Positions 1 through 64,000 of a stretch of 64,000 nt of DNA are shown piece after piece. The position numbers and the translations under genes were made by a program. The DNA is from Desulfuromonadales bacterium. Lineage in GTDB: Bacteria > Desulfobacterota > JAENJC01. Under the pieces are notes generated by a model, which was not told the origin of the DNA, searched no databases, and saw only the letters and a program-made list of their open reading frames with translations. The stretch lies in NCBI GenBank assembly GCA_919902985.1, contig CAKKSC010000021.1:29676-93675 (forward strand), in the 5' to 3' direction. The stretch's first letter is position 1; every line of letters starts with the position of its first letter.

Positions 1-891
1 GCAGAAACAGAACTTGACAAGCATATAGTTGAAGAGCTGGCAAACCCCCTCATCCACATAATAAGGAACTCTCTTGATCACGGCATTGAAGCTGCGGAGG
101 AAAGAAGGAGGGCGGGTAAGAAGGAAAAGGGGCTGATAAAGGTCAGCGCCTCTCAGAAAGGAAGTCATGTTGTTATTACGGTGGAAGATGACGGCAGGGG
201 AATAGACCATGATATGGTGTTGCGTAAAGCTGTAGAACTGGGTCTGGCCGAGAAAGGGGCCGTTCTGAAGAGGGAGCAGATCCTTGATTTCATGTTTCTT
301 CCAGGCTTTAGTACAAAGGAGAAGGTTAGCGAGATATCAGGCCGAGGCGTGGGGATGGATGTGGTCAAGAAGAACATCACAGACCTGTCGGGAATGGTAG
401 AGATAGAGACGGAAAAAGGGAGAGGGACTACAGTTATGTTGATACTTCCTCTGACCCTGGCCATTGTTAAGGCGCTGATCGTGGAGGAGGCGGGCTCTGT
501 ATACGCAATTCCGCTGAATGCTATACTTGAGAATTTTGTCCTTGAACCATCTAAAATCGAAACGATTGAGACCAGTGAATTCGTCTATCTCCGGGACACA
601 ACCCTGCCCCTCATCAGGCTTTGCAAGTTTTTTCAGCTTTCCGATAACTGTAAAAATGGAAATTACGTGGTTGTGGTAGGACTTGCAGAAAAGAAACTGG
701 GACTTGTGGTGGACGGGCTCCGTGGGCAGCAGGATATCGTTATGAAGTCGGTGGGAAAGAGGTTAGAAGAGGTAAAAGGAATAGCCGGCGCCACTGACAT
801 TGGGCAGAAGACCATCCTGGTGCTGGATGTCGGAGACATAATGGATGAATGCATGAAGGGTCAGGGGGGCTCCAGACTGGCCAAAGGATAG
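1..891 (+). CDS. cheA: Chemotaxis histidine kinase CheA, C-terminal part (HATPase_c + CheW-like regulatory domain); 5' end lies outside the window
   Basis: Reading frame is open from base 1, so the gene is 5'-truncated. Translation shows the G1/G2 ATP-binding boxes (DDGRGID, GRGVGMD) followed by a CheW-like domain. It sits directly upstream of cheW. Confidence 0.85.
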   Translation, partial: AETELDKHIVEELANPLIHIIRNSLDHGIEAAEERRRAGKKEKGLIKVSASQKGSHVVITVEDDGRGIDHDMVLRKAVELGLAEKGAVLKREQILDFMFLPGFSTKEKVSEISGRGVGMDVVKKNITDLSGMVEIETEKGRGTTVMLILPLTLAIVKALIVEEAGSVYAIPLNAILENFVLEPSKIETIETSEFVYLRDTTLPLIRLCKFFQLSDNCKNGNYVVVVGLAEKKLGLVVDGLRGQQDIVMKSVGKRLEEVKGIAGATDIGQKTILVLDVGDIMDECMKGQGGSRLAKG

Positions 892-911
892 CGAAGGGGT
901 AAGGAGCTGTT

Positions 912-1703
912 ATGGATATAGCAGAGATAAGAGAGAAGGCGAAGCAGCTTAAGGACAGTGGAGAAGAACCTGCTTTAAGAAATGAAGAGGCTCTTTCCAT
1001 CAAGGAGGTCGAAATCCAGCCTGAACCGGTGCCACAGGTGGAGTTGCCGGAAGATAATGAGGCACAGCCTTCAACTGACGATGCTCCTGAGGTTGAGGTG
1101 CGGTCTAATAAGACGTTTTTTGATCTTGAAGAAGAGAATAGGGCAGGGGAGCAGATCTTGGAATCTTGGGAACAGAAACTCGTTCATGCGGCGCCGGAAA
1201 ATTTTGCGCCTATGGTTCCTGATCCTCTGAAGCCTGTGCCTTCTGCTGATGAAGAGGTAGACGAGAGCGACAACGAAGGAGCTGCTGAAGGGGAGGTAGA
1301 TGCCATTGTCTTTTCCCTTGACAATGAGGATTACGGTGTCGACATACGTCAGGTGAAGGAGGTGATAAAGGTCAGGGACCTGACCGAGGTCCCAAAGGCC
1401 CCGAGATATATCATGGGTGTAATATCTCTTCGAGGTGTTGTGATACCTGTGATGAACCTCAGAGGAAGATTTGGCATGCCGATAAAGAGCAGCGGTGAGC
1501 GGATTATCATAGTCAGGGACGGAACAGGTCTCCTTGGCCTCCTCGTTGATACCGTCAGGCATGTGGTAAGGGTCCCTGAAAAGAGCATAGAGCCTGCACC
1601 TTCGATTAACACCATAGATGGGGAATTCATCAGAGGGATAGGAAGGCATAAGGGCGGGATGTTTATACTGTTAGATATGCAGAAGATGCTGGAGTTAAAA
1701 TGA
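912..1703 (+). CDS. CheW-like coupling protein with a long acidic N-terminal extension
   Basis: RBS AAGGAG 5 nt upstream of the ATG. The C-terminal ~150 aa is a CheW domain (VDIRQVKEVIKV...IMGVISLRGVVIPVMNLR). The N-terminal ~110 aa is rich in Glu/Asp/Pro. Confidence 0.75.
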   Translation: MDIAEIREKAKQLKDSGEEPALRNEEALSIKEVEIQPEPVPQVELPEDNEAQPSTDDAPEVEVRSNKTFFDLEEENRAGEQILESWEQKLVHAAPENFAPMVPDPLKPVPSADEEVDESDNEGAAEGEVDAIVFSLDNEDYGVDIRQVKEVIKVRDLTEVPKAPRYIMGVISLRGVVIPVMNLRGRFGMPIKSSGERIIIVRDGTGLLGLLVDTVRHVVRVPEKSIEPAPSINTIDGEFIRGIGRHKGGMFILLDMQKMLELK

Positions 1704-2158
1704 GTAACGAGATACAGCTTGCCTGTTTTAAGGTCGGGGAAGAGAGATATGCGGCAGACATAATGATGATAAAGGAGATAATCCTTTACCACAAGGCGAC
1801 TCATATCCAAAAGGCCCCGGAATTCATAGAGGGGATCATTAACCTGAGGGAGAAGGTCATCCCTGTGATAAATATGAGGAAGAGGCTTGGGTTACATGCA
1901 ACAGAGCCGACCGCTGCAACAAGGATCATAATAACCAAGGTTGAGGGGAAGAATATAGGTTTAATTGTCGATTCTGTTCTTGGTATACTGAGAGTAGGGA
2001 AGGGAGATATCCAGCCTCCGCCCAGGATAATAAAAGGGATAGAGTCGGAATATCTGTCAGGAATAGTTAGAGACGGGGATGAGTTGATACTTATCCTTGA
2101 TATGGAACGTGTGTTGACCACTATTGAAAAGGTCCGGCTCGGGGAGTTCAGTGAATAG
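1700..2158 (+). CDS. cheW: CheW coupling protein
   Basis: 152 aa with a CheW domain (QLACFKVGEERYAADIMMIKEII...GIINLREKVIPVINMRKRLGL). Its ATG overlaps the stop of the preceding gene (ATGA). Confidence 0.8.
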   Translation: MSNEIQLACFKVGEERYAADIMMIKEIILYHKATHIQKAPEFIEGIINLREKVIPVINMRKRLGLHATEPTAATRIIITKVEGKNIGLIVDSVLGILRVGKGDIQPPPRIIKGIESEYLSGIVRDGDELILILDMERVLTTIEKVRLGEFSE

Positions 2159-2195
2159 TAACGACTATTTGCTGATTTCAGGGGGTAAATGAATT

Positions 2196-3116
2196 ATGAT
2201 TGCGGTATGTCCTAAGTGCAAGACGAGGTTTAAAATAGATGAGTCGAAGATGGCTGGGGCAGGGGTAAAGCTGAGGTGCTCCAAGTGCAGGACGGTATTT
2301 ACTGTAAGGAAGAAGGCAGCTGATCGTGAGACCAGAGCGCCTTCTGCAGCCGCCAAGTCTTACAAGGTACTCATAGCAAACAGCGATGAAGACATCTGCA
2401 GCAGAGTAGAGGAGATCCTTAAGAATGAGCATTTTGAAGTCTTCAAGGCCTATGATGGCGTTGACGCCCTTGCCATAATTGAGAAAAACAGGCCCAATGT
2501 AGCCATACTCGATGTGGCCCTTCCGATGAAGTACGGTTTTGAGGTTTGTGAGCATATCAAGGGTCACGTGGAACTAAAGGAGGCTGTCAAGGTCATCCTC
2601 ATGGCAGCCATTTACGACAAGACAAGGTATAAGAGGAATCCCACGTCGCTTTATGGGGCAGATGATTTTATAGAGATACACCACCTTCACGATGACATTG
2701 TCCCGAAGATAAACAGGCTCATATTGTCTTCAGAGCATGAGCCTGCCGCGGCTGGAGCGCCTGCGAAGGAGGCGGAAGAGGTGGTAACCCGGGAGGTAAA
2801 ACCAGAGGCGCCTAGCGGAAAAGATTTAGAGACATTGAGGGCCGGAGAGAAGGTGATTGACGATAAGGACAGGGATGTCCAGGAAAAGGCGAGACGTCTG
2901 GCCAGGATAATTGTATCGGACATTGCCCTTTATAATGAAGACCTGGTATCTGAAGGGGTAAGGAACAGCAACTTATATAAGCTCCTGAAGGACGATATAA
3001 AAGAGGGGCTGGAGCATTTTAAGAAAAAGGTTTCCCCATCCATATCTGCGGAGACTTACCTCAAGGAGGCCTTTCAGGATTTTATCTCCAAGAGGAAGCT
3101 GGAGATGGGGCTTTAA
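2196..3116 (+). CDS. MJ0042-type zinc-ribbon + CheY-like receiver domain protein with a C-terminal domain of unknown function
   Basis: The N-terminus has CPKC...CSKC double CxxC motifs. The receiver-like core is KVLIANSDED...ILDVALP, and the conserved Thr/Ser position is partly degenerate. It lies in the che operon. Confidence 0.55.
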   Translation: MIAVCPKCKTRFKIDESKMAGAGVKLRCSKCRTVFTVRKKAADRETRAPSAAAKSYKVLIANSDEDICSRVEEILKNEHFEVFKAYDGVDALAIIEKNRPNVAILDVALPMKYGFEVCEHIKGHVELKEAVKVILMAAIYDKTRYKRNPTSLYGADDFIEIHHLHDDIVPKINRLILSSEHEPAAAGAPAKEAEEVVTREVKPEAPSGKDLETLRAGEKVIDDKDRDVQEKARRLARIIVSDIALYNEDLVSEGVRNSNLYKLLKDDIKEGLEHFKKKVSPSISAETYLKEAFQDFISKRKLEMGL

Positions 3117-3153
3117 GGCTGTGTGAGATGTGAGATGTGAGACTCAAAATAAC

Positions 3154-3183
3154 CAAGGGCAGCCCTCTGTGGCTGCCTTATTT
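3154..3183 (+). terminator. Candidate Rho-independent terminator / attenuator hairpin
   Basis: Hairpin GGCAGCC-ctctgt-GGCTGCC followed by TTATTTGT. It sits between the Zn-ribbon/REC gene and the HEAT-repeat gene. Confidence 0.4.
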
Positions 3184-3199
3184 GTGAAGAGGTAGGACG

Positions 3200-5014
3200 A
3201 TGATTGAAGATATGAAGAAAAGGCTTCTGGAAGGTGACGAGGAAGAAAGGAGGGTGGCGGTGGAGGCCCTCGGCGGAGTGAGAGATAGGGAGGCTGTTCT
3301 ACTTCTTGTCTCAGCACTTGGAGACCAGAGCTGGAGGGTCAGGAAGACCGCTGAAGAAATACTGGAGGGTTTTACAGAGGAAGAGAGTCTGGTCCCGGCC
3401 CTTATAGGGTCCCTCAGGTCCGAAGACAATGCAGGGATGAGAAACTCCGCTGCCTCTGTTCTGGTGAGAATAGGGTGGTCTGCAATTCCATATCTGATAG
3501 AGACATTGAAGGATGCTGACAAAGATATAAGGAAGTATGCAGCAGACATACTGGGAGAGATAGGAGACAGGAAGGCAATCTCTCCTCTTATTAACGCCCT
3601 CAGGGATAGTGATGATAATGTCAGGTCTTCCGCCGCAGAGGCGCTTGGAAAGATAGGGGGTGATGAGGTTGTTAACTCCCTTGTCTATGTCCTGACGAAT
3701 ACGGAGGATGACATCTGGCTCCGCTATTCCGCCCTGGAGGCGCTGGGAAAAACCGGAAGCAGGATGCCTATTGGGCCCATTGTCACCTTGCTGGATGAAA
3801 AACTTTTAAGGAAAGCGGCAATGGATGCCCTTGCCAAAAGCCGCGATCCGCAGGCGGTCCCTCACCTGCTTGCAGGCCTGCACGATAAAAGCAGGGGCTG
3901 CCGGGAGGCAGCGGTGACAGGTTTGAACAATATATACAAGTCCCTGCCTTTTCAGGAGAGGTTGGCGGTTGATGAAGAGATAAGAGGCAATGTCGAGCCC
4001 GGTTTATTGACAGGGCTTCTGGACTCCCCGTCTATAGATATAAAGCAAGGCGCTGTTGTTGTCCTCGGGATTATGGGAGGAGGTGCAGATCCATCCATGA
4101 TACTGGACCTTGCTTCAGATGAAAGGATGCAGGATGCCGTTACGGACGCATTTATCAAGATGGGTGAGAAAGGCCTGGAAGTCCTGACAGAGACCTTTTC
4201 AGAGGCAGATGATAAAATGAGGTCGTATATATGCAGGCTCATTGGGAAGCTTGGCGATAAAAAAGGAGTAGGCACCCTTACGAGCGCCCTCTCAGACCCT
4301 TACGGACATACAAGACAGTCGGCAGCCTTGGCAATAGCGGAAATCGGGGCTATAGAAACCCTTCCATTACTGGTTCCTCTGCTGCTTGATGAATATGAGG
4401 ACGTTGAAGAGGCCGCAGTCCAGGCCATCATCAGGTTATCCAAAGAGTCTCAGGGAAAGGCCATAAGTAGTTTACTGGATGGCATGGCTTCAAGGGAGCC
4501 CCATCTAAGGAGAAACATAACGGCGATCATAGGTGGGATAGGGAGTAAAGATGCATTGCCTGCAATCATATCATCACTCAAGGATGAGGATAGCGATGTG
4601 CGAAAGGCTGCGGCGACAGCCATAGGAAACCTCATGCTGAAGGAGGGGATTGACCATCTGGCCATTGCTCTGGCAGACGAGGACAGTCAGGTGAGGGTAG
4701 CTGGGGTCAATGCCCTGAGCAGATTCCAGAGCATTGAGGCAGGCAGGCTCCTGGCTCTTGCTTCTGATGACACGGATATATGGGTAAGGTGCGCCGCCCT
4801 GAAAGGCCTTTCAAAGATAGGCGACGAAAATGCCGAAAAGATACTGAGCAGAGCGGTAATGGATGAAGTGGGAGTCGTTGCCATTACTGCCATAGAATCC
4901 CTTTTTGCAATGAAGGGGGTGGAAGCTGTCGAAACTATCAAGAAAGGACTCCGTCACAACAACCCCGATGTGGCATGGGCTGCAGAAAAGACATTAAGCA
5001 AGACTGCAAAATAA
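3200..5014 (+). CDS. HEAT / PBS-lyase-like repeat protein (chemotaxis-operon associated)
   Basis: 604 aa built of about 15 tandem ~30-aa repeats with the pattern ...VRxxAAxALGxIGdxxAvxxLxxaLxDxdxxVR..., typical of PBS-lyase HEAT-like repeats. Confidence 0.7.
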   Translation: MIEDMKKRLLEGDEEERRVAVEALGGVRDREAVLLLVSALGDQSWRVRKTAEEILEGFTEEESLVPALIGSLRSEDNAGMRNSAASVLVRIGWSAIPYLIETLKDADKDIRKYAADILGEIGDRKAISPLINALRDSDDNVRSSAAEALGKIGGDEVVNSLVYVLTNTEDDIWLRYSALEALGKTGSRMPIGPIVTLLDEKLLRKAAMDALAKSRDPQAVPHLLAGLHDKSRGCREAAVTGLNNIYKSLPFQERLAVDEEIRGNVEPGLLTGLLDSPSIDIKQGAVVVLGIMGGGADPSMILDLASDERMQDAVTDAFIKMGEKGLEVLTETFSEADDKMRSYICRLIGKLGDKKGVGTLTSALSDPYGHTRQSAALAIAEIGAIETLPLLVPLLLDEYEDVEEAAVQAIIRLSKESQGKAISSLLDGMASREPHLRRNITAIIGGIGSKDALPAIISSLKDEDSDVRKAAATAIGNLMLKEGIDHLAIALADEDSQVRVAGVNALSRFQSIEAGRLLALASDDTDIWVRCAALKGLSKIGDENAEKILSRAVMDEVGVVAITAIESLFAMKGVEAVETIKKGLRHNNPDVAWAAEKTLSKTAK

Positions 5015-5270
5015 TATACAACCTAATAACTGCAAACCACAGAGGCCACAGAGATAAATTTTGGGTATAACTTTTCAATACCATTTTCTTCTCTGTGTTC
5101 TCGTGAGGTTGATTTAAAAAAATATCGGGTTTTTAAAAGTCCCCCTTTGAGTGCACAGAGAAAAGATTGAAAACAAGTTTATTCTTTTGTTATTAAAGGG
5201 TTTTCTCCGCGTGTCTGTGGTTAGATTGCAGGATTTAGGTACAATAAAACTCTTATATGTGGCGCATAGA

Positions 5271-6125
5271 ATGTTTGAAAACAAAAATATGGTAGAGATG
5301 CATGATGAGGAGTTTCTTCTTATAAGAGACTTTATCTACGACCACTGCGGACTCTTCTTTGAGACCGACAGCAAATACCTTCTGGAAAAGAGGCTTTCCG
5401 GGAGGATTGCCCTGCACCAGATCTCCAGCTACAGGGACTACTATCTATACCTGAAATACGACAGGCTCAGAGATGAAGAACTCAGTACTGTTTTAGACCT
5501 CCTCACAACTAACGAGACCTATTTTTTCAGGGAAGGGTATCAACTGAAGGCCTTTACTGAAGAAATAGTCCCGGAGATAACCGGCAGGAAGAGAGAGAAG
5601 GTGCTGAGGATATGGAGCGCCGGCTGTTCTACCGGGGAGGAGCCATATACAATAGCCATGATGCTTGTTGATCTTATGAAAAACGGGGTCCTTAACGGAT
5701 GGCATATAGAGATACTTGGAAGTGATATCTCCCAGAGGGTCTTGGGAGTAGCCAGGAAGGGGGCATACAGTCCCTCTTCATTCAGGGAGACGGATAAAAG
5801 GTATATGTCATATTTTGAAGAGGATGATGGGAAAAAGAGGATAAAGGATGAAGTCAGAAAGCTGGTAACTTTTACTCACCTGAACCTTCTGGATTCAAGT
5901 AAGATAAGTCTGCTGAAGACAATGGACGTAATATTTTGCCGAAATGTCATAATATATTTCGACATCAAGGCAAAAAAGAGAGTTATGCAAGAGTTTTATG
6001 ATAGACTTGATAAAGGAGGTTATCTGCTGCTTGGACATTCGGAGTCATTGATGAACATATCTGCACTATTTGACCTGAAGCACCTGAAAAATGACATGGT
6101 GTACCAAAAGCCCTTTGCTGTGTAA
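5271..6125 (+). CDS. cheR: Chemotaxis protein methyltransferase CheR
   Basis: Shows the SAM-dependent methyltransferase motif LRIWSAGCSTGEEPYTIAMML and the CheR C-terminal region. The ORF is open from 5151, but the first plausible ATG (MFENKN...) is at 5271. Confidence 0.85.
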   Translation: MFENKNMVEMHDEEFLLIRDFIYDHCGLFFETDSKYLLEKRLSGRIALHQISSYRDYYLYLKYDRLRDEELSTVLDLLTTNETYFFREGYQLKAFTEEIVPEITGRKREKVLRIWSAGCSTGEEPYTIAMMLVDLMKNGVLNGWHIEILGSDISQRVLGVARKGAYSPSSFRETDKRYMSYFEEDDGKKRIKDEVRKLVTFTHLNLLDSSKISLLKTMDVIFCRNVIIYFDIKAKKRVMQEFYDRLDKGGYLLLGHSESLMNISALFDLKHLKNDMVYQKPFAV

Positions 6126-6211
6126 AACGATAGAAGGATGAAATTATGTAGAGATGCCCCGGTTGGGCGTCTAAGACGGGTCACCGACCCATCTATACGG
6201 AGGTTTTTCAG

Positions 6212-7267
6212 GTGGAAAAGATAATAAAGGTACTTGTCGTAGACGACTCTGCCTACAACAGGATGATAATAACGGACATGTTGGAGTCATCCCCTGTTGT
6301 TAAGGTGGTGGGGGTGGCATTGGATGGCGAAGACGCCATAAAGAAGGCCATTAACCTCAAGCCTGACATAATTACGCTGGACTTGGAGATGCCAAGGATG
6401 GACGGTTTTACCTTCCTCAGGATAATGGCAAGCAACTTTCCTATTCCGACCATAGTGGTCAGTTCTCGGAGCGACGATCCGAACGTGTTCAAGGCCCTTG
6501 AACTTGGCGCAGTGGATTTTATCGCAAAGCCGATCCACCAGGCATCCCGCGAGCTTTTGAAGATCAGGGATGAACTTATTTATAAGGTCGGGATGGCCGG
6601 CCAAGTGAGCATAGACAGGATAAAGACTTTGCAGGTACCTGCCGTCGCCAAGTCACCTGCGAAAGGGATTGTTCCGTCCACTGCGGGAACAGGGTTTCCC
6701 GTGGTACTTATAGGGGCATCTACCGGGGGTCCGTCGGCGCTTCAGGCTGTCTTATCGATGCTCCCGCCGGATATACCGTCTGCTGTCGCCATCTCCCAGC
6801 ATATGCCTCCGGGGTTTACAAAGACCTTTGCAGAGAGGCTCAACAAGTTGTCTCCATTTGAGGTGAAGGAGGCCGAGAATGGGGATATCATCCGTCCTGG
6901 AAGGGTGCTTATATCTCCCGGAGGATTCAATATGACCTTTATTAAAAAGGGGGCATCTGTGGCAGCCTGCCTTCTGCCTGGTGAGGATATGGACAGGTAT
7001 ATCCCGTCCATAAACAGGATGTTTGTGTCAGCCTCTGAGTTATTCGGCAGCAGGGCAGTAGCTGTTGTCATGACAGGGATGGGAAACGATGGAAAGGAAG
7101 GTGTAGTAAAGATAAAGAGTGCAGGGGGAAAGATCATTGCCCAGTCAGAGGATACATCGGTTATCTTCGGGATGCCGAGGGAGGCAATTGCAACAGGTAT
7201 GGTAGACGTGGTATTGCCACTCCAGGGAATTGCAAAGGGGATAGTGGCAATGTGCAAAACACAATAA
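6212..7267 (+). CDS. cheB: Protein-glutamate methylesterase/deamidase CheB (REC + methylesterase)
   Basis: GTG start with a GGAGG RBS. The N-terminal receiver has VLVVDDS...ITLDLEMPRMDG. The C-terminal CheB catalytic domain has VVLIGASTGGPSAL and ...GMGNDG... Confidence 0.9.
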   Translation: MEKIIKVLVVDDSAYNRMIITDMLESSPVVKVVGVALDGEDAIKKAINLKPDIITLDLEMPRMDGFTFLRIMASNFPIPTIVVSSRSDDPNVFKALELGAVDFIAKPIHQASRELLKIRDELIYKVGMAGQVSIDRIKTLQVPAVAKSPAKGIVPSTAGTGFPVVLIGASTGGPSALQAVLSMLPPDIPSAVAISQHMPPGFTKTFAERLNKLSPFEVKEAENGDIIRPGRVLISPGGFNMTFIKKGASVAACLLPGEDMDRYIPSINRMFVSASELFGSRAVAVVMTGMGNDGKEGVVKIKSAGGKIIAQSEDTSVIFGMPREAIATGMVDVVLPLQGIAKGIVAMCKTQ

Positions 7268-7268
7268 A

Positions 7269-7367
7269 CCCACCCTCACCTTAATCCTCTCCCTGAGGGA
7301 GAGGAAAGTCTTTTCTCCCCTTCAAGGGTTTATGCCCTGTGGGTAGAGGGTTAGGGTGGGGATGGGG
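7269..7367. repeat. ~100-bp GC-rich palindromic intergenic element; a second copy at 35261..35350 is in inverted orientation
   Basis: The reverse complement of 7269..7367 matches 35261..35350 at roughly 90% identity by eye. Shared blocks are ccccatcccc.ccct.accctctacccacagggcataaacccttgaagggga and tcctctcc.tcagggagaggattaaggtgagggt. Confidence 0.6.
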
Positions 7368-7419
7368 TAAATAAGGTATTTCTATGGCAAAAGAGTAAAA
7401 GGCAAAGCCAAGGGCAGTT

Positions 7420-9252
7420 ATGATTCAGGAGATAACCCTTCACGGGAGGGTTGAAAACAGTATAGAGTTCTATGCCACTATCGCCGGACGCGGACTGGTG
7501 TACAGCTATTTTTATGAACCCTCAGAAGGCTCTTCAGACAGGTTCTTTTTCGGAGGGAGAGAGTTTGTTATCGATAAGGAGGGGATAAGGCACAAAGGTA
7601 ACGGCGGCAGCGTTTGCGAATATATGTTCGGCGTTGAGCAGCCGTTGAAAGACATGGTAAGAAGGGACGTATTGAACCGGCTTGCCATGTATGGGGCCTT
7701 GTTTGATGACGAAACAGGAAAGGTGATATTCACAGACAAGACAGACGGGTATTGCATGTATGACAGGGTTTTTCTGGAGGGGAATGCCGTAAGCAACTAC
7801 TACTTCTTCATAGATATTGACCTGCGCGGAGATATTGGCTCCCAGCAGGAACAGATACTTAAACTTGTCGGAAAGACCCTCAAATACTCCCCTGCAGTAG
7901 GGAAGGGGGACGATGTTTCTCTTATGAGGGAATTGACCACAGACTTAGACGGCTATAACCCTGTCATATTTCTCTTCCGGCTTGTGAACCGCTACCACAA
8001 GAAGTACTACGACCTTTTCAGGGACCTTTATGCTGAGAAGAAGGAGATATCTCCGAAAGGTGAGAAGGTGCTGTCTTCTCTTGTGGAAGAGTTCAATATA
8101 GACCAGTATCAGCAGGAGAGGATAAAGATTGATGTCATATACAACCATCCGGAGAACAGGCGCGTTCTGGATGAGTACAAGGATATCCTCATCTCTCTGG
8201 AAAAAATGGAGGAGATAGACCATTCCTATATAACCTCCCTAAACAGGCTAAGATCGCTGGCCATGAAGAACAATATCCCTCTCTCCCTGTTTGATCTCCT
8301 GGATGAGCTTCTGCTTAAAGACAAGAAACTTCTCCAGGGTGAGGAGCCTGACTATATCAAGCACAGCAGGGCATTGCTGGACGGGCTGTTCATAATAGAA
8401 GGCGGGTTTGGAGCAATCCTGAGCAAGCAGGACCTTGTAAAACTCCTCTTTGACAAGAAGCGTTCCCTGGAAAACAGGGACCTGGCGTTTGACAGTCTTT
8501 TGCTGGATATAGGAAAGGCCTGTGACGACAGCTTTCAGAAGGGCGACTCGAGGGCCATGGAGAGGTTCAGTGAGCTCATCACATATTTCGATAGATTTGA
8601 TACTACATCTTCCATGATCAGCATGATGGCCTTTATGGATGAGGATATGCCGATAGAAAAACTGAGGAGTATACTTGGGAACAAAAGGGCCATTGAGGAA
8701 ATACAGGAAGGGCTCTTCGAGTCCCTTTTTATCTCGGACCTACTTAAAAATAAATATATTTCCTCTTCAGGCAGGAGGAAGGTCTTAATTCTGAGCAAGG
8801 GGCTTGATGATGTCGAGAAGGGGTATAAATCCCTGAATGAAATTACCAGCACTATCGCTCATATTAATGAAGAGGACAGGATATACCATCTTCTATACAG
8901 CACCGCAAGGGAGAAGCTGAAAAAGATACCAGGCGCTATGGAGGGGAAAGGAGATTCTGACAAGCTTCTAAAGGAGGTACTGAAAAATCTTCTTCATGAA
9001 GGCCCTATAAAAAGAATACCAAGGGAGATAATGAAGAGGGTCTTCATAGCGCTTAAAATGGAGATATTCTATGTCAATGATATATTGCCGAAGATAATGG
9101 ATACATTTGACATGAAGCCGAGGGGGGATTTCCTTCATAACAGCGGGTTTGACAGGTTCTACGTAGAGGATATAGAGAGGCAGTATATGGAAAAGTACGA
9201 TGTCCCCCCGGAGATAGCAAAGAGGTTCCGGGAGCTGGTTGAACAGGGGTAG
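7420..9252 (+). CDS. Uncharacterized 610-aa protein embedded in the chemotaxis operon
   Basis: Long ORF co-directional with cheB and the second cheR. I could not recognise any catalytic motif. It is rich in Lys/Glu helical repeats. Confidence 0.5.
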   Translation: MIQEITLHGRVENSIEFYATIAGRGLVYSYFYEPSEGSSDRFFFGGREFVIDKEGIRHKGNGGSVCEYMFGVEQPLKDMVRRDVLNRLAMYGALFDDETGKVIFTDKTDGYCMYDRVFLEGNAVSNYYFFIDIDLRGDIGSQQEQILKLVGKTLKYSPAVGKGDDVSLMRELTTDLDGYNPVIFLFRLVNRYHKKYYDLFRDLYAEKKEISPKGEKVLSSLVEEFNIDQYQQERIKIDVIYNHPENRRVLDEYKDILISLEKMEEIDHSYITSLNRLRSLAMKNNIPLSLFDLLDELLLKDKKLLQGEEPDYIKHSRALLDGLFIIEGGFGAILSKQDLVKLLFDKKRSLENRDLAFDSLLLDIGKACDDSFQKGDSRAMERFSELITYFDRFDTTSSMISMMAFMDEDMPIEKLRSILGNKRAIEEIQEGLFESLFISDLLKNKYISSSGRRKVLILSKGLDDVEKGYKSLNEITSTIAHINEEDRIYHLLYSTAREKLKKIPGAMEGKGDSDKLLKEVLKNLLHEGPIKRIPREIMKRVFIALKMEIFYVNDILPKIMDTFDMKPRGDFLHNSGFDRFYVEDIERQYMEKYDVPPEIAKRFRELVEQG

Positions 9253-9334
9253 CCTCTCGCCTTCCTTGACAAACTCAAAATCCGTGGTAAGTTTTGTCAT
9301 CTTCTAACGAGGTCAACAATGGCACGCATTTTGA

Positions 9335-9382
9335 ACTCACTCACTCACTCACTCACTCACTCACTCACTCACTCACTCACTC
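9335..9382. repeat. Perfect tetranucleotide microsatellite (ACTC)12
   Basis: actcactcactc... runs uninterrupted for 48 nt in the intergenic region, ~80 nt after the 610-aa gene and ~240 nt before the second cheR. Confidence 0.95.
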
Positions 9383-9576
9383 ATAAAATCCACTCCTTAT
9401 TCATAATGAATCGAAAAGTAATTATATTCACGAATGGCACGAAGAAAAGAAATATGTTTTTCTATATCTCCCCTGACCTTACCCTCCGGGCATAAACTCT
9501 TTTCCAAACAGGGGAATATCGAAGATCATAGTAGCGGTACTCTTTACGGTTGCTAATTTGTTGGTGCAGGTATAAT

Positions 9577-9605
9577 GTAGGGGCGGGTTTGAAACCAGCC
9601 CCTAC
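9577..9605. repeat. GTAGGGGCGGG-loop-CCAGCCCCTAC hairpin (REP-like) in the 5' leader of the second cheR; a sister copy is at 59956..59984
   Basis: A near-perfect palindrome sits immediately after a TATAAT hexamer (9571..9576) and before the AAGAGG RBS. The same arm sequence recurs between panC and panD. Confidence 0.5.
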
Positions 9606-9624
9606 GTGCGCCGCAAGAGGATGT

Positions 9625-10533
9625 ATGGATGATAAACTACTACACCTGTTCAGGCGGCTCATATCGAGGAAGACCGGGATAGTGGTAAGGACGGAAGACT
9701 TAACGGCATTGGAGAAATGCATCTCCGCCCGGATTGCACTGTTGAGACTTTTAGAGCCGGTAGACTATCTCCGCCTCCTATCCGGCGATACATATGTGAG
9801 CAGGTGCGAGTGGAAGGAGCTTATAATCCCCCTGACAATCGGGGAGTCATTCTTCTTCCCGGACAAGGGGCAGTTTGAGGTTCTTAAGGAGAGGATACTC
9901 CCTGAGTTGATAGAGAAGAGAAAGGATGTCCGCTCTCTGCGGATATGGAGCGCAGGATGTTCCCGCGGGGAGGAGCCGTATTCGTTGGCCATCCTGCTGG
10001 ATGGGCTTTTACCAGACAGGAGAGACTGGAACATATCCATCGTAGGAACCGATATAAACGAGGATACCTTGGGGAAGGCGAGACTCGGAGCATATACACA
10101 ATGGTCTTTTCGTATGGTGGAGCAGGAGGTGCAGGGGCGTTATTTCAAGAGACGCAGGGATGAATGGGAGATTGATGAAAGGATAAGGAATATGGTGACC
10201 TTCAGTTATGGGAACTTGATAGAAGAGGCTTTTCCTAATCATGAGATATGCAATATGGACCTGATCATGTGCAGGAATGTATTTATCTACTTCAAGGAGC
10301 TGGTATTAACACAGGCGCAACTCTATGACCTCAATACAAAGCTTGAGGAGAAGGTGAAGGAGAGGACTGCGGCGCTGAAGGCGGAGATCGAGCAGCGTAA
10401 GGCCACTGAGGAGTCCCTGAAGAAGAGCGACGAGGAGCTCCGCAAAAGCCTCGATGAGGTGGAAAGGCTCAACAGGCTGATGGTGAATGGTGAAGAGGGA
10501 GTTCAGGATAGAAGAGCTGAGGAAGGAGAATGA
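9625..10533 (+). CDS. CheR-family methyltransferase with C-terminal signalling-helix/coiled-coil extension; the tail is frameshifted by a 7-bp tandem duplication
   Basis: RBS AAGAGG 5 nt before the ATG at 9625. The CheR motif is LRIWSAGCSRGEEPYSLAILL, followed by an ERT signalling-helix motif (KVKERTAALKAE). The conserved terminal motif continues in the +1 frame at 10487..10576. Confidence 0.8.
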   Translation: MDDKLLHLFRRLISRKTGIVVRTEDLTALEKCISARIALLRLLEPVDYLRLLSGDTYVSRCEWKELIIPLTIGESFFFPDKGQFEVLKERILPELIEKRKDVRSLRIWSAGCSRGEEPYSLAILLDGLLPDRRDWNISIVGTDINEDTLGKARLGAYTQWSFRMVEQEVQGRYFKRRRDEWEIDERIRNMVTFSYGNLIEEAFPNHEICNMDLIMCRNVFIYFKELVLTQAQLYDLNTKLEEKVKERTAALKAEIEQRKATEESLKKSDEELRKSLDEVERLNRLMVNGEEGVQDRRAEEGE

Positions 10534-10600
10534 GAAGCTGAAGGAGAGGATTGAGGAGATGGAGGCGAAGGGATGAAGAATCACCAACAGGAGTTGGTTC

Positions 10601-11020
10601 CTACCGGCTTTCGATTATTATAGAGCTTATTTCATTTAGAACATCTTTTATAGATGGCATGGTTGCATCTATCACTTTGTTCTGAATGTGTTTATGGTGT
10701 GGGAATGAGCTGACTTCAGGATGATGTGAGGCATTGTCATAGCGGAAAATCATCTCTTTGTTCGAATTCATGTAGTGCAGGCGGTATTTAGTGATGACCA
10801 GGGCATTGCGAAAATTAGTGGCAAATATGGATATCTCAAGGGAAGAAGAATCGATAAATATGAGGTTCCCTTTTAGGTATACGGTGTTTCGAGGTCCGAA
10901 GTGTTTTTGGATGTTTGAGGATAAGACGATAGAGGAGGATGCAATGGTTTTATCTATTTCTTCTGCGAGCTTTTCAATCACCGTATTGCCGATTGAATGG
11001 CGGAACGGGTTTCCTGCCAT
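10601..11020 (-). CDS. Conserved hypothetical protein with an R-Y-D-N-A-x-H-H-P-E ... F-P-H-H-K-H motif (resembles DUF6516-type toxin-antitoxin-associated proteins)
   Basis: 139-aa ORF that overlaps the upstream 98-aa ORF by 43 nt. Family assignment is from memory of the motif only. Confidence 0.4.
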   Translation of the reverse strand: MAGNPFRHSIGNTVIEKLAEEIDKTIASSSIVLSSNIQKHFGPRNTVYLKGNLIFIDSSSLEISIFATNFRNALVITKYRLHYMNSNKEMIFRYDNASHHPEVSSFPHHKHIQNKVIDATMPSIKDVLNEISSIIIESR

Positions 11021-11274
11021 TCAGAAAGGAGTTTTGCGAAGGCATACCAGTCAAAGAAATCTGCTTCATCACCCATTTGGCCTGATTCAAACTTCTTCAG
11101 GAATGAAGGGGTGGTGAGATGGTATTTTTGCTCAAACTCTTTTACAGCCTTTTTGTAAAAGGCCATAGCGCTTGAATAGAGGCTGTATTCTCTCTTCAGG
11201 GAGGTTTTTATTTCATTTGTAAGCTGCATAATGAATTTATAGAGCAAATGGTCCGGCAAGTCAAGCAATAACAA
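10978..11274 (-). CDS. Small hypothetical protein, upstream partner of the 139-aa protein (possible two-gene addiction-like cassette)
   Basis: 98-aa ORF co-oriented with and overlapping the downstream gene. No recognisable motif. Confidence 0.3.
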   Translation of the reverse strand: MLLLDLPDHLLYKFIMQLTNEIKTSLKREYSLYSSAMAFYKKAVKEFEQKYHLTTPSFLKKFESGQMGDEADFFDWYAFAKLLSEWQETRSAIQSAIR

Positions 11275-11285
11275 ACGGAAGTTTT

Positions 11286-13019
11286 ATGCCATTCAAGATA
11301 CGGACAAAACTCATCTTTGCATTCCTTGCAATAATAATCCCGTACATGGTTATTTCAGGAACAATCTTCCTTTATAACATGAATATTATCTACAAGGGGG
11401 TCAACAAGGTTGAGGCCGTCGCCGGAGAGATGAAGAAGAGCTATAACCTTCAGCTTGCCCTGGATATGGCATTGATGCCTATCAACGACTACATAATCAC
11501 AGGCGAGAAGAGGTATATGGAAGAGTTTCGGAAGACATCTCTGGAAGTAGAGAGGTGGCTGAAGGAGTTGGAAGGGGAACTGGCCGGTCTGGAGGGGTTG
11601 TTCCCTGCCGAGGTAAAGGAGGAGAAGGAGATACTGAATGACATCAGGGCCTCATGGCAGAAGGTAAAGGAGATGTCGCTTGAGATATTTGCGATCCCAA
11701 ACCCGGTCGGCAATAGTGACGCCGCAAGGCTTATGGAGGATATGGACTATAAATTGGCTTACCCTGCCATAGAAAGGCTCAGGAGATGGCAGGAGATTGA
11801 TAAGGAGGAATACAGGGAGGCCCATGAAGAGTCTGAGAGGGCGTTGAGGCTGGTAGTGATAATCATGATTGCGGGCGGAGTCATATTGGCCTTCATCGGC
11901 GGCTTCTTTGCTATTTTCTATTCCAGGATGTTCGTCAGGCCGATAGAGACCATTCATGAAAGGGTAGACGCCATAGCCGGAGGGGATTTCAAGACGAGGC
12001 TAGATATAAAGACAGATGATGAGATTGAGCAGCTTGCAAACGCCGTGAACGAGATGGCCGCCCAGCTTGACTCTTTTACCTCAAACCTTCAGGGTATGAT
12101 TGAGGAGAGGACGGCGGAGCTGAGGGAGAGTGAGGAGCATTACCGGGGTGTTTTTGAAAAAACGCCAAATGCGATTGTGATTTTTGACGCAGAGACATTG
12201 CACTTTGAAAAGGTCAACCGCGGTGCAGTAGACCTTTATGGGTACACAGAAGAAGAGTTCCGCTCCCTGACCCCACCGGACGTCTCGGCGGAGGTGGAAA
12301 AGACCAGGAAAGCCGTACAAGACGGCCTTGCCGAGAAGTTTGCCCATGTCCCTGTACGGTATCATAAGAAGAAGGACGGGACGGTCTTCCCTATTGAAAT
12401 ATTCATGGGGACCTTTTTATCCAATGGACGCCAGAAGGGTTTTGCGGTCATAGTTGACCTTACAGCGATAAAAAAGAACGAGGAAATGTTAAAGGCGAGC
12501 GAGGAGCGGTTCCGCACCATTACAAATACCGCTGGCGATGCCATTATCTGTCTGGAGGCTCCCGGTAATATTAATTTATGGAATAAAAAGGCAGAGGAGA
12601 TGTTCGGATACACGGCAGATGAGGTGATGGGAAGGGATATGCATGACCTCATTGTCCCTGAAAAATACCGTGAAAAGGCCCGCGAGGGTTTGAAGGGATT
12701 TTTCCAGACAGGCGCAGGGCCTGTTGTCGGCAAGACCGTCGAGCTTACAGCCCTTCGTAAGGATGGGACGGAGTTCCCTATCGCCCTTTCCATCTCGGCA
12801 ATGAAGATACAGGAAGAGTGGCAGACCACAGGCATCATCAGGGACATCACCGAAAGGAAGAAGGCGGAGGATAAGATAAAGGAGCAGCTGGATCTCCTTA
12901 AACGGTTTGAGAAGGTGGCGATAGACAGGGAGTTCAGGATAAAGGAACTCCGGGATGAGAACGATTTGCTGAAAAAGAGGATTGGGGAGATGGAGAAAAG
13001 ATTCAAAACTAATGCATAA
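11286..13019 (+). CDS. Membrane-anchored sensor: TM helix - helical sensor region - HAMP - signalling helix - PAS - PAS - conserved C-terminal coiled-coil tag. No kinase, GGDEF or MCP output domain
   Basis: N-terminal hydrophobic helix and a second TM (VVIIMIAGGVILAFIGGFFAIFY). The HAMP region ends in DEIEQLANAVNEMA, followed by the ERT motif (IEERTAELRESEE). Two PAS folds follow. It ends in DREFRIKELRDENDLLKKRIGEME. Confidence 0.75.
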   Translation: MPFKIRTKLIFAFLAIIIPYMVISGTIFLYNMNIIYKGVNKVEAVAGEMKKSYNLQLALDMALMPINDYIITGEKRYMEEFRKTSLEVERWLKELEGELAGLEGLFPAEVKEEKEILNDIRASWQKVKEMSLEIFAIPNPVGNSDAARLMEDMDYKLAYPAIERLRRWQEIDKEEYREAHEESERALRLVVIIMIAGGVILAFIGGFFAIFYSRMFVRPIETIHERVDAIAGGDFKTRLDIKTDDEIEQLANAVNEMAAQLDSFTSNLQGMIEERTAELRESEEHYRGVFEKTPNAIVIFDAETLHFEKVNRGAVDLYGYTEEEFRSLTPPDVSAEVEKTRKAVQDGLAEKFAHVPVRYHKKKDGTVFPIEIFMGTFLSNGRQKGFAVIVDLTAIKKNEEMLKASEERFRTITNTAGDAIICLEAPGNINLWNKKAEEMFGYTADEVMGRDMHDLIVPEKYREKAREGLKGFFQTGAGPVVGKTVELTALRKDGTEFPIALSISAMKIQEEWQTTGIIRDITERKKAEDKIKEQLDLLKRFEKVAIDREFRIKELRDENDLLKKRIGEMEKRFKTNA

Positions 13020-13257
13020 GTAAGGCAAAAAGGAATGCAAGTTTTTCTCTTGAGATGCCTGCTTTTTTGAGGATGTTATGGAGGGTCCCTTTCTTAAGGG
13101 ACTTATTGGAGTGAACAGGGATGGGAATGGTTAAAGCGCCTTCTTCAGTCTGTTTCTGGTATATGCGGTGGCTGCCTGTCTGTCTCACAAAGACAAAGCC
13201 TTCTTTTTCAAGAGCCCTGCACAGTTCTTGTCCGCTGATTTGCGGCAACTTACCCAT
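13009..13257 (-). CDS. hicA: HicA-family mRNA interferase toxin
   Basis: 82 aa with the HicA hallmarks (ELCRALEKEGFVFVRQTGSHRIYQK...GTLHNILKKAGI). It overlaps the upstream hicB by 8 nt. Confidence 0.8.
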   Translation of the reverse strand: MGKLPQISGQELCRALEKEGFVFVRQTGSHRIYQKQTEEGALTIPIPVHSNKSLKKGTLHNILKKAGISREKLAFLFALLMH

Positions 13258-13477
13258 TTATGACAAGTTCCAGTTCCTTAACCTGATGCCCCTTGGCGAA
13301 ATGCGGTATATTTTCAAGGCCGACAACATCTACGTATCCATTTGCGGCGTCTTTGAGCATATAAACAGCCTCTTCAACGGTTTCGCCTTCTGTGGTGATG
13401 TCAAGTTCCGGGCAATATACAACGTAACCGCCTTCTTCAGCGGGGGTGAGCTCCGCAGTGATTTTTATCGTTGTCAT
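13250..13477 (-). CDS. hicB: HicB-family antitoxin (UPF0150-like)
   Basis: 75 aa (TIKITAELTPAEEGGYVVYCPELDITTEGETVEEAVYMLKDA), typical of the HicB N-domain. Lies immediately upstream of hicA. Confidence 0.75.
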   Translation of the reverse strand: MTTIKITAELTPAEEGGYVVYCPELDITTEGETVEEAVYMLKDAANGYVDVVGLENIPHFAKGHQVKELELVING

Positions 13478-13553
13478 AAAGACCTCCTGTTTCAGAGGAT
13501 AGCATTTTGCCGGATAAAGTCAAGTATTGAACTGGAACCGGGTGAGGGAAAGT

Positions 13554-15659
13554 ATGTCTAATGAGGTTCTTATATCAGAATTAGAGGCCGAAAACAAAAA
13601 GCTCAGGGCCGAACTTGAGAAGGCCCATGAGAAGGAGCAGGATGCTGAGAAAAGCAGTACGGCTACGCTCTTTATGCTGGAAGATATTGGAAGGTCACGT
13701 GACGAGATAGAGAGGAGTAAGAAGGAGTGGGAGGCGACATTTGACAGCATTTCTGATCCTCTTTTCATCCATGATAAAGAGATGAGACTTATAAGAGTGA
13801 ACAGGGCATACCTATTGGTTTCCGGCGAGGAAAAGTTCAAGAAGATAATCGGAAGGCCATATTACGAGGTCTTTCCGAAGATAGACGGGCCGTTCAAGAC
13901 ATGTCTGAAGGCATTTGAATTGCAGGAGGAGGAGCAGCAGGAGGTTTTACTGCCCTCTATAAACAAGGCCTTTAAGGTCAGGTTCTACCCCATAAAGGAT
14001 GAAAACGGCAGTCTCCTTTATTCCATCCATATCCTTGAAGACATAACAGAGGCGAAGAGGGCGGAGGAGAGGATAAAAGAGGAGATGGAGGTCACCACCC
14101 ATCTCCTTATGATCTCCGAGGCCACCGCCCATACAACAGATATAGACAAGCTCATGCAGCAGGTCGTCCACTGCGGCCACGAGATAATGAGGTGCGGTAT
14201 ATGCCTGTCATATCTCTATGATGAGGACTCAAGGGTATTCCAGCCATGTCAGGAGTTTGGTCTTTCTCATGAATTGATCCCGGTTTTCAGGACAGAGCCG
14301 ATAGATGAAGAGATGGAGTTTGTCAGAAAGGCGGTAAAGGGGAAGGAGCCGGCGGTAGATCAGGTAGGTGCGATTCATGAATCGCACCTACAATGGTTGC
14401 CCGACTTCAAAACCCTCGCTGTCATTCCACTTATTGGCAAGACCGGCCCCCTCGGCCTCATTGTCGGTATTTACAAAAGGCCAACCGAGACTACGGAAAG
14501 GGATAAAAAGATAATGGTGGGGATATCACAGCAGGTCTCTGTTGCTCTCGAGCAGGCAAGGCTTTACAAGGAGTCTATAGACAAAACTCTGGAGCTTTCC
14601 CACAAGATAGAGACGATAAGGGTGATGAACGAGATAGACAGGTCTATCCTCTCGACCCTGAAGGCGGATGAACTGCTTGAGACTGTGACGAGACTTATTT
14701 CAAAGGTGATCCCCTGTGACCGGGCGACAGTCTCACTTGTTGACAGGGAGAGGGGCGGGTTCATATACAAGGCCGGTTTTGGGACAGCAGTGGTCCAAAA
14801 GGGTGCCTTTGTCTCCTTTGCCGATATGTCTGCCAGGGGAATTGTTGAGACAGGCAGAACGGAGTGCGTTAACAACCTCTCGGAGATGACGCCGCTTCTA
14901 CCCATAGAGAAGAGATTTCTTGATGAAGGGTTTCTATCCCACATAAGGGTCCCCATAACGATAAAGGGGAATGTGGCCGGGATATTGACGGTTGGCGCAA
15001 AGAGGGTTGCGGCCTTTACAAAGGAAAATCTCTCGACCCTCGAATATCTCTGCTCCCAGATAGGCGTTGCCCTGTCCAATGCAGGGCTTATATCAGACCT
15101 TGAGGAGCTTTTTGTCGGTGTGGTAAAGTCACTGTCCTCCGCCATAGACGCCAAGTCACCGTGGACAGCCGGTCATTCGGAGAGGGTCACGAAATATGCC
15201 CTTGATATTGCGAAGCAGATGGGCTTGCCTGAGAAGGAGCTTAAAGACCTTGAGCTTGCCGGACTCCTGCACGACATCGGGAAGATAGGGACTTACGAGT
15301 CCATACTCGATAAACCTGCAAAGCTTAACGATGAGGAGCAGGCCGTGATGAGGCAGCATCCTGTAATGGGCGCTGAGATACTTGCTCACATTAGACAATT
15401 GAAAGATATTATCCCTGGAGTGAAATACCACCATGAATTCTATGACGGGACGGGTTACCCTGAAGGGCTCAAGGGAGAGGCTATACCGTTACACGCACGA
15501 ATCCTCACCGTTGCCGATACCGTAGACGCGATGGGTGCGGACAGGCCTTACAGGGAGGGGATGACAATGGATGTTATCATTGCAGAGCTGAAGAGATGCT
15601 CCGGGACGCAGTTTGATCCTAAGGTGGCGGAGGCGTTTCTGGAAGTGATTGGAACATAG
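13554..15659 (+). CDS. Coiled-coil - PAS - GAF - GAF - HD-GYP c-di-GMP phosphodiesterase-type protein
   Basis: HD motif in LAGLLHDIGKIG and GYP motif in HHEFYDGTGYPEGL. The ORF is open from 13527, but GAGGGA lies 4 nt before the ATG at 13554. Confidence 0.8.
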   Translation: MSNEVLISELEAENKKLRAELEKAHEKEQDAEKSSTATLFMLEDIGRSRDEIERSKKEWEATFDSISDPLFIHDKEMRLIRVNRAYLLVSGEEKFKKIIGRPYYEVFPKIDGPFKTCLKAFELQEEEQQEVLLPSINKAFKVRFYPIKDENGSLLYSIHILEDITEAKRAEERIKEEMEVTTHLLMISEATAHTTDIDKLMQQVVHCGHEIMRCGICLSYLYDEDSRVFQPCQEFGLSHELIPVFRTEPIDEEMEFVRKAVKGKEPAVDQVGAIHESHLQWLPDFKTLAVIPLIGKTGPLGLIVGIYKRPTETTERDKKIMVGISQQVSVALEQARLYKESIDKTLELSHKIETIRVMNEIDRSILSTLKADELLETVTRLISKVIPCDRATVSLVDRERGGFIYKAGFGTAVVQKGAFVSFADMSARGIVETGRTECVNNLSEMTPLLPIEKRFLDEGFLSHIRVPITIKGNVAGILTVGAKRVAAFTKENLSTLEYLCSQIGVALSNAGLISDLEELFVGVVKSLSSAIDAKSPWTAGHSERVTKYALDIAKQMGLPEKELKDLELAGLLHDIGKIGTYESILDKPAKLNDEEQAVMRQHPVMGAEILAHIRQLKDIIPGVKYHHEFYDGTGYPEGLKGEAIPLHARILTVADTVDAMGADRPYREGMTMDVIIAELKRCSGTQFDPKVAEAFLEVIGT
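15134..15640. repeat. ~500-bp block almost identical to 18418..18924 (HD-GYP domain-encoding 3' ends of two paralogues)
   Basis: By-eye alignment shows only a handful of substitutions (for example atgacaatgg/atggcgatgg, gcagagctg/gcggaactg, and the last ~15 nt). Upstream of the block the paralogues are much more diverged at nucleotide level. Confidence 0.85.
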
Positions 15660-15725
15660 GTCCCTTGCATACATTCTACTTGCTGGTAAAATTTAACAGA
15701 TAATCAATATCTAAGGAGGTATTTT

Positions 15726-16280
15726 TTGGCTAATATCAGTGTATTAATTGTTGAAGATGAGGAGTTTTTTGCAAGCGAAGTCCAAGATATATTGAATAAG
15801 CTAGGATACGATGTCTTAGGTATCGCTTCGACTGGAGAGGATGCCGTTAAGATGACGGAAGAGACCCACCCTGATCTGGTCCTCATGGATATTGTCCTTA
15901 AAGGGGAAATGGATGGTGTTACAGCTGCTGAACAGATCCATGAACGTCTCGATATACCTGTCATATATCTTACCGGTCTTACAGGTGACCAGATAACGGA
16001 GAGGGCAAAAACAACAGAACCTTTCGGATATATCCTGAAACCTTTTCAGGAAAGGGAATTGCATGTTGCGATAGAGATAGCCCTTTATAGGCATAAGATG
16101 GAGAAGAAGTTTAGGGAGATTTCAGAAGAGCGTGAAAAATATACCGCCGATCTGGAAAGGATGAATAAGCTGATGATAGGACGGGAATTAAAGATGGAGG
16201 AGCTTAAGAAGAAAAATGAGAGGTTGAAGGAGTTGGTTGAGGAACTGGAAAGCAAAATCAGGGCAGGAGAAAGACCGTGA
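15726..16280 (+). CDS. Single-domain response regulator (REC) with conserved C-terminal coiled-coil tag
   Basis: TTG start with an AAGGAGG RBS. REC motifs VLIVEDEE...LVLMDIVL...IYLTG...K are present. The C-terminus is IGRELKMEELKKKNERLKELVEELES. Confidence 0.75.
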   Translation: MANISVLIVEDEEFFASEVQDILNKLGYDVLGIASTGEDAVKMTEETHPDLVLMDIVLKGEMDGVTAAEQIHERLDIPVIYLTGLTGDQITERAKTTEPFGYILKPFQERELHVAIEIALYRHKMEKKFREISEEREKYTADLERMNKLMIGRELKMEELKKKNERLKELVEELESKIRAGERP

Positions 16281-16302
16281 AGAAGGTCCAACGGTAAGGC
16301 TT

Positions 16303-18954
16303 ATGGGAAACAACCCCGAAATCGAAAGACTCGAAGTTGAGGTAAGCAGGCTCAAATTGGACCTTGAAAAGGCCCAAGAACGTGAGGAGCTTGCCGAGGT
16401 GTCCCGAAGGATTATCCTCAACATGATGGAGGAGGTGAATGAGTCTGCCGAAAACATAGAGAAGGGAAAGCGGGAGTGGGAGGCGACCTTTGATGCCATC
16501 TCAGAGCCACTCTTCATCCATGATAAAGAGATGAGGATAATCAGGGCGAACAAGGCATATCTTAGTGCATCCGGCGAGGGCGGGTTCGAGCATATAATCG
16601 GCAGACCGTATTACGAGGTCTTCCCCAAGAGGGATGGTCCTTTCAGGATGTGCTCGAAGTCATTGGAATTGCGGGAGGAGGTGGAGGAGGTTTCTCTTCC
16701 AGCTACAGGCAAGGTTTTCAGGGTAAGGTTTTATCCAGTCCAAGGTCCGGCCAAAGAATCCCTTTACTCCATTCATGTCATGGAGGACATAACCGATTCA
16801 AAGAGGGAAGAGGAGAAGCGTAAGATACTGTATGAGTTTAGCAATAGAATGATCGCCAGTATGGACCTTGATTACAGGTTGAACCACATCTGTTCAACGA
16901 TAGTTGATTTCGGTTATAGAATGGCCTGGATAGGCACCTTGAGAGATGATACCAAAGAGGTGGTCCCCAGGTCCCAGGCTGGATTTGAGGAGGGGTACAT
17001 ATCCACCGTCAGGGTAAGATATGACGACTCACCTTTAGGGCAGGGGCCAACGGGGATAGCGATTAAGAGTAAGAAGCCTGAATTTCAGAACCACATTGCA
17101 ACAGATCCGAGGTATGGGCCTTGGAGAGAGGCTGCCTTGAAAAGAGGGTATGGTTCTTCGGCTGCCTTCCCTATCATGCACGAAAACAAGGTCATTGCCG
17201 TACTTAATATATACAACTCGAATGAGACCTTCCCGGAGAAGGAGATAAATTTCCTTCAGACCTTCGCCAATCAGACTGGAACGGCCCTGAGAAATGCCCA
17301 GCTGTTTGAGGAGGTTAAGGGATCGGCTGAAAGGATAAGGCAGGAGATGGAGGTGACGACCCATCTCCTGATGATCGCGGACGCCGTTGCCGGGACGACG
17401 GATATAGACAGGCTCATGGAGCAGGTTGTTCACTGCGGGCACAAGATCACAGGCTGTGATATCTGTCTTTCATACCTATGGGACAAGGACTTAAATGCCT
17501 TTCAACCATGCCAGGAGTTTGGCCTGCCTAAAGAATTACTTCCCATCTTCAGGACGGAACCGTTGGGCATTAAGGCAGAGTTTGTCAAACAAGCTCTAAC
17601 GAAGAAGGCCCCGGTGATAGAAAAGGTAGGGGCGGTCTGCGAACCCACCCTACAGTGGATTGCCGACATTAACACCATTGCCGTAATTCCCCTGACAGGC
17701 AAGAAGGATTATCTCGGCCTGATAGTAGGCATCTATCAGGCAGGGAAGGGTTTGAAATCCGCCCTTACGGAATTCACAGAAAGGGACATAAATCTTATGC
17801 AGGGGATCTCCCACCAGGTCTCAGTTGCCCTTGAGGAGGCAAGCCTTTACAAGGAATCCACCGACAGGGCCATGGAGCTTTCCCATAAGATTGAGACCAT
17901 AAAGGTGATGCATGAGATAGACAGGAGCATCCTCTCGACCCTGGCATCTACTGAGATACTTGAGACCGTTACCAGGATGATTGGTAGGTTGATCCCCTGC
18001 GACAGGGCAACCATTGCCCTTGTGGATAAGGAAAGAGAGGGGTTTATCTATGAGGCAGGTTTTGGGTTGATATTTATCCAGAAGGGGGCGCTGGTACTTT
18101 TTGCTGAGACATCGGCAACAGAGGTGGTAACGACAGGTAGGCCTCAATACATCCAGGATCTTGAGATAGTCAATGAACCGCTGCCTTTTGAGCAGAGGCT
18201 CCTCAAAGATGGTTTCCTTTCACATATCAGGCTCCCCCTCGCAGTAAAGGGTGAGGTAGTGGCGGTCTTAAACGTTGGTGCAAAGAGGTCCGCCGCATTT
18301 ACAAAGGAAAACCTGTCTACTCTTGAGTATCTTGCATCCCAGATAGGCGTTGCCCTCTCAAATGCAGGTCTTGTATCAGACCTTGAGGGGCTTTTCATAG
18401 GAGTGGTCAAGTCCCTCTCCTCCGCCATAGACGCCAAGTCACCGTGGACAGCCGGTCATTCGGAGAGGGTCACGAAATATGCCCTTGATATTGCGAAGCA
18501 GATGGGCTTGCCTGAGAAGGAGCTTAAAGACCTTGAGCTTGCCGGACTCCTGCACGACATCGGGAAGATAGGGACTTACGAGTCCATACTCGATAAACCT
18601 GCAAAGCTTAACGATGAGGAGCAGGCCGTGATGAGGCAGCATCCTGTAATGGGCGCTGAGATACTTGCTCACATTAGACAATTGAAAGATATTATCCCTG
18701 GAGTGAAATACCACCATGAATTCTATGACGGGACGGGTTACCCTGAAGGGCTCAAGGGAGAGGCTATACCGTTACACGCACGAATCCTCACCGTTGCCGA
18801 TACCGTAGACGCGATGGGTGCGGACAGGCCTTACAGGGAGGGGATGGCGATGGATGTTATCATTGCGGAACTGAAGAGATGCTCCGGGACGCAGTTTGAT
18901 CCTAAGGTGGCGGAGGCGTTTTTAAAGGTTTTACCTCAAAAAGATATTGTCTAA
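16303..18954 (+). CDS. Coiled-coil - PAS - GAF - GAF - GAF - HD-GYP protein (paralogue of 13554..15659)
   Basis: Same architecture as the paralogue plus an extra GAF domain. The HD-GYP domain is near-identical to the paralogue's. The ORF is open from 16237 (overlapping the preceding gene); by homology to the paralogue's N-terminus, M at 16303 is the likely start. Confidence 0.8.
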   Translation: MGNNPEIERLEVEVSRLKLDLEKAQEREELAEVSRRIILNMMEEVNESAENIEKGKREWEATFDAISEPLFIHDKEMRIIRANKAYLSASGEGGFEHIIGRPYYEVFPKRDGPFRMCSKSLELREEVEEVSLPATGKVFRVRFYPVQGPAKESLYSIHVMEDITDSKREEEKRKILYEFSNRMIASMDLDYRLNHICSTIVDFGYRMAWIGTLRDDTKEVVPRSQAGFEEGYISTVRVRYDDSPLGQGPTGIAIKSKKPEFQNHIATDPRYGPWREAALKRGYGSSAAFPIMHENKVIAVLNIYNSNETFPEKEINFLQTFANQTGTALRNAQLFEEVKGSAERIRQEMEVTTHLLMIADAVAGTTDIDRLMEQVVHCGHKITGCDICLSYLWDKDLNAFQPCQEFGLPKELLPIFRTEPLGIKAEFVKQALTKKAPVIEKVGAVCEPTLQWIADINTIAVIPLTGKKDYLGLIVGIYQAGKGLKSALTEFTERDINLMQGISHQVSVALEEASLYKESTDRAMELSHKIETIKVMHEIDRSILSTLASTEILETVTRMIGRLIPCDRATIALVDKEREGFIYEAGFGLIFIQKGALVLFAETSATEVVTTGRPQYIQDLEIVNEPLPFEQRLLKDGFLSHIRLPLAVKGEVVAVLNVGAKRSAAFTKENLSTLEYLASQIGVALSNAGLVSDLEGLFIGVVKSLSSAIDAKSPWTAGHSERVTKYALDIAKQMGLPEKELKDLELAGLLHDIGKIGTYESILDKPAKLNDEEQAVMRQHPVMGAEILAHIRQLKDIIPGVKYHHEFYDGTGYPEGLKGEAIPLHARILTVADTVDAMGADRPYREGMAMDVIIAELKRCSGTQFDPKVAEAFLKVLPQKDIV
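18418..18924. repeat. Second copy of the near-identical HD-GYP-encoding block (see 15134..15640)
   Basis: See the paired feature. Even antisense ORFs translate identically (15156..15434 and 18439..18717). Confidence 0.85.
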
Positions 18955-19006
18955 ATCCCTTCTTTCTGATAAATTCCAATCATAACTAATTTTTCGGAGG
19001 TATGTT

Positions 19007-20791
19007 TTGGCAGAATCGCTGGAAGGATGGAAGAGGAGCAATAGTTGCGGAGAGCTTAATTCCTCGTATATTGATAAGGATGTTCTTCTGATGGGCTGGG
19101 TACAGAGAAGAAGGGACCATGGTGGTCTTATATTCATAGACCTTCGGGACAGGGAAGGGCTTACACAGGTCGTCTTTAACCCGGAATCCGGGGCTGCATC
19201 CCATGCAAAGGCCCATTCCCTTAGAAGCGAGCATGTTGTTGCCATAAAGGGAAAGGTCTCCAAAAGACCGGAAGGGACTGTGAACCCCAATCTGAAGACA
19301 GGTGAGATAGAGGTCATAGCCGATTCACTTAAGCTGCTTAACGAATCTAAGACACCGCCCTTTGCAATAGAGGACGACCTCGATGCTGCTGAGACCCTGA
19401 GGCTCAGGTACCGTTACCTGGATCTGAGGAGGCCATTAATTCAGAGCAAGATCATTCTCCGCCACAAGGTAGTGCAGAAGTTCAGAGGGTTTCTAAGCAA
19501 CAACGGTTTTCTTGAGATAGAGACACCTATGCTCACAAAGAGCACGCCTGAAGGGGCAAGGGACTTCCTTGTCCCGAGCAGACTCAGCCCTGGTGCGTTC
19601 TATGCACTCCCGCAGTCCCCGCAACTGTTTAAACAGATCCTGATGGTTTCAGGGTTTGATAAATATTATCAGGTTGTAAGGTGTTTCAGGGACGAGGACC
19701 TCCGGGCAGACAGGCAGCCTGAGTTCACCCAGATAGATATTGAGATGTCCTTTATTGATATGGATGATCTCATGGGTCTGATGGAGGAGATGATCGGAGA
19801 TGTTTTCCACGAGGCCAGGGGGGTCAGACCAAACACCCCCTTCTCACGGCTCACATACAAAGAGGCTATTGACAGGTTCGGTCTTGATGCCCCTGATACA
19901 AGGTTTGGGATGGAGTTAAATGACATATCGGATGTGGTGAAGAACTCCTCATTTAAGGTCTTTGCAGACCCACTTTCAAAGGGCGGGGTTGTAAAGGTAA
20001 TTAATGTCAGGGGCGGAGGTTCCATGTCCAGGGCAGAGATAGATCTACTTACGGAATTTGCAAGGTCCCACGGCGCAAAGGGTCTTGCATGGGTCAAGGT
20101 GACGGCAGAAGGCTGGCAGTCGCCGATCGCAAAGTTCCTTACAGAGGATGAGATAAAGGGGGTAAATGAGAAGTCAGGCGCCGAAATTGGAGATATCCTC
20201 CTGTTCGCTGCTGATAGCTACAAGGTTGCAAATACGCTCCTCGGCAGGCTGAGGGTGCATCTCGGTCATAAGCTTGGGCTGATAGACAAGGCTATCTTTA
20301 ACTTTGTTTGGGTGACTGAGTTTCCTCTGCTTGAATTTGACGAGGCAGAAAAGAGGTATGTAGCTGTTCATCATCCTTTTACAGCTCCTATGGACGAGGA
20401 CATGCCGCATATTTCGGACCAGCCTGAAAAGGTCAGGGCAAAGGCCTATGATCTTGTTCTGAACGGCACCGAGATTGGTGGAGGGAGTATCAGGATACAC
20501 CGCCAGGACATACAGTCTATGATTTTTACCAAGCTTGGGATAACCGAGGAGGAGGGGAGGGAGAAGTTCGGTTTCCTCCTGGAGGCCCTTGAATACGGCG
20601 CCCCGCCGCATGGAGGAATAGCATTCGGACTCGACAGGCTTATTGCGATACTAACAGGCTCCGACTCCATCAGGGATGTCATCGCGTTCCCCAAGACACA
20701 GAAAGGGACGTGCCTCATGACCGATGCACCTTCAAAGGTCGGGAAGAGGCAGTTAGATGAGCTTTCTATAAAGGCGAATATAGTTGAGTGA
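19007..20791 (+). CDS. aspS: Aspartyl-tRNA synthetase
   Basis: TTG start 6 nt after GGAGG. The class II aaRS AspRS signature runs throughout (anticodon-binding OB fold, [33 protein letters not shown]). Confidence 0.9.
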
Positions 20792-20798
20792 TGGCTGC

Positions 20799-21947
20799 TT
20801 ATGCCGGAGGTATGATAAAGCTTATCCTTGTTCCTTTACCGTATTCACTTTCGATACTTAACTTCCCACCCATTGATGCTACAAGATGCTTTACAATGGC
20901 AAGTCCCAGGCCGGTTCCGCCCAGTTCTCTTGAGCGGGCAGGGTCAACCCTGTAGAAGCGCTCACCGAGCCTCGGGATATCCTTTGGCGGTATTCCGGTC
21001 CCGGTGTCAGTGACGGAGATTTGTACTAACGCCCCAGAAGTTAAGAGGTTAAGAGGTTGAGAGGTTATTATTCGTGCGTTGATTCTCACTGACCCTTTCT
21101 CTGTGAACTTTATCCCGTTGTCTACGAGATTTAAAAGTATCTGAGCCAGCCTGTCCTTGTCAGAAAGGGCATGGACCCCTTTTTCAATATCCAGTTCAAG
21201 GTTTAGCCCCTTGGCCTTTGCCTTAGGTTCCAGGGTTGAAATAACCATTCTTGCCACTTCTTCGATCTCCACAGCCCTTATATCAAAGCTTACCTTACCG
21301 AGTTCGATGTTGGACAGGGTCAGGAGGTCTTCCACAAGCCTTGAGAGCCTGTCGGCATTCTCCTTTATTATATCAACAAACCTGGCGGCGTGTTCCTTGT
21401 CGTTAATGGCCCCTTCCTTCAACGTCTCAGCAAACCCTTTAATGGCGGTCAGCGGGGTCTTTAGCTCGTGGGATACATTGGCCACAAAGTCTATCCTCAT
21501 TGTCTCAAGTTTTTTGAGCAGGGTTATCTCATGGAAGACTATGACCGAACCGAGTCTTTCAGTATTGCGAATGAGAGGGGTCATTGTCACTGAGAGGCTT
21601 ACGGAATTAGGGGCAGCAATAGTTATTTCTCCGGTTACCGTCTCTCCCTTTTTACTCCCCTCCTCAATGATCCTGTGAAGCTCAGGGTTTCTTGATATCT
21701 CAACAACTCTTTTCTCAAGGAGTTCTTTGCCGAAAAGCTCTTCAGCCTTCCTGTTGGCCATTGTCACGTTCCCTTTGGGGTCCGTAACTATGACCCCCTC
21801 TTCCATACTGGCAAGGATGGCCTCTCTCTGCTCTTTTTCGTCTTTAAGCTTTTCCAGAGTGACCCTTAGTTCAGATGAGAGCCTGGAAAGCTCGGAATCT
21901 GGTTCTTTTTTTCCTGATGGGAAGAGCTTGGTAAACATATCTTTCAA
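20799..21947 (-). CDS. PAS-domain sensor histidine kinase (PAS - HisKA - HATPase_c), PhoR-like core
   Basis: H-box VANVSHELKTPLTAIKGF. N, G1 and G2 boxes are present (NLVDNGIKF, DTGTGI, GTGLGLAIV). Convergent with aspS with only a 7-nt gap. Confidence 0.85.
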   Translation of the reverse strand: MKDMFTKLFPSGKKEPDSELSRLSSELRVTLEKLKDEKEQREAILASMEEGVIVTDPKGNVTMANRKAEELFGKELLEKRVVEISRNPELHRIIEEGSKKGETVTGEITIAAPNSVSLSVTMTPLIRNTERLGSVIVFHEITLLKKLETMRIDFVANVSHELKTPLTAIKGFAETLKEGAINDKEHAARFVDIIKENADRLSRLVEDLLTLSNIELGKVSFDIRAVEIEEVARMVISTLEPKAKAKGLNLELDIEKGVHALSDKDRLAQILLNLVDNGIKFTEKGSVRINARIITSQPLNLLTSGALVQISVTDTGTGIPPKDIPRLGERFYRVDPARSRELGGTGLGLAIVKHLVASMGGKLSIESEYGKGTRISFIIPPA

Positions 21948-22191
21948 AAATATACCTTCGTCGGTTTTTTATGAAACTTGACAGTCATATTAATAACAGC
22001 TTTCCGTCCGCCGATTCTAAGTAGACTTTAGAGAATAAAGCATACTCTGTCAAGAAAAATGAACTGAAAAATGAGCTGAATTGTACTCCTGTTTCAGGGT
22101 AAATTTATCAACTTACCCACTTTGCAAAATTCCGCACCCGTGCTAAGCTTTCTCTGTAAAACTGGAGAAACAGTTATGGCACCTACCTTGC

Positions 22192-22230
<39 letters not shown>

Positions 22231-22334
22231 TTTGCCCTAGCGGCAAGTCTGTTGCGGATTTTGGAAATTCAAAAACCTCGGTTTCACCGGAGCAGCGGTG
22301 GCCGGGGTTTTTGTTTTTTAGGGCGGAGGGGTAC

Positions 22335-23987
22335 ATGAGCGTCAGGACGAAATTGATCTTAATGTTTGCGGGCATTGCTATGCTTGTCGGTATTGGCGCC
22401 TCCTTCTACGTCATATATGACCATTGGATAGAAGCCGATGAGCACGCTGCACGCCATGCTGAAGGCTCCGCCAGAGCCTTTGCCTTTGCCATGGTCTCCG
22501 AGGATCTATCAGCAAACTCCACACCCATATATAAATCTCCAGTGCAGCTACAGAATTTCATTACCGATCTGCACGCGAAACTCAAACAAGATATTGAGTT
22601 GGTGGATACCCAAAAGAAGATACTCGGAGACGCAATCCCCGAAGATGTGGGCACAGTACTTGACCATGATAGTAATGACGAAGTGGGGCAGACGATAAGG
22701 GACGGCATCACCAGGACGCTGATTGAAACAAGCGCGGATTATCCCCAGGGGATTCGTCAGATCGCAGTCCAGGTCAAGACGAAACAGGGGGAAGTAGTTG
22801 GCGCCCTCCTCCTTGAGTACACAAATGTTTATGACGAACACATTGCCGATGCAAAAAGAGAGATGCTCTATTTTTACATGGAAGCACTCATCTCGGTATT
22901 CATGGTCAGCCTGATCGGGTTTTGGTTCGCCAGAAGCATCACCAATCCGATTCTGAAGTTGGCCAAGGCGAGCGGCGAGATGGCAGCAGGCAATCTTGAT
23001 GTAATAGTGGAGGTTGCATCGAAGGACGAGATTGGCGACCTCGCCACGGCCTTTAACAATATGGTGGAATCGAGGAAGTTGGCAGAGAAAAAGGCAAGGG
23101 AGAGCGAAAACCGCTTCAGGAAACTCTTTGAAAACTCCAACGACGCCATCTTCATCAATGATGCAGAAACGAGCCGTATTCTCGATGTCAACGAGCGGGT
23201 GCTGAAAAACCTGGGATATACCAGGGAAGAATTACTGGCGATGAGGGTCACCGATATCGAGGCTACCCTGCCGGATAAATTCTCATGGGAAAACCACATG
23301 AGGGAACTCGACGCAGCGGGTTTCATGCTCCTCGAAGGCCGACACAGGAGAAAGGATGGCGTCGTATTCCCCGTTGAGATCAGTGTAAGGAACATTCAGG
23401 CGGAAGAGAAAAAGTTCAATCTTGCCATCGTCCGCGACATCACCGAGCGGAAAAAGGCGGAGGAAAAGCTATTGGAGAGCAGGAAGACGATAGAATCTGT
23501 CCTGAACGCTACCACTGACGCGCTGTTTCTGATAGATGCCGCAGGGAATATCCTTGCATTGAATGAAACAACCGCCGGGAGGCTTGCTAAAAAACCAGGG
23601 GAGCTTATCGGTTCCTGCATATATGACCATCTGCCTCCCGCTATTGCGCAGGCAAGGAAGGCGTATGTTGATGAGGCGATGCGCACCGGCAAAACCGTAA
23701 GGTTTGAAGATGAACACAATGGAGAGTGGCTGGACAACAGTATATTCCCTATCTCTGATGAACAGGGAAAGCTTGTAAGGGCTGTCATTTATGGCCACTA
23801 CATCACAGACCGCAAGAACGCGGAGAAGGAGCTTAAGGAAAAGTCCGCAAATCTTGAGAGGTTCAACAGGCATATGGTCGGCAGGGAGATGCGTATGCTT
23901 GAGATGAAAAAAGAGGTGAACGACCTCCTTGAGAGGCTGGGAGAGCCGAAGAGGTATGAATGGACGAAAGAGGGGGAATCTTCATGA
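22335..23987 (+). CDS. Membrane sensor: TM - periplasmic-type sensor region - TM - HAMP - PAS - PAS - conserved C-terminal coiled-coil tag. No enzymatic output domain
   Basis: GGAGGG RBS 4-5 nt before the ATG at 22335 (MSVRTKLILMFAGIAML...). The second TM is followed by HAMP (ITNPILKLAKASGEMAAGNLD...EIGDLATAFNNM). Two PAS folds follow. It ends in GREMRMLEMKKEVNDLLERLGE. The ORF is open from 22122. Confidence 0.7.
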   Translation: MSVRTKLILMFAGIAMLVGIGASFYVIYDHWIEADEHAARHAEGSARAFAFAMVSEDLSANSTPIYKSPVQLQNFITDLHAKLKQDIELVDTQKKILGDAIPEDVGTVLDHDSNDEVGQTIRDGITRTLIETSADYPQGIRQIAVQVKTKQGEVVGALLLEYTNVYDEHIADAKREMLYFYMEALISVFMVSLIGFWFARSITNPILKLAKASGEMAAGNLDVIVEVASKDEIGDLATAFNNMVESRKLAEKKARESENRFRKLFENSNDAIFINDAETSRILDVNERVLKNLGYTREELLAMRVTDIEATLPDKFSWENHMRELDAAGFMLLEGRHRRKDGVVFPVEISVRNIQAEEKKFNLAIVRDITERKKAEEKLLESRKTIESVLNATTDALFLIDAAGNILALNETTAGRLAKKPGELIGSCIYDHLPPAIAQARKAYVDEAMRTGKTVRFEDEHNGEWLDNSIFPISDEQGKLVRAVIYGHYITDRKNAEKELKEKSANLERFNRHMVGREMRMLEMKKEVNDLLERLGEPKRYEWTKEGESS

Positions 23988-24005
23988 AATATGGAGGGTT
24001 TTTAA

Positions 24006-25265
24006 ATGCTTAATACGGTAAAGGTCCCGGAACAGCTTGCGCCTCTGTTTGAAAAGGCCCAGGAGTACGTCGGGAGGTATTTTCAGGAAAGGAAGGAGGA
24101 CCCGTCTAAGGGGACTATCGAGATATTCGGGGAGCGGTACATACTTGTAAGGGCTGCCTCCATGTCCGTGGATTTTTTTGAGACTGTTTCAAAGCTGTAT
24201 GAAAAGGAGGGGGAAGAAGAGGGAAGAAATATTGCAAGGCAACTCCTTTTTGATATAGCCCATGCCATAGGCAAACAGGACGCCCGAAACTTCCATAAAA
24301 AGATGGAGCTGAAAGACCCCATCGAAAAGCTGTCTGCGGGGCCTATCCATTTTTCCCATACTGGTTGGGCCTTTGTTGATATCTTTGCGGAATCCAGACC
24401 TTCCTCAGACGAAGATTATTACCTCATCTATGACCATCCTTATGCCTTTGAGTCTGCCGCATGGATTGCATCGGGGAAAAAGAGCGACTTCCCTGTCTGT
24501 GTGATGAACGCGGGTTACTCATCAGGATGGTGCGAGGAGAGCTTCGGCATCCCCCTTGTGGCCTCGGAGATCATGTGCACGGCAAAGGGGGATGAAGCCT
24601 GCCGGTTTATCATGGCGCCGCCGTCAAGGATCGAAGGGCATATAGCAGACTACATGAAAAGGGAGCCGGAACTGGCAAAGAAGATCACAAGATACGAGGT
24701 GCCCGGTTTCTTCAAGAGAAAGGAGATGGAAGACGAACTGAAAAAGGCATACGAGTTTATGAACGCCATTATAAACGCCATCCCTTCGCCTTTTTACGTC
24801 ATAGATGCAGATGATTACAAGGTCAAGCTGGCCAACGCGGCATTTGGTCCAAGAGATGGATGGGAGGGGAAGACCTGTTATGATGTTACTCATCATAGGG
24901 ATGAACCCTGCACCGGCGAGCATGTATGCCCTCTCGCTGAGGTAAAGAGGACAAAGAGACCTGTGGTAGTCGAGCATATTCATTACGACGAGGACGGCAG
25001 GCCAAGACTATACGAGGTACACGGGTCTCCCATATTAGACAAAGACGGCAATGTCGTCCATATGATTGAGTACAATCAGGACATTACAGAGAGGAAGAAG
25101 ATGGAGGAATCTTTGAAAAAGGCCAATAAGGAGCTTCTGGATAAGACCACCCGTCTTGAGATGTTCCAGAAGATGACTATGGGGAGGGAGCAGAGGATAA
25201 TGGAGTTGAAGAAGGAAGTGAACGAGCTCCTTGAAAGGCTTGGCGAGCATAGGAGATATGAATAG
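24006..25265 (+). CDS. V4R-like (4-vinyl-reductase-type) ligand-binding domain - Cys-rich PAS domain - conserved C-terminal coiled-coil tag
   Basis: The N-terminal ~200 aa resembles the V4R/XylR-N fold (ERYILVRAASM...GWCEESFGIPLVASEIMCTAKGDEACRF). The PAS region carries a CxxxxxxxxCxxxxxC cluster (CYDVTHHRDEPCTGEHVCP). It ends in GREQRIMELKKEVNELLERLGE. Confidence 0.55.
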   Translation: MLNTVKVPEQLAPLFEKAQEYVGRYFQERKEDPSKGTIEIFGERYILVRAASMSVDFFETVSKLYEKEGEEEGRNIARQLLFDIAHAIGKQDARNFHKKMELKDPIEKLSAGPIHFSHTGWAFVDIFAESRPSSDEDYYLIYDHPYAFESAAWIASGKKSDFPVCVMNAGYSSGWCEESFGIPLVASEIMCTAKGDEACRFIMAPPSRIEGHIADYMKREPELAKKITRYEVPGFFKRKEMEDELKKAYEFMNAIINAIPSPFYVIDADDYKVKLANAAFGPRDGWEGKTCYDVTHHRDEPCTGEHVCPLAEVKRTKRPVVVEHIHYDEDGRPRLYEVHGSPILDKDGNVVHMIEYNQDITERKKMEESLKKANKELLDKTTRLEMFQKMTMGREQRIMELKKEVNELLERLGEHRRYE

Positions 25266-25353
25266 GGTTCTTTTTCATTCCAAATGGGTGATCTTTGGAT
25301 GTTAGTGTTTGAAATTCCTCCCCCCAGCGGGGGGAGGTTGGGAGGGGGGAAAG

Positions 25354-25821
25354 ATGGGGGAATTTACCACCGGCAATTCAGTAAAAAAGCTTTTTATTCC
25401 CCAGCCTGTGCCTGCTCCCCTTCTTGAGGCTGCCCGTAATATGAGAAAGGGGATGACAGATGCGAAGCAACTGTTATGGTTCTGCCTGCGCCGCAAGCAG
25501 ATTGGCGGGTTCAGATTTCGCAGGCAGCATCCGTTTGAGCGATTTGCCCTTGACTTCTACTGCTGCGAAGCAAAACTTGCGATGGAGCTTGACGGCGGGC
25601 ATCACAATGAAGTCGGCGTCCATGCCCGCGATAATGAGAGGACCGCAATCCTTGAGCATCATGGCATTAAGGTAATCAGATTCTGGAATAACGAGGTTTT
25701 TCGCAATATGGAGGGCGTATTGCAAACAATTTATGATACGTTGCTGGAGAGAACGACAAAGAACCCCCTCCCCGACCCTCCCCCGCTTGGGGAGGGAAAT
25801 GCATTTCCCCACTTTAAATGA
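25354..25821 (+). CDS. DUF559 / Vsr-like endonuclease-domain protein
   Basis: Has the pattern ARNMRKGMTDAKQLLW...FRFRRQHPFERFALDFYC...LAMELDGGHH...ILEHHGIKVIRFWNNEV. It is flanked on both sides by CCCCCTCC/GGAGGGGG-type GC-rich hairpins. Confidence 0.6.
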   Translation: MGEFTTGNSVKKLFIPQPVPAPLLEAARNMRKGMTDAKQLLWFCLRRKQIGGFRFRRQHPFERFALDFYCCEAKLAMELDGGHHNEVGVHARDNERTAILEHHGIKVIRFWNNEVFRNMEGVLQTIYDTLLERTTKNPLPDPPPLGEGNAFPHFK

Positions 25822-25855
25822 GAAAGAACTTGAATAGTCTAAAAAGGAGGCGGTC

Positions 25856-26398
25856 ATGAAAGGGATAGTCTTTAACCTGCTTGAGGAGTTCATCACTTCG
25901 ATGCTTGGCGAGGAGAAGTATGAGGAGATAGTTGCCGGATGCGACCTGAAGACAAAGGAGCCGTTTGTCGGCCCGGGCACATATCCCGACGAGGACCTGT
26001 TTGCAATCGTGGGCAAGACGGTTGCGGTAAGCGGGATTGCACTGCCTGATGCACTTCGTGGATTCGGCAGATTTTGTTTTCCGAGGCTGGCTGAAAAGTT
26101 CCCGGTGTTTGTGACTGCCCATAATCATCCGAAACCGTTCCTCAAAAGCGTGGAGACCGTAATACATGTTGAGGTAAAAAAACTCTATCCTGATGCAGTG
26201 CTGCCCTCTTTCACCTATGACAACCCTGCCCCTGATAGGCTCATCATGAGATATTCATCTAAAAGGAGGCTCTGTCATCTCATGGAAGGGTTGATTGACG
26301 GAGTCGCCGAATATTACAAAACCCCAATCAGGCGCAGGCAGACAAAGTGTCTGCTGGAAGGGGGGAATGAGTGCGAGTTTGAGCTGAGCTTTGGTTAA
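25856..26398 (+). CDS. Stand-alone H-NOX (heme nitric oxide/oxygen-binding) sensor domain protein
   Basis: AAGGAGG RBS. The N-terminus MKGIVFNLLEEFI matches the H-NOX start. A proximal His-Pro pair is in VETVIHVEVKKLYPDAVLP. The heme-propionate-binding Y-x-S-x-R motif is present as RYSSKRR. Confidence 0.8.
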   Translation: MKGIVFNLLEEFITSMLGEEKYEEIVAGCDLKTKEPFVGPGTYPDEDLFAIVGKTVAVSGIALPDALRGFGRFCFPRLAEKFPVFVTAHNHPKPFLKSVETVIHVEVKKLYPDAVLPSFTYDNPAPDRLIMRYSSKRRLCHLMEGLIDGVAEYYKTPIRRRQTKCLLEGGNECEFELSFG

Positions 26399-26562
26399 AT
26401 CTAAAAAGAACATTTAACCGCAGAGGGCGCAGAGGGAACTCTAATACTCCCCTCCCCTGGCGGGAGGGGATTGAGGGGAGGGGGAACGTGTTATAAGTCT
26501 AAGGGAACAGCATTGGGGTTAGGGGGCGCTATGAGGGACTATTTCCGCAGCAGAGAGAAAAG

Positions 26563-27849
26563 ATGAAAGAGGAAATCCTTGAAAAGAAGTTGGAGAGGGA
26601 GCGGCAAAAGGTCAATATCCTCGAGAAGATGATAGAGGACAGGACCCGCGAACTCTACATCGTCAATGAATATCTCCAGAACATCAACAACTCTATGGCG
26701 GACACCCTTATCGTCGTCAACCCGGACGGCACGATAAGGAGCGCCAACCGCGCCGCCCTTAATATGCTCGGATACACTGAAGATGAACTGAGGGGAAAAG
26801 ATATTGAGACCCTTTTCGAGAAAGGAGTGGGAACCGGGCCTTCCGGTTTCGGCAGACAAGACTCCGCCGCGAGGAGCGAGACGACCTGCGTCACAAAGGC
26901 CGGAAGGAATATCCCTGTCATACTCTCACGCTCGACAATGAAAGACCTGGACGGGGCCGTCCTTGGCGTCGTATGCCTGGCCCTTGATATCTCGGAACGC
27001 AAAAAAACTGAGGAAAAACTCAGGAAGGCATACGATGAAATCAAGGCGACCCAGGACGCAAGCCTCAGCATCATGGAGGACATGGAGATCCAGAGGAAGA
27101 AGCTGGAGGCAACCGTCAGGGAGAAGGACGCCCTAATGAGTCAGGTTGAAAGGGCCAACAAGGAGCTGCAGGACTTTGCATATATCGTCTCCCACGACCT
27201 CAAGGCCCCGCTCCGTGCCATAGGCACAATTTCAAGCTGGATAGCGGAGGACTATAAGGACAAACTTGACGATGCAGGCAGGGAACAGCTCTTCGTCCTC
27301 CTCCAGAGGACGAAGAGGATGCACGATATGATAGAGGGAATACTCCAGTATTCGAGGGTGGGGAGGATAAAGGGGACGCCTGAGACAATAGACACGGGGA
27401 AGGTTGCGGAACAGGTGAGAGAGGCGCTTTCTTCGCCTGCCAATATGCAAATCAAAATTCATGCGCCGATGCCTGCTATTTTCATAGATCCTGTCCAGAT
27501 AAACCAGATCATCCAAAACCTGATAAGCAACGCAATCAAATATATGGACAAGCCGGAGGGTCTGGTAGAGGTGGGTTGCAGGGATGCAGGAGAGTTTTGG
27601 GAGTTCTATGTTAAGGACAACGGCCCCGGCATAGAAGAAAAGCACTTTGAACGGATATTCCAGATATTCCAGACCCTGAAGGCGCGCGACGAGTTTGAGA
27701 GCACGGGGATAGGTCTGACGATAGTAAAGAAGATAATAGAGCAGAGCGGCGGAAGGGTTTGGGTGGAATCGGAGGTCGGGAATGGGAGCACGTTTAAATT
27801 TACAATACCGAAAGGTACAACGCCCCCGACTTCGTTACCCCCTCTTTAG
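26563..27849 (+). CDS. PAS-domain sensor histidine kinase, a candidate H-NOX partner kinase
   Basis: PAS fold (SMADTLIVVNPDGTIRSAN...). HisKA H-box FAYIVSHDLKAPLRAI. N, G1 and G2 boxes of HATPase_c (ISNAIKY, DNGPGI, GIGLTIVKKI). Confidence 0.85.
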   Translation: MKEEILEKKLERERQKVNILEKMIEDRTRELYIVNEYLQNINNSMADTLIVVNPDGTIRSANRAALNMLGYTEDELRGKDIETLFEKGVGTGPSGFGRQDSAARSETTCVTKAGRNIPVILSRSTMKDLDGAVLGVVCLALDISERKKTEEKLRKAYDEIKATQDASLSIMEDMEIQRKKLEATVREKDALMSQVERANKELQDFAYIVSHDLKAPLRAIGTISSWIAEDYKDKLDDAGREQLFVLLQRTKRMHDMIEGILQYSRVGRIKGTPETIDTGKVAEQVREALSSPANMQIKIHAPMPAIFIDPVQINQIIQNLISNAIKYMDKPEGLVEVGCRDAGEFWEFYVKDNGPGIEEKHFERIFQIFQTLKARDEFESTGIGLTIVKKIIEQSGGRVWVESEVGNGSTFKFTIPKGTTPPTSLPPL

Positions 27850-27891
27850 TAAAGAGGGGGTTGGGGGGAGTTGAAAGGGGGAGGGTTTTAA

Positions 27892-28815
27892 ATGGGAGAG
27901 CGTATCCGCATTCTCCATATAGAAGACGATGAGGTGGTTCAAATGGCAGTAAAAAGGAAGGTAAAGGTCGACGGCCTTCCATACGATATTGACGTAGCGC
28001 CGACCCTCGCTGCGGCATTGGAGCTTTTTGGAAAGAAGAGGTATGACATTGCGGTTCTCGACTATATGCTCCCGGACGGGACAGGACTTGACCTGCTTCC
28101 GAAGATAAAAGGGGTTCCGGCCATTTTTGTGACCGGAAGCGGGGATGCCACTGTGGCTGTTAAAGCTTTAAAGGGCGGGGCTTATGATTATCTTATAAAG
28201 GATGCAGGGAATGAATATATAGAACTCCTTCCTGCGACTATAGAAAAGGTCTTGCGCACCTTTAGTTTGGAGCAGGAGCACATAAAGGACGAGGAGCAGA
28301 TTCGCATATTGAACAAAGAGTTGTCAAAGATGTACGAAGAGGCCAGGGAATGTTCACTCCACGATCCGCTCACCGGGCTTGCCAACAGGCGCCTCATGGA
28401 AATTAACCTTAAGCGGGATATTGAAAGGACAAAGAGGACAGACGGGCGGCTTTCCGTATTAATGCTGGACATTGACTATTTCAAAAAATACAACGACACG
28501 CACGGTCATCCGGCAGGGGACAGGCTCCTTGCCGCAATAGCAAAGGTGCTGACCGAGGAGGTAAGGGGGGCGGACCTTGTTGCGAGGTACGGCGGGGAGG
28601 AGTTCTTTGTACTCCTTCCTGACACAAACCTTGACGGAGCGCTGAATACGGCCGAAAGAGTAAGGAAGGCTGTCTCCGGGAGTCTTGGCGTCACCATTAG
28701 CATCGGAGCGGTTTCATACAGAAAGGAAGAGAAGATGGAGGAGTTCATAAACAGAGCGGATGCGGCGCTTTATAGGGCAAAAGAGGGCGGGAGAAACAGG
28801 GTGGAGGAGGGTTAA
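27892..28815 (+). CDS. Response regulator - diguanylate cyclase (REC-GGDEF, PleD/WspR-like)
   Basis: REC motifs ILHIEDDE...AVLDYMLPDGTG...FVTG...K. The GGDEF domain has HDPLTGLANRR and an intact active site RYGGEEF. Confidence 0.85.
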   Translation: MGERIRILHIEDDEVVQMAVKRKVKVDGLPYDIDVAPTLAAALELFGKKRYDIAVLDYMLPDGTGLDLLPKIKGVPAIFVTGSGDATVAVKALKGGAYDYLIKDAGNEYIELLPATIEKVLRTFSLEQEHIKDEEQIRILNKELSKMYEEARECSLHDPLTGLANRRLMEINLKRDIERTKRTDGRLSVLMLDIDYFKKYNDTHGHPAGDRLLAAIAKVLTEEVRGADLVARYGGEEFFVLLPDTNLDGALNTAERVRKAVSGSLGVTISIGAVSYRKEEKMEEFINRADAALYRAKEGGRNRVEEG

Positions 28816-28882
28816 AGAAGCCGTCAGCGGTCAGCAGAATCTTTGGCTGAAAACTGAAAGCTGATAGCTGTTTGGAGGTTTT

Positions 28883-29314
28883 ATGCGCAATAACATACCT
28901 ATTTTGCTGCTTGAGGACGACCGGGTGGACGTGATGACGGTCCGGAGGGCATTTAAGGTGAATAAGATAGCAAACCCGCTCTTTGTCGTCCAGAATGGGG
29001 AGGAGGGCCTGAAATTCCTGCGGCATCAGGACGGGTTCAGCGACCCTGAAAAATCGCCGAAGCCGGGGATAATGCTCCTTGACCTGAACATGCCTCTAAT
29101 GAACGGGATAGAGTTCCTGAAGGTCGTTAAGTCTGATGACGATTTGAAACGTATTCCGGTTGTCGTCCTTACTACTTCAAAGGTCGATGAAGACAGGGTC
29201 GAGAGCTTCAATCTAAGCGTTGCGGGCTACATAATAAAGCCTGTGGAGTTTGAAAAGTTCGTGGAGGCGGTAAAGCTCATTGATCTTTACTGGACGCTGA
29301 GCGAGTTGGGTTGA
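28883..29314 (+). CDS. Single-domain CheY-like response regulator
   Basis: 143 aa with the REC signature (ILLLEDD...MLLDLNMPLMNG...VVVLTTS...K). Confidence 0.8.
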   Translation: MRNNIPILLLEDDRVDVMTVRRAFKVNKIANPLFVVQNGEEGLKFLRHQDGFSDPEKSPKPGIMLLDLNMPLMNGIEFLKVVKSDDDLKRIPVVVLTTSKVDEDRVESFNLSVAGYIIKPVEFEKFVEAVKLIDLYWTLSELG

Positions 29315-29338
29315 TATCTATGTTTAAAGGAGGCAGTT

Positions 29339-29881
29339 ATGGAAGAGAAACGTATCAAGATACTGAATATTGAGGACGAGGACATTGACCATCTGGCATT
29401 GATGAGAATGGTGAAGGAAAAGGGCCTTCTTTATGAGGTGGAGAGGGCGGCCAATCTTGCAGGGGCATTAAAGCTCCTTGGAGAGAAGAAGTATGACGTT
29501 GCCCTGATAGACTACAGGCTTCCGAACGGGACAGGCCTTGACATCCTGGATAAACTTAAAGGGACAGCCTCAATCTTTGTTACCGGAAGCGGGGATGAAA
29601 GGGTGGCTGTGAAGGCGATGAAGGGCGGGGCAAATGACTACATCATAAAAGACCCGAATGGGGCATATCTGGAGATGCTTCCGGCAGTGGTTGACAAGGC
29701 TATGGAGGCGGTCAGCCTGAAGAAGGAAAAGGAAGAGGCTGAAAGGAAGCTCAGGGAGAAGCTGGACACAGAAGAACGATTGAATAAACTGCTGCTCAAA
29801 AGGGAGTTCAGGATAAAGGAGCTCAGGGATGAGAACGACAAGTTGAAGGAGAGGATCGGAGAGCTTCAGAAGAAGCTGTAG
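29339..29881 (+). CDS. Response regulator (REC) with conserved C-terminal coiled-coil tag
   Basis: REC signature (ILNIEDED...ALIDYRLPNGTG...FVTG...K). It ends in KREFRIKELRDENDKLKERIGELQKKL. Confidence 0.75.
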   Translation: MEEKRIKILNIEDEDIDHLALMRMVKEKGLLYEVERAANLAGALKLLGEKKYDVALIDYRLPNGTGLDILDKLKGTASIFVTGSGDERVAVKAMKGGANDYIIKDPNGAYLEMLPAVVDKAMEAVSLKKEKEEAERKLREKLDTEERLNKLLLKREFRIKELRDENDKLKERIGELQKKL

Positions 29882-29896
29882 AGACGTTGTCTCTGC

Positions 29897-30580
29897 TTAT
29901 TCCATTGAGAACCTGTATCCAGTGCCTCTTACGGTCTTTATCAACCTTGCCCCCTCGGGCTCTATCTTTTCCCTGAGCCTTCTTATGTGGACATCAACGG
30001 TCCTCGGCTCTACAAACGCCTCATCTCCCCATACAAGGTCAAGGAGCTGGTCCCTGTTGTACACCCTTTCCTGATGGGTGATGAAGAACTTTAAAAGCCT
30101 GAATTCGAGGGGGCTCAGCGTTATAACCCTTCCATTCAGTTTGACCTCGTGGGTTGAGAGGTCTGCATGGAGCCCTTCGAAGTCATAGACCTCATTCCCA
30201 GCGCCCTCCTTACTGGTTCTCCTGAGCAACGCCCTGACCCTTGCGGTAATCTCCCTTACGCTGAACGGTTTTGTCACATAGTCGTCTGCGCCGGTTTCCA
30301 GCCCGGTTATCTTATCGGTCTCCTGTCCCCTGGCAGTAAGCATGATTATCGGTATCAACGCAGTTTTGGGGTCTTTCTTCAATATCCCGCATAGCTCCAG
30401 TCCGTCAATCCCTGGAAGCATGAGGTCGAGGATTATAAGGTCTGGATTTGAATTCCTGGCCGCTTCTTTCCCGCTTATTCCATCTTTGGCGGTAAGGATG
30501 GAAAACCCTTCTTTCTTAAGGTTGTAGGAGAGAAGGTCCAGGATATCCTGTTCGTCATCTATTATAAGGATAGTGGGCAT
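29897..30580 (-). CDS. phoB: OmpR/PhoB-family response regulator (REC + winged-helix); last gene of the pst-phoU cluster
   Basis: REC motifs ILIIDDEQD...IILDLMLPGIDG...IIMLTARG...K. The C-terminal trans_reg_C part has VHIRRLREKIE...IKTVRGTGYRF. Synteny is with phoU-pstBACS; no phoR is adjacent. Confidence 0.75.
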   Translation of the reverse strand: MPTILIIDDEQDILDLLSYNLKKEGFSILTAKDGISGKEAARNSNPDLIILDLMLPGIDGLELCGILKKDPKTALIPIIMLTARGQETDKITGLETGADDYVTKPFSVREITARVRALLRRTSKEGAGNEVYDFEGLHADLSTHEVKLNGRVITLSPLEFRLLKFFITHQERVYNRDQLLDLVWGDEAFVEPRTVDVHIRRLREKIEPEGARLIKTVRGTGYRFSME

Positions 30581-30590
30581 AGTTACATCC

Positions 30591-30649
30591 GGGGACAGTC
30601 CCTATTCTACGACTTCGCTGCGCTTCGTCCGTAAATAGGGACAGTCCCC
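30591..30649. repeat. 59-bp REP-like element, copy 1 of 3 (GGGGACAGTCCC...core...GGGACAGTCCCC)
   Basis: Each end is a GGGAcagTCCC mini-hairpin flanking a 35-nt core (tattctacgacttcgctgcgcttcgtccgtaaat). Lies between phoB and phoU. Confidence 0.8.
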
Positions 30650-30655
30650 TCCGGT

Positions 30656-31342
30656 TCACGGATTTTCCTGCTGCGGCTTTATATGCCTTATCACCTTTCC
30701 CTTGACCATGAAGACCACCATTTCTGCGATGTTTGTGGCGTGGTCTGCAATGCGTTCAAGGTATTTAGAGATGAAAAGGATCTTCATTGCCCTTGATATG
30801 GTGTTGGGGTCCTCCATCATGAATGTCAGGAGTTCCCTGAATATCTGCCTGTTTAGGTCGTCCACAAAGTCATCCTCTGCAAGGACCCTTGTGGCCAGGT
30901 CGGTGTCTCCGTTTACAAAGGCGTCAAGGCTCTCTTTCAGCATCCTCTGGGCGGCCTCGGCCATTCGCGGTATATCTATGTAAGGCTTCAGAGGAGCCTC
31001 CTCGTTAAGCTCAAGGACCCTTTCACAGACGTTTACAGCCATGTCCCCGATCCTTTCAAGGTCGGTGATTATCTTTATGGCTGTTGTGATGAGCCTCAGG
31101 TCTGAAGCAGCAGGTTGACGCAGTGCCAGTACCTTGAGGCAGAGCTCGTCAATCTCAACCTCCAGACCGTTCACCACATGGTCATTCTCAATGGTACTTT
31201 CGGCCAATTGCGTATCCCTTTCCACCAGGGCCTTTATGGAATTAGCAATCCCTTCCTCGACAAGGCCGCCAAGCCGGAGGACCTTCTCCTTGATCAACCT
31301 CAGTTCTTCTTCGTACTGCTTTATTATATGTGTCTCGGACAT
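30656..31342 (-). CDS. phoU: Phosphate-transport system regulatory protein PhoU
   Basis: Two PhoU repeats with the conserved ...LERIGD... motifs. Sits downstream of pstB. Confidence 0.85.
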   Translation of the reverse strand: MSETHIIKQYEEELRLIKEKVLRLGGLVEEGIANSIKALVERDTQLAESTIENDHVVNGLEVEIDELCLKVLALRQPAASDLRLITTAIKIITDLERIGDMAVNVCERVLELNEEAPLKPYIDIPRMAEAAQRMLKESLDAFVNGDTDLATRVLAEDDFVDDLNRQIFRELLTFMMEDPNTISRAMKILFISKYLERIADHATNIAEMVVFMVKGKVIRHIKPQQENP

Positions 31343-31371
31343 ATTTCCTCCAAGTGGCTGATTTCAATACC

Positions 31372-31430
31372 GGGGACAGTCCCTATTCTACGACTCCGTT
31401 TCACTCCGTCCGTAAATCGGGACAGTCCCC
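31372..31430. repeat. 59-bp REP-like element, copy 2 of 3
   Basis: Same termini as copy 1. The core is cgactccgtttcactccgtccgtaaatc, with a few substitutions. Lies between phoU and pstB. Confidence 0.8.
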
Positions 31431-31431
31431 T

Positions 31432-32202
31432 CTATCCAAACCTTCCTGTTATGTAATCTTCTGTAAGTTTGTGAGACGGGACTGTGAAGACCTTTTCCGT
31501 TTTATCGAATTCGATTAGCTCTCCTATATACATGAATGCCGTGTAGTCTGAAACCCTCGCAGCCTGTTGCATATTGTGGGTTACAATTAATATGGTTACT
31601 TCTTTCTTCAACTCAAGTATCAGTTCTTCTATCTTTGCCGTAGCTATTGGGTCAAGGGCCGATGTAGGTTCATCAAATAAAAGTATCTCAGGATCGGTAG
31701 CAAGGGCCCTTGCTATGCAGAGTCTCTGCTGCTGACCACCGGACAGGTTAAAGGCCAGGTCATGGAGCCTGTCCTTTGCCTCTTCCCATATGGCGGCGCC
31801 CCTGAGTGACTTTTCAACTCTTTCATCCAGTTCACTCCTCCTCCGTATCCCCCTCACCTTTGGTCCATAGGCTACGTTTTCGTAAATAGATTTTGGGAAA
31901 GGGTTAGGCCTCTGGAATACCATACTGATCCGCATCCTTACCTCTATGGGGTCGATATCGGGGCCGGCGATATTAAGAGCGTCCGGGTGCAGGATTATCT
32001 CTCCTTCGTACCGGTTGTTAGGGTAAAGGTCATGCATCCTGTTGAAACACCTGAGATAAGTAGTCTTTCCGCAACCGGACGGGCCAATCAGCGCTGTAAC
32101 CTTTTTCTCGGCAATATTGAGATTTATATCTTTTAATGCCTTCACCGAACCGTAATAAAAATTCAGGTTCCTGACCTCTGCCTTGATTTTTTCATCTACC
32201 AT
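31432..32202 (-). CDS. pstB: Phosphate ABC transporter ATP-binding protein PstB
   Basis: Walker [13 protein letters not shown] signature LSGGQQQRL, Walker [13 protein letters not shown]. The N-terminal pattern is typical of PstB. Confidence 0.9.
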
Positions 32203-33122
32203 TTTATCCTCTTTCTGAATCTGTATCTTATGTAAATAGCTATTCCATTCATTATGAGCGTCATGACCAGGAGGATTACTCCGGCAGCAGCTGCATTATG
32301 TTGAAACGCTGCCTCTGGACGGGATGTCCAGTTAAACATCTGTATGGGCATCACAGTAAAAGGATCCATCAGCCACCTGAAGGATACGAAGGGGAAAACG
32401 TCGCTGAAAGGAGACTGCGGCAAGAACGCTATGAATGTCAGAGCGCCGATGGTGATGACAGGGGCGGTCTCTCCTATTGCCCTTGACAGTCCCATTATAG
32501 TTCCCGTAAGTATCCCGCCAAGGGAATACGGCAGGACATGGTCCCTTACCGTCTGCCATTTGGTAGCGCCTAAGGCGTAGGCCGCCTCCCTTATGCTCCC
32601 CGGAACAGCGCGGATGGCCTCCCTTGCAGACACTATGACAATCGGCAATATCAGGAGGGCAAGTGTGAGACCGGCAGAAAGGATGCTCTGCCCGAAGTCA
32701 AGTTTATAGACAAATAACCCCAACGCCAGCAGGCCGTAAACAATGGACGGCACGCCTGCCAGGTTTGTCACATTTATTTCAATTATGGCGGTAAGCCAGT
32801 TTTTTCGGGCATATTCCTCAAGATAGACGGCTGATGCTACGCCGAGGGGAACGGCGGAAGCGGCCGTAACCAGCATGATCAGGGTGGTGCCTACCCATGC
32901 GGAAAGTATCCCTGCTTTTTCCGGGTGACGGGAAGGGAAGGAAGTAAATAACTTCCAGCCTATACGCGGCGCCCCTTCAATTGCCAGTTCCGTAAATAAT
33001 GCCAGTAAGGTCAGAATCCCAACCATGAGTGAGAGGATGCCTACTATGGCGAATATGTGGTCCCAAAGCTTGTGCCGGGCAATCATTCTGCGGATATGGT
33101 CAATGGACTGCTCAGGCATCAA
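32196..33122 (-). CDS. pstA: Phosphate ABC transporter permease PstA
   Basis: Polytopic permease with the [15 protein letters not shown]-loop motif. Overlaps pstB and pstC. Confidence 0.85.
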
Positions 33123-34039
33123 TAAACCTCCCTGAATCGTTTCGCCAGGAAGTAGCCGAGAATATTAAAGATCAGGGTGATCAGCATAAGTGACAGGCCC
33201 GCGACGAATATGGTCTGATACCCGATGCTTCCGTGTGGCAGGTCTCCCAGGCTGACCTGGACAATATATGCGCTAATGGTTGCTGCCGGTTCCATGGGGT
33301 TCAATGTCAGGTTCGGCTGCTGACCTGCGGCTATGGCCACGATCATTGTTTCTCCGACTGCGCGGGATATGCCGAGTATATAGGCGGAGGCAATGCCTGA
33401 AAAAGCGCTTGGTATAATCACCCTGACAGCGGTCTGGAACCTCGTTGCTCCCATGGCATAAGAACCTTCAAGGATGTGTTTCGGAACTGCATGCATGGCA
33501 TCCTCGCTCACTGATGCGATATAAGGCACGATCATTATACCCATAACCAGTCCGGCGCTCAACATATTAAATCCAGGTAAGCCAGGGATGAGCTTTTGCA
33601 TGATAGGGGTCACGAAGATAAGGGCAAAATATCCGAATACAACGGTAGGGACGGCGCCCAGCAGTTCGAGAAATGGTTTTATGATTTCACGCACACGGTG
33701 CGGGGCGAATTCACAAAGATATATAGCAATGGTAGTGCCCAGAGGGATGGCAACCAGCAATGCCACGCCGGTTGTCACAAGGGTGCCTGCCATGAGGGGC
33801 ATGATGCCGTAATGGGCGTCGTCAAACAGCGGCGTCCACTGAATGTCTGTAAGAAAAACAAGCAGCGGGACATGCCTGAAAAACGGGATGGACTCGATGA
33901 CAAGTATTGAGACAATTGCGAATGTGGTGGCTACCGATGACAGAGCGGCAAGGAAAAGGATTGATTCAATAATAAATTCGCGCACACGCCGCAAACGGCT
34001 GCGGCCTGAGTATTTATTGTTAGCTTTGTTTGATGGCAA
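33119..34039 (-). CDS. pstC: Phosphate ABC transporter permease PstC
   Basis: Polytopic permease with the EGSYAMGATRFQT EAA-loop. Sits between pstS and pstA. Confidence 0.85.
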   Translation of the reverse strand: MPSNKANNKYSGRSRLRRVREFIIESILFLAALSSVATTFAIVSILVIESIPFFRHVPLLVFLTDIQWTPLFDDAHYGIMPLMAGTLVTTGVALLVAIPLGTTIAIYLCEFAPHRVREIIKPFLELLGAVPTVVFGYFALIFVTPIMQKLIPGLPGFNMLSAGLVMGIMIVPYIASVSEDAMHAVPKHILEGSYAMGATRFQTAVRVIIPSAFSGIASAYILGISRAVGETMIVAIAAGQQPNLTLNPMEPAATISAYIVQVSLGDLPHGSIGYQTIFVAGLSLMLITLIFNILGYFLAKRFREVY

Positions 34040-34140
34040 GAATTAACACCTTAAGAACATTTATTAAAACAATGGAGTCAAAAAAGACCACCCTTAATCC
34101 CCTCCTTGACAAGGAGGGGAATGGGAAGGTGGCCCGTTTT

Positions 34141-35154
34141 TTAATATATCCCTTCTCTCTTCAGAAGGTCCTTGATCAGCACGCCAACCTCAGCAACGCC
34201 GCCAAAGCCGGTGCCGAGCTTCTTCTTGCCAAATGCCTCTATAACCAGTTTGAAATCTTCCTCAGGGATCGGCACATACTGTACCTCTTTTACCAGTTTT
34301 GCCGCATGTTTGAGGTAGAATTCAACGAACTCCTTGACCTCCGGCTTATTCACGGACTTGGCATTGATGTAGATGAAGATCGGGCGCGCCAGCGGCTGGT
34401 ATGTCCCGTTCATTACCGTTTCGAAAGAAGGAGAGACTGCCGGTTTACCTTCCTTTTCCACTATAGGAACGGCCTTCAGCTTTTCTGTGTTTTCGGCATA
34501 GTAGGCATAACCAAAGTAACCAAGGGCATTGACATCGCGGCTTACGCCCTGGACCAGGACGTTATCGTCCTCGCTTGCAGTGAAATCGCCCCTGCTTGAC
34601 TTGGCCTTGCCAACAATGGCCTCGGTAAAGTAGTCAAAGGTGCCGGAATCGGAGCCGGCGCCGAAAAGGTTCAGCGGCGCATCAGGCCATGCAGGGTTGA
34701 CCTGGTTCCACTTCGTTATTTTACCCTGGGCGGCAGGTTCCCATATCTTCTTGAGTTCAGCAACGGTCATGCTTTTGATCCAGTCGTTCTTCGGGTTTAT
34801 CACTACTGTAAGAGCGTCGTATGCCACAGGCAGCTCAATATATTGAATGCCCGCCTGCTTGCATATCTCCATCTCCTTTGTGAGTATCGGGCGCGAGGCG
34901 TCCTGAATATCGGTTTCGCCGCGGCAGAACTTTTTAAAACCGCCTCCTGTCCCGGATATTCCTACCGTGACCCTGGCAGAGCCTCTCTTTTCCTTCTGAA
35001 ACTCCTCGGCGACAGCCTCGGTTATCGGATACACGGTGCTTGAACCGTCAATCTTTATGACTGGAACAGCAGCATGAGCTGTAACAGTGAACGTTGAATA
35101 GTAAATAGTGAATAGTGAAACCAGAAGCAGTAAGTGTAGCTTTGAAATTTTCAT
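34141..35154 (-). CDS. pstS: Phosphate ABC transporter substrate-binding protein PstS
   Basis: Signal peptide, then the PstS/PBP fold (IDGSSTVYPI...ISGTGGGFKKF...). The ORF is open to 35175, but the GGAGG RBS fits the ATG at 35154 (MKISKLHLL). Confidence 0.85.
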   Translation of the reverse strand: MKISKLHLLLLVSLFTIYYSTFTVTAHAAVPVIKIDGSSTVYPITEAVAEEFQKEKRGSARVTVGISGTGGGFKKFCRGETDIQDASRPILTKEMEICKQAGIQYIELPVAYDALTVVINPKNDWIKSMTVAELKKIWEPAAQGKITKWNQVNPAWPDAPLNLFGAGSDSGTFDYFTEAIVGKAKSSRGDFTASEDDNVLVQGVSRDVNALGYFGYAYYAENTEKLKAVPIVEKEGKPAVSPSFETVMNGTYQPLARPIFIYINAKSVNKPEVKEFVEFYLKHAAKLVKEVQYVPIPEEDFKLVIEAFGKKKLGTGFGGVAEVGVLIKDLLKREGIY

Positions 35155-35202
35155 TTTTCCTCCATTTGCTAACATTTTACCAGCAGAGTATGCCAGAGAA
35201 AT

Positions 35203-35235
35203 GTTACAGTTATATTACAGTTCCCTTAAAATTGT
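35203..35235 (-). promoter_or_regulatory. Pho-box-like array upstream of pstS: GTTACA / ATTACA / CTTAAA hexamers at exact 11-bp phasing
   Basis: On the plus strand the hexamers start at 35203, 35214 and 35225. Read on the gene's coding strand they are TGTAAC-type repeats 49-80 nt upstream of the pstS ATG. This resembles PhoB/PhoP boxes (E. coli CTGTCAT-N4 repeats; B. subtilis TT(A/T/C)ACA repeats). Confidence 0.6.
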
Positions 35236-35260
35236 CAAGCCGTGCTTCTACCCCATCCCC

Positions 35261-35350
35261 GCCCTGACCCTCTACCCACAGGGCATAAACCCTTGAAGGG
35301 GAGGAACTTTTTTCCTCTCCATCAGGGAGAGGATTAAGGTGAGGGTAGGG
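35261..35350. repeat. ~100-bp GC-rich palindromic element, inverted copy of 7269..7367
   Basis: See the paired feature. Located between the porin gene stop and the pstS promoter. Confidence 0.6.
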
Positions 35351-35356
35351 TAATCT

Positions 35357-36601
35357 TTAGAAGTACAACTGGGCCTGTACCTGATAGACATCTTTTTTGG
35401 CTGCATCCGCTAAATAGCCGCTCGCGTTTTTGCCGTAGGATGAATTTACCCAGTTGGCGCCAATCTTGAAGCTGTGGCCTTTGCCGTACCAGTTTACACC
35501 TATGGTGGTGTCCTTTTCCTCAGTGTCATCCGCACCGGCGGCCGCATTGGAGTTGTGGTCATAGATTTCATACCTTACAACAGGCTCAAGGTTTATGCCG
35601 GGGATGAAGTAACCTGCCTGCGCATACCAGCCCGTCGGCTCCTTGTCACTTGTTGCTGCATTGCTGTAATCGATCTTCCATGCCGTATATTCGCCCTGAA
35701 GGGTAAGGCCTCCAAAGTGGGCCGAGATGTCCACTCCCATAAGGGTCCTGCTCTCGCTGTCGCCGCTGGCGCCTGTGTATTCTATGGAGCCCTGTGATGC
35801 AGTGCTGAAGCCGAGGGTTACATGCTGTCCTTCTCCAAGATGAGCGTCGCTCTTACCCTTCTCCACAAATCCAGGAGGTGAGACCTCTACCCTTCCCATA
35901 AAGACCGGGTTGGACTTTTGGACTTTTACATCTGTAGAGGTTGTAGTAACAACACCAGTTGTGAGGTCTGCAGTAGATGTGCTTGTTCCTGTTTTAATTA
36001 TGTTCTTGTTCTCCCATCCGTCTGCCGTTGCCAGATTGTAAGATATCATCCCTTCCGCAATGCTGCCGTGGAGCATGGCATTGGTCTGGTAGTAGTCATC
36101 GAAAAGCTTCTTTGCCGCCTCTGTGGATACCGGCCTCTCAATCAGGAGCTGCTTTGATGAAGAGGTGAGGGATATCCTTGAGTATGGAAGCTTTGCCTTC
36201 CCGAAGCGGAGGTTAGCGGTATCCGCAAACTTATAGTCAAGATATGCATACAGCACCTTGACTTCATTTGCAGCGGATGCACTGGTGCTCCCACTCTTGC
36301 CGTTCTTGTCCATCTCCAGGGTCAGGTTGTACTTCAACTCCTTTGTAAGCTTTCCGTCCATCTCAAGGCGGAGCCTCCTGAGATACATATCCGTTTCGGA
36401 CTCATAGGACTTCCCGTCCTTGCTTGTTATCAGGTCGCCCATATCAAACCTCGGCTGCATGCGGGTCCTGATGCTGAAGTCGGTATCATCGCTGATCTTT
36501 ACCTTAAGTCCCTTTGTCTCCTCGCCCATTGCAAAATCCTGAGCAAATGCCGGCGCGGTCATTGAGAGCGCCAGAGTTAATGCTAATAACGTTTTTTTCA
36601 T
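35357..36601 (-). CDS. Outer-membrane beta-barrel porin, probably a phosphate-selective porin O/P family member
   Basis: Signal peptide (MKKTLLALTLALSMTAPAFA). Alternating amphipathic beta-strand character and a C-terminal ...QAQLYF aromatic terminus. Adjacent to the pst operon. Confidence 0.55.
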   Translation of the reverse strand: MKKTLLALTLALSMTAPAFAQDFAMGEETKGLKVKISDDTDFSIRTRMQPRFDMGDLITSKDGKSYESETDMYLRRLRLEMDGKLTKELKYNLTLEMDKNGKSGSTSASAANEVKVLYAYLDYKFADTANLRFGKAKLPYSRISLTSSSKQLLIERPVSTEAAKKLFDDYYQTNAMLHGSIAEGMISYNLATADGWENKNIIKTGTSTSTADLTTGVVTTTSTDVKVQKSNPVFMGRVEVSPPGFVEKGKSDAHLGEGQHVTLGFSTASQGSIEYTGASGDSESRTLMGVDISAHFGGLTLQGEYTAWKIDYSNAATSDKEPTGWYAQAGYFIPGINLEPVVRYEIYDHNSNAAAGADDTEEKDTTIGVNWYGKGHSFKIGANWVNSSYGKNASGYLADAAKKDVYQVQAQLYF

Positions 36602-36655
36602 CTGTTTTTCTCCTTTTTTATTTGATTTTACATCTTACGTCTTTCGTCTAACGTC

Positions 36656-37009
36656 TCACTTGGTCTCATGCCTCTTGTCATATTCCTTCTGTGCCAGTTC
36701 AGACTCGAAGATCACGGTTTCGCTGTTCGGGCCATAACCGAAACCGCTTACAGGCTTTCCGCCGAGCTTCCCTGTATTTTCCCATGCAGCCTTTGCCTTA
36801 GGCGAGACGAAGACATAAATCTTTTCGTCCTTTGGCACCTCAAAGTAGGCATTTGCTTTTTCTTTGCCCGGAACGAGCTTACCGCCATCCAGCTTGAAGT
36901 ATTCGACAGTCGGTTCTGCCGGCGCCTTGGCTGTCTGTGAAGTTGCGCAGCCGCTGATCAGCCCGGCCACGAGCAATCCAATTAAAGTGATGTATCTTTT
37001 AACCCTCAT
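36656..37009 (-). CDS. Small lipoprotein of unknown function
   Basis: Signal peptide with lipobox LISGC. 117 aa. Lies immediately upstream of, and co-directional with, the porin gene. Confidence 0.5.
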   Translation of the reverse strand: MRVKRYITLIGLLVAGLISGCATSQTAKAPAEPTVEYFKLDGGKLVPGKEKANAYFEVPKDEKIYVFVSPKAKAAWENTGKLGGKPVSGFGYGPNSETVIFESELAQKEYDKRHETK

Positions 37010-37059
37010 TTATTCACCCCCTTTCATTTAAGATTTTTCTGTTTTTCATCTCTGATGAA

Positions 37060-37190
37060 GTCGTAAAAAGTCCGAGAAATACTTTTTTTTCGTCATTCCG
37101 GCGAAAGCCGGAATCCAGTGATTTTAAATAGTTATAAAAATCCTGGACACCGGTTTTCACCGGCGAGACGACTTTTTACGAGACCATCAT
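37060..37190. repeat. Structured ~130-nt element bounded by a perfect 12-bp inverted repeat (TCGTAAAAAGTC / GACTTTTTACGA) containing two internal hairpins
   Basis: Internal hairpins are TTCCGGCgaaaGCCGGAA and CACCGGttttCACCGG. It lies in the long leader between a Pho-box-like array (37323..37361) and the lipoprotein gene. Confidence 0.4.
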
Positions 37191-37322
37191 CTCTAACACA
37201 GCCACCCTACTTCCTTTTACCCCGAACTTTATTTGTCCCTCCTGCCTCATCCTGCCGGTAGCATCGGCAAGAGGAAGCAGAAGGAAACGGCGGGTAGAAC
37301 GAGGCCAGTATAGTTTAGGATT

Positions 37323-37361
37323 GTTACGGTGTTATTACGGGAATATTAAGATTAGGTTACA
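37323..37361 (-). promoter_or_regulatory. Pho-box-like array: GTTACG / ATTACG / ATTAAG / GTTACA at 11-bp phasing
   Basis: Hexamers start at 37323, 37334, 37345 and 37356. It lies ~310 nt upstream of the lipoprotein-porin unit and just 3' of the response-regulator gene stop. Confidence 0.5.
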
Positions 37362-37719
37362 ATAGGTATGTGGCTACCTTCCTCTTTAAATCAAAGATGT
37401 CTCCTTTGCATATATATCCCTTTACCCTGCACTCTGCCACCGCTCTCCTCAGGCTGTCCTCATCATTGGAGGAATGAAAGACGATAGGCACATCACACCT
37501 TTGAAGCACCAGCTTTGCGAGGTTGTCACCGGAGAGGGCGGGCATGTTTATATCAAGCAGGACAATATCCGGCCGGGATGTGGTGATGCGATTTATGACT
37601 CCAAATCCGCTGACATGGGTGGCTACATCATATCCCTCAGCAGTCAACAACTCCTTCGTTGCCATTAGCAGCATCTCATCATCATCTACAACAAGAATCT
37701 TCTTTTTAAACTTTTCCAT
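37357..37719 (-). CDS. Single-domain CheY-like response regulator
   Basis: REC signature (ILVVDDDE...VLLDINMPALSG...IVFHSS...K). 120 aa. Confidence 0.8.
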   Translation of the reverse strand: MEKFKKKILVVDDDEMLLMATKELLTAEGYDVATHVSGFGVINRITTSRPDIVLLDINMPALSGDNLAKLVLQRCDVPIVFHSSNDEDSLRRAVAECRVKGYICKGDIFDLKRKVATYLL

Positions 37720-38905
37720 GATCTATTACCTCCTCTTTTGAGTTTTTTATCGGCAGATGGACTTCAAACGAAGTCCCCTCCCCGAACCTGCTTGATACCG
37801 AAATAGAGCCTCCCAACAAATCCACAAGGTTTTTTGTTATTGTCAGGCCGAGTCCTGTCCCTTCATGCCTTTTTGTCTTTGCATCCTCAACCTGGCTGAA
37901 CGCCGTGAAGAGCTTGTCGAGGTCTGCCTCTTTTATCCCTATTCCCGTATCCTTGACAGATATCGCAACCATCTCTTCCCCAGCGGTCACTGCCAGTGTC
38001 AATCTTCCCTTGTCTGTGAATTTTGCCGCATTGCTTGTAAGATTTATCAGTATCTGACGGACTTTGATGGGATCGGAGACCGTAAATACGGGGCCGTCGT
38101 GGGCAACCACCTCAACATCGACCGGCTTGTTCCCTACGAGAATCCTTGCAGTCTCCGCCACTTCCCGAAGAAGAGGTATAATGTCAAAAGTCTCAAGGAA
38201 GACGTCCATCTTTCCCGCCTCAATCTTGGAAAGGTCGAGGATGTTGGTAATAATGGTCCTCAGATGGGTTGCGCTTGACATCATGACGGACAGGCGGTCC
38301 CTCAGTTGGCCTATGTCGCTTTTTTCGGAAGAAATCCTCATCAGTTCCGCCAGACCGATGATGGCGTTCACCGGCGCCCTTAGCTCATGTGTGACATGGG
38401 CAATAAACTGGGACTTCACCTGATTCACTTTTTCAAGTTCCTTCGCCCTCTCCCGCGCCATCTCTTTCTGAACAACGCTGTTTGCAAGGGCATGGCTCTG
38501 GTGGATCACCATCTGCTTCACTGATAGAAGCCCCTTGTAACGGTTGTCCCAGTCCACCAGCATGATTTCGTCATAGATGTCCTGGTCAGGCCTTGACAAT
38601 GCCCTGTCTATGGCGATGTCAAGCTTTTCGTCTTCTCTCATAATGAGGGGATTTGTGTCCGCAATAGCAATGATGGGCTTTTTGCCGAAAAGTTCAAACC
38701 CGAACCTTCGGAACAATGTAAACAGGAGCTTGGGCCTTGTAACGAGCCCCACAGGTCTTCCATCATCAACCAGAGCTACGGCGTCAAGGGTGGTAGATTG
38801 GTAAAACCTGTCTGCCACGTGGCCGGTAAGCGTGGTCGGAGAGAGCCATTCTTTTGATGTAATAAGGCTTCCGATAGGTTGCGAATCGGTCTGTAATGGT
38901 TCCAT
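37706..38905 (-). CDS. Sensor histidine kinase with N-terminal CBS-pair-like domain (HisKA + HATPase_c)
   Basis: H-box FIAHVTHELRAPVNAI. N, G1 and G2 boxes (LTSNAAKFT, DTGIGI, GTGLGLTITKNL). The ORF is open to 38995, but a GGAGA RBS precedes the ATG at 38905. Overlaps the RR gene by 14 nt. Confidence 0.75.
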   Translation of the reverse strand: MEPLQTDSQPIGSLITSKEWLSPTTLTGHVADRFYQSTTLDAVALVDDGRPVGLVTRPKLLFTLFRRFGFELFGKKPIIAIADTNPLIMREDEKLDIAIDRALSRPDQDIYDEIMLVDWDNRYKGLLSVKQMVIHQSHALANSVVQKEMARERAKELEKVNQVKSQFIAHVTHELRAPVNAIIGLAELMRISSEKSDIGQLRDRLSVMMSSATHLRTIITNILDLSKIEAGKMDVFLETFDIIPLLREVAETARILVGNKPVDVEVVAHDGPVFTVSDPIKVRQILINLTSNAAKFTDKGRLTLAVTAGEEMVAISVKDTGIGIKEADLDKLFTAFSQVEDAKTKRHEGTGLGLTITKNLVDLLGGSISVSSRFGEGTSFEVHLPIKNSKEEVIDHGKV

Positions 38906-39032
38906 ATCTTTCTCCGGCAAAGTCCCCGTGTATTGGGAATTTATTCTTGTTCTTCCCCCGCCCGATCTACCGGTAGCAGGGCCGCCGGGCCGCACATACC
39001 AATGGTCAGGTCTTGAAAAATCAGTCAGCCTG

Positions 39033-39515
39033 TCAAACCAGCTCCAATCGCCCCTTCGTAAATCCCCCTTTGCCCACTTTGTAAAGGGGGGTAATGGTTA
39101 AGAGTTTTTCCGCGAAAAAGGATAAGAGCCTATCCTTTATCTCATCCCGCACATGGCGGAATTCATACATAATCTCCTCTTCGCTGCCAATAGCGCCTGC
39201 CGGGTCCGAAAAGCCTATATGGGTTATCTCCACCCCGCCGAAAAAGTAGGGACATGTCTCATGAGCGCTGTCGCACAGGGTGATGACGTAATCGAAGGTT
39301 TGATCTTGAAATTCAGACATCTCTTTTGAGCGATGTCCGGAGATGTCTATCCGTATCTCCTTCATGACTGCGATCGCACGGGGATTGACGTAAGTCGCCC
39401 TGGTCCCTGCTGAAAAGGCCTCTATCCTGTCTCCCAGGAAGTGGTTTACAATCCCCTCAGCCATCTGGGAACGGCATGAGTTTGCGGTGCAAAGGAATAG
39501 TACTCGTTTTTTCAT
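39033..39515 (-). CDS. Low-molecular-weight phosphotyrosine phosphatase / ArsC-type arsenate reductase family protein
   Basis: P-loop signature LCTANSCRSQMAEG (C-X5-R) near the N-terminus, typical of LMW-PTP/ArsC (Trx-type). Confidence 0.7.
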   Translation of the reverse strand: MKKRVLFLCTANSCRSQMAEGIVNHFLGDRIEAFSAGTRATYVNPRAIAVMKEIRIDISGHRSKEMSEFQDQTFDYVITLCDSAHETCPYFFGGVEITHIGFSDPAGAIGSEEEIMYEFRHVRDEIKDRLLSFFAEKLLTITPLYKVGKGGFTKGRLELV

Positions 39516-39708
39516 CTTATGCTCAATTCAGCGAAATATTTATTCACTGGTCCTCTTGAGAAGAGCAAGCCTTTCCAGGACTATTTCTATTATCCTGAAA
39601 GTCTTAGCGACAACTTGTTTCGGGAACCTTCCTGGTCTCGTCAGGCGATACCTCCACACCAGCAGGCCGTTTCTGATCCTGTCATCTGCCATATTTCTAA
39701 ATATCTGT

Positions 39709-40731
39709 CTATATCTTTTTAACATCGATTCTCTTCCGCACAGCCTCACGGAGCGAATCCATTGTCGGGCATAGCTCCGCAAGATTCTTTCTGCTCAAAA
39801 AGGTCATATTCTCTGTCTCAGGGCCGGGAAGGGGAGGGCGGCAGGCTATCATTGGCAAACCCTTTACCAGGCATTCTGCTACCGTAGCCCCTCCCGGCTT
39901 TGTAATGCAGAGATCACTTATATCCATCAGCTCGTACATATTCTCAATATAGCCAAATACAAAGAGACGAGGATAGTTTTGTTTTAACAGGTCGAGCCTC
40001 TGCCTCAGCTTTTCATTTCTGCCTGTCACTATGAGGCACTGAACTGGAAACTCCTTTAAGACCTTGACAACATCTTCTATCCTCCCCAGCCCCTCTCCGC
40101 CTCCCAGGACAAGCACTGTATAAGTTTCAGGTTTCAGGTCCGGATCAATTTTCCTGCAGAGCTCTTTTCTGTTCCCCTTTCTGTGAAAAACCTGTCTTAC
40201 AGGAAAGGGCTTCACCACTATAGTCATTTCCGGTACGCCGTTCAGTATCATCCTCTCTCTCAGTTCTTCAGTGGCCACAGAAAAGCAGTCCAGGCGGCAG
40301 GTGTTCCAGTATGTGTCGTCAAGGAAATCGGTCAGGACTCCATGAACGGCCTTTATTGATGGGTATCTCGCTTTTAATTCGGATGAAGCCATGGCGCAGA
40401 AGACATGCGTGGATATGATCAGGTCCGGCGAAAAGTTGTTGACAAACTTTTCCATCTTCTTTAGATAAGGCCTGAAGAGAAGATTCGAGAACCATTTATA
40501 TTCGGCAAACCTTTGATAAAAGAAGTGGTACGCGCCAGGTGTAAATCTGATTGTTGAAAAATAGAAGGCGCTCCTTAGTTTGTCTCTCAGCCCTCCGTCA
40601 TAACTCAAAAAATCCACAACCCGGACATCCGCGCCTGGGAAGTCACGACAGACAGATTCAGCCAGTGCCTCTGCCGCCATATTGTGGCCTGAACCGTAGC
40701 CGATGGTCGCGATCAATATTTTTTTATACAT
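39709..40731 (-). CDS. GT28-family glycosyltransferase (MGDG-synthase / processive diacylglycerol glycosyltransferase-like), a candidate glycolipid synthase
   Basis: The N-terminus IATIGYGSGHNMAAEAL and overall length match bacterial/plant MGDG-synthase-like (UgtP/MGD) enzymes. Co-operonic with the PAP2 and DAG-kinase-like genes. Confidence 0.6.
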   Translation of the reverse strand: MYKKILIATIGYGSGHNMAAEALAESVCRDFPGADVRVVDFLSYDGGLRDKLRSAFYFSTIRFTPGAYHFFYQRFAEYKWFSNLLFRPYLKKMEKFVNNFSPDLIISTHVFCAMASSELKARYPSIKAVHGVLTDFLDDTYWNTCRLDCFSVATEELRERMILNGVPEMTIVVKPFPVRQVFHRKGNRKELCRKIDPDLKPETYTVLVLGGGEGLGRIEDVVKVLKEFPVQCLIVTGRNEKLRQRLDLLKQNYPRLFVFGYIENMYELMDISDLCITKPGGATVAECLVKGLPMIACRPPLPGPETENMTFLSRKNLAELCPTMDSLREAVRKRIDVKKI

Positions 40732-41259
40732 CTACCCGATCACCCATATCAGGGTGCTGGACACCCCTATCCCTATGAGGCCCCCGACGATGACATCGGT
40801 CGGATAATGGAGCGACAGAAAGACCCTGGAGATGGCAATTAGGGACGCCATGACGAAAAGCGGAATAAACAGTAGCGGGAAGAACCAGGCCGCTGCCGTT
40901 GCAATGGCAAAGGCGTTTATTGAATGACCGGATGGGAATGAGTATTCATCAGGCGGTGGAAGGATAAACTCCATGTCTACGTAAGTCTCAAAGGGCCTCT
41001 TTCTTGTAGTGCTGTGCTTGATGGCCTTAAATACCGCCACGCACAGGATGACCGATATGATTCCTATTAATACAGCTTTCTGCCCGTCACTGCCCCCAAA
41101 TATGAGCAAAGACAGGCTCAGGAAGAGCCATATTGGGCCGTCCCCCAGCTTGCTTGAAATGACCATCAGGTCGCTTAGCCACCGGTGCGACTTGAGGTCC
41201 CCCAGACGGTAACTTATGAGAGAGTCGTATTTATATATTGTTTCCATAATTACTGCCAT
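40732..41259 (-). CDS. PAP2-family (type 2 phosphatidic acid phosphatase) membrane phosphatase
   Basis: All three PAP2 motifs are present: KxxxxxxRP (KHSTTRKRP), PSGH (FPSGHS) and SRxxxxxHxxxD (SRVFLSLHYPTD). Confidence 0.75.
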   Translation of the reverse strand: MAVIMETIYKYDSLISYRLGDLKSHRWLSDLMVISSKLGDGPIWLFLSLSLLIFGGSDGQKAVLIGIISVILCVAVFKAIKHSTTRKRPFETYVDMEFILPPPDEYSFPSGHSINAFAIATAAAWFFPLLFIPLFVMASLIAISRVFLSLHYPTDVIVGGLIGIGVSSTLIWVIG

Positions 41260-41279
41260 ATATTCCTCCTTAACTATTC

Positions 41280-41338
41280 GGGGACAGTCCCTATTCTACG
41301 ACTTCGCTGCGCTTCGTCCGTAAATTGGGACAGTCCCC
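41280..41338. repeat. 59-bp REP-like element, copy 3 of 3
   Basis: The core is identical to copy 1 (tattctacgacttcgctgcgcttcgtccgtaaat) with the same GGGACAGTCCC termini. Lies between the PAP2 and DAG-kinase-like genes. Confidence 0.8.
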
Positions 41339-42208
41339 ATCTTTCGGAAGGATTACTGTTATGCCTTCCTCTGCTGTTGAAAACTCAGCGGGCAACTGCC
41401 CCACCACATCCCCGTCAGCCTGTATGTAAGTCTTTCCTTTTGATGTTATCTTTAGACTCTTTACCGTGTGATATTCAACATCAGGGTACGTCAGATGCCT
41501 GTTTCGCATGACGCCCCATGTATACCTAAGTATGTTCCCGAACCCCTTGCTCTTGAATATGCATACATCCAGATCATTTCGTTCCATATCCGCAAAGGGG
41601 GTTATAGATATGGTCCCGCCATAATATTTCATATTCCCAACTACTGTCCCGTAACCATTGATCTTCTTGCCGCTGTCAAGCTCTATCTCCAGAGGGGAGG
41701 ACCGATAGGTCAACCCCCTCCCTAGTGCGGTCAGGAGATAAGACAGCCTTCCTGAGAGCCGCTTGAGCCTGACATCAAGGCCGTAAACCACATATGCATC
41801 AAACCCGACGCCCCCCATCAGGAGAAAATAGCGGCCGTTGACCCTTCCAAGGTTTAGCTTTCTTGGCAAACCTTCAAGAATGATGTTGCAGGCCCCTACA
41901 GGGTCCATAGGGATGCCAGTTTCAAGGGCGAATACGTTGACAGTCCCCAGAGGGATGACGCCAAGCGGAATGTCCGAGCCTGCAAGACCGTTTATGATCT
42001 CATTTATGGTCCCGTCCCCGCCTGCGCCTACCACAATATCAACATTTTGGCAGCGAGCATCCCTTGCTGCCTGAAGGGCATCCCCCCTCTTGCTTGTCTC
42101 ATAGAGGTGGACCGTTGCGCCTCTTAGTCTCAAATATGCCCTGACCTGCAGGATGATGTCCTTACCGCCTCGTCCTGCAGTAGGGTTTGCAATAAGTTTA
42201 ATAACCAT
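41291..42208 (-). CDS. Diacylglycerol-kinase catalytic-domain lipid kinase (YegS/BmrU family)
   Basis: Has the GAGGDGT-type motif in IVVGAGGDGTINEIINGL and the overall DAGK_cat layout. Confidence 0.75.
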   Translation of the reverse strand: MVIKLIANPTAGRGGKDIILQVRAYLRLRGATVHLYETSKRGDALQAARDARCQNVDIVVGAGGDGTINEIINGLAGSDIPLGVIPLGTVNVFALETGIPMDPVGACNIILEGLPRKLNLGRVNGRYFLLMGGVGFDAYVVYGLDVRLKRLSGRLSYLLTALGRGLTYRSSPLEIELDSGKKINGYGTVVGNMKYYGGTISITPFADMERNDLDVCIFKSKGFGNILRYTWGVMRNRHLTYPDVEYHTVKSLKITSKGKTYIQADGDVVGQLPAEFSTAEEGITVILPKDGDCPNLRTKRSEVVE

Positions 42209-42407
42209 AAGAAACCGATTCCATTACCCTGGAAATCGTCCGGCTCCTGAACTCGTTCCGAAAGAGATGGGCCAGGAGTATAGGGCAATTGGAGTGGTCC
42301 TCTGACTCGCAGTATTTCACCAGGTCAGAGAGATCTGGAGTCAGCTGGCCCAAAGAGGCCTGACAAAAAGATTTGTGTTCTTTATGCCCAAGATATATAC
42401 AGGTCAT
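42198..42407 (-). CDS. Small Cys4-His protein, paralogue of 55176..55379; first gene of a Pho-box-preceded operon
   Basis: 69 aa with the pattern C-x-Y-L-G-x9-C-x-A-S...Y-C-x-x-E-x-H-x-x-C-P-x-L-L-x-H, shared with the paralogue. Overlaps the DAGK-like gene start by 11 nt. Confidence 0.45.
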   Translation of the reverse strand: MTCIYLGHKEHKSFCQASLGQLTPDLSDLVKYCESEDHSNCPILLAHLFRNEFRSRTISRVMESVSYGY

Positions 42408-42460
42408 CTACATTACCTTCTGATTTGGAATTATATATGATGAGATTTTAACAGGCAGAT

Positions 42461-42499
42461 GTTACGGAATAGTTACAGGGAAATTAAGATTTGGTTACA
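42461..42499 (-). promoter_or_regulatory. Pho-box-like array: GTTACG / GTTACA / ATTAAG / GTTACA at 11-bp phasing
   Basis: Hexamers start at 42461, 42472, 42483 and 42494. The nearest repeat is 54 nt upstream of the small Cys-protein ATG (42407). A TATATAAT-like -10 hexamer lies between the array and the ATG. Confidence 0.6.
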
Positions 42500-42527
42500 A
42501 TTCGCATGTTTTTTATAGATCGAACTT

Positions 42528-43568
42528 CTATACCCTGTCTTTGTGGATATGGAAGGTGATGGTGGAGCCTGTGATAGTGCTGCGGCCGGTATGGATAAAG
42601 ACAGCCATCCATAAGATTATCAGGGAGTATAAAACTGGCGGCGTCAATGAGGCGAGGCCGAGGGTTACGCTTTCCGTCCCCGAAACCCGTGAATTGAACA
42701 AAAGGGATACAGCAGCAGCCAATATGATGGAGATTATCGCCATGATCTGGTACGAGGAAATCTGTCTTTCCCCCCTGTAATCGGCCCTCAATATCTCTGA
42801 GAATGTCCTCCATCCCTGGGTTACGGCGATGGTCAGCATAAAGGCGAGTGTAAAATGAGACATCAGGAACAGAAGAGTAGCGGCTATGCCTGTAACACAG
42901 TAAAGCAGCGCGGTAATTGCCTGAATGGGAACGACTTTGACTCCGTCCAAGCCTCTTTCGTATGCGATCTTCTTGGTTTTACCGATAAAAATAAAGGAGT
43001 ATCTGCCGAAGCACCTTTGAAATAGCGGATGCGTATCGGCCAGTGCCCTTCCATAACAGCAGCCAAAGCTGATGCATGCGAGGCGTCCTGTCCCTTCTCC
43101 GAGTGTGTACGATATGGCAATGGCAGTCATGGCCGGAACTATAGGGATATTGCTGTTTAAGATACGGTTTATAAGGAGGATGGCTGCGGGGGCCATTATT
43201 ATGCCCACGAAAGATGCCCCTCCGACCGTAAATGTATGCCTCTTTTTCTCCACAATAATTGCCACTATCCTTGATGCAGGCACACAGATCAAAAGTATGG
43301 AGAGCGTCATAATCGCAGTTCCTTCAAGCGGGACATGAATGGCCTCCATAAGGACCAGGAACACGGCCACCGCAATAACATAGGCATTTGCCGTCAGCAG
43401 GCCGTAGTACGTGAGATTAATTCCTCTCCATTCGCCTGATATGTTCTTGGATACAGGCAGTGAAGCTATAATCTGCCACTCCTCTCCAGGCAGCGTACGG
43501 AACCCCCATCTGAGGAGGAGCAACAGCATCAATGCAAGCGTTGAAACAAAGATCATTTCATTTGACAT
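42528..43568 (-). CDS. Polytopic membrane protein, possibly prolipoprotein diacylglyceryl transferase (Lgt)-like
   Basis: At least seven TM segments. GEGTGRLACISFGCCYGR resembles the Lgt region GLGAGRLGNFINGELWGR. The match is weak. Confidence 0.35.
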   Translation of the reverse strand: MSNEMIFVSTLALMLLLLLRWGFRTLPGEEWQIIASLPVSKNISGEWRGINLTYYGLLTANAYVIAVAVFLVLMEAIHVPLEGTAIMTLSILLICVPASRIVAIIVEKKRHTFTVGGASFVGIIMAPAAILLINRILNSNIPIVPAMTAIAISYTLGEGTGRLACISFGCCYGRALADTHPLFQRCFGRYSFIFIGKTKKIAYERGLDGVKVVPIQAITALLYCVTGIAATLLFLMSHFTLAFMLTIAVTQGWRTFSEILRADYRGERQISSYQIMAIISIILAAAVSLLFNSRVSGTESVTLGLASLTPPVLYSLIILWMAVFIHTGRSTITGSTITFHIHKDRV

Positions 43569-43608
43569 AACCTCTCCTTATATATTTGTCCCGAAAATAG
43601 CCGTTCTT

Positions 43609-43672
43609 TTGTAGGGGAGGGGCTTGTCCCCTCCAGATTATTCGGGCGGTCGCAAGGGACCACCCCTACGGA
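43609..43672. repeat. GTAGGGGAGGGGCTTGTCCCCTCCAG...GCAAGGGACC.CCCCTAC REP-like element; a second copy at 56649..56708
   Basis: The two copies share ttgtaggggaggggcttgtcccctccag and caagggacc(a/g)cccctac blocks. Both lie between co-directional minus-strand genes. Confidence 0.7.
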
Positions 43673-43675
43673 GCT

Positions 43676-44680
43676 TCAAGATTTTTTTGCTATTGACGAA
43701 CGCACCTTGACGTCGGTCTCTACGAGTGGAACCCCAAACCCTTTTGAGAAGCGGCTTTGCACGTCCTGACGTCTCATGTTCCCGACAATGTCTTCATCAA
43801 AACGAACACATCCTTTCTGAAATATCAGCAGATCTGTACTGCTGCCAGGACGGTACAGGCTCTTGGGCTGCCCCTTTTTAAGAAACATGCCGGGGACCAC
43901 AGGTTGCGGAGATTCATACCGTTCCCCGGAATAGCACTGGATTATCTCCCCTATCATAAGGGCCACTACTTCGATCATTGCCACCAACCCGATCCCAGTC
44001 CCCCCTGGGACATCGGTATCCATTACAGTGACAATCCTCTTGTTCTTTGAATAAGGAGTCACTACCTTCACAACCGCACCGGGGTTGCACGCATGATATG
44101 TCCCGTCTATCTCGTATATATCCCTGACCAGGCCGTCAACGGGAATATGGTTGTAATGATATTGTTCCGGCGTCAGGCGGAACAGGGCGAAATCGCCTTC
44201 TTTAAACGCCTCAAGCCACTCTTCTTTGTTGCGCCCCAACAGTTCCTCATAAACAAAGAACTTGTCCTTTAAGAATAAGGACAGGCCGTCAAAGGAGCCC
44301 ACCAGGACCTTTGAATCCGCTGGAGAAACGATTACAGAGCGGTCATCCGGCATGGGACGGCAATCCCAGTATCGTATCTTTCTTTCAAAGAAATGTCTTG
44401 GTGTTTTGAGGATTTCCGGGCTGTCCAGGCATTCATTCAGGTCAATCCCAGGGGTACTCAGCAACCATTTGGTAAATCCTGCTCCTGAACCCGGATAATC
44501 TCCGTAATTAATGAGTCCAATCAGGTCGGACGCCCAGGCGCTGGTCAGTCCCCTGAAGAGCGCAGGCATCTTCTCCCTTACTGAGGAATAAAGGAAGCTG
44601 ACGGGTCCGTCCTTATACAGCGGCTCTGTACATATCCTGTTCGTACTGCGTTCTAAATACTGATGTTTTATCGTAAACAT
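43676..44680 (-). CDS. Phosphatidylserine decarboxylase-family protein (Psd-like)
   Basis: PSD hallmark LTPEQYHYNHIPVDG (Y-H-x-x-H-x-P). A C-terminal G-S-S/T self-cleavage-type site (LYRPGSSTDLL). Length ~330 aa. Confidence 0.55.
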   Translation of the reverse strand: MFTIKHQYLERSTNRICTEPLYKDGPVSFLYSSVREKMPALFRGLTSAWASDLIGLINYGDYPGSGAGFTKWLLSTPGIDLNECLDSPEILKTPRHFFERKIRYWDCRPMPDDRSVIVSPADSKVLVGSFDGLSLFLKDKFFVYEELLGRNKEEWLEAFKEGDFALFRLTPEQYHYNHIPVDGLVRDIYEIDGTYHACNPGAVVKVVTPYSKNKRIVTVMDTDVPGGTGIGLVAMIEVVALMIGEIIQCYSGERYESPQPVVPGMFLKKGQPKSLYRPGSSTDLLIFQKGCVRFDEDIVGNMRRQDVQSRFSKGFGVPLVETDVKVRSSIAKKS

Positions 44681-47102
44681 AGTTTTCCTTGTCCATTATT
44701 TTCTCATATTGGCAGGCATCGTGATCGACGGAGGCAATGATTATACATATGAGCCTGATTATCTCTTCTATCGGCGCCGTCTCATCAAGTACCGCTTCCC
44801 GCATCCTGTCGAGAAACCTCTTAGGGTCTTCTCCCCCAAGTATTTTACCAAGCGCCGCCAGATGATCTGAACTCCCCTCTTTGAATAAGCTCTGAAGGTC
44901 TTCCTTAAGCATCATGAAGGATTCGGCGATATGAAGCTTCCTGAGGTCTTCCCTGTAATATCTCTCAGCTGAAAGATTGAACTCCTCAGCCTCAATGTTC
45001 ATGGGAGAGCGGGTGTTTAATTTCCCCATGATTCCGCTGGTCAACTTAGCTGAAACTGAATATTTCCGGGGATCGAATATCCGCTCCTTCAGGTCTGCCA
45101 CGGTCTCCTGCAAGTTCAGCATTTCTATCAGGTCTGCCGCATCTTCCTGTAGAATGCTTACTAATGTCTTACGGTACTGATCAATGCAGATACGCAGATA
45201 TCCGGGGTATCTGCGGCTATGCCGCACCGCTTTGGTCTTCTCCACTATCCTCTTGAGGAAAAGGTTGCCGGTGTCGCTCTTCACAAAAAAGGTGGGTATG
45301 TCTGTGGCTGCACAGAAGAATATCTGGCGGCGCTCACTTTCAACAGCCGGGTCATCAGGTATGTGCGAGTGAGTGAGCTTTCCCTCCGCCATATATTTGA
45401 ATGCCAATGCATTCAAAAGGTTTTGCAGGTTGGCGGCCTTCCCCATATCTTCCTCGATACTGGAGAAAAGACTGTAATAGCGCCCCTCAAAGCCGGAAAA
45501 CCCCATCTTTTCAAACTCCCTGAGCTTGTAGAGCAGATAAAGGGACATCTTGGAATCAAATATCCCCAGGTCAGCCAGGTCTTTTTTCAGGCGCAAATCG
45601 TTGCCGGGAGAGCCGTCAAGGGCGTTGCACTGATCTGTACTCATAAGAGATACAAGGTAATCGATAAGGCGCATATCAGGGACAAAATCCCCTCTGAGCC
45701 CCAATATATTCCTGATCGGGTTATCCAGCCATACCGGCCCGAACGGACTAATTGTCTGTCCCATGAATCTCAACCGTGCCTTGCTCTTCCATTTGCGCCA
45801 GATCATCCTGAGGTGTGTATAGTCAAGTTCATGAGGGAGGAACCCCAAGGCCTTTTCCGGGCGAAAGTCCGTAAAGTCGAGACGGTGAGGCGCTGCGCTG
45901 TATGTCCCTACGAATAAGGGCAGGAAATGCTCCACCATCTTGATTGACAGGTCGCCAAGGTACTTTTCGTGCGCCGCTGTAAACCCGGATGACTTGTCCT
46001 GGAGGTGATCCGACAATCTGATGCTCCCAAGGCTTATGTGCGTGCCGTTATTGGCAAGGCTGATGTTTGAAGTATTCGGCAATACAACCAGGTTGTTAGT
46101 GATGATCTCAGCGTCCCTAAGTTTGGCGACGCCGTTTAGCTGGCTTCTACTCAGGACCTGGTGACAGAGGTGCATATAGTTGTACTTTTCCTCCCCCCTG
46201 TCCCACCCTGAAAGGCAGGGGTTCATGAACAACTCTCTGTAAAAGGAGTCTGAGATGATCCCGTTCAACTGTTTCTGCCTGACCGGCGGAAGGGAGGAAA
46301 AATATACCTTTACCTTCTGTCCGTTTTCTCTGAGCATGAATTTGTTGTTTGCGTAGGCAGTTAGAAGCTGTGTAAGGAGGAACCTCTTTGAGCTTTCCTT
46401 TGCAACAGCCCTTCCCATGCCTGTTGCAGACCTCAGAGGCACGACATAAAAGGAGAATGTCTCCGGGGATGTGTTGTCGTTGAGAAAGTGGTCAAGCAGC
46501 CGCTCCCCCCTGTGTAAGACGAGTCCGGGACTGCTTCCCTGTGAGGCCATTGCATCGGCCAGGGAAAGTTTTAGAAGATAGCTGACAGGGATGCGGATAA
46601 ACTCCCTGCCATGTTCATAGAGGAAAAACCTGTCCTTGTCGCTCCTGGAACTGCTGAAAGGATTTTTCTTGTCGGCTCGGAGGTCCGAGATGAAGAGGTT
46701 GTAGACCTGCCGTGACAGGGTCTCCCTTGGGAATCTGACCCAACTGTTTTCCCATACATTGTCGGCGTTATCGTTGAGGAACCTCTCAAGCTCTGAAATC
46801 ACTTTTTTGGGCGCCACGCCGGATGAGGCCCTCCTGATGATGTTCCTGAAGTAGTTGGACTCCCTTATAGTCAGGGGGAGGTCGACGTTGTCGGCTGTGC
46901 CTTCAACCGCAACCTGAAGCTCGTTTTCAGAACCGGAGGTAGTGTCGTTCAGGGAAAAGGGGAGCGCCTCGACAGGCAGCCGGGATGTCCCAAGATCAAT
47001 CCCGAGCAGTTCAAGCATCTTCCTTGGGTCATCTGGCAGGCTTCCGCTTCTCCCCCAGTCATATGATAGCCGGTCATTCGTAAGCGCCATAAGCCTGCTC
47101 AT
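44613..47102 (-). CDS. Uncharacterized 829-aa protein, translationally coupled to the downstream Psd-like gene
   Basis: Long ORF that overlaps the Psd-like gene's 5' end by 68 nt. I recognised no known catalytic motifs. A Pho-box-like array lies ~200 nt upstream. Confidence 0.5.
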   Translation of the reverse strand: MSRLMALTNDRLSYDWGRSGSLPDDPRKMLELLGIDLGTSRLPVEALPFSLNDTTSGSENELQVAVEGTADNVDLPLTIRESNYFRNIIRRASSGVAPKKVISELERFLNDNADNVWENSWVRFPRETLSRQVYNLFISDLRADKKNPFSSSRSDKDRFFLYEHGREFIRIPVSYLLKLSLADAMASQGSSPGLVLHRGERLLDHFLNDNTSPETFSFYVVPLRSATGMGRAVAKESSKRFLLTQLLTAYANNKFMLRENGQKVKVYFSSLPPVRQKQLNGIISDSFYRELFMNPCLSGWDRGEEKYNYMHLCHQVLSRSQLNGVAKLRDAEIITNNLVVLPNTSNISLANNGTHISLGSIRLSDHLQDKSSGFTAAHEKYLGDLSIKMVEHFLPLFVGTYSAAPHRLDFTDFRPEKALGFLPHELDYTHLRMIWRKWKSKARLRFMGQTISPFGPVWLDNPIRNILGLRGDFVPDMRLIDYLVSLMSTDQCNALDGSPGNDLRLKKDLADLGIFDSKMSLYLLYKLREFEKMGFSGFEGRYYSLFSSIEEDMGKAANLQNLLNALAFKYMAEGKLTHSHIPDDPAVESERRQIFFCAATDIPTFFVKSDTGNLFLKRIVEKTKAVRHSRRYPGYLRICIDQYRKTLVSILQEDAADLIEMLNLQETVADLKERIFDPRKYSVSAKLTSGIMGKLNTRSPMNIEAEEFNLSAERYYREDLRKLHIAESFMMLKEDLQSLFKEGSSDHLAALGKILGGEDPKRFLDRMREAVLDETAPIEEIIRLICIIIASVDHDACQYEKIMDKENYVYDKTSVFRTQYEQDMYRAAV

Positions 47103-47298
47103 ATTTCTTCCTCATTGGATATCTGTGGTTATAGTCAATAGCAAACTTGCGTAAACAATATCTTCACTTAAGACCGGCCATAAGTTTGCAGCTTCGATAT
47201 AAAAACTTTCTGATGGCAGTCTATGGCCTTTTCGCCTCGTTCGGCAGTGGGGTTTGCAATGACCTTGGTCCTCACACTGGCAACTATAAATACTTTAT

Positions 47299-47337
47299 GT
47301 TACAGGGATGTTAAGGTTGTGTTAAGAATTGGTTAAT
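47299..47337 (-). promoter_or_regulatory. Pho-box-like array (variant): GTTACA / GTTAAG / GTTAAG / GTTAAT at 11-bp phasing
   Basis: Hexamers start at 47299, 47310, 47321 and 47332. It sits upstream of the 829-aa/Psd-like operon. Confidence 0.5.
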
Positions 47338-47357
47338 TTTTTGGGGAGAGAGATGGT

Positions 47358-47651
47358 TTACCCGTTAAGACCTTCAATAAAGCCCATCACCTCTTCATTT
47401 GAAGCCATATCGGAGATCATGGAGTCGATGAACTTCATGATGTCTATCTCACTGGGCTTATAAAGGAGTGTAAGGCTTCCTGTCATAGGGTTAGTCTGGA
47501 TGTCTATTATTGACGGGGGGAATGTGACAAAGGAAAAGTTTCTGATGACCTCTGGGATATCTTCGACCTTGACGGAGGAAAGTCTCTTAATAAAGGGGAC
47601 ATCAAGTCTAATGCGTCCAGGGATATGATGGGCAACTTTGTAGGTAATCAT
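47358..47651 (-). CDS. Small HMA-like domain protein with conserved basic motif H-H-I-P-G-R-I-R-L (CoBaHMA-like, tentative)
   Basis: 97 aa (MITYKVAHHIPGRIRLDVP...NPMTGSLTLLYK). It shares the H-x-x-PGR-[IL]-R ... NP[LM]TGS[IL] pattern with 54785..55156, 53996..54454 and the N-terminus of the P-type ATPase. Confidence 0.45.
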   Translation of the reverse strand: MITYKVAHHIPGRIRLDVPFIKRLSSVKVEDIPEVIRNFSFVTFPPSIIDIQTNPMTGSLTLLYKPSEIDIMKFIDSMISDMASNEEVMGFIEGLNG

Positions 47652-47655
47652 CTGG

Positions 47656-47889
47656 CTATCCTATTTGTCTGAAATGAAGTCTTGCTGTCAGAACGTATTT
47701 TACCTTTCTGGGGACGAGTATGGGAAGATAGTCCTTAACCTTTGCCCCTTTCCTGGTCTTATCTAAGGCAACTTCATAGAGGAGTGCGACGTCGTCAAAA
47801 GGTATCCCCGTATCGTTGGCGATTGACTCAATATTATGAAGATGCTGCTTTTTTTCCTTTTCGTTGCCATAGAGTGCGGTTTTGTCCAT
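47656..47889 (-). CDS. Small hypothetical protein
   Basis: 77-aa ORF between the HMA-like gene and the CDF gene. No recognisable motif. The ORF is open to 47925. Confidence 0.3.
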   Translation of the reverse strand: MDKTALYGNEKEKKQHLHNIESIANDTGIPFDDVALLYEVALDKTRKGAKVKDYLPILVPRKVKYVLTARLHFRQIG

Positions 47890-47942
47890 AGAGATGCCCT
47901 TTTTATATAAGAATGATCGTAACAATGACGAAATCTACCAGC

Positions 47943-48803
47943 TTATCCCTCTTCATAAATCTCAACATAGACATCATGGAAACCGAACTTGCTCTCCAAT
48001 CTTTTCTTCAAGGCCTTTATCTCATCCCTGCTGCAAACCTGCCCATCTGTCCTTACCCTTGCAGCCATTATTGTCTTTTCTGGGGTTAATACCCAGACAC
48101 GCAGGTCTTTCACCTGCTTTATGCAGTCAAGACCGTTCCCTATAAATCTTCTTACTCCCTCAATGTCCATCCCGACAGGAGTCCCCTCCATGAGTATCCC
48201 AATGCTGCCTTTCAATAAACTGTATATTGGATATGCCACCAGGAGACCTATAAAGATACTTGTTACTGCATCCATCACGTAAAGACCGGTGAGTTGAATT
48301 ATCACTGAGGATACGATGACTCCCACGGAACCCAGGGCATCATTCAGAATGAGGATATAAGCCCCTTTTATGTTTATATCCCCGGAGCTTTTGTAGAGTT
48401 TGAGCAAGCCAAAACCGTTTACCAGAAGACCGAGAAGCGCTATGTAAAACACCTTCCCTGCATCCAATGCTTGGGGATTTCTTATCCTGTTGTAGGAATC
48501 GACCAGAACAAAAAAAAGCACAAAACCCACCAGCATTCCGTTAAAGAGCCCGGACAGGACCTTGGCCCTTTCATAGCCGAATGTATTGTTATTGTCCGCA
48601 GGCCTTTTGCTGAGTTTCGCGACATAAAGGACTATCAACTGGCCTGTTATGTTAATCGCCATGAATGACGCGTCTGTAAGCAGGGCAAGACTGTTATAAT
48701 AGAGCCCTCCAAGCAGTTCTATAAAAAAGTAACCTATTGTTAATATAAAGACAGTGCCCAGGTTGTAGGTCATTGTTTGCTCCGAAAATAGTTTTTTAAC
48801 CAC
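47943..48803 (-). CDS. Cation diffusion facilitator (CDF) family divalent-cation efflux transporter
   Basis: Six TM helices with the CDF signature region (SLALLTDASFMAIN in TM2, ILNDALGSVGVIV in TM5) and a C-terminal cytoplasmic domain. Confidence 0.8.
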   Translation of the reverse strand: MVKKLFSEQTMTYNLGTVFILTIGYFFIELLGGLYYNSLALLTDASFMAINITGQLIVLYVAKLSKRPADNNNTFGYERAKVLSGLFNGMLVGFVLFFVLVDSYNRIRNPQALDAGKVFYIALLGLLVNGFGLLKLYKSSGDINIKGAYILILNDALGSVGVIVSSVIIQLTGLYVMDAVTSIFIGLLVAYPIYSLLKGSIGILMEGTPVGMDIEGVRRFIGNGLDCIKQVKDLRVWVLTPEKTIMAARVRTDGQVCSRDEIKALKKRLESKFGFHDVYVEIYEEG

Positions 48804-48879
48804 CCCACCGAACCTCCCCTTACCAAGGGGAGGAATTAAATATTCCCCTCCTTGGCAAGGAGGGGCTAGGAAGGTGGTT
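48804..48879. repeat. GC-rich CCCCTCC...GGAGGGG hairpin cluster (REP-like), one of about seven similar hairpins in the window
   Basis: ccaccccacc...cccttaccaaggggagg...cccctccttggcaaggagggg...ggtgg. Similar CCCCTCCC/GGGAGGGG hairpins occur near 25316, 25770, 26446, 27836, 52868 and 62935. Confidence 0.6.
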
Positions 48880-50073
48880 CTAAAGCATCCCTGCCTTATC
48901 CGTAAGTTCCCACGGAAGCCCTATATCCATCCTCCCCACATGGCCATAGGCAGCCAGTTTTCTGTAAAAGCCCCCCTTATTGCTGGATGGCAAGTGCCTG
49001 AGATTGAATTGTCTTATTATTCCGGCAGGCCGAAAGTCGAAATGTCTTTCAATCCGAGAGGCTATTTCTTTATCCGGCATCTTCCCTGTTCCGAAGGTCT
49101 CAACTTGAATGCTTACGGGCCTTGAAAGGCCGATAGAATAGCTTAACATTACTTCACATTCGTCAGCCAGCCGGGCTGCCACAACATTCTTGGCGGCATA
49201 ACGGGCTGCATAGGCCCCGATCCTGTCGATACGCGATGGATCCTTGCCGCTCAAGGCTGCTCCGCTGTGTCTTGAATATTCTCCGTAAGTGTCTATGGCG
49301 TTCTTCCTTCCGGTCAGGCCCGAATGGATCGCAGGTCCTCCCAGGATAAAAGGCCCGTCGGGGTTGACGAATATCCTTGTATCGTTATCCGGTTTTATCT
49401 CTTCATCCTGAAACACGGAGTTGATGAGTGCTTCCCTTATATCCTCCTCAAGCTTATTCAAGCCTGGCCCTCCTGATGAGGCAACTATATTCTGGCTTGC
49501 GATCACTGTTATGCTATGGATCCTGAACGGCCGCCCATCTTTATATTCAACTCCTACCTGGGTCTTGCCGTCAGGGGCAAGGTATGGAAGCGTCCTTTGA
49601 AGTCTGGCTGACGTAAGCTTCCTTGAAAGCTTGTGAGCAAGCCAGATCGGGAGCGGCATAAGGGAAGGGGTCTGGTTGCAGGCAAAGCCGAAGACCGTAA
49701 CCTGGTTCTTGGCCTGGATGCGCTCAATATCATCATCGGAAAGGTTCTTCTCATCAAAAAAATCCTGTCCGTCATAAGGCTGTTCCCTGAGGCTCGTAAT
49801 TATACTGCACGTCTTAGAGTTAAAGGCGTTCTGGTCATAACCTATCTGGCTTATCACCTGCCTTGCAACGTTTGAAAAATCTATAATTGCCCTTGACTCA
49901 AAGCGGGCTGCGATAAAAACAATGGCGGTAGAGAGGGCACACTCCGCAATGACCTTTGAATAAGGGTCCTGCTGGAGAAAGTGATCGACAACGGCGTCGC
50001 TGATAATGTCGCAAAGCTTGTCAGGATGCCCTTCTGTTACCGACTCGGATGTAAACATAAAGTCCTGTTTCAT
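48880..50073 (-). CDS. S-adenosylmethionine synthetase (MetK)-like protein, divergent
   Basis: FTSESVTEGHPDKLCDIISDAV matches the MetK N-terminal motif. GGPAIHSGLTGRKNAIDTYGEYSRHSGAALSGKDPSRIDRIGAYAARYAAKNVVAARLA matches the MetK C-terminal P-loop region, but the usual GGGAFSGKD appears as SGAALSGKD. Overlaps the ATPase stop by 4 nt. Confidence 0.65.
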   Translation of the reverse strand: MKQDFMFTSESVTEGHPDKLCDIISDAVVDHFLQQDPYSKVIAECALSTAIVFIAARFESRAIIDFSNVARQVISQIGYDQNAFNSKTCSIITSLREQPYDGQDFFDEKNLSDDDIERIQAKNQVTVFGFACNQTPSLMPLPIWLAHKLSRKLTSARLQRTLPYLAPDGKTQVGVEYKDGRPFRIHSITVIASQNIVASSGGPGLNKLEEDIREALINSVFQDEEIKPDNDTRIFVNPDGPFILGGPAIHSGLTGRKNAIDTYGEYSRHSGAALSGKDPSRIDRIGAYAARYAAKNVVAARLADECEVMLSYSIGLSRPVSIQVETFGTGKMPDKEIASRIERHFDFRPAGIIRQFNLRHLPSSNKGGFYRKLAAYGHVGRMDIGLPWELTDKAGML

Positions 50074-53000
50074 TGTTTCACCTCGCTTTTTGTCGCCTCA
50101 TTTACCACCAGCGGAAGAAATGCGCTCCCCCCGATAACAAGACCGTCAACAATGCTTAACGGAGCAATTCCAAGGAGACCTCGCAACCCCGGCACTACAA
50201 GGGTCAATCCCTGCAATGCAAAGGAACCGGCCAGGGCGGCGTTCAGATAGCCGTTGGACTGCATGCCCGATCCGGGGGCACTATCGAAGATCCCATGTGT
50301 CTCCGACCTGCAGCTTAACGCATGAAGAAGCTGTCCGGAGGTCAGACTCATAAATGCCATGGTGCTTGCCTGCGGCCCAATTCCATACCTCATAATGCCG
50401 TATCCATATGCGCTGAGGGCCCCGGCTGAAAGCACTGAGGACTCGAAGAAAATCCGCTTGAAATCAGAACTCTTTACAATCGGCTCATCGGGGTCCCTTG
50501 GGGGGCGTGTAAGAACGTCCGGTTCCGGCGGCTCCATTGCCAGGGCAAGGCCTGGCGCTATATCGGACATGATATTGATCCATAAGAGCTGAATTGCGCT
50601 CAACGGCTCTCCAAAGCCTCCGGCGATAGATGTGAACATGACCGTTATCTCACTGATATTCGTGGAAAGAAGGAAATGGACAGACTTCCTTATGTTGTGG
50701 TAGATGGTCCTCCCCTGACTTATGGCAATGATCATGGTTTCAAGGTTGTCATCCTCAATCACGACATCCGCAACCTCGCGGGCTACATCGGTTCCGGTCT
50801 GCCCCATGGCTATCCCCACGTCTGCTGCTTTCAAAGCCGGGCCGTCGTTAATCCCGTCACCCGTCATGGCGACAACCTTGCCGGCCCTTTGAAAGGACTG
50901 GACTATCTGGAGCTTATGGGCCGGACTGACCCTGGAGAAGACCCGGACCCTCTCGCACAGGGCCGTCAACACCTTGGGATCCATTTCTTTCAGGTGGGAA
51001 GAGTCAAGTATCTCAAGCTGCTCCTCCATGCTGAGATTCAACTCTTTCCCGATAGAGTAGGCGGTGGGGCTCTGGTCGCCGGTGATCATGACCGTATCAA
51101 TACCTGCTGCATGGAATTTGCCTATCAGTTCTTTAACGCCTTTACGGACAGGGTCTGCCATGCCTACAAGGCCCAGCCATATAAGGTCGTATGAGGTCGA
51201 GAGGTCGAGAGGTTGAGAGGTTGAGAACTCCTCATCATCACAGATTCTCAACTTCTCATCTTCTGAATGAGTATAAGCCATGCCGAGAACCCGCAATGCA
51301 TCCCCTGCCATGCGCTCATTCACAGTCTCTATAGAGAAACGGTCGTTGTCGGTCAAAGGAAGTTTTTGGCCGTCTTTTATAAACCAGTTACATTGAGAGA
51401 GCACCTCATTGGGGCTCCCCTTTACCGCCGCCAAAAGTCTCTGTCCACCTGTCCCTTCTGCTGATGCATGATAGGAAACCATGTAGTTGCGGTTTTCGGA
51501 GCGGTGGACCATCCTGGTCAGCGGAAATTTCTTCCTTAGGCGGTCTATATCAACGCCGGTGCTGATTGCCATATGCAGCAGCGCATTCTCGGTAGACGAA
51601 CCGTTCAGGATGTATTCTCCATCGTTCATGGTTACCTCACTCTCATTGCACAGTACTGATATATGAATTAACCTGAGCAATTCGTCGTTGGAGTAAGGAT
51701 TTACGATGCCGTTTCCGGAAACAAAATTATTTTCAGAGATCCTTATATGTTTCATTCCGGTGTGTATTGCAACAACCGACATCCTGTTCATGGTAACGGT
51801 CCCTGTCTTGTCAAGGCAGATGGTCTGGACCGCACCCAGCGCCTCCACAGCGTCAAGATGCCTTATCAGGACGTTGTGTCTGCGCATCTTTCGAATGCCT
51901 AAAGCCAGGGTGGTTGTTGCGACCGTTGGAAGACCTTCCGGAACTGCGGCAACGGCCAGGGATATGGCAGACTTAAACATATGAAGAAAACCGTATCCTC
52001 TAAGAATGCCTGCAATGAATACTATGCCGCACACACCGCCGCAGATAAGCACTATTTGAGTGCCTATAGTATCAAGTTGTTTTTCCATGGGAGTTTGAGG
52101 AGGCCTTGTCCCGCCGACCAGGATTTGAATCATCCCTATCTCTGTATATCTGCCGGTGGCAATAATCACAGCCAGCCCCTGTCCGCCGGTAACGAGGGTC
52201 CCCATGTAGACGATGTTCGTCCTGTCCGCAAGAGGGATATTCTCGTCGGATGCAATAATTTCAGCCGTCTTGATAGCAGGCATACTTTCGCCTGTGAGGG
52301 CCGATTCGTCGACGCTTAAGTGTGTGGCCTCTATAAGTCTGGCATCTGCTGCCACATAACTTCCAGGTCTAAGGACAATAATGTCGCCAGGCACAAGTTT
52401 ACCGGCATTTATATTAGTGTAAAGGCCGTCTCTTATAACAATGGCTGACGGTCTGACAAGGCTCTTAAGGGAATGGATCGTCCTTTCCGTCTGCATTTCG
52501 GTAAAATACCCTATGGCCGCATTTATGCCTACTACACCAATTATAACCGCCGCATCAGCCACTCCTCCGGTAAAAATGGATATGCCAGCGGCCACTCCCA
52601 GGAGCGCTACAGGCAAAGATTTAAACTGTTCAAACAGCACGCTGAGCCCGGAGCGCGGGACAGACTCAGGGAGAAGATTCGGGCCGAATCTTTTTGTCCT
52701 GTCACTGACCGATTCAACAGTTAATCCGTTTTTCCGGTCAGTACCCATCAGATCAAGGACCTGGGCAGTACCCATAAGGTGCCAGGCTTCTACCGGCTGT
52801 TCCTGAGCACTGTTAATCAGCTTTCTGAGGGCCGGTCTGCCTGTTATCGGGGAGAAGCCAACTAACTTTTCCCCCCCTTTAGAAAAAGGGGGAGAGGAGG
52901 GGTTTGGTGTCTCAGGATTACTATTGTTGAAATAATCAATTACTACGCTTTCAAGGAGAGATGCAATGTCATTGGATGTATTCCCGGAGTTGAAGAGGAC

Positions 53001-53159
53001 AAGGACGTTGCCGGTCAGAGTATTAATGGCAACGTATGAAATCTCCTGCCTGTGTGAGAACCTTGCCTCTATATATTCCCTCAGGGGCTCCGAACGGTAA
53101 AGCCCTTTTACCTTATATCGAGCCCTTCCGCTTACAGCGGTGTTTATAGTCTGAACCAT
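50070..53159 (-). CDS. P-type cation-transporting ATPase (type II, Ca2+/cation-ATPase-like) with an extra N-terminal HMA-like (CoBaHMA-like) domain
   Basis: Phosphorylation site CLDKTGTVTMN; TGDQ (MITGDQ); hinge GDGINDGPALKAADVGIAMG; a Cation_ATPase_N-like segment (AWHLMGTAQVLDLMGTDRKNGLTVESVSDRTKRFGPN). The first ~60 aa (RARYKVKGLYRS...AINTLTGNVLVLFN) resemble the small HMA-like proteins. Confidence 0.85.
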   Translation of the reverse strand: MVQTINTAVSGRARYKVKGLYRSEPLREYIEARFSHRQEISYVAINTLTGNVLVLFNSGNTSNDIASLLESVVIDYFNNSNPETPNPSSPPFSKGGEKLVGFSPITGRPALRKLINSAQEQPVEAWHLMGTAQVLDLMGTDRKNGLTVESVSDRTKRFGPNLLPESVPRSGLSVLFEQFKSLPVALLGVAAGISIFTGGVADAAVIIGVVGINAAIGYFTEMQTERTIHSLKSLVRPSAIVIRDGLYTNINAGKLVPGDIIVLRPGSYVAADARLIEATHLSVDESALTGESMPAIKTAEIIASDENIPLADRTNIVYMGTLVTGGQGLAVIIATGRYTEIGMIQILVGGTRPPQTPMEKQLDTIGTQIVLICGGVCGIVFIAGILRGYGFLHMFKSAISLAVAAVPEGLPTVATTTLALGIRKMRRHNVLIRHLDAVEALGAVQTICLDKTGTVTMNRMSVVAIHTGMKHIRISENNFVSGNGIVNPYSNDELLRLIHISVLCNESEVTMNDGEYILNGSSTENALLHMAISTGVDIDRLRKKFPLTRMVHRSENRNYMVSYHASAEGTGGQRLLAAVKGSPNEVLSQCNWFIKDGQKLPLTDNDRFSIETVNERMAGDALRVLGMAYTHSEDEKLRICDDEEFSTSQPLDLSTSYDLIWLGLVGMADPVRKGVKELIGKFHAAGIDTVMITGDQSPTAYSIGKELNLSMEEQLEILDSSHLKEMDPKVLTALCERVRVFSRVSPAHKLQIVQSFQRAGKVVAMTGDGINDGPALKAADVGIAMGQTGTDVAREVADVVIEDDNLETMIIAISQGRTIYHNIRKSVHFLLSTNISEITVMFTSIAGGFGEPLSAIQLLWINIMSDIAPGLALAMEPPEPDVLTRPPRDPDEPIVKSSDFKRIFFESSVLSAGALSAYGYGIMRYGIGPQASTMAFMSLTSGQLLHALSCRSETHGIFDSAPGSGMQSNGYLNAALAGSFALQGLTLVVPGLRGLLGIAPLSIVDGLVIGGSAFLPLVVNEATKSEVKQ

Positions 53160-53225
53160 GACAGAACTGGTTTCCTTTCTAACTTCTACAGGAGTGACAG
53201 CTTTTACAAGACCTTATTAGTGTCT

Positions 53226-53948
53226 TTATCGTTTATTAATAGGATATTTGCCCTGTTTCCCTTTTACCCTGCCGGCAGCCTCAGGCTCCTCAATTTCTTC
53301 CTTTACCGGAAAGACCCTTTCTTCCAGAGTGGCTGCAGCAGCCGTCCTCGGCTCCGGCAGGGCAGCACATGCGATGTCCTTAATGCCGCCAACCACACCG
53401 ACCAGTATGTCTTTAACCGACCTGACGGCTGTGTTTCCGATATCGCCGGCCGCCTCAATGGCGCTACTGACAGCGACAGCAGCCACCTGTCCCACATTTC
53501 CACCTACTTCCCTTGTTGCCTCTATGACGCCGTCAACTGTCCTTCTGGCGACCATGGCCACATCGGCCCCGATCTCAGCTGCTCCATTGACAGCGCCTTT
53601 TACCGTCTGTCCAGCAGCAGTAATCACGTCTCCGCCCACATCGCTCACACCCATTACGACCCCCTTTGCCACACTCTTGGTGCTAAGGGTGAGCCCTGTG
53701 CCTACCTCCTCAGTTGCGGCTATTGCCCCCTTAATGACATCTTTTGTAATGTTTACGGTTTCGCCCGCCACGTCGCCTGTTGTCCGCAGGGCATTGGAAA
53801 CAGTGGCCCTCACAAGGCCCACGATCTCCGCCTGGATTTCATTTATTCCTTTCAGGCTTCCTACGATACCTTCCTTAACCGAGTTGCCTGTGCTGCTTAA
53901 TCCTACTTTGATTGTTGTCCCGCTTGTTTCTGTTGTTTCGGTGATCAT
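53226..53948 (-). CDS. Repeat-rich amphipathic protein (Val/Gly/Ala/Thr-rich ~11-residue periodic repeats)
   Basis: AAGGAGG RBS 7 nt before the ATG at 53948. The sequence is dominated by repeats such as TVKGAVNGAAEIGADVAMVARRTVDGVIEATREVGGNVGQVAAVAVSSAIEAAGDIGNTAV. The opposite-strand ORF is low-complexity and rejected. Confidence 0.45.
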   Translation of the reverse strand: MITETTETSGTTIKVGLSSTGNSVKEGIVGSLKGINEIQAEIVGLVRATVSNALRTTGDVAGETVNITKDVIKGAIAATEEVGTGLTLSTKSVAKGVVMGVSDVGGDVITAAGQTVKGAVNGAAEIGADVAMVARRTVDGVIEATREVGGNVGQVAAVAVSSAIEAAGDIGNTAVRSVKDILVGVVGGIKDIACAALPEPRTAAAATLEERVFPVKEEIEEPEAAGRVKGKQGKYPINKR

Positions 53949-53995
53949 TTTATTCCTCCTTTGAATTTTTACCACAAAGCCTTGCGGGTTAATTT

Positions 53996-54454
53996 TTATG
54001 CTCCTTTGAGAAAGATGTTCATCCCGTACCAGATAGCTGTATACCAGGGGATTGAAGCCGCGTTTCCAATACTGATCTGGTATAGACCCGCAGCCAAAAG
54101 TATTAGAAAGGCCAGGGTTGAGATATCCAGTTCATGGCCTGTTAACCTTTTAACCTGCGTATTGAAGTCATTGAAAGTAGTTTTTATCCCTGCAGCCACA
54201 GTAGGGGTCTGATTTGCTCCGTTAAGCCTGAAGAGCTTATTGGTTTCAGCAATTTTCATTACCGATGTAGAGTTTCCTGAATGGATTATCAGTATACTCC
54301 CGGTCAGTGGATTGACCTCTGTCCGGTCTATTCCCTTATGTTGCTGCAATAAGGCGTTGGCGTTCTTAAAGTAACTATCATCGCCCTTTTTGGATGGAAT
54401 TTTTACCCGTATTCTTCCAGAGGTCTGATGGCTGAGGTACGCATCAGGCAGCAT
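53996..54454 (-). CDS. HMA-like (CoBaHMA-like) domain protein with C-terminal hydrophobic segment
   Basis: MLPDAYLSHQTSGRIRVKIP...NPLTGSILIIHS, then a predicted TM helix (ISTLAFLILLAAGLYQI). The ORF is open to 54535. Confidence 0.4.
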   Translation of the reverse strand: MLPDAYLSHQTSGRIRVKIPSKKGDDSYFKNANALLQQHKGIDRTEVNPLTGSILIIHSGNSTSVMKIAETNKLFRLNGANQTPTVAAGIKTTFNDFNTQVKRLTGHELDISTLAFLILLAAGLYQISIGNAASIPWYTAIWYGMNIFLKGA

Positions 54455-54755
54455 TAACAGCGCCCTCCTGAGCGATGCCGGCTGTTTGCACGACCTCCTG
54501 CTGGGGCTCGGCCAGCTCGGATTTCGACTCGGCAATAAGGTCTTCGACTACCTCCTGCATCTCGGCCATTACCTCTTTTCCTTTTTCAAAGACGATGAGT
54601 CCCCCCTTGATTGCGCCCTTGGCCAGGGGCTTTGCGACCGCTGCCGCAATAGGTATAACGATAGGCGCCAGTATTGCAGCGCCCAGACCTATTACAAGCA
54701 TAGGTACGATGTTGCTCCCTTTTAGAACGCCTGTGATGTCATCAAACAGTGCCAT
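54444..54755 (-). CDS. Small membrane-associated protein resembling the DUF5132 family (tentative)
   Basis: 103 aa: MALFDDITGVL...PMLVIGLGAAILAPIVIPIAAAVAKPLAKGAIKGGLIVFEKGKEVMAEMQEVVEDLIAE. One hydrophobic helix followed by an amphipathic acidic tail. Confidence 0.4.
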   Translation of the reverse strand: MALFDDITGVLKGSNIVPMLVIGLGAAILAPIVIPIAAAVAKPLAKGAIKGGLIVFEKGKEVMAEMQEVVEDLIAESKSELAEPQQEVVQTAGIAQEGAVNAA

Positions 54756-54784
54756 TTGTCCTTTACCTCCTGATTTGAAATAGG

Positions 54785-55156
54785 CTATATGAGTATAGCC
54801 AAATATGATAAAGCGCTTCCTTCAAATGCCTTCTCTACAAATGTCCCGAAAAGGGCTTTTTTAACGACATGTCCTGCCTTTGTAACAGCAGAGTGTATAT
54901 ACTGGTCGTTTGTTATGGCCCTTGAAGGATCAAAATAGCTGGCCCTTCTGAGAACGCCTAATATCTCCCTGGAATGAACAGTCCTTGGATCATAGTTGAT
55001 TACAATGCTTCCAGTAATAATATTAATTTCGGTAGACAATATTCCCTTGATTTGCCGGAGCAGACCCCCAACCTCCTCAGCTATCCAACCTTTCCCTTTA
55101 ATCGCTGGATTTTTAACCCTTAATCTACCAGGGACATCGTGAATATAATGATCCAT
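54785..55156 (-). CDS. Small HMA-like (CoBaHMA-like) domain protein
   Basis: GGAGGTG RBS 8 nt before the ATG at 55156. MDHYIHDVPGRLRVKNPAIK...NIITGSIVINYDP. The ORF is open to 55189. Confidence 0.45.
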   Translation of the reverse strand: MDHYIHDVPGRLRVKNPAIKGKGWIAEEVGGLLRQIKGILSTEINIITGSIVINYDPRTVHSREILGVLRRASYFDPSRAITNDQYIHSAVTKAGHVVKKALFGTFVEKAFEGSALSYLAILI

Positions 55157-55175
55157 CCAACTCACCTCCACTTTT

Positions 55176-55379
55176 TTATTTAAAAGCAAAGTCGTTATAT
55201 CTTTGTCCGTGATTTAAGCCATGCACCATGAGTAGTGGACAGCGGTGATGCTCTTCGGTTTTGCAGTACCTTTCAAGTTCAAAGGCGCTTGGAGTCATAT
55301 GAAATGTAGAGGCATTACACATCTTATTTTTTTTGATAGTTCCTAAATACGGGCAATCGCCTATTTCACTTGGCTTCAT
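55176..55379 (-). CDS. Small Cys4-His protein, paralogue of 42198..42407; first gene of the cation-cluster operon
   Basis: 67 aa: CPYLGTIKKNKMCNASTFHMTPSAFELERYCKTEEHHRCPLLMVH, with the same Cys/His spacing as the paralogue. Confidence 0.45.
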   Translation of the reverse strand: MKPSEIGDCPYLGTIKKNKMCNASTFHMTPSAFELERYCKTEEHHRCPLLMVHGLNHGQRYNDFAFK

Positions 55380-55422
55380 AAAAACCCCCTCATTTTGATC
55401 TGCTACACTTTAAACTATAAAT

Positions 55423-55461
55423 ATTACAAGATTGTGACAGTTGCATTAAGATTTGGTTACA
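55423..55461 (-). promoter_or_regulatory. Pho-box-like array: ATTACA / GTGACA / ATTAAG / GTTACA at 11-bp phasing
   Basis: Hexamers start at 55423, 55434, 55445 and 55456. The nearest repeat is 44 nt upstream of the ATG at 55379. A TATTTATAG -10-like element follows. Confidence 0.6.
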
Positions 55462-56512
55462 GTTGAGCCTTTCTGAACGATACTGTAAAGGTGCTTCCGA
55501 CTCCCTCTTTGCTTTTTACCGAGATACTGCCGCCCATTGCATCCATAAGCAATCCGACAATATAAAGGCCCAGTCCGGTCCCTTGTGCCCGTTCGCTGCC
55601 TTTAGCACGAAAAAACTTTTCAAATATCTTTGGCAATTCATCCTCAAAGATTCCGTATCCTGTATCCTTGACAGAGACCTCAATGCCGTTGGATATATTG
55701 TTGGTATATATCCAGATATTCCCATTTTTCCTGTTATATTTAACGGCATTGGATAAGAGGTTTATCAGTACCTGTCTTATCGCAACGGTATTACCGCCGA
55801 CCACACAGGGCTGGTCGTTTATGAGATGGATATCTATCTCCTTACTCACCGTATTGGCACTGACTGTGTTTATTGCCCAGTTAAGCTGCTCGGAAATGTC
55901 GACATTTTCCAAAGGAAATAAACCATCGCCTTTCTCAAGTTTAGACAAGAGAAAGGCATCGTTTAAAAGGCTGTCCATATGGTTGGCGCTGGAATTTACG
56001 TAATACAGGTATTTGCCGTTATCTCCATTCTCCATTGCCAGCTTGCTGAAGCCTCCAACAGTAGTAAGAGAGTTTTTCAGCTCATGGACCAGATATTGAA
56101 GGGAGTCATGCCCTTCTTTCTCTTTTCTTTTAAGGGTTTTTATAGTCTTTTCTTTTTCCAGAAGCCTCTTTACCCTGAGCATCAGTTCCTTTACTGAAAA
56201 CGGCTTCGAAAGGTAATCATCAGCGCCAATGGTTAGACCCTTAATCTGTTCCTCCTTTGTAGACAGGGCAGTGAGCATGATTATAGGTATAGTCATACCT
56301 TTAGAACGCAAGGCTTCACAAGTTTCCCATCCGTTAAGACCTGGGAGCATTATGTCCAAAAGTATGAGATCGAGGTTATGCGTCTGTAAAGCAATTATAG
56401 CCTCTTCCCCGTTTTGGGCAGTCACGGTGCTGTACCCTTCCTTGTGGAGGTTGTACCTGAGCAGCTCAATAGTGTCCTTTGTGTCCTCAACGATTAAGAC
56501 CGTTTCATTCAT
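55457..56512 (-). CDS. Hybrid response regulator - histidine kinase (REC - HisKA - HATPase_c)
   Basis: N-terminal REC (VLIVEDTKD...ILLDIMLPGLNG...IIMLTA...K). H-box LVHELKNSLTTV. N, G1 and G2 boxes (LLSNAVKYN, DTGYGI, GTGLGLYIV). Confidence 0.8.
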   Translation of the reverse strand: MNETVLIVEDTKDTIELLRYNLHKEGYSTVTAQNGEEAIIALQTHNLDLILLDIMLPGLNGWETCEALRSKGMTIPIIMLTALSTKEEQIKGLTIGADDYLSKPFSVKELMLRVKRLLEKEKTIKTLKRKEKEGHDSLQYLVHELKNSLTTVGGFSKLAMENGDNGKYLYYVNSSANHMDSLLNDAFLLSKLEKGDGLFPLENVDISEQLNWAINTVSANTVSKEIDIHLINDQPCVVGGNTVAIRQVLINLLSNAVKYNRKNGNIWIYTNNISNGIEVSVKDTGYGIFEDELPKIFEKFFRAKGSERAQGTGLGLYIVGLLMDAMGGSISVKSKEGVGSTFTVSFRKAQL

Positions 56513-56648
56513 CTCGGCATCCAGTGGAATATGGCTGTCACTATCCCGACAACTGTAATGGCTGCCAGAAACATTTCTATTACCTTCTGTGATTCGTCGT
56601 TAAACATCTTCCCCTCCTTTTTGTTTCCGAAAATAATACCCGCCGTTT

Positions 56649-56708
56649 TGTAGGGGAGGGGCTTGTCCCCTCCAGTTGCGGGGGGGCACAAGGGACCGCC
56701 CCTACATG
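56649..56708. repeat. Second copy of the GTAGGGGAGGGGCTTGTCCCCTCCAG...CCCCTAC REP-like element
   Basis: See 43609..43672. The 69-aa ORF 56509..56718 is largely a translation of this repeat. Confidence 0.7.
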
Positions 56709-57130
56709 GATGTTTCAATTATTTTACCTGGAGACCTTGTAATAGCCATGAGTCTCAACCCTCCAAGCGCTGTAATCAAAAGGGACATGGCAATCAGTTC
56801 CTGCCACTCAAGTCTGTGTTGATAGAGCGCTATCATTAGTTCCCTCATGATAAAGACCAGGGTCATGTCTGCGATAAGGGTTATCCTGACCCTGTGGAGC
56901 TCAAAGTATTCCAGGAGTCCCTTGAAAAGCTCCAGGACAACAATCATCCCAAGGATGTCCGAGACCAGCGTATTAAACCCGACCTCTATGCTTGCACTGA
57001 ATATCTTTCCCATGTCGAGAAAAATCCTGGCAGTGCCGATCACGAGGGCAAGGATGACAAACAGGGTAAGTGTCTTGAACACAGTATCTGTTGCGACCTG
57101 CGAGGCCTTCTTAAAATCAACATTTATCAT
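56702..57130 (-). CDS. Small 4-TM membrane protein resembling the phosphate-starvation-inducible PsiE family (tentative)
   Basis: 142 aa with four hydrophobic helices and a central ...LELFKGLLEYFELHRVRITLIADMTLVFIMREL... region similar in layout to PsiE. Preceded by a Pho-box-like array. Confidence 0.4.
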   Translation of the reverse strand: MINVDFKKASQVATDTVFKTLTLFVILALVIGTARIFLDMGKIFSASIEVGFNTLVSDILGMIVVLELFKGLLEYFELHRVRITLIADMTLVFIMRELMIALYQHRLEWQELIAMSLLITALGGLRLMAITRSPGKIIETSM

Positions 57131-57177
57131 ACGTTTATCTCCTTTTTATGATTTCAGATGGAGTTTAACAAAGGATT

Positions 57178-57216
57178 GTTACGGGTTTATGACGGATAGG
57201 TTAAGATTTAGTTACA
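57178..57216 (-). promoter_or_regulatory. Pho-box-like array: GTTACG / ATGACG / GTTAAG / GTTACA at 11-bp phasing
   Basis: Hexamers start at 57178, 57189, 57200 and 57211. The nearest repeat is 48 nt upstream of the PsiE-like ATG (57130). It lies in the intergenic region shared with the divergent intI gene. Confidence 0.55.
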
Positions 57217-57243
57217 ATTTTAATTAAAAGGATTTTCTGTGTT

Positions 57244-58293
57244 ATGATGAAATACAAAGGGGATATGAAATGGTCAAGATTGAAGGGCGGCAGTCGTTTC
57301 AATGAATGGCGATGCCTTGATAAGTCCGGTTCCCCGGACTGGGACAAGATAATAGAAGACCTTGCTGCTGAGATCAAGACCCGTCACTATTCCCGGAAGA
57401 CCCTAAAGACTTATGCGGACTGGTGCCGAAAGTTTCAGAAATTCCTGAAAAACAAGCCTACAGAGGCATTGACATCGGATGATGTGAAGGCATATCTCAC
57501 CTATCTTGCCGTGAAGCGCAAGGTTGCCGCATCTACTCAGAACCAGGCTTTCAATGCTCTATTGTTTTTATACCGGCATATCCTGAAGCAGGATTTTGGC
57601 GTCCACAAGGACATCCCACGCGCCAAGAGATCGAGATATATTCCGGTGGTGCTATCGCGTCAGGAGATTGAGGCCGTGCTGAATCATCTCGATCATCCTT
57701 ACAGCCTTGCGGTTAAGCTGCTGTATGGTTGCGGACTCCGTCTTTTTGAATGTGTGAACCTGAGGGTGAAGGATTTTAATTTCGATGCCCGGGTACTTAC
57801 AGTCCGCGGAAAAGGGAATAAAAGCAAGACCGTGCCTATCCCGAAAAAGATAGTACAGGAACTGACAGCCCAGCTTGAGGCTGTAAAAAGGCTCCACGAC
57901 GAAGATTTGGCGGCGGGGTTTGACGGCGTTTTTTTAGATGACCAACTCGAAAAGAAATATCCGAGGGCCGCGAAGGAGTTTATCTGGCAATGGTTCTTCC
58001 CTCAGAAATCATTGACTCTTGTTGATGAAACTAAGGAGCGGAGACGGTATCATCTTCATGACTCACACGTCCAGCAGGCGTTGTACGAGTCGGTAAGACT
58101 GGCAAAACTCACGAAGCGGGTCACCTGTCACACCTTCCGCCACTCTTTTGCCACTCACCTATTGCAGGCCAATTACGATATCCGTACCATACAGGTGCTT
58201 CTCGGCCACAGCGATGTGCGGACGACTATGATATATACCCACTGTGTGCCAAGCAGGACTGTGAAGGAGGCGAAGAGTCCGCTGGATTTCTGA
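57244..58293 (+). CDS. intI: Integron-type tyrosine recombinase (IntI)
   Basis: Tyrosine recombinase boxes (R...HxxR...Y: TFRHSFATHLL...IRTIQVLLGHSDVRTTMIYTHC). The IntI-specific additional domain is LEKKYPRAAKEFIWQWFFPQ...RRRYHLHDSHVQQA (compare IntI1 [21 protein letters not shown]...RRHHMYDQTFQRA). Confidence 0.8.
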   Translation: MMKYKGDMKWSRLKGGSRFNEWRCLDKSGSPDWDKIIEDLAAEIKTRHYSRKTLKTYADWCRKFQKFLKNKPTEALTSDDVKAYLTYLAVKRKVAASTQNQAFNALLFLYRHILKQDFGVHKDIPRAKRSRYIPVVLSRQEIEAVLNHLDHPYSLAVKLLYGCGLRLFECVNLRVKDFNFDARVLTVRGKGNKSKTVPIPKKIVQELTAQLEAVKRLHDEDLAAGFDGVFLDDQLEKKYPRAAKEFIWQWFFPQKSLTLVDETKERRRYHLHDSHVQQALYESVRLAKLTKRVTCHTFRHSFATHLLQANYDIRTIQVLLGHSDVRTTMIYTHCVPSRTVKEAKSPLDF

Positions 58294-58401
58294 AGTTGTG
58301 ATAAAGGCCCGGCAAATTTCCTTACTGACTGAAATCTCCGTTTGTAAAAAAGTTCAATTTAAAATATAATCGAAAACCGTAAATGTGCGGAGGACTTTTA
58401 A

Positions 58402-58737
58402 ATGAACCCAAAAGTAAGAAACGCCGTTACAGACTTTGTAAAGATGGTAAAAGAAGGGGATGTGGCCTCAAAAATAGATTTTATAAGGCTCTATGGTTCA
58501 GCATTGGGCGATGAATACAAGCCGGAAAAAAGCGATGTGGATTTATTCATTGTCTCTGCCGATAAGGGTGTCTATGAAAGGATACTCGATTATCAGAATG
58601 AAGTGGGGCTCAAATACGGCATTCCTCTTTCTATTGTTTTTGATACAGAGGACGAGTTTGAGAAAGAAATGTCATACGGCTCCTCTTTTTTGAAGAATGT
58701 CATTAACAGCGGGGAGCTGCTATATGGGCGAGGCTGA
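58402..58737 (+). CDS. Minimal nucleotidyltransferase (MNT) domain protein, antitoxin-like partner of the HEPN gene
   Basis: GSxxxG...D-x-D motif in LYGSALGDEYKPEKSDVDLFIV. 111 aa. Immediately followed by a HEPN-domain gene. Confidence 0.7.
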   Translation: MNPKVRNAVTDFVKMVKEGDVASKIDFIRLYGSALGDEYKPEKSDVDLFIVSADKGVYERILDYQNEVGLKYGIPLSIVFDTEDEFEKEMSYGSSFLKNVINSGELLYGRG

Positions 58738-59114
58738 TGTTCAGCTAAAGATAGCTGAAAATGCTTGCTGATGCAAAGCTTCTGTATGAGCAGAAACGGT
58801 ACAGGTCGGCGGCAAGCAGGGCATATTATGCCATCTTTCACGCGGCGAAGGCCTTGCTTAACCAAGTTGGTCAAAGCTGCCAGTCTCACGGTGGCGTCAT
58901 AAGCAGGTTTGGGCAATATGTCGTGAATACGGGCCTTATGGATAAAGACTTTTCATAATTTTTTGGCCGCGCATATAACCTTAGAGAGAAAAGCGATTAC
59001 GGACTTCTATTTGAGGGTATAGAGGAAGAGGTTGGAAGAGTGGTTTCAGATGCTGAAAAGTTTATTGACGAGGCGACAAAGGTTTTGCACCAACTGCAAA
59101 GTAAACTAAAATGA
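58724..59114 (+). pseudogene. HEPN-domain toxin-like gene, disrupted (N-terminal frameshift and an in-frame TAA)
   Basis: Three collinear pieces rebuild a complete HEPN domain: MGEADVQLKIAENA (frame of 58724); MLADAKLLYEQKRYRSAASRAYYAIFHAAKALL...GLMDKDFS then TAA at 58959; then FFGRAYNLREKSDYGLLFEGIEEEVGRVVSDAEKFIDEATKVLHQLQSKLK in the same frame, ending at the TGA overlapping the panC ATG. Confidence 0.55.
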
Positions 59115-59959
59115 AGGTCATTGAATACATTCATGAGATGAAAGAGGCATCTCAGGCCTTGAGAGCTGAGGGTAACAAGATATCCTTTGTCCCTACAATG
59201 GGCTATCTTCACCAGGGTCATCTGAGCCTGTTGAAGAAGGGGAGAGATGTTGGTGATCTCCTTGTTATGAGCATATTTGTAAACCCTGCCCAGTTTGCCA
59301 AAGGCGAAGACTTTGAACGATATCCCAGGGATTTTGAGAGAGATAAAAAGATGTGCGAAAGCGAATCTGTAGATATCCTCTTTCTTCCTAACGCCAGAGA
59401 GATATACCCTGATGGATATCAGACATATGTTGAAGTTGAGGGGGTCACAAAAAACCTTTGTGGAACCTCAAGACCTGGGCACTTCAGGGGCGTGGCAACT
59501 GTGGTGACTAAGCTGTTTAATATCGTCAGGCCGCATTATGCGATATTCGGGGAGAAGGACTTTCAGCAGTTAGTTACGATAAAGAGGCTTGCACTCGACC
59601 TGGATATGGATGTGGATGTCATCGGGATGCCGATTGTCAGGGAGGCCGACGGCCTTGCAATGAGTTCCAGGAACAGTTATTTGGGCCAGGAAGAGAGGGC
59701 GGCAGCCGGAAGCATCTACAGGGCTATTCAGCGGTCAAAAGAGGTGTTTGATGAAGGGGAAAGGTCTGCCGGGATACTCTTGAACGAGGCCAGGAAAGTG
59801 GTGGAAATCAGTCCCCTTATCGAGCCGGAATATGTTAAACTGGTAAATATGGGGACAATGGAAGAGGTAGACAGGGTTGAGAATGAGGCCCTGCTGGCCA
59901 TTGCTGTGAGGATTGGGAAGACAAGGCTGATAGATAATATTATATTACGGAAGGCGTAG
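59111..59959 (+). CDS. panC: Pantoate--beta-alanine ligase (pantothenate synthetase)
   Basis: HIGH-like motif VPTMGYLHQGHLSLL and overall PanC pattern. 282 aa. Confidence 0.9.
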   Translation: MKVIEYIHEMKEASQALRAEGNKISFVPTMGYLHQGHLSLLKKGRDVGDLLVMSIFVNPAQFAKGEDFERYPRDFERDKKMCESESVDILFLPNAREIYPDGYQTYVEVEGVTKNLCGTSRPGHFRGVATVVTKLFNIVRPHYAIFGEKDFQQLVTIKRLALDLDMDVDVIGMPIVREADGLAMSSRNSYLGQEERAAAGSIYRAIQRSKEVFDEGERSAGILLNEARKVVEISPLIEPEYVKLVNMGTMEEVDRVENEALLAIAVRIGKTRLIDNIILRKA

Positions 59960-59984
59960 GGGCGGGTTTCAAACCCGCCCCTAC
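59956..59984. repeat. Perfect 12-bp-stem hairpin GTAGGGGCGGGT-ttcaa-ACCCGCCCCTAC overlapping the panC stop codon (REP-like; sister of 9577..9605)
   Basis: The palindrome is read directly from the sequence. No U-tract follows it, so it is not a canonical intrinsic terminator. Confidence 0.6.
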
Positions 59985-60003
59985 AATTCATGGAGGGGTA
60001 GAA

Positions 60004-60366
60004 TTGCAAAGAATAATGCTGAAATCTAAGATACACAGGGTCACGGTGACTGACGCCAACCTTGAATACGAGGGAAGCGTAACTATTGACGAGACACTCA
60101 TGAAAGAGGCGGACATTATTCCGTTTGAACAGGTTCGGATATACAACATCTCCAACGGCAACCGCTTTGAGACGTATGCTATAAAGGGGAAGAAGGGGTC
60201 GGGGACAATCTGTCTCAATGGTGCGGCTGCCAGAAAAGCCCACAGGGGGGACCTTCTTATAATTGCAACATATGTCTCTATAGAGGACAAAGAGTTAAAG
60301 GGGTTCACTCCAAAACTCGTGCTGGTTGATGATAGAAACAAGATGATAAAGAAAGGAATGAAATGA
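60004..60366 (+). CDS. panD: Aspartate 1-decarboxylase
   Basis: MLKSKIHRVTVTDANLEYEGSVTID... with the G-S self-processing site and PanD length (120 aa). Confidence 0.9.
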   Translation: MQRIMLKSKIHRVTVTDANLEYEGSVTIDETLMKEADIIPFEQVRIYNISNGNRFETYAIKGKKGSGTICLNGAAARKAHRGDLLIIATYVSIEDKELKGFTPKLVLVDDRNKMIKKGMK

Positions 60367-62078
60367 AAAGAATACCCAAACTGTTGATAATAATGCCGCT
60401 ACTGCTTTCAGCATGCGCAACGCCCACGGTAAAAATGTCCCTTGTCAAGACAGAAGTTTTGACGGAGCCGGAAGGGAAGATCTCGCCGGCAAAGGCTTAT
60501 CTCCATTTCACCCAGGCCGAGCTTATGCTACTGGAGGGCAACATCGACGGCGCCATTGATGAACATAAAAAGGCACTTTTTTATGATCCGAAGTCCTCAT
60601 TCCTCCATAGAAGCCTGGCCGGCCTTTATGCGAGGAAAGGGACAATTGAGGATGCAATAAGGGAGGCTTCGGTTGCGGTCTCTCTGGATCCCTATTCTCT
60701 TAATGCACGGATGCTCCTGGGTGGACTCTATTCAGTGACTAAGAACAGCATCAAGGCCCTGGAAGAATATAAAACCGCCATATCTATAGATCCTGAGAAA
60801 CCGGATGCTTATTTTTACATGGGAACCATATACGCGGATATAGGGGAGTTAGATAAGTCGCTGGAGATAATGAATAAACTTCTTAAAATTGACCCTAACT
60901 CACTCCTTGGCAACTACTACATAGGAAGGATATATGCTAATAAGAAACTCTTTTCCGAGGCGGAGGTTTATTTCAAAAAGGCGCTGGAAATCAAGCCCCA
61001 CTTTGATTCCGCCATAGTAGACCTTGCCCTTGTATATGAGATAGAGGGTAAAATCGACAAGGCAATTGACCTGTACAAGGAGATGCTGGCATTCCAGGGT
61101 CACAATCCGAAGATTAGAGGCAAGCTTGGGGAACTTTATATAAGACAACAGAAGCTGGGAGAGGCCTTGGGAGAGTATAAGGAGATAGAGAAGTTTGAGG
61201 CGGGAAATTTAGATGCCAGGTTAAAGATAGGGCTTATCTATCTGGAGCAGGATAAGCTTAATGAGGCTATAGCTGAGTTTCAGCTTATCCTGTCGGCAAA
61301 CCCTGAACTTCACAGGATAAGGTATTACCTCGCCATGGCCTATGGTGAAAAAGAGGACATGGAAAAGGCAATAGAAGAGCTAAAGAAGATACCTGAGGGT
61401 GCGGATGTCTATACAGATTCCATGATGTATCTGGCCTCATCCCTTGCCCAGAAGAAGAAGTTTGATGAGGCCATAGGTTATATAAAAGAGGTTCTCAGGA
61501 TTGAGCCTGAGCTGGTGGCAGCCTGGTCGATGCTGGGGACACTCTATCAGGAGAAAAAGGATTACAAGAATTCTGTAGACGCTTTTAGAGAGACTGTAAG
61601 GCTGGAACCTCAGAATGCGGGGAACTATTTCAGCCTTGGCGCGGCATACGACAAGCTGGAGAGGTTTGATGACATGGTCTCTGCCATGAAAAAGGCCATA
61701 GAGCTTCATCCCAATCATGTCGGCGCCCTTAACTACCTGGGCTATTCATATGCTGACAGGGGGATCGAGCTGGATGAGGCAGAGGTGCTGATAAGGAAGG
61801 CCCTGGAACTCAAACCAGGGGATGGATATATCACTGACAGTTTAAGCTGGGTGCTTTTTAAAAAAGGGAGCATGAAGGAGGCCCTTGAAGCGATAAAGGA
61901 GGCGGTCCGTATTGTCCCTGATGATGCGGTAATAATTGAACATGCAGGCGACCTCTATTCAGCCATGAACGAGAAAACAGCGGCCTTGGAGTTTTATCAG
62001 AAGGCCATTGACCTTGATCCGAATAATGTGAAACTGATGGAAAAGGTCGAGAAGCTGATAAAAGAGATGGGGAAGTGA
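60363..62078 (+). CDS. TPR-repeat lipoprotein
   Basis: Signal peptide with lipobox LLSAC. About 13 TPR units (W-LG-Y...A...F...A...P pattern) across 571 aa. Confidence 0.7.
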   Translation: MKRIPKLLIIMPLLLSACATPTVKMSLVKTEVLTEPEGKISPAKAYLHFTQAELMLLEGNIDGAIDEHKKALFYDPKSSFLHRSLAGLYARKGTIEDAIREASVAVSLDPYSLNARMLLGGLYSVTKNSIKALEEYKTAISIDPEKPDAYFYMGTIYADIGELDKSLEIMNKLLKIDPNSLLGNYYIGRIYANKKLFSEAEVYFKKALEIKPHFDSAIVDLALVYEIEGKIDKAIDLYKEMLAFQGHNPKIRGKLGELYIRQQKLGEALGEYKEIEKFEAGNLDARLKIGLIYLEQDKLNEAIAEFQLILSANPELHRIRYYLAMAYGEKEDMEKAIEELKKIPEGADVYTDSMMYLASSLAQKKKFDEAIGYIKEVLRIEPELVAAWSMLGTLYQEKKDYKNSVDAFRETVRLEPQNAGNYFSLGAAYDKLERFDDMVSAMKKAIELHPNHVGALNYLGYSYADRGIELDEAEVLIRKALELKPGDGYITDSLSWVLFKKGSMKEALEAIKEAVRIVPDDAVIIEHAGDLYSAMNEKTAALEFYQKAIDLDPNNVKLMEKVEKLIKEMGK

Positions 62079-62896
62079 AAACAGGTCAGCTATCAGCAGT
62101 CAGTTGTCAGCAGTTGTTGTTCACTATTATTCACTCTTCACTATTCACTGTTCTCTTAATTACCGGCTGTGCCGCCAGGCAGGAGATCAAGCCTTCAAAA
62201 ACACTTCCTGCAGCCGGTGAAATCATCAGGCATATAGAAGAGAGACGTGGAAAGGTATATTCCCTGAAGGGTATGGCAAATATCAAGGGAACCTATAACG
62301 GCAAGGACAGTAACTTCAAAGAGGTATTGGTCGTAAAAAGACCTTCAAAGATAAGAGCTGAGACTGTTGGCCTGTTTGGTAATCCAGTGTTTACCCTTGC
62401 CCTTGACGGACCGGCTCTCAGCATTTACAAACCCGAGGAAAACATCTTTTATAAAGGGAGTATCTCCTCCCATGAGATACGGCTTCCAATCCCTCTGAAC
62501 GAGTTGGGGGGTGAGGAACTGGCCAATATCCTTCTGGGCGGTATCTCACTGATTGAATACAGTAACAATAACATCGAGTTTTCGGAAGCCAAAAATAGTT
62601 ATATACTCACCCTACGGTCACCGGATGGATTCAAGAAACAGATTATCACAACAGACACCAGGAACCTGCGGCTCAAGAAGAGCGAGACAATAGATGATGA
62701 AAGGAGAATGACATTATCCGCCACATTCGACAACTATCAGGATATTGGCAGTCTCTCTTTTCCAAAGGAGATAAAGATACAGTTCTCCAACAGGCCTGAT
62801 ACCCTACAGATCAACTATGAGGATATAGATCTGAATACAGATTTGCCGGATGAACTGTTTGTCTTGACACCGCCTGAAAGTAACAATAAACAATAA
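62075..62896 (+). CDS. Lipoprotein, LolB/DUF4292-like outer-membrane lipoprotein (tentative)
   Basis: Lipobox ITGCAA after a hydrophobic signal peptide. Size and beta-rich composition are consistent with the LolA/LolB-like fold. Its start overlaps the TPR gene stop. Confidence 0.4.
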   Translation: MKTGQLSAVSCQQLLFTIIHSSLFTVLLITGCAARQEIKPSKTLPAAGEIIRHIEERRGKVYSLKGMANIKGTYNGKDSNFKEVLVVKRPSKIRAETVGLFGNPVFTLALDGPALSIYKPEENIFYKGSISSHEIRLPIPLNELGGEELANILLGGISLIEYSNNNIEFSEAKNSYILTLRSPDGFKKQIITTDTRNLRLKKSETIDDERRMTLSATFDNYQDIGSLSFPKEIKIQFSNRPDTLQINYEDIDLNTDLPDELFVLTPPESNNKQ

Positions 62897-63013
62897 GAGA
62901 TAATTGATGGGAGTCTCCACTTTGAAGCTATTATATCCCCCCTCCCGCAAGGGGAGGTTATTGATCTAATGTACCAACAAATTTGTCGTAGACCATATGT
63001 TAAGGAGCAATCG

Positions 63014-64000
63014 ATGAGCTTCATAAATGTATTACTATTGGCATTTGTTCTTTTTTCCTTTACCGGATGCAAGAAGGCGGAGGCCCCGCCTACGGCCCAA
63101 AAGACTGAAGAGCCCCCGGCCTATGGCGACACCATAGTCGTAGGTTCCATTGGAGATGCCTCCAACCTTATCCCCCTTCTGGCATCTGACAGCGCATCCC
63201 ACGATATTGCAGGGCTTATCTACAACGGGCTTGTCCGATACGACAAGAACCTTAATCTGGAAGGAGACCTGGCTGAGTCATGGGAGGTCTCGAAGGACGG
63301 CCTTGAAATAACCTTTCATCTCAGAAATGGTGTTAAATGGCATGACGGCGCTGATTTTACCGCTGATGACGTCATCTATACATACAAGGTGACCATAGAC
63401 CCCAAGACGCCGACCGCTTATTCAGGCGACTTCCTCATGGTAAAGAAGGCAGAGGTATTGGACAAATATACATTCAGAGTGACCTATCCCAGGCCGTTCG
63501 CCCCTGCCCTTGCATCCTGGGGGTCAGCAATTTTGCCTAAGCACCTCCTTGAAGGGAAGGAGATAGCGAAGTCTGAACTGGCAAGGCATCCCATCGGTAC
63601 CGGCCCATATAAGTTCGTAGAATGGAAGACCGGTGAAAAGATTGTCCTTGAGGCAAACACTGAATACTGGGAGGGGAGACCTTACATAGAACGTTATATA
63701 TACAGGATAATCCCTGACCAGGCCACACTCTTCCTGGAGCTGAAATCCGGTGGAGTGGATTATACCGGACTGACTCCGTTACAGTATGCGAGACAGACAG
63801 AGTTTTCGGAGTTCAAGAAGAACTTCAACAAGTATAAATACCTTGCCTTTGCGTATACATATATGGGGTACAACCTGACAAACCCGGTATTTCAGGACAA
63901 GAGGGTGAGGAAGGCGATGTCTTACGCCATAGACAAGCAGGAACTGGTGGACGGCGTGCTGTTGGGGCTTGGAAAGTCGGCTTCCGGGCCTTATAAGCCA
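63014..64000 (+). CDS. ABC transporter substrate-binding protein, family 5 (peptide/nickel/opine-type), 3' end outside the window
   Basis: TAAGGAG RBS. Signal peptide with lipobox FTGC. The region DTIVVGSIGDASNLIPLLASDSASHDIAGLIYNGLVRYD...YTFHLRNGVKWHDGADFTADDVIYTY is typical of the SBP_bac_5 N-lobe. No stop codon before position 64000. Confidence 0.7.
   Translation, partial: MSFINVLLLAFVLFSFTGCKKAEAPPTAQKTEEPPAYGDTIVVGSIGDASNLIPLLASDSASHDIAGLIYNGLVRYDKNLNLEGDLAESWEVSKDGLEITFHLRNGVKWHDGADFTADDVIYTYKVTIDPKTPTAYSGDFLMVKKAEVLDKYTFRVTYPRPFAPALASWGSAILPKHLLEGKEIAKSELARHPIGTGPYKFVEWKTGEKIVLEANTEYWEGRPYIERYIYRIIPDQATLFLELKSGGVDYTGLTPLQYARQTEFSEFKKNFNKYKYLAFAYTYMGYNLTNPVFQDKRVRKAMSYAIDKQELVDGVLLGLGKSASGPYKP

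What the first reader, a model, noticed from the sequence alone, without database searches (positions are those of the whole stretch)
39709..47102. Lipid-remodelling gene set under Pho-box-like control: GT28 glycolipid synthase, PAP2, DAG-kinase-like, Psd-like, Lgt-like and an unknown 829-aa protein
Seen in sequence: operon C (42407 down to 39709) encodes a Cys4 protein, a YegS/DAGK_cat lipid kinase, a PAP2 phosphatase and an MGDG-synthase-like GT28. Operon D (47102 down to 42528) encodes an 829-aa protein of unknown function translationally coupled to a phosphatidylserine-decarboxylase-like gene, then an Lgt-like membrane protein.

Established knowledge: PAP2 converts phosphatidate to diacylglycerol, and GT28/MGD enzymes glycosylate diacylglycerol. 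This route is used to replace phospholipids under Pi limitation.

Inference: the 829-aa protein is a strong candidate for a novel lipid head-group enzyme acting with Psd, by analogy with Pss/Psd pairing.
Basis: partly seen in the sequence, partly recalled or inferred. Interest (0 to 1): 0.6.

Follow-up and report, generated by a model that had tools for sequence, protein, structure and literature searches.

The report
Phosphate-starvation cassette for a sulfur aminolipid
Three co-transcribed genes behind a phosphate-starvation promoter (an unannotated 829-aa ligase, a decarboxylase and a lipid-transferase paralogue) are conserved across many anaerobic bacteria and are the best candidate yet for making the phosphorus-free, cysteine-containing membrane lipids recently found in a sulfate reducer, whose genes are unknown.

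Summary
Four 11-bp-phased [G/T]TAA[C/T] repeats precede both operons, and also pstS, an OprO/P porin operon and two further operons. None are expected by chance.

The interpretation needs reshaping. Only the 829-aa protein, the Psd-like gene and the Lgt-like gene form a conserved unit. They are adjacent in nearly all of 81 loci from Brocadiales, Geobacterales, Syntrophales, Desulfobacterales, Acidobacteriota, Nitrospirota and NC10. 28 of those 81 loci carry pst, phoU or phoH genes nearby. GT28, PAP2 and DAGK never accompany the cassette elsewhere.

Best explanation (inferred, about 0.5): the Lgt paralogue puts a diacylglyceryl group on a cysteine thiol, the ligase adds gamma-glutamyl, and the Psd-like enzyme removes CO2. 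The resulting head group is C7H14N2O3S. This is the composition of the "butyramide-cysteine" lipids that Desulfatibacillum alkenivorans makes only under phosphate limitation, and that species carries the cassette. No paper in the searchable library assigns genes to these lipids.

The parts
47299..47336 (-). Pho box of the cassette operon: TTAAC-N6-TTAAC-N6-TTAAC-N6-GTAAC, followed by a -10-like TATAGT
   Evidence: exact 11-bp phasing, 0 expected by chance. Conserved in L084 at 9495-9532.
44613..47102 (-). U829: 829-aa soluble protein of an unannotated family with a glutamine-synthetase/GCL/PafA-type fold; proposed gamma-glutamyl (carboxylate-amine) ligase
43676..44680 (-). PsdL: pyruvoyl-type decarboxylase of the phosphatidylserine decarboxylase family; overlaps U829 by 68 nt
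   Evidence: Pfam PS_Dcarbxylase 2.4e-35. Aligns to E. coli PSD beta chain. Invariant D122, H175, H178 and G279-S280-S281-T282. Below all NCBIfam equivalog cut-offs.
42528..43568 (-). LgtL: divergent paralogue of prolipoprotein diacylglyceryl transferase with an extra N-terminal TM helix and a GRLACISFGCCYG signature
42461..42498 (-). Pho box of the second operon: GTAAC-N6-TTAAT-N6-GTAAC-N6-GTAAC, followed by TATAAT
   Evidence: Conserved in L084 at 14648-14685.
42198..42407 (-). 69-aa protein with four conserved Cys, first gene of the second operon
   Evidence: 81% identical in L084 with all four Cys kept. No family match.
41291..42208 (-). YegS/DgkB-type soluble lipid kinase
   Evidence: Pfam DAGK_cat 2.5e-31 and YegS_C; TIGR00147 161.9 bits, above the cut-off.
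40732..41259 (-). PAP2 lipid phosphatase (3 predicted TM segments)
   Evidence: Pfam PAP2 1.4e-20. Below all NCBIfam equivalog cut-offs. TM prediction.
39709..40731 (-). UgtP/MGDG-synthase-like GT28 glycolipid synthase
   Evidence: Pfam MGDG_synth and Glyco_tran_28_C. Best NCBIfam hit is diglucosyl-DAG synthase, 166 bits, below the cut-off of 500. Not linked to the cassette in any of 81 other loci.
37323..37360 (-). Pho box upstream of the 117-aa lipoprotein and OprO/P porin genes
35203..35218 (-). Two-repeat Pho box upstream of pstS
29897..35175 (-). pstS-pstC-pstA-pstB-phoU and an OmpR/PhoB-type response regulator (29897-30580), the probable regulator of the boxes

Best explanation
The functional unit is a Pho-regulated three-gene cassette, U829-PsdL-LgtL (42528-47102). 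It is conserved across many anaerobic bacterial phyla. I propose that it converts phospholipid into a phosphorus-free, sulfur- and nitrogen-containing glycerolipid of the 'butyramide-cysteine glycerol' (BACys) type.

Proposed steps (all inferred):
1. LgtL, an Lgt paralogue, keeps the two arginines that hold the phosphatidylglycerol phosphate in E. coli Lgt. It would transfer the diacyl- or alkyl-glyceryl group from phosphatidylglycerol to the thiol of cysteine (free, or already gamma-glutamylated). This forms a thioether and releases glycerol phosphate, whose phosphate can be recovered.
3. PsdL is a pyruvoyl decarboxylase that needs a free alpha-amino acid. It would remove the alpha-carboxyl of the glutamyl moiety, as PSD does for phosphatidylserine. 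This leaves a 4-aminobutanoyl-cysteine head group, C7H14N2O3S.

An alternative order gives an isomer of the same formula: decarboxylate S-glyceryl-cysteine to the cysteamine lipid, then gamma-glutamylate it.

What is shown: gene order, conservation, folds, catalytic motifs, Pho boxes and Pho-gene neighbourhoods. What is inferred: substrates, order of steps and product.

The neighbouring Cys4-DAGK-PAP2-GT28 operon shares the Pho box. It probably supplies a glycolipid as the second phosphorus-free lipid. It is a lineage-specific neighbour, not part of the conserved cassette.
For: (a) Synteny. Among the 81 loci, U829 is followed by PsdL and LgtL wherever enough downstream DNA is held, with three exceptions. 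The arrangement was confirmed in G. pickeringii, a close relative and an anammox-type MAG.

(b) Pho link in the window. Identical 4 x 11-bp repeats precede the cassette, pstS, an OprO/P porin operon and other operons, with 0-0.03 expected by chance. They are conserved in L084 while the flanking intergenic DNA has diverged. A PhoB-type regulator lies next to phoU-pstB.

(c) Pho link elsewhere. 28 of 81 loci, and 19 of the 46 loci of at least 15 kb, carry pstS, pstA/C, pstB, phoU or phoH within 8 kb. A loose cluster of histidine-kinase/response-regulator proteins, whose representative is PhoR-like (HAMP-PAS-HisKA-HATPase), occurs in 34 loci.

(e) PsdL keeps the D/H/H residues and the G-S-S-T self-cleavage site.

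(g) D. alkenivorans under Pi limitation replaces PE, PG and CL with about 65% BACys and about 20% glucuronosyl lipids. The BACys head-group ion is C7H13O3N2S+, m/z 205.064, and no genes were proposed (PMC11181052). D. alkenivorans DSM 16219 carries the cassette (L059).

(h) gamma-Glu-Cys minus CO2 is C7H14N2O3S, and its S-linked cation is 205.0641.

(i) A GT4 glycosyltransferase is next to, or inside, the cassette operon in 18 loci. This parallels the glycolipid that accompanies BACys.
Against: - No experiment links any of these genes to any lipid.
- The BACys structure is only tentatively assigned from MS2. Its supplementary text was not available, so a thioether link and a gamma-glutamyl origin are my reading of the formula.
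- U829 shows no significant sequence similarity to any ligase family: hhalign against YbdK gives E 0.15 and Foldseek finds nothing at E <= 1e-3. Its substrates are unknown.
- LgtL replaces H103, N146 (essential in E. coli) and E151 with V, C and C.
- Canonical Lgt acts on protein cysteines at the periplasmic face, whereas an ATP-dependent ligase must be cytoplasmic. A flip or export step is therefore needed and is not accounted for.
- A few loci carry U829 without PsdL or LgtL within 8 kb (L042, L053, L070).
- That PF2803T is the same strain as DSM 16219 rests on my own knowledge.
- Pho boxes outside the Brocadiales-type relatives were not demonstrated; only suggestive repeats were seen.
Confidence: 0.5

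Rival explanations
1. The cassette remodels membrane lipids under phosphate stress, but the product is a different lipid. Examples would be a gamma-glutamylated or otherwise amidated PE/PS derivative, or a diacylglyceryl transferred to an acceptor other than cysteine. BACys would then be made by other genes.
For: Same synteny, Pho linkage and folds. Nothing tested here fixes the acceptor of LgtL or the substrates of U829. LgtL has lost N146, E151 and H103 of canonical Lgt, which would fit a changed acceptor.
Against: A phosphorus-containing product fits Pho induction poorly. No other reported lipid matches a ligase + decarboxylase + Lgt trio as exactly as C7H14N2O3S does. The only known BACys producer has the cassette.
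Confidence: 0.2
2. U829 and PsdL make a soluble gamma-glutamyl amide or aminobutyryl compound, such as a low-molecular-weight thiol or an osmolyte. LgtL is an alternative lipoprotein diacylglyceryl transferase that keeps lipoprotein maturation going when phosphatidylglycerol is scarce.
For: The GS/GCL fold is typical of soluble-metabolite ligases. U829 has no TM segment. LgtL is annotated by sources as Lgt. Pho-induced lipoproteins (a PstS-type protein and a 117-aa lipoprotein) are encoded nearby.
Against: PSD-family enzymes are membrane-surface enzymes acting on lipid head groups (own knowledge). The three genes stay together across phyla, 45-65% identical (tblastn best segments), and often overlap, which suggests one pathway. 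A canonical Lgt is retained alongside. The arginines that bind the PG phosphate are kept, which argues against a switch to a phosphorus-free donor.
Confidence: 0.12
3. One reading: the 829-aa protein is a Pss-like head-group transferase that makes the substrate (a phosphatidylserine-like lipid) for the Psd-like enzyme.
For: Adjacency and 68-nt overlap with the Psd-like gene.
Against: No CDP-alcohol phosphatidyltransferase or PLD-type domain. The fold is a carboxylate-amine ligase. The protein is soluble. Making more phospholipid under a Pho promoter is counter-intuitive.
Confidence: 0.03
4. U829 is a PafA/Dop-type protein-modifying enzyme (pupylation-like tagging) unrelated to lipids.
Against: YbdK and the GCLs score almost the same. 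No Pfam Pup_ligase match. No Pup or proteasome genes were seen among the neighbours in 81 loci. Synteny is invariably with two membrane-lipid enzyme homologues.
Confidence: 0.03

Closest known systems
Glutamate-cysteine ligases (GshA, GCS2/YbdK) and PafA/Dop of the glutamine-synthetase-fold carboxylate-amine ligase superfamily
   Different: No detectable sequence-family membership. About twice the size of YbdK, with roughly 285 residues inserted between the first strand and the NNGTH strand, and a long C-terminal helical domain. Always encoded with Psd-like and Lgt-like genes in Pho contexts.
Phosphatidylserine decarboxylase (E. coli Psd, PDB 7cnw/6l06)
   Same: Pfam family above threshold. 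Conserved Asp, two His and the Gly-Ser self-cleavage site that generates the pyruvoyl group.
   Different: Far below every NCBIfam PSD equivalog cut-off (123 bits against 371). Forms its own conserved clade tied to U829. The proposed substrate is a gamma-glutamyl (or cysteinyl) head group on a phosphorus-free lipid, not phosphatidylserine (inference).
Prolipoprotein diacylglyceryl transferase Lgt (E. coli, PDB 5azc)
   Different: H103, N146 and E151 are replaced. There is an invariant Cys-rich signature, GRLACISFGCCYG, and an extra N-terminal TM helix. The protein is 346 aa against 291. It is a second copy beside a canonical Lgt. The proposed acceptor is a small-molecule or lipid-bound cysteine, not a lipobox protein (inference).
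Known phosphate-starvation lipid substitution systems (OlsBA/OlsF ornithine lipids, BtaAB betaine lipids, Agt/Pgt and UgtP-type glycolipids, SQDG)
   Same: Pho-controlled replacement of phospholipids by phosphorus-free lipids. Co-location with glycolipid synthase genes (GT28 here, GT4 elsewhere).
   Different: None of those systems uses a GS-fold ligase, a PSD homologue or an Lgt homologue. The predicted product is thioether-linked and contains sulfur (inference).
BACys (N-butyramide cysteine glycerol) lipids of Desulfatibacillum alkenivorans, PMC11181052
   Same: Made only under Pi limitation. The head-group composition, C7H13O3N2S+, equals decarboxylated gamma-Glu-Cys. The producer species carries the cassette.
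   Different: The lipid is known only from MS2, with no genes assigned. The window organism is a different phylum-level lineage (closest named relatives are Brocadiales), and its lipids under Pi stress are unknown.

Membership tests
GS/GCL/PafA carboxylate-amine ligase superfamily (U829) | Characteristic antiparallel beta-sheet catalytic core fold | tested here: met
GS/GCL/PafA carboxylate-amine ligase superfamily (U829) | Sequence membership in a curated family (GCS2, Glu_cys_ligase, Pup_ligase, Gln-synt_C) | tested here: not met
   No Pfam or NCBIfam hit at E <= 0.01-0.1. No PDB sequence or profile hit. hhalign to YbdK E 0.15. Foldseek: nothing at E <= 1e-3.
GS/GCL/PafA carboxylate-amine ligase superfamily (U829) | Acidic metal-binding residues on the first strand (G-x-E-x-E) and conserved His/Arg of the ATP/phosphate site | tested here: inconclusive
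   Invariant G57, E59, E61, Q63, H355, E391, H392, R407 and R478. The motif resembles YbdK GIELEMQ. No residue-level structural superposition could be made.
GS/GCL/PafA carboxylate-amine ligase superfamily (U829) | ATP-dependent acyl-phosphate activation of a glutamate gamma-carboxyl | not testable with these tools
   Needs an enzyme assay.
Phosphatidylserine decarboxylase family (PsdL) | Pfam PS_Dcarbxylase domain above the gathering score | tested here: met
   122.4 bits against a cut-off of 22.
Phosphatidylserine decarboxylase family (PsdL) | Asp/His/Ser autoprocessing triad and the G-S-(S/T) site that generates the pyruvoyl group | tested here: met
   Invariant D122, H175, H178 and G279-S280-S281-T282 in 23 sequences. 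Aligned to E. coli PSD PAD and YHRVH.
Phosphatidylserine decarboxylase family (PsdL) | Orthology to a characterised PSD (NCBIfam equivalog cut-off) | tested here: not met
   Best hit NF001941, 123 bits against 371.
Prolipoprotein diacylglyceryl transferase (LgtL) | Pfam LGT domain and Lgt fold | tested here: met
Prolipoprotein diacylglyceryl transferase (LgtL) | Residues required in E. coli Lgt (own knowledge of Pailler 2012 and Mao 2016): Y26, H103, R143, N146, E151, G154, R239, E243 | tested here: not met
   Y55, R162, G173, R254 and E258 correspond and are invariant or nearly so. H103 is V, N146 is C165 and E151 is C170.
Prolipoprotein diacylglyceryl transferase (LgtL) | Being the housekeeping Lgt of the genome | tested here: not met
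   NCBIfam Lgt equivalog 18 bits against 334. In L085 a canonical 286-aa LGT gene lies 1.4 kb from the cassette.
Pho regulon (PhoB/PhoP-type control) | Direct repeats at 11-bp phasing in place of a -35 element, shared with pstS and other Pi-scavenging genes | tested here: met
   Sites before pstS, the OprO/P porin operon, both operons of the finding and two more. Conserved in L084. A PhoB-type regulator is in the window.
Pho regulon (PhoB/PhoP-type control) | Binding by phosphorylated PhoB and induction on Pi limitation | not testable with these tools
   Needs EMSA, footprinting and transcriptomics.
UgtP/MGDG-synthase-type GT28 glycolipid synthase (39709-40731) | MGDG_synth N-domain plus GT28 C-domain | tested here: met
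   The diglucosyl-DAG synthase equivalog cut-off is not reached (166 against 500).
BACys biosynthesis (proposed function of the cassette) | Presence in the BACys producer; chemistry that yields C7H14N2O3S on a glyceryl core; Pi-limitation control | tested here: inconclusive
   Cassette present in D. alkenivorans DSM 16219. The formula matches. Pho linkage is shown in other taxa. There is no biochemical or genetic test, and the lipid structure is tentative.

The most novel reading that the evidence does not exclude
A widespread, previously unrecognised three-enzyme pathway swaps the phosphoglycerol head group of phospholipids for a thioether-linked 4-aminobutanoyl-cysteine (or gamma-glutamyl-cysteamine) head group. 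It is present in anammox bacteria, Geobacterales, Syntrophales, sulfate reducers, Acidobacteriota, Nitrospirota and NC10. It would be the first Lgt-family enzyme to lipidate a non-protein thiol. It would be the first GS/GCL-fold ligase to build a membrane-lipid head group. It would be the first PSD homologue to act on a phosphorus-free lipid. It would also give the genes for BACys lipids and a genomic marker for 'sulfur and nitrogen for phosphorus' substitution in anoxic environments.
Probability: 0.45. Interest if true: 0.85.

Novelty: new variant of a known kind. Interest (0 to 1): 0.72.

Why it matters
Phosphorus-sparing lipid substitution is a major adaptation in oligotrophic and anoxic environments. 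The known gene sets (ornithine, betaine, glyco- and sulfolipids) do not explain the sulfur-containing aminolipids that made up about 65% of the membrane of a phosphate-starved sulfate reducer (PMC11181052).

- **Testable candidate.** This cassette is a concrete three-gene candidate for that pathway.
- **Function for an unannotated family.** It would assign a function to a large family annotated only as 'hypothetical protein': more than 2900 sequence clusters with no Pfam model.
- **Annotation correction.** Thousands of proteins currently labelled 'prolipoprotein diacylglyceryl transferase' would be re-annotated.
- **Wider occurrence.** The lipids would be predicted in ecologically important anaerobes, including anammox bacteria, Geobacter and syntrophs.
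- **Environmental marker.** It would give geochemists a gene marker for interpreting environmental lipidomes.
- **Pho regulon.** The finding also defines the Pho box, and a Pho-regulon island of about 27 kb, in this lineage.

Tried and rejected
**U829, sequence searches**
- Pfam, NCBIfam, PDB phmmer and a PDB profile search all found nothing.
- An exhaustive phmmer search of 1.8 billion representatives found only the family itself, 765 clusters with no distant annotated relatives.
- hhalign of the U829 profile against E. coli YbdK gave E 0.15. It aligned only residues 391-533, so it is suggestive but not significant.

**U829, structure searches**
- The afdb50 fold library was unavailable.

**LgtL**
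It was redone with database homologues.
- A simple hydropathy scan gave TM segments but did not settle which side the LgtL active site faces.

**Literature and other taxa**
- The supplementary text of the BACys paper is not held, so the published linkage of the head group could not be checked.
- Searches for any paper tying Psd, Lgt or ligase genes to BACys or to Pi-starvation aminolipids found none.
- A simple search for the window's Pho-box pattern upstream of U829 in distant taxa hit only 5 of 69 loci. Pho boxes there probably differ, so this was not used as evidence.

**Ideas considered and rejected**
- A ladderane-specific role, because the family is abundant outside anammox bacteria.
- Pupylation (see rival explanations).
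- Pss-like head-group transfer.

Full report

Yes. On the minus strand the ORF list gives seven genes:
- a GT28 gene at 39709-40731
- a PAP2 gene at 40732-41259
- a DAGK_cat/YegS gene at 41291-42208
- a 69-aa four-cysteine ORF at 42198-42407
- an LGT-family gene at 42528-43568
- a PS_Dcarbxylase-family gene at 43676-44680
- an 829-aa ORF at 44613-47102

They return nothing for the 829-aa protein, called U829 below. Searching PDB sequences with the protein or with a family profile also finds nothing.

U829 and the Psd-like gene overlap by 68 nt. Homologues of the Psd-like protein are conserved from residue 6, so the upstream start, and therefore the overlap, is genuine. The small Cys4 protein is 81% identical, with all four cysteines kept, in a relative. 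It is therefore a real gene.

**2. The 'Pho-box-like' element is real and is this organism's Pho box.**

Upstream of U829 (47299-47336) the sequence reads TTAAC-N6-TTAAC-N6-TTAAC-N6-GTAAC. Upstream of the Cys4 gene (42461-42498) it reads GTAAC-N6-TTAAT-N6-GTAAC-N6-GTAAC. The three-repeat pattern KTAAY-N6-KTAAY-N6-KTAAY occurs six times in 64 kb against 0.03 expected. All six are in three intergenic regions.

The third region lies upstream of a lipoprotein gene and an OprO/P phosphate-porin gene (37323-37360). A two-repeat version precedes pstS at 35203-35218. The window also encodes pstSCAB, phoU and an OmpR/PhoB-type response regulator at 29897-35175.

Two further four-repeat sites, each with one mismatch, lie at 55427-55460 and 57182-57215. 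They precede an operon of HMA_2 proteins, a P-type ATPase, MetK and a CDF transporter, and a response-regulator/kinase hybrid gene. A -10-like hexamer follows the last repeat at the four-repeat sites (read directly from the sequence).

In a metagenomic relative whose U829 is 76% identical (L084), both boxes of the finding are conserved. The surrounding intergenic DNA is not. An anammox-type MAG (L085) has TTAAC repeats upstream of its cassette. The region from about 29.9 to 57.2 kb is therefore a Pho-regulon island, and both operons of the finding belong to it.

**3. What is the conserved unit?**

U829 has more than 2968 homologues. In an alignment of 33 of them, identity to U829 is 54-76%. 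The named ones are all annotated 'hypothetical protein' and none has a Pfam domain. They come from Brocadiales, Nitrospinota, Geobacterales, Syntrophales, Desulfobacterales (including Desulfatibacillum alkenivorans DSM 16219), Acidobacteriota, Nitrospirota and NC10. An exhaustive HMMER scan of 1.8 billion representatives finds a compact family of 765 clusters with no annotated distant relatives.

I tested 81 loci from other genomes:
- U829 is followed by the Psd-like gene (PsdL, 51-68% identical) and the Lgt-like gene (LgtL, 42-58% identical) wherever enough downstream DNA is held. The three exceptions are Syntrophus-type loci.
- GT28, PAP2, DAGK and Cys4 are found in none of the 81.

The called genes of G. 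pickeringii, of L084 and of L085 confirm the arrangement.

Neighbour clustering shows what else travels with the cassette:
- a loose cluster of histidine-kinase/response-regulator proteins, whose representative is PhoR-like (HAMP-PAS-HisKA-HATPase), in 34 loci
- PstB in 15, PstS in 13, PhoU in 13, PstA/C in 11 and PhoH in 10
- a GT4 glycosyltransferase of about 814 aa in 18

In total 28 of 81 loci, and 19 of the 46 loci of at least 15 kb, carry a pst, phoU or phoH gene within 8 kb. That is far above what one or two pst operons per genome would give by chance.

In Trichlorobacter thiogenes the GT4 gene sits inside the operon: U829-PsdL-unk735-GT4-LgtL-DUF2062. In L085 a GT4 gene follows LgtL in the position where the window has Cys4-DAGK-PAP2-GT28. 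The second operon of the finding is therefore a lineage-specific neighbour. It is plausibly the non-orthologous equivalent of the GT4 glycolipid synthase.

**4. What the three proteins are.**

- GshAB 15.7, GshA 14.2 and 13.7
- yeast GCL 12.0, plant GCL 11.0
- glutamine synthetases and related ligases 10.9 to 7.0

The top 19 hits all belong to this one superfamily. Foldseek is much less sensitive here, with nothing at E <= 1e-3, but it also ranks GshAB and GshA at the top.

By inspection, the invariant G57-S-E59-N-E61-L-Q63 on the first strand mirrors YbdK's G-I-E-L-E-M-Q. hhalign pairs U829's EHFLPLFVGTYSAAP with YbdK's SRFVPHFIALSAASP, although not significantly (E 0.15). U829 has no TM segment. 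The characterised enzymes among the top matches (Dop/PafA, the GCLs, glutamine synthetase, glutamate-methylamine ligase) act on the gamma-carboxyl of glutamate via an acyl phosphate; this is established knowledge of the GS, GCL and PafA families.

*PsdL.* It aligns to the E. coli PSD beta chain. It keeps D122, H175/H178 and the G279-S280-S281-T282 self-cleavage site that generates the pyruvoyl cofactor. It is far below the PSD equivalog cut-offs.

**5. How it most likely works.**

Ding et al. (PNAS 2024, PMC11181052) showed that D. alkenivorans PF2803T under phosphate limitation replaces PE, PG and cardiolipin with two lipid classes. About 20% are glucuronosyl glycerolipids. About 65% are a new class of sulfur-containing aminolipids, tentatively named N-butyramide cysteine glycerols (BACys). 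Their head-group ion is C7H13O3N2S+ at m/z 205.064. The core lipids are the same diacyl, acyl/ether and diether types as in PE and PG. No genes were proposed.

The type strain of that species carries the cassette (L059). That PF2803T and DSM 16219 are the same strain is my own knowledge.

The three enzyme chemistries map onto this head group:
- An Lgt-type enzyme forms a thioether between a diacylglyceryl group taken from phosphatidylglycerol and a cysteine thiol. This releases glycerol phosphate.
- A GS/GCL-fold ligase makes a gamma-glutamyl amide on the cysteine amine.
- A pyruvoyl PSD-type decarboxylase needs a free alpha-amino acid, so it can act only on the glutamyl alpha-carboxyl. That leaves a 4-aminobutanoyl ('butyramide') group.

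gamma-Glu-Cys minus CO2 is C7H14N2O3S, and its S-linked cation is 205.0641. The reverse order, decarboxylating S-glyceryl-cysteine and then gamma-glutamylating it, gives an isomer of the same formula. The co-located GT4 or GT28 glycosyltransferases parallel the glycolipid that accompanies BACys.

The fold assignments, motifs, synteny and Pho linkage are shown. The substrates, the order of steps and the identity of the product are inferred.

Weak points:
- The BACys structure is tentative and its supplement was not available.
- LgtL lacks three residues that are important in E. coli Lgt.
- The Lgt active site is periplasmic, whereas an ATP-dependent ligase is cytoplasmic, so a transport or flipping step is missing.
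- Three Syntrophus-type loci have U829 without the partner genes nearby.

**6. The second operon.**

The operon contains a UgtP/MGDG-synthase-like GT28, a PAP2 phosphatase, a YegS/DgkB-type lipid kinase and a Cys4 protein, and it shares the Pho box. It rests on family membership only: every NCBIfam equivalog cut-off is missed. A diacylglycerol kinase in a phosphate-sparing operon remains unexplained.

**7. Comparison with what is known, and novelty.**

The system belongs to a known kind, Pho-controlled replacement of phospholipids by phosphorus-free lipids. It uses none of the known enzyme sets (OlsBA/OlsF, BtaAB, Agt/Pgt, Sqd).
- U829 is not a member of any curated ligase family, only of the fold superfamily.
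- PsdL and LgtL are Pfam-level members but not orthologues of the characterised enzymes.

No paper in the searchable library links such genes to BACys or to any aminolipid. Subscription-only literature could not be searched. I rate it a new variant of a known kind, with an appreciable chance of being a mechanistically new pathway.

**8. Verdict.**

Lipid remodelling under Pho control holds. The Pss analogy and the single seven-gene set do not.
- Confidence is about 0.8 that the cassette is a Pho-linked membrane-lipid head-group module built around a GS-fold ligase.
- Confidence is about 0.5 that its product is the BACys-type thio-aminolipid.
- Interest is 0.72. The finding turns an open question, the genes for a new and abundant lipid class, into a three-gene experiment. 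It also reassigns two large protein families that are mis-annotated or unannotated.

Noticed in passing
window 29897-57215 (minus strand): A Pho-regulon island of about 27 kb. Six operons in a row are each preceded by 11-bp-phased KTAAY repeats, at 57182-57215, 55427-55460, 47299-47336, 42461-42498, 37323-37360 and 35203-35218. The island ends with pstSCAB-phoU and a PhoB-type regulator. A tyrosine-recombinase (phage-integrase family) gene at 57244-58293 (+) borders it.
   Followed up: partly
window 47358-54535 (minus strand), box at 55427-55460: A Pho-box-preceded operon encodes HMA_2-domain proteins, an unannotated 249-aa protein, a 1029-aa P-type cation ATPase, S-adenosylmethionine synthetase (MetK), a CDF cation-efflux protein and another HMA_2 protein. 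It is syntenic in L084, with MgtE in place of the CDF. Why cation transporters and MetK should be phosphate-regulated is unexplained.
   Followed up: partly
L027:4453-6897 and 17 other loci; L085:15480-17918: A GT4 glycosyltransferase of about 812-817 aa carries a roughly 430-aa N-terminal domain with only a weak PHP-phosphoesterase signal (E 0.003, below threshold). It is next to or inside the cassette operon in 18 of 81 loci. It could be a fused 'phospholipid to diacylglycerol to glycolipid' enzyme, possibly the glucuronosyl-lipid synthase.
   Followed up: partly
L022:11331-13538 and 17149-17664; L001:3209-5365: In Geobacterales an unannotated protein of about 735 aa (9 loci) and a DUF2062 membrane protein (8 loci) are embedded in the cassette operon. 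They may be further pathway components, for example for transport or flipping.
   Followed up: no
L042, L053, L070 (Syntrophus-type MAGs): U829 occurs without PsdL or LgtL within 8 kb. It is flanked instead by a protein of about 325 aa (not scanned against any family library) on the opposite strand, an EAL-GGDEF protein, kinases and, in L042 and L053, PhoU and pst genes. Either the partner genes are elsewhere in the genome, or U829 has a second role.
   Followed up: no
window 37357-39515 (minus strand): Downstream of GT28 lie a low-molecular-weight phosphatase (LMWPc/ArsC-like, 39033-39515), a soluble histidine kinase (37706-38995) and a stand-alone receiver protein (37357-37719). An LMWPc gene also lies near the cassette in L085.
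   Followed up: no
window 41291-42208: An ATP-consuming YegS/DgkB-type lipid kinase sits in a phosphate-starvation operon with a PAP2 phosphatase, which looks like a futile pair. Its real substrate may not be diacylglycerol.
   Followed up: no
L084:9781-9963 and L085:9722-9979: Relatives have a small ORF (60-85 aa; a weak Rho_N hit in L084) between the Pho box and U829. The window has about 200 nt of non-coding leader in that position (47103-47298).
   Followed up: no
window 42528-43568 and database homologues P0272-P0390: Thousands of LgtL-type proteins, uniformly about 350 aa with the GCCYG signature, are labelled 'prolipoprotein diacylglyceryl transferase' in public annotation. Yet they lack N146, E151 and H103 and are second copies. 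This is probably a systematic over-annotation.
   Followed up: partly

What the first reader, a model, noticed from the sequence alone, without database searches (positions are those of the whole stretch)
42198..55379. Two paralogous small Cys4-His proteins each head a Pho-box-preceded operon
Seen in sequence: the 69-aa and 67-aa proteins share C-x-Y-L-G-x(8-9)-C-x-A-S-x(4-5)-T-P-x(6)-Y-C-x-x-E-x-H-x-x-C-P-x-L-L-x-H. They also share near-identical upstream architecture: the 11-bp repeat array, a TATA-like hexamer, and then the ATG.

The Cys/His spacing suggests a single metal (Zn or Fe) site unlike classical CxxC zinc ribbons.

Inference: these are dedicated metal-dependent regulators, chaperones or anti-sigma-like factors. 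One sits in the lipid operon and one in the cation-cluster operon.
Basis: seen in the sequence. Interest (0 to 1): 0.5.

Follow-up and report, generated by a model that had tools for sequence, protein, structure and literature searches.

The report
Phosphate-starvation small four-cysteine protein family
Two small genes in this window belong to an undescribed family of about 60-residue proteins with four invariant cysteines; in uncultured groundwater Deltaproteobacteria-type bacteria this family usually sits as the first gene behind phosphate-starvation (Pho-box) promoters, and its biochemical job is still unknown.

Summary
P1 (42198-42407, minus) and P2 (55176-55379, minus) are paralogues (40% identity, E 3e-13). 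Each follows four 11-bp direct repeats (yyGTAAY-n4) and a TAnAnT hexamer exactly 6 nt later. The same promoter layout precedes pstS, a phosphate porin, psiE and an 829-aa gene in this window, so these are PhoB-type Pho-box promoters.

The proteins define a real family with no Pfam, NCBIfam, PHROG, PADLOC or PDB match:
- 81 clusters among 1.84 billion representatives, all 51-102 aa, none fused to another domain.
- Only the four cysteines are invariant; neither histidine is conserved, so "Cys4-His" is wrong.
- dN/dS is 0.04-0.25 and Shine-Dalgarno sites are strong.

In about 30 other loci from uncultured MAGs, homologues sit beside porin-pstSCAB-phoU, PhoB-like regulators, psiE or PhoH. In 23 of 29 loci they have a Pho-box array upstream. 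Several genomes carry two or more copies in their Pho clusters.

Best reading: a phosphate-starvation-induced cytoplasmic mini-protein folded around a tetra-cysteine metal centre (Zn or Fe-S), acting as a small accessory or regulatory factor. Pho-regulon membership is well supported. Metal binding and the partner are inferred. Anti-sigma, zinc-ribbon, WhiB, DUF1127 and metallothionein membership all fail.

The parts
42198..42407 (-). P1: 69-aa member of the small Cys4 family (Cys3, Cys15, Cys33, Cys41). Its stop overlaps the start of the downstream YegS/DAGK-like lipid kinase gene by 11 nt.
   Evidence: dN/dS vs orthologue L006 = 0.21. AF2 core pLDDT 74-81.
55176..55379 (-). P2: 67-aa paralogue (Cys9, Cys21, Cys39, Cys47).
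   Evidence: AF2 gives the same hairpin plus two-helix topology, pLDDT 65.
42457..42500 (-). Pho-box array of P1: TTGTAACCAAA TCTTAATTTCC CTGTAACTATT CCGTAACATCT (4 x 11 bp).
42445..42450 (-). -10-like hexamer TAAAAT, 6 nt after the last repeat of the P1 array.
42416..42420 (-). Shine-Dalgarno-like GAAGG, 8 nt before the P1 ATG.
   Evidence: read from sequence.
55419..55462 (-). Pho-box array of P2: CTGTAACCAAA TCTTAATGCAA CTGTCACAATC TTGTAATATTT. The stop codon of the upstream REC-HisKA-HATPase gene lies inside the first repeat.
55407..55412 (-). -10-like hexamer TAAAGT, 6 nt after the last repeat of the P2 array.
55385..55391 (-). Shine-Dalgarno GAGGGGG, 5 nt before the P2 ATG.
   Evidence: read from sequence.
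57174..57217 (-). Same 4 x 11-bp array plus TAAACT hexamer in front of psiE (56702-57130). Used as a reference Pho promoter.
47295..47338 (-). Same array type plus TATAGT hexamer in front of the 829-aa unknown / PSD-like / LGT-like genes.
37319..37362 (-). Same array plus TATACT hexamer in front of the 117-aa unknown gene and the phosphate-selective porin (Porin_O_P).
35199..35242 (-). Pho box (two good proximal repeats, CTGTAATATAA CTGTAACATTT) plus CATACT hexamer in front of pstS-pstC-pstA-pstB-phoU.
29897..30580 (-). PhoB-type response regulator (REC plus winged helix), the likely protein that reads the arrays.
   Evidence: TIGR02154 PhoB 289.7 bits, just below the equivalog cut-off of 296.2. 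PhoU lies next door at 30656-31342.
47358..55189 (-). Genes downstream of P2: CoBaHMA/HMA_2 134 aa (more likely starting at ATG 55156), DUF5132, CoBaHMA 179 aa, 249-aa repeat protein, type-IIA P-type ATPase with N-terminal CoBaHMA, MetK paralogue, CDF transporter, DUF3562, CoBaHMA 97 aa.
37357..42208 (-). Genes downstream of P1: YegS/DAGK-like lipid kinase, PAP2 phosphatase, MGDG-synthase-like glycosyltransferase, LMW phosphatase/ArsC-like, histidine kinase, stand-alone REC.

Best explanation
P1 and P2 are two copies of an undescribed family of roughly 55-70-residue cytoplasmic proteins.

Shown here:
- Each gene is transcribed from a PhoB-type promoter. Four tandem 11-bp Pho-box repeats replace the -35 element, and a TAnAnT -10 hexamer follows 6 nt later.
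- The genes are therefore most likely switched on by phosphate starvation, together with pstSCAB, the phosphate porin, psiE, the lipid-remodelling genes and the CoBaHMA/cation-transporter genes of the same 27-kb cluster.
- The proteins are under purifying selection.
- Across species, family members are typically the first gene of Pho operons, often in more than one copy per Pho cluster.

Inferred:
- The four invariant cysteines lie before strand 1, at the end of strand 2, at the end of helix 1 and before helix 2. Cys1 and Cys4 are mostly followed by Pro.
- They hold one tetra-thiolate metal centre, either Zn(II) or an Fe-S cluster, that folds the mini-domain.
- The conserved acidic patch (T-E-E-H/Y), the amphipathic helix (CP-x-LLA-x-x-LR) and the disordered basic tail form an interaction surface.
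- Through that surface the protein acts as a stoichiometric accessory or regulatory factor of the phosphate-starvation response. The partner would be a two-component protein (PhoR-like kinase, REC proteins, PhoB) or the transcription machinery.
- It is not an enzyme, a transporter or an operon-specific chaperone.
For: Promoter:
- The identical 17-mer occurs in front of P1 and P2, and near-identical copies sit in front of psiE and the porin operon: 4 matches vs 0.18 expected.
- Six arrays lie on the same strand, each with a TAnAnT-type hexamer (CATACT at pstS) exactly 6 nt after repeat 4. They include pstS, Porin_O_P and psiE.
- The layout fits the published Pho-box definition of two 11-nt units, 7 conserved plus 4 variable, with E. 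coli core CTGTCAT (PMC4415409).
- PhoB-type regulator and PhoU genes lie in the same cluster.

Family:
- 81 clusters with E<=1e-3, all 51-102 aa.
- The four Cys are 100% conserved in 129 sequences. Ala and Ser after Cys2 are above 90%.
- dN/dS is 0.04-0.25 in 10 orthologue pairs.
- A Shine-Dalgarno site is present in 21 of 28 loci.

Regulon membership across species:
- Homologues are directly followed by porin-pstS(CAB-phoU) in at least 10 loci.
- They are followed by a PhoB-like regulator in 5 loci.
- They are preceded by psiE in 3 loci, and sit next to DAGK-PAP2-MGDG or the ATPase/MetK/CoBaHMA cluster in others.
- The distant subfamily also sits at pstSCAB-phoU or near PhoH.
- A Pho-box array above the 99th percentile of background lies 30-170 nt (mostly 30-75) upstream of the homologue's start codon in 23 of 29 loci, mostly with a TAnnnT hexamer at the same 6-nt offset.
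- A second copy in locus L016 also has its own box.

Structure:
- Both paralogues give the same hairpin plus two-helix model with a disordered tail. Core pLDDT is 74-81 for P1.
- Net charge is -2 in the core and +2.4 in the tail.

Precedent for small proteins acting on Pho signalling through protein-protein contacts: DUF1127 proteins bind PhoR (PMC12501420).
Against: - No experiment or expression data were available. Induction by phosphate starvation is inferred from promoter anatomy and synteny.
- Metal binding is inferred from invariant cysteines only. The model coordinates could not be inspected, so convergence of the four thiols is unverified, and pLDDT is only moderate (65-70).
- No partner is identified. 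The neighbours differ from locus to locus.
- No fusion protein exists that would point to a function.
- The PWM was built from this window's own sites, so scores inside the window are circular. Only the other loci are independent.
- Some extra copies (L029, L032, L035, L036, L037) show no array with this PWM.
Confidence: 0.55

Rival explanations
1. Metal or metalloid handling. The Cys4 protein buffers or chaperones a thiophilic ion that becomes a problem during phosphate starvation. Candidates are Zn, Cd or Fe released when polyphosphate is consumed, or As(III) formed from arsenate taken up by Pst. It would work alongside the co-regulated cation transporters or ArsC-like phosphatases.
For: - The P2 unit carries a P-type ATPase and a CDF transporter; in the orthologous locus L006 (found through the P1 orthologue) MgtE takes the place of the CDF.
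- An LMW-phosphatase/ArsC-like gene lies within a few kb of the small gene in the window and in about 8 other loci.
- In L007/L008 and L023 the small gene is divergent from an arsR-LMWPc (plus ACR3-type SBF) unit.
- The thiolates are invariant.
Against: - One four-Cys site per roughly 60 residues is a poor buffer, and 74 of 129 members have no further Cys.
- Most homologues head porin-pst or phoB-like units with no metal or arsenic gene adjacent.
- The conserved acidic patch and helix look like a protein interface, which a simple chelator would not need.
Confidence: 0.2
2. Redox protein. The four cysteines carry a [4Fe-4S] or [2Fe-2S] cluster, or form redox-active disulfides. The protein would serve as an electron or thiol donor for a starvation-specific reaction such as arsenate or phosphite chemistry.
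For: - Cys-Pro follows Cys1 in 81% and Cys4 in 84% of sequences, as in ferredoxin CP motifs (the comparison is from general knowledge).
- The Cys spacing lacks CxxC zinc knuckles.
- The hosts are groundwater Deltaproteobacteria, Thermodesulfobacteriota or Nitrospirae-type MAGs, probably anaerobes.
Against: - No redox enzyme is a consistent neighbour.
- The spacing C-x11-C-x17-C-x7-C matches no known ferredoxin, HiPIP or WhiB pattern.
- There are no Pfam Fe-S family hits even at E<=1.
Confidence: 0.1
3. Anti-sigma-like or zinc-ribbon transcription factor.
For: - It is small, Cys-rich and sits at promoter-proximal positions.
Against: - No HxxxCxxC (ZAS) motif and no CxxC pairs.
- No sigma gene is adjacent in any locus. 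The only nearby sigma is a 301-aa sigma-70 family gene 4 kb away on the other strand in L009.
- No Pfam or NCBIfam match.
Confidence: 0.04
4. The ORFs are not functional proteins. They would be chance ORFs or cis-acting leader ORFs whose translation merely tunes downstream genes.
For: - They always sit at the 5' end of transcription units.
- P1 overlaps the next gene by 11 nt, which suggests translational coupling.
Against: - dN/dS is 0.04-0.25.
- The four Cys are invariant across 129 sequences that are as little as about 20-30% identical.
- 81 clusters were found by an exhaustive profile search.
- A consistent predicted fold is obtained for both paralogues.
Confidence: 0.03

Closest known systems
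PhoB-dependent Pho-box promoters of E. coli and other Proteobacteria (pstS, phoA, psiE, ugpB)
   Same: - Tandem 11-bp direct repeat units with a 7-bp conserved core; here yyGTAAY against E. coli CTGTCAT.
- The repeats sit where a -35 element would be, at a fixed distance from a -10 hexamer.
- They occur in front of pstS, psiE and the phosphate porin in the same genome (PMC4415409).
   Different: - There are four repeat units (two Pho boxes) at most promoters.
- The core differs slightly (GTAAC).
- The second unit is a recurring degenerate TCTTAAT/C.
- Binding by the cluster's PhoB has not been shown.
Small DUF1127 proteins (A. tumefaciens SDPs, E. coli YjiS) that bind PhoR
   Same: They are small proteins under 70 aa that are tied to phosphate homeostasis and act by protein-protein interaction on the Pho two-component system (PMC12501420). 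This is the mechanism proposed here.
   Different: - No sequence relationship; there is no Pfam DUF1127 hit at E<=1.
- DUF1127 proteins have no Cys4 centre.
- They are not described there as the lead gene of Pho-box operons.
- No interaction has been shown for the present family.
YtfK (DUF1107) of E. coli, a 68-aa starvation protein that activates SpoT (own knowledge; PMC8600398 listed)
   Same: It is of similar size, is a cytoplasmic stand-alone mini-protein, and is linked to the phosphate-starvation response.
   Different: It is unrelated in sequence (no Pfam hit), has no cysteine centre, and has a different taxonomic range.
WhiB-like (Wbl) proteins of Actinobacteria (own knowledge)
   Same: They are small proteins with four invariant Cys holding a metal cluster and a basic C-terminal tail, and they act by binding the transcription machinery. 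This is a functional analogy only.
   Different: - The Wbl Cys spacing (C-x14-22-C-x2-C-x5-C) and the G[V/I]WGG turn are absent.
- No Pfam Whib hit.
- The phylum is different.
CoBaHMA (Pfam HMA_2) / DUF5132 gene neighbourhoods of cyanobacterial ccyA (intracellular amorphous Ca-carbonate)
   Same: The genes immediately downstream of P2 are CoBaHMA, DUF5132, CoBaHMA and a Ca-type transporter. The same families neighbour ccyA in Microcystis (bioRxiv 10.1101/2024.07.07.602159).
   Different: - This concerns the neighbours and not the Cys4 protein.
- No calcyanin is present here.
- The cluster is Pho-box-controlled and includes MetK and a CDF transporter.

Membership tests
PhoB-type Pho-box promoter | Two or more tandem 11-bp direct repeat units (7 conserved plus 4 variable) resembling CTGTCAT | tested here: met
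   Four units at both genes with consensus yyGTAAY-n4. Definition taken from PMC4415409.
PhoB-type Pho-box promoter | Array replaces the -35 element, with a -10 hexamer at a fixed short distance | tested here: met
   A TAnAnT-type hexamer (CATACT at pstS) lies exactly 6 nt after repeat 4 at all six window arrays. It lies at the same offset in most homologous loci.
PhoB-type Pho-box promoter | Same motif in front of canonical Pho genes of the same genome | tested here: met
   The arrays precede pstS, Porin_O_P and psiE.
PhoB-type Pho-box promoter | A PhoB orthologue is present | tested here: met
   ORF 29897-30580 scores 289.7 bits on TIGR02154 PhoB, marginally below the equivalog cut-off of 296.2. 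It lies next to phoU and pstB.
PhoB-type Pho-box promoter | PhoB~P binding and induction on phosphate limitation | not testable with these tools
   Needs EMSA, footprinting or expression data.
Zinc ribbon / rubredoxin-like Cys4 | Two CxxC (or CxxH) knuckles | tested here: not met
   The spacing is C-x11-C-x17-C-x7-C and no CxxC is present in the family consensus.
ZAS-type anti-sigma factor | HxxxCxxC motif and an adjacent cognate ECF sigma gene | tested here: not met
   The motif is absent. No ECF sigma gene is adjacent in any locus examined. No zf-HC2 hit was found.
DUF1127 and YtfK/DUF1107 small Pho-linked proteins | Match to the Pfam family model | tested here: not met
   None of the 51 members hits either family, even at E<=1.
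WhiB-like | C-x(14-22)-C-x2-C-x5-C spacing and a Pfam Whib match | tested here: not met
   The spacing differs and there is no Pfam hit.
Metallothionein | High Cys content with many CxC/CxxC clusters | tested here: not met
   74 of 129 members have exactly four Cys.
Any solved structure or known fold | Significant sequence or fold match to the PDB | tested here: not met
Tetra-cysteine metal site (Zn or Fe-S) | The four thiolates converge in 3D and the protein binds metal | not testable with these tools
   Model coordinates are not exposed. Only the secondary structure is known, and it places the Cys at element ends. Metal analysis is needed.

The most novel reading that the evidence does not exclude
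The Cys4 mini-protein is a metal- or redox-sensing co-regulator of the Pho response. An Fe-S or Zn centre would gate its binding to PhoR, PhoB, a REC protein or sigma-70 region 4. Phosphate-starvation promoters would then be tuned by the cell's metal or redox state. Encoding a copy at the head of several Pho operons would supply the factor in proportion to regulon activity. This would be a previously unknown layer of Pho signalling in anaerobic Deltaproteobacteria-type lineages, functionally analogous to WhiB or DUF1127 proteins but evolutionarily unrelated to them.
Probability: 0.12. Interest if true: 0.7.

Novelty: new variant of a known kind. Interest (0 to 1): 0.45.

Why it matters
Pho regulons are among the best-studied bacterial stress circuits, yet this lineage places an unannotated and strongly conserved four-cysteine mini-protein at the very front of its core Pho operons (porin-pstSCAB, phoB-like, lipid remodelling, cation handling).

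If it is a regulator, it adds a new component to phosphate signalling, possibly a link to metal or redox status. If it handles metals, it ties phosphate starvation to cation or arsenic homeostasis.

It also gives a clean sequence marker plus a promoter motif for recognising Pho-regulated genes in uncultured groundwater Deltaproteobacteria. Those genes include the unexplained CoBaHMA/DUF5132/P-type ATPase/MetK cluster and an 829-aa unknown protein.

The limits are that the family is confined to uncultured lineages and that its molecular function remains inferred.

Tried and rejected
- Word-index homologue searches with single proteins found only 1 hit (P2) and 4 hits (P1). The exhaustive profile search was needed to find the family.
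A 13-sequence sub-alignment worked, but it only recovers members carrying CxTEEHYRC, so the taxonomic range is under-sampled.
- Pfam, NCBIfam, PHROGs and PADLOC gave no family.
- The afdb50 library was unavailable.
- tblastn against plasmids and phages found no match.
- Rfam and tRNA scans of the window were empty, so no riboswitch or leader RNA explains the upstream regions.
- The generic promoter/terminator scan was uninformative, at or below shuffle expectation.
- A 379-aa 'member' of one cluster (P0134) looks like an unrelated ATP-grasp (SucC-like) enzyme and a clustering artefact, not a fusion.
- I considered and rejected RiPP precursor (no maturase neighbour, no leader/core layout, whole length conserved), toxin-antitoxin, secreted peptide (no signal peptide or TM segment visible in the sequence) and metallothionein.
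- Literature searches found no description of such a family.

Full report
**Observation**

On the minus strand, ORF 42198-42407 (P1, 69 aa) and ORF 55176-55379 (P2, 67 aa) are present as described. They align without gaps over 45 residues at 40% identity, E 3e-13. The spacings need small corrections: G-x7-C, not x8-9, and P-x7-YC, not x6.

Both genes have good ribosome-binding sites, GAAGG for P1 and GAGGGGG for P2. Neither has an obvious signal peptide or membrane segment in its sequence.

**Upstream architecture**

Both upstream regions start with the identical 17-mer TGTAACCAAATCTTAAT. With up to 3 mismatches this 17-mer occurs 4 times in the window, all on the minus strand, against 0.18 expected; 0 of 100 shuffles reach 4.

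Written in 11-bp register, each site is four direct repeats of yyGTAAY-n4. A weight-matrix scan finds six such arrays, all on the minus strand:

| Array | Gene(s) it precedes |
|---|---|
| 35199-35242 | pstS |
| 37319-37362 | 117-aa unknown gene plus Porin_O_P porin |
| 42457-42500 | P1 |
| 47295-47338 | 829-aa unknown gene, PSD-like, LGT-like |
| 55419-55462 | P2 |
| 57174-57217 | psiE |

In all six, a -10-like hexamer lies exactly 6 nt after the fourth repeat: CATACT, TATACT, TAAAAT, TATAGT, TAAAGT and TAAACT.

This matches the published anatomy of a Pho box, which is tandem 11-nt units of 7 conserved plus 4 variable bases, with E. coli core CTGTCAT (PMC4415409). From general knowledge, such boxes stand in for the -35 element.

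The same cluster encodes the following:
- pstS, pstC, pstA and pstB, PhoU, and a PhoB-type regulator (289.7 bits against an equivalog cut-off of 296.2).
- A phosphate-selective porin and PsiE.

'Pho-box-preceded' is therefore well supported by internal comparison, although binding itself is untested.

One qualification applies. P1's box lies in a 120-nt gap behind a co-directional LGT-like gene, and P2's first repeat contains the stop codon of the upstream REC-HisKA-HATPase gene. These are promoters inside a 27-kb co-directional Pho super-cluster (29.9-57.2 kb), not isolated operons.

**Is it a real protein family?**

- Single-sequence word-index searches found almost nothing.
- A profile of six sequences searched exhaustively against 1.84 billion representatives found 81 clusters at E<=1e-3, 16 of them at E<=1e-10. 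All are 51-102 aa and none is fused to another domain.
- In a 129-sequence alignment the only invariant columns are the four cysteines. Ala and Ser after Cys2 are above 90%.
- The family consensus is M-x-C-P-Y-L-x8-9-C-x-A-S-x5-P-x3-E-x3-Y-C-x-T-E-E-H-x-R-C-P-I-L-L-A-x-x-L-R (H/Y and Y/D alternate at the H-x positions), followed by a variable basic tail.
- The histidine in E-x-H is H in 70% and Y in 24% of sequences. The second histidine is H in only 35%. The site, if any, is Cys4 and not Cys4-His.
- The core is acidic (mean net charge -2) and the tail is basic (+2.4).
- Ten orthologue pairs give dN/dS of 0.04-0.25; P1 against its L006 orthologue gives 0.21.
- 21 of 28 homologues have a Shine-Dalgarno site at the right distance.
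- There is no match in Pfam (even at E<=1 for 51 members), NCBIfam, PHROGs or PADLOC. PDB sequences, plasmids and phages also gave no hit.
- The window comes from an NCBI MAG labelled 'Deltaproteobacteria bacterium' (proteins MEK6725771-801). The accession arithmetic is consistent with both small ORFs being annotated there, which is an inference.

**Genomic context elsewhere**

Contexts were retrieved for family members from independent metagenomes and MAGs. The hosts are uncultured 'Deltaproteobacteria' and Thermodesulfobacteriota, mostly from groundwater, plus one Nitrospirae MAG.

tblastn with the window's own Pho proteins and simple ORF calling show these arrangements:
- Followed directly by Porin_O_P and pstS(-CAB-phoU): L012, L013, L017, L019, L020, L025, L026, L027, L029, L030.
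- Followed directly by pstS: L014, L024.
- Followed directly by a PhoB-like REC plus winged-helix regulator: L009, L015, L016, L022, L028.
- Preceded by psiE: L011, L014, L035. The psiE / REC-HK hybrid / small-gene triad seen in the window recurs in L009 and L035.
- Next to DAGK-PAP2-MGDG: L018.
- Next to the CoBaHMA/ATPase/MetK cluster: L010.

A distant subfamily (CPF...CSASLSS...C-x-x-E-N-Y-D-x-CPIFLAKLLR) sits upstream of pstSCAB-phoU in L037. In L036 it sits near PhoH and a CoBaHMA gene.

Using the window-derived half-site matrix, a four-repeat array scoring above the 99th percentile of random windows (13.6) lies 30-170 nt (mostly 30-75) upstream of the homologue's start codon in 23 of 29 loci. 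Most have a TAnnnT hexamer at the same 6-nt offset. The exceptions include genes that sit directly behind psiE or another ORF.

A six-frame HMM scan shows only two copies in this window. It finds extra copies in the Pho clusters of L016, L029, L032, L035, L018, L036 and L037. L016 repeats the window's pattern: copy 1, then porin and pstS, then copy 2, then a phoB-like gene, and both copies have Pho boxes.

The common denominator is therefore the Pho regulon, not lipids or cations.

**Structure**

- AF2 with 51 and with 129 family sequences gives the same topology for P2 (pLDDT 65) and for P1 (pLDDT 70.5; core 74-81; tail below 50).
- The topology is a beta-hairpin, a helix, a short turn and a long helix.
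- The four Cys lie just before strand 1, at the end of strand 2, at the end of helix 1 and just before helix 2.

**Mechanism**

Shown here: the Pho-type promoter anatomy, conservation, purifying selection, lead-gene position, multi-copy occurrence and cytoplasmic mini-protein character.

Inferred:
- Induction by phosphate starvation through PhoB.
- A structural Zn or Fe-S centre on the four Cys. The Cys-Pro pairs and the absence of CxxC knuckles leave Fe-S open in these probable anaerobes.
- Action as a stoichiometric accessory or regulatory factor through its acidic patch, amphipathic helix and basic tail.

The variety of downstream genes (outer-membrane porin, response regulator, CoBaHMA protein, lipid kinase) argues against an operon-specific chaperone. 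The low Cys count argues against a metal buffer. The absence of sigma genes and of ZAS or CxxC motifs argues against an anti-sigma factor or zinc ribbon.

A two-component gene (REC-only, REC-HK hybrid or PhoB-like) is directly adjacent in about half of the loci. This fits a signalling partner, but it is also what any Pho-cluster gene would show.

Small DUF1127 proteins that bind PhoR provide a precedent for this mode of action without being related (PMC12501420). From my own knowledge, YtfK and WhiB-like proteins are further analogies.

Rival readings, in order: metal or arsenic handling (0.2), redox or Fe-S carrier (0.1), anti-sigma-like factor (0.04), cis-acting or non-functional ORF (0.03).

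**Novelty and verdict**

The promoters are ordinary Pho boxes. The protein family is, as far as these libraries and the searchable literature show, undescribed. It is a conserved, lineage-restricted member of the Pho regulon. I class it as a new variant of a known kind, namely small accessory proteins of the phosphate-starvation response. Interest is moderate because the function is still inferred and the hosts are uncultured.

Noticed in passing
window 29897-57217 (minus strand): About 27 kb of co-directional genes form one Pho super-cluster with six Pho-box promoters. In order it runs: psiE, REC-HK hybrid, P2 with the CoBaHMA/ATPase/MetK/CDF genes, the 829-aa/PSD-like/LGT-like genes, P1 with the lipid kinase/PAP2/MGDG synthase/LMW phosphatase/HK/REC genes, the 117-aa gene with the porin, and pstSCAB-phoU-phoB.
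   Followed up: partly
window 47358-55189 (minus): - This Pho-box-controlled cluster holds three stand-alone CoBaHMA (Pfam HMA_2) proteins, a DUF5132 protein and a 249-aa repeat protein with no family.
- It also holds a type-IIA (Ca-type) P-type ATPase with an N-terminal CoBaHMA domain, a MetK paralogue, a CDF transporter and DUF3562.
- CoBaHMA, DUF5132 and a Ca transporter are also the neighbours of ccyA (intracellular amorphous carbonate) in Microcystis.
- The ATPase/MetK/CoBaHMA core recurs in L006 (where MgtE takes the place of the CDF) and in L010.
- This suggests a phosphate-starvation-linked cation or inclusion-handling system.
   Followed up: partly
window 44613-47102 (minus): An 829-aa protein has no Pfam or NCBIfam hit. 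It has its own Pho box (47295-47338) and is followed by a phosphatidylserine-decarboxylase-like gene and an LGT-like membrane protein. It is conserved at 76% identity in L006. It is a candidate for an unknown phosphate-sparing lipid pathway.
   Followed up: partly
window 36656-37009 (minus) and leader 37010-37318: A 117-aa protein with no family hit occupies the position between the Pho box and the porin that the Cys4 gene holds in many other genomes. It has a 57%-identical homologue before the porin in L010. The leader between its Pho box and its start is unusually long, about 309 nt.
   Followed up: no
window 57244-58293 (plus): An integron-integrase gene (TIGR02249, 375 bits) is divergent from psiE. 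It is followed by a small nucleotidyltransferase gene (58402-58737) and then by housekeeping genes (panC, a TPR protein). The direct-repeat search of 58250-64000 found only seven short two-copy families and no repeated cassette-like unit; inverted repeats were not searched.
   Followed up: partly
L018 (3364-3597 and 11471-11713, both minus), L036 7586-7852, L037 7254-7457: A third, more divergent Cys4 subfamily (CP-x-LKGS-x2-G-x2-C ... C-M-S-x4-C) sits in tandem with, or near, the main family in other Pho clusters. It has the same C-x12-C-x17-C-x7-C spacing but scores weakly or not at all against the family HMM (no hit for the L037 ORF).
   Followed up: partly
L007/L008 7081-7868 and L023 3698-4461: In two genomes the Cys4 gene is divergently transcribed from an ArsR / LMW-phosphatase (ArsC-like) unit; in L007/L008 this unit also carries an ACR3-type (SBF) transporter. 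An LMW-phosphatase gene is also within a few kb in the window and in about 8 other loci. This hints at a link between the phosphate and arsenate responses.
   Followed up: no
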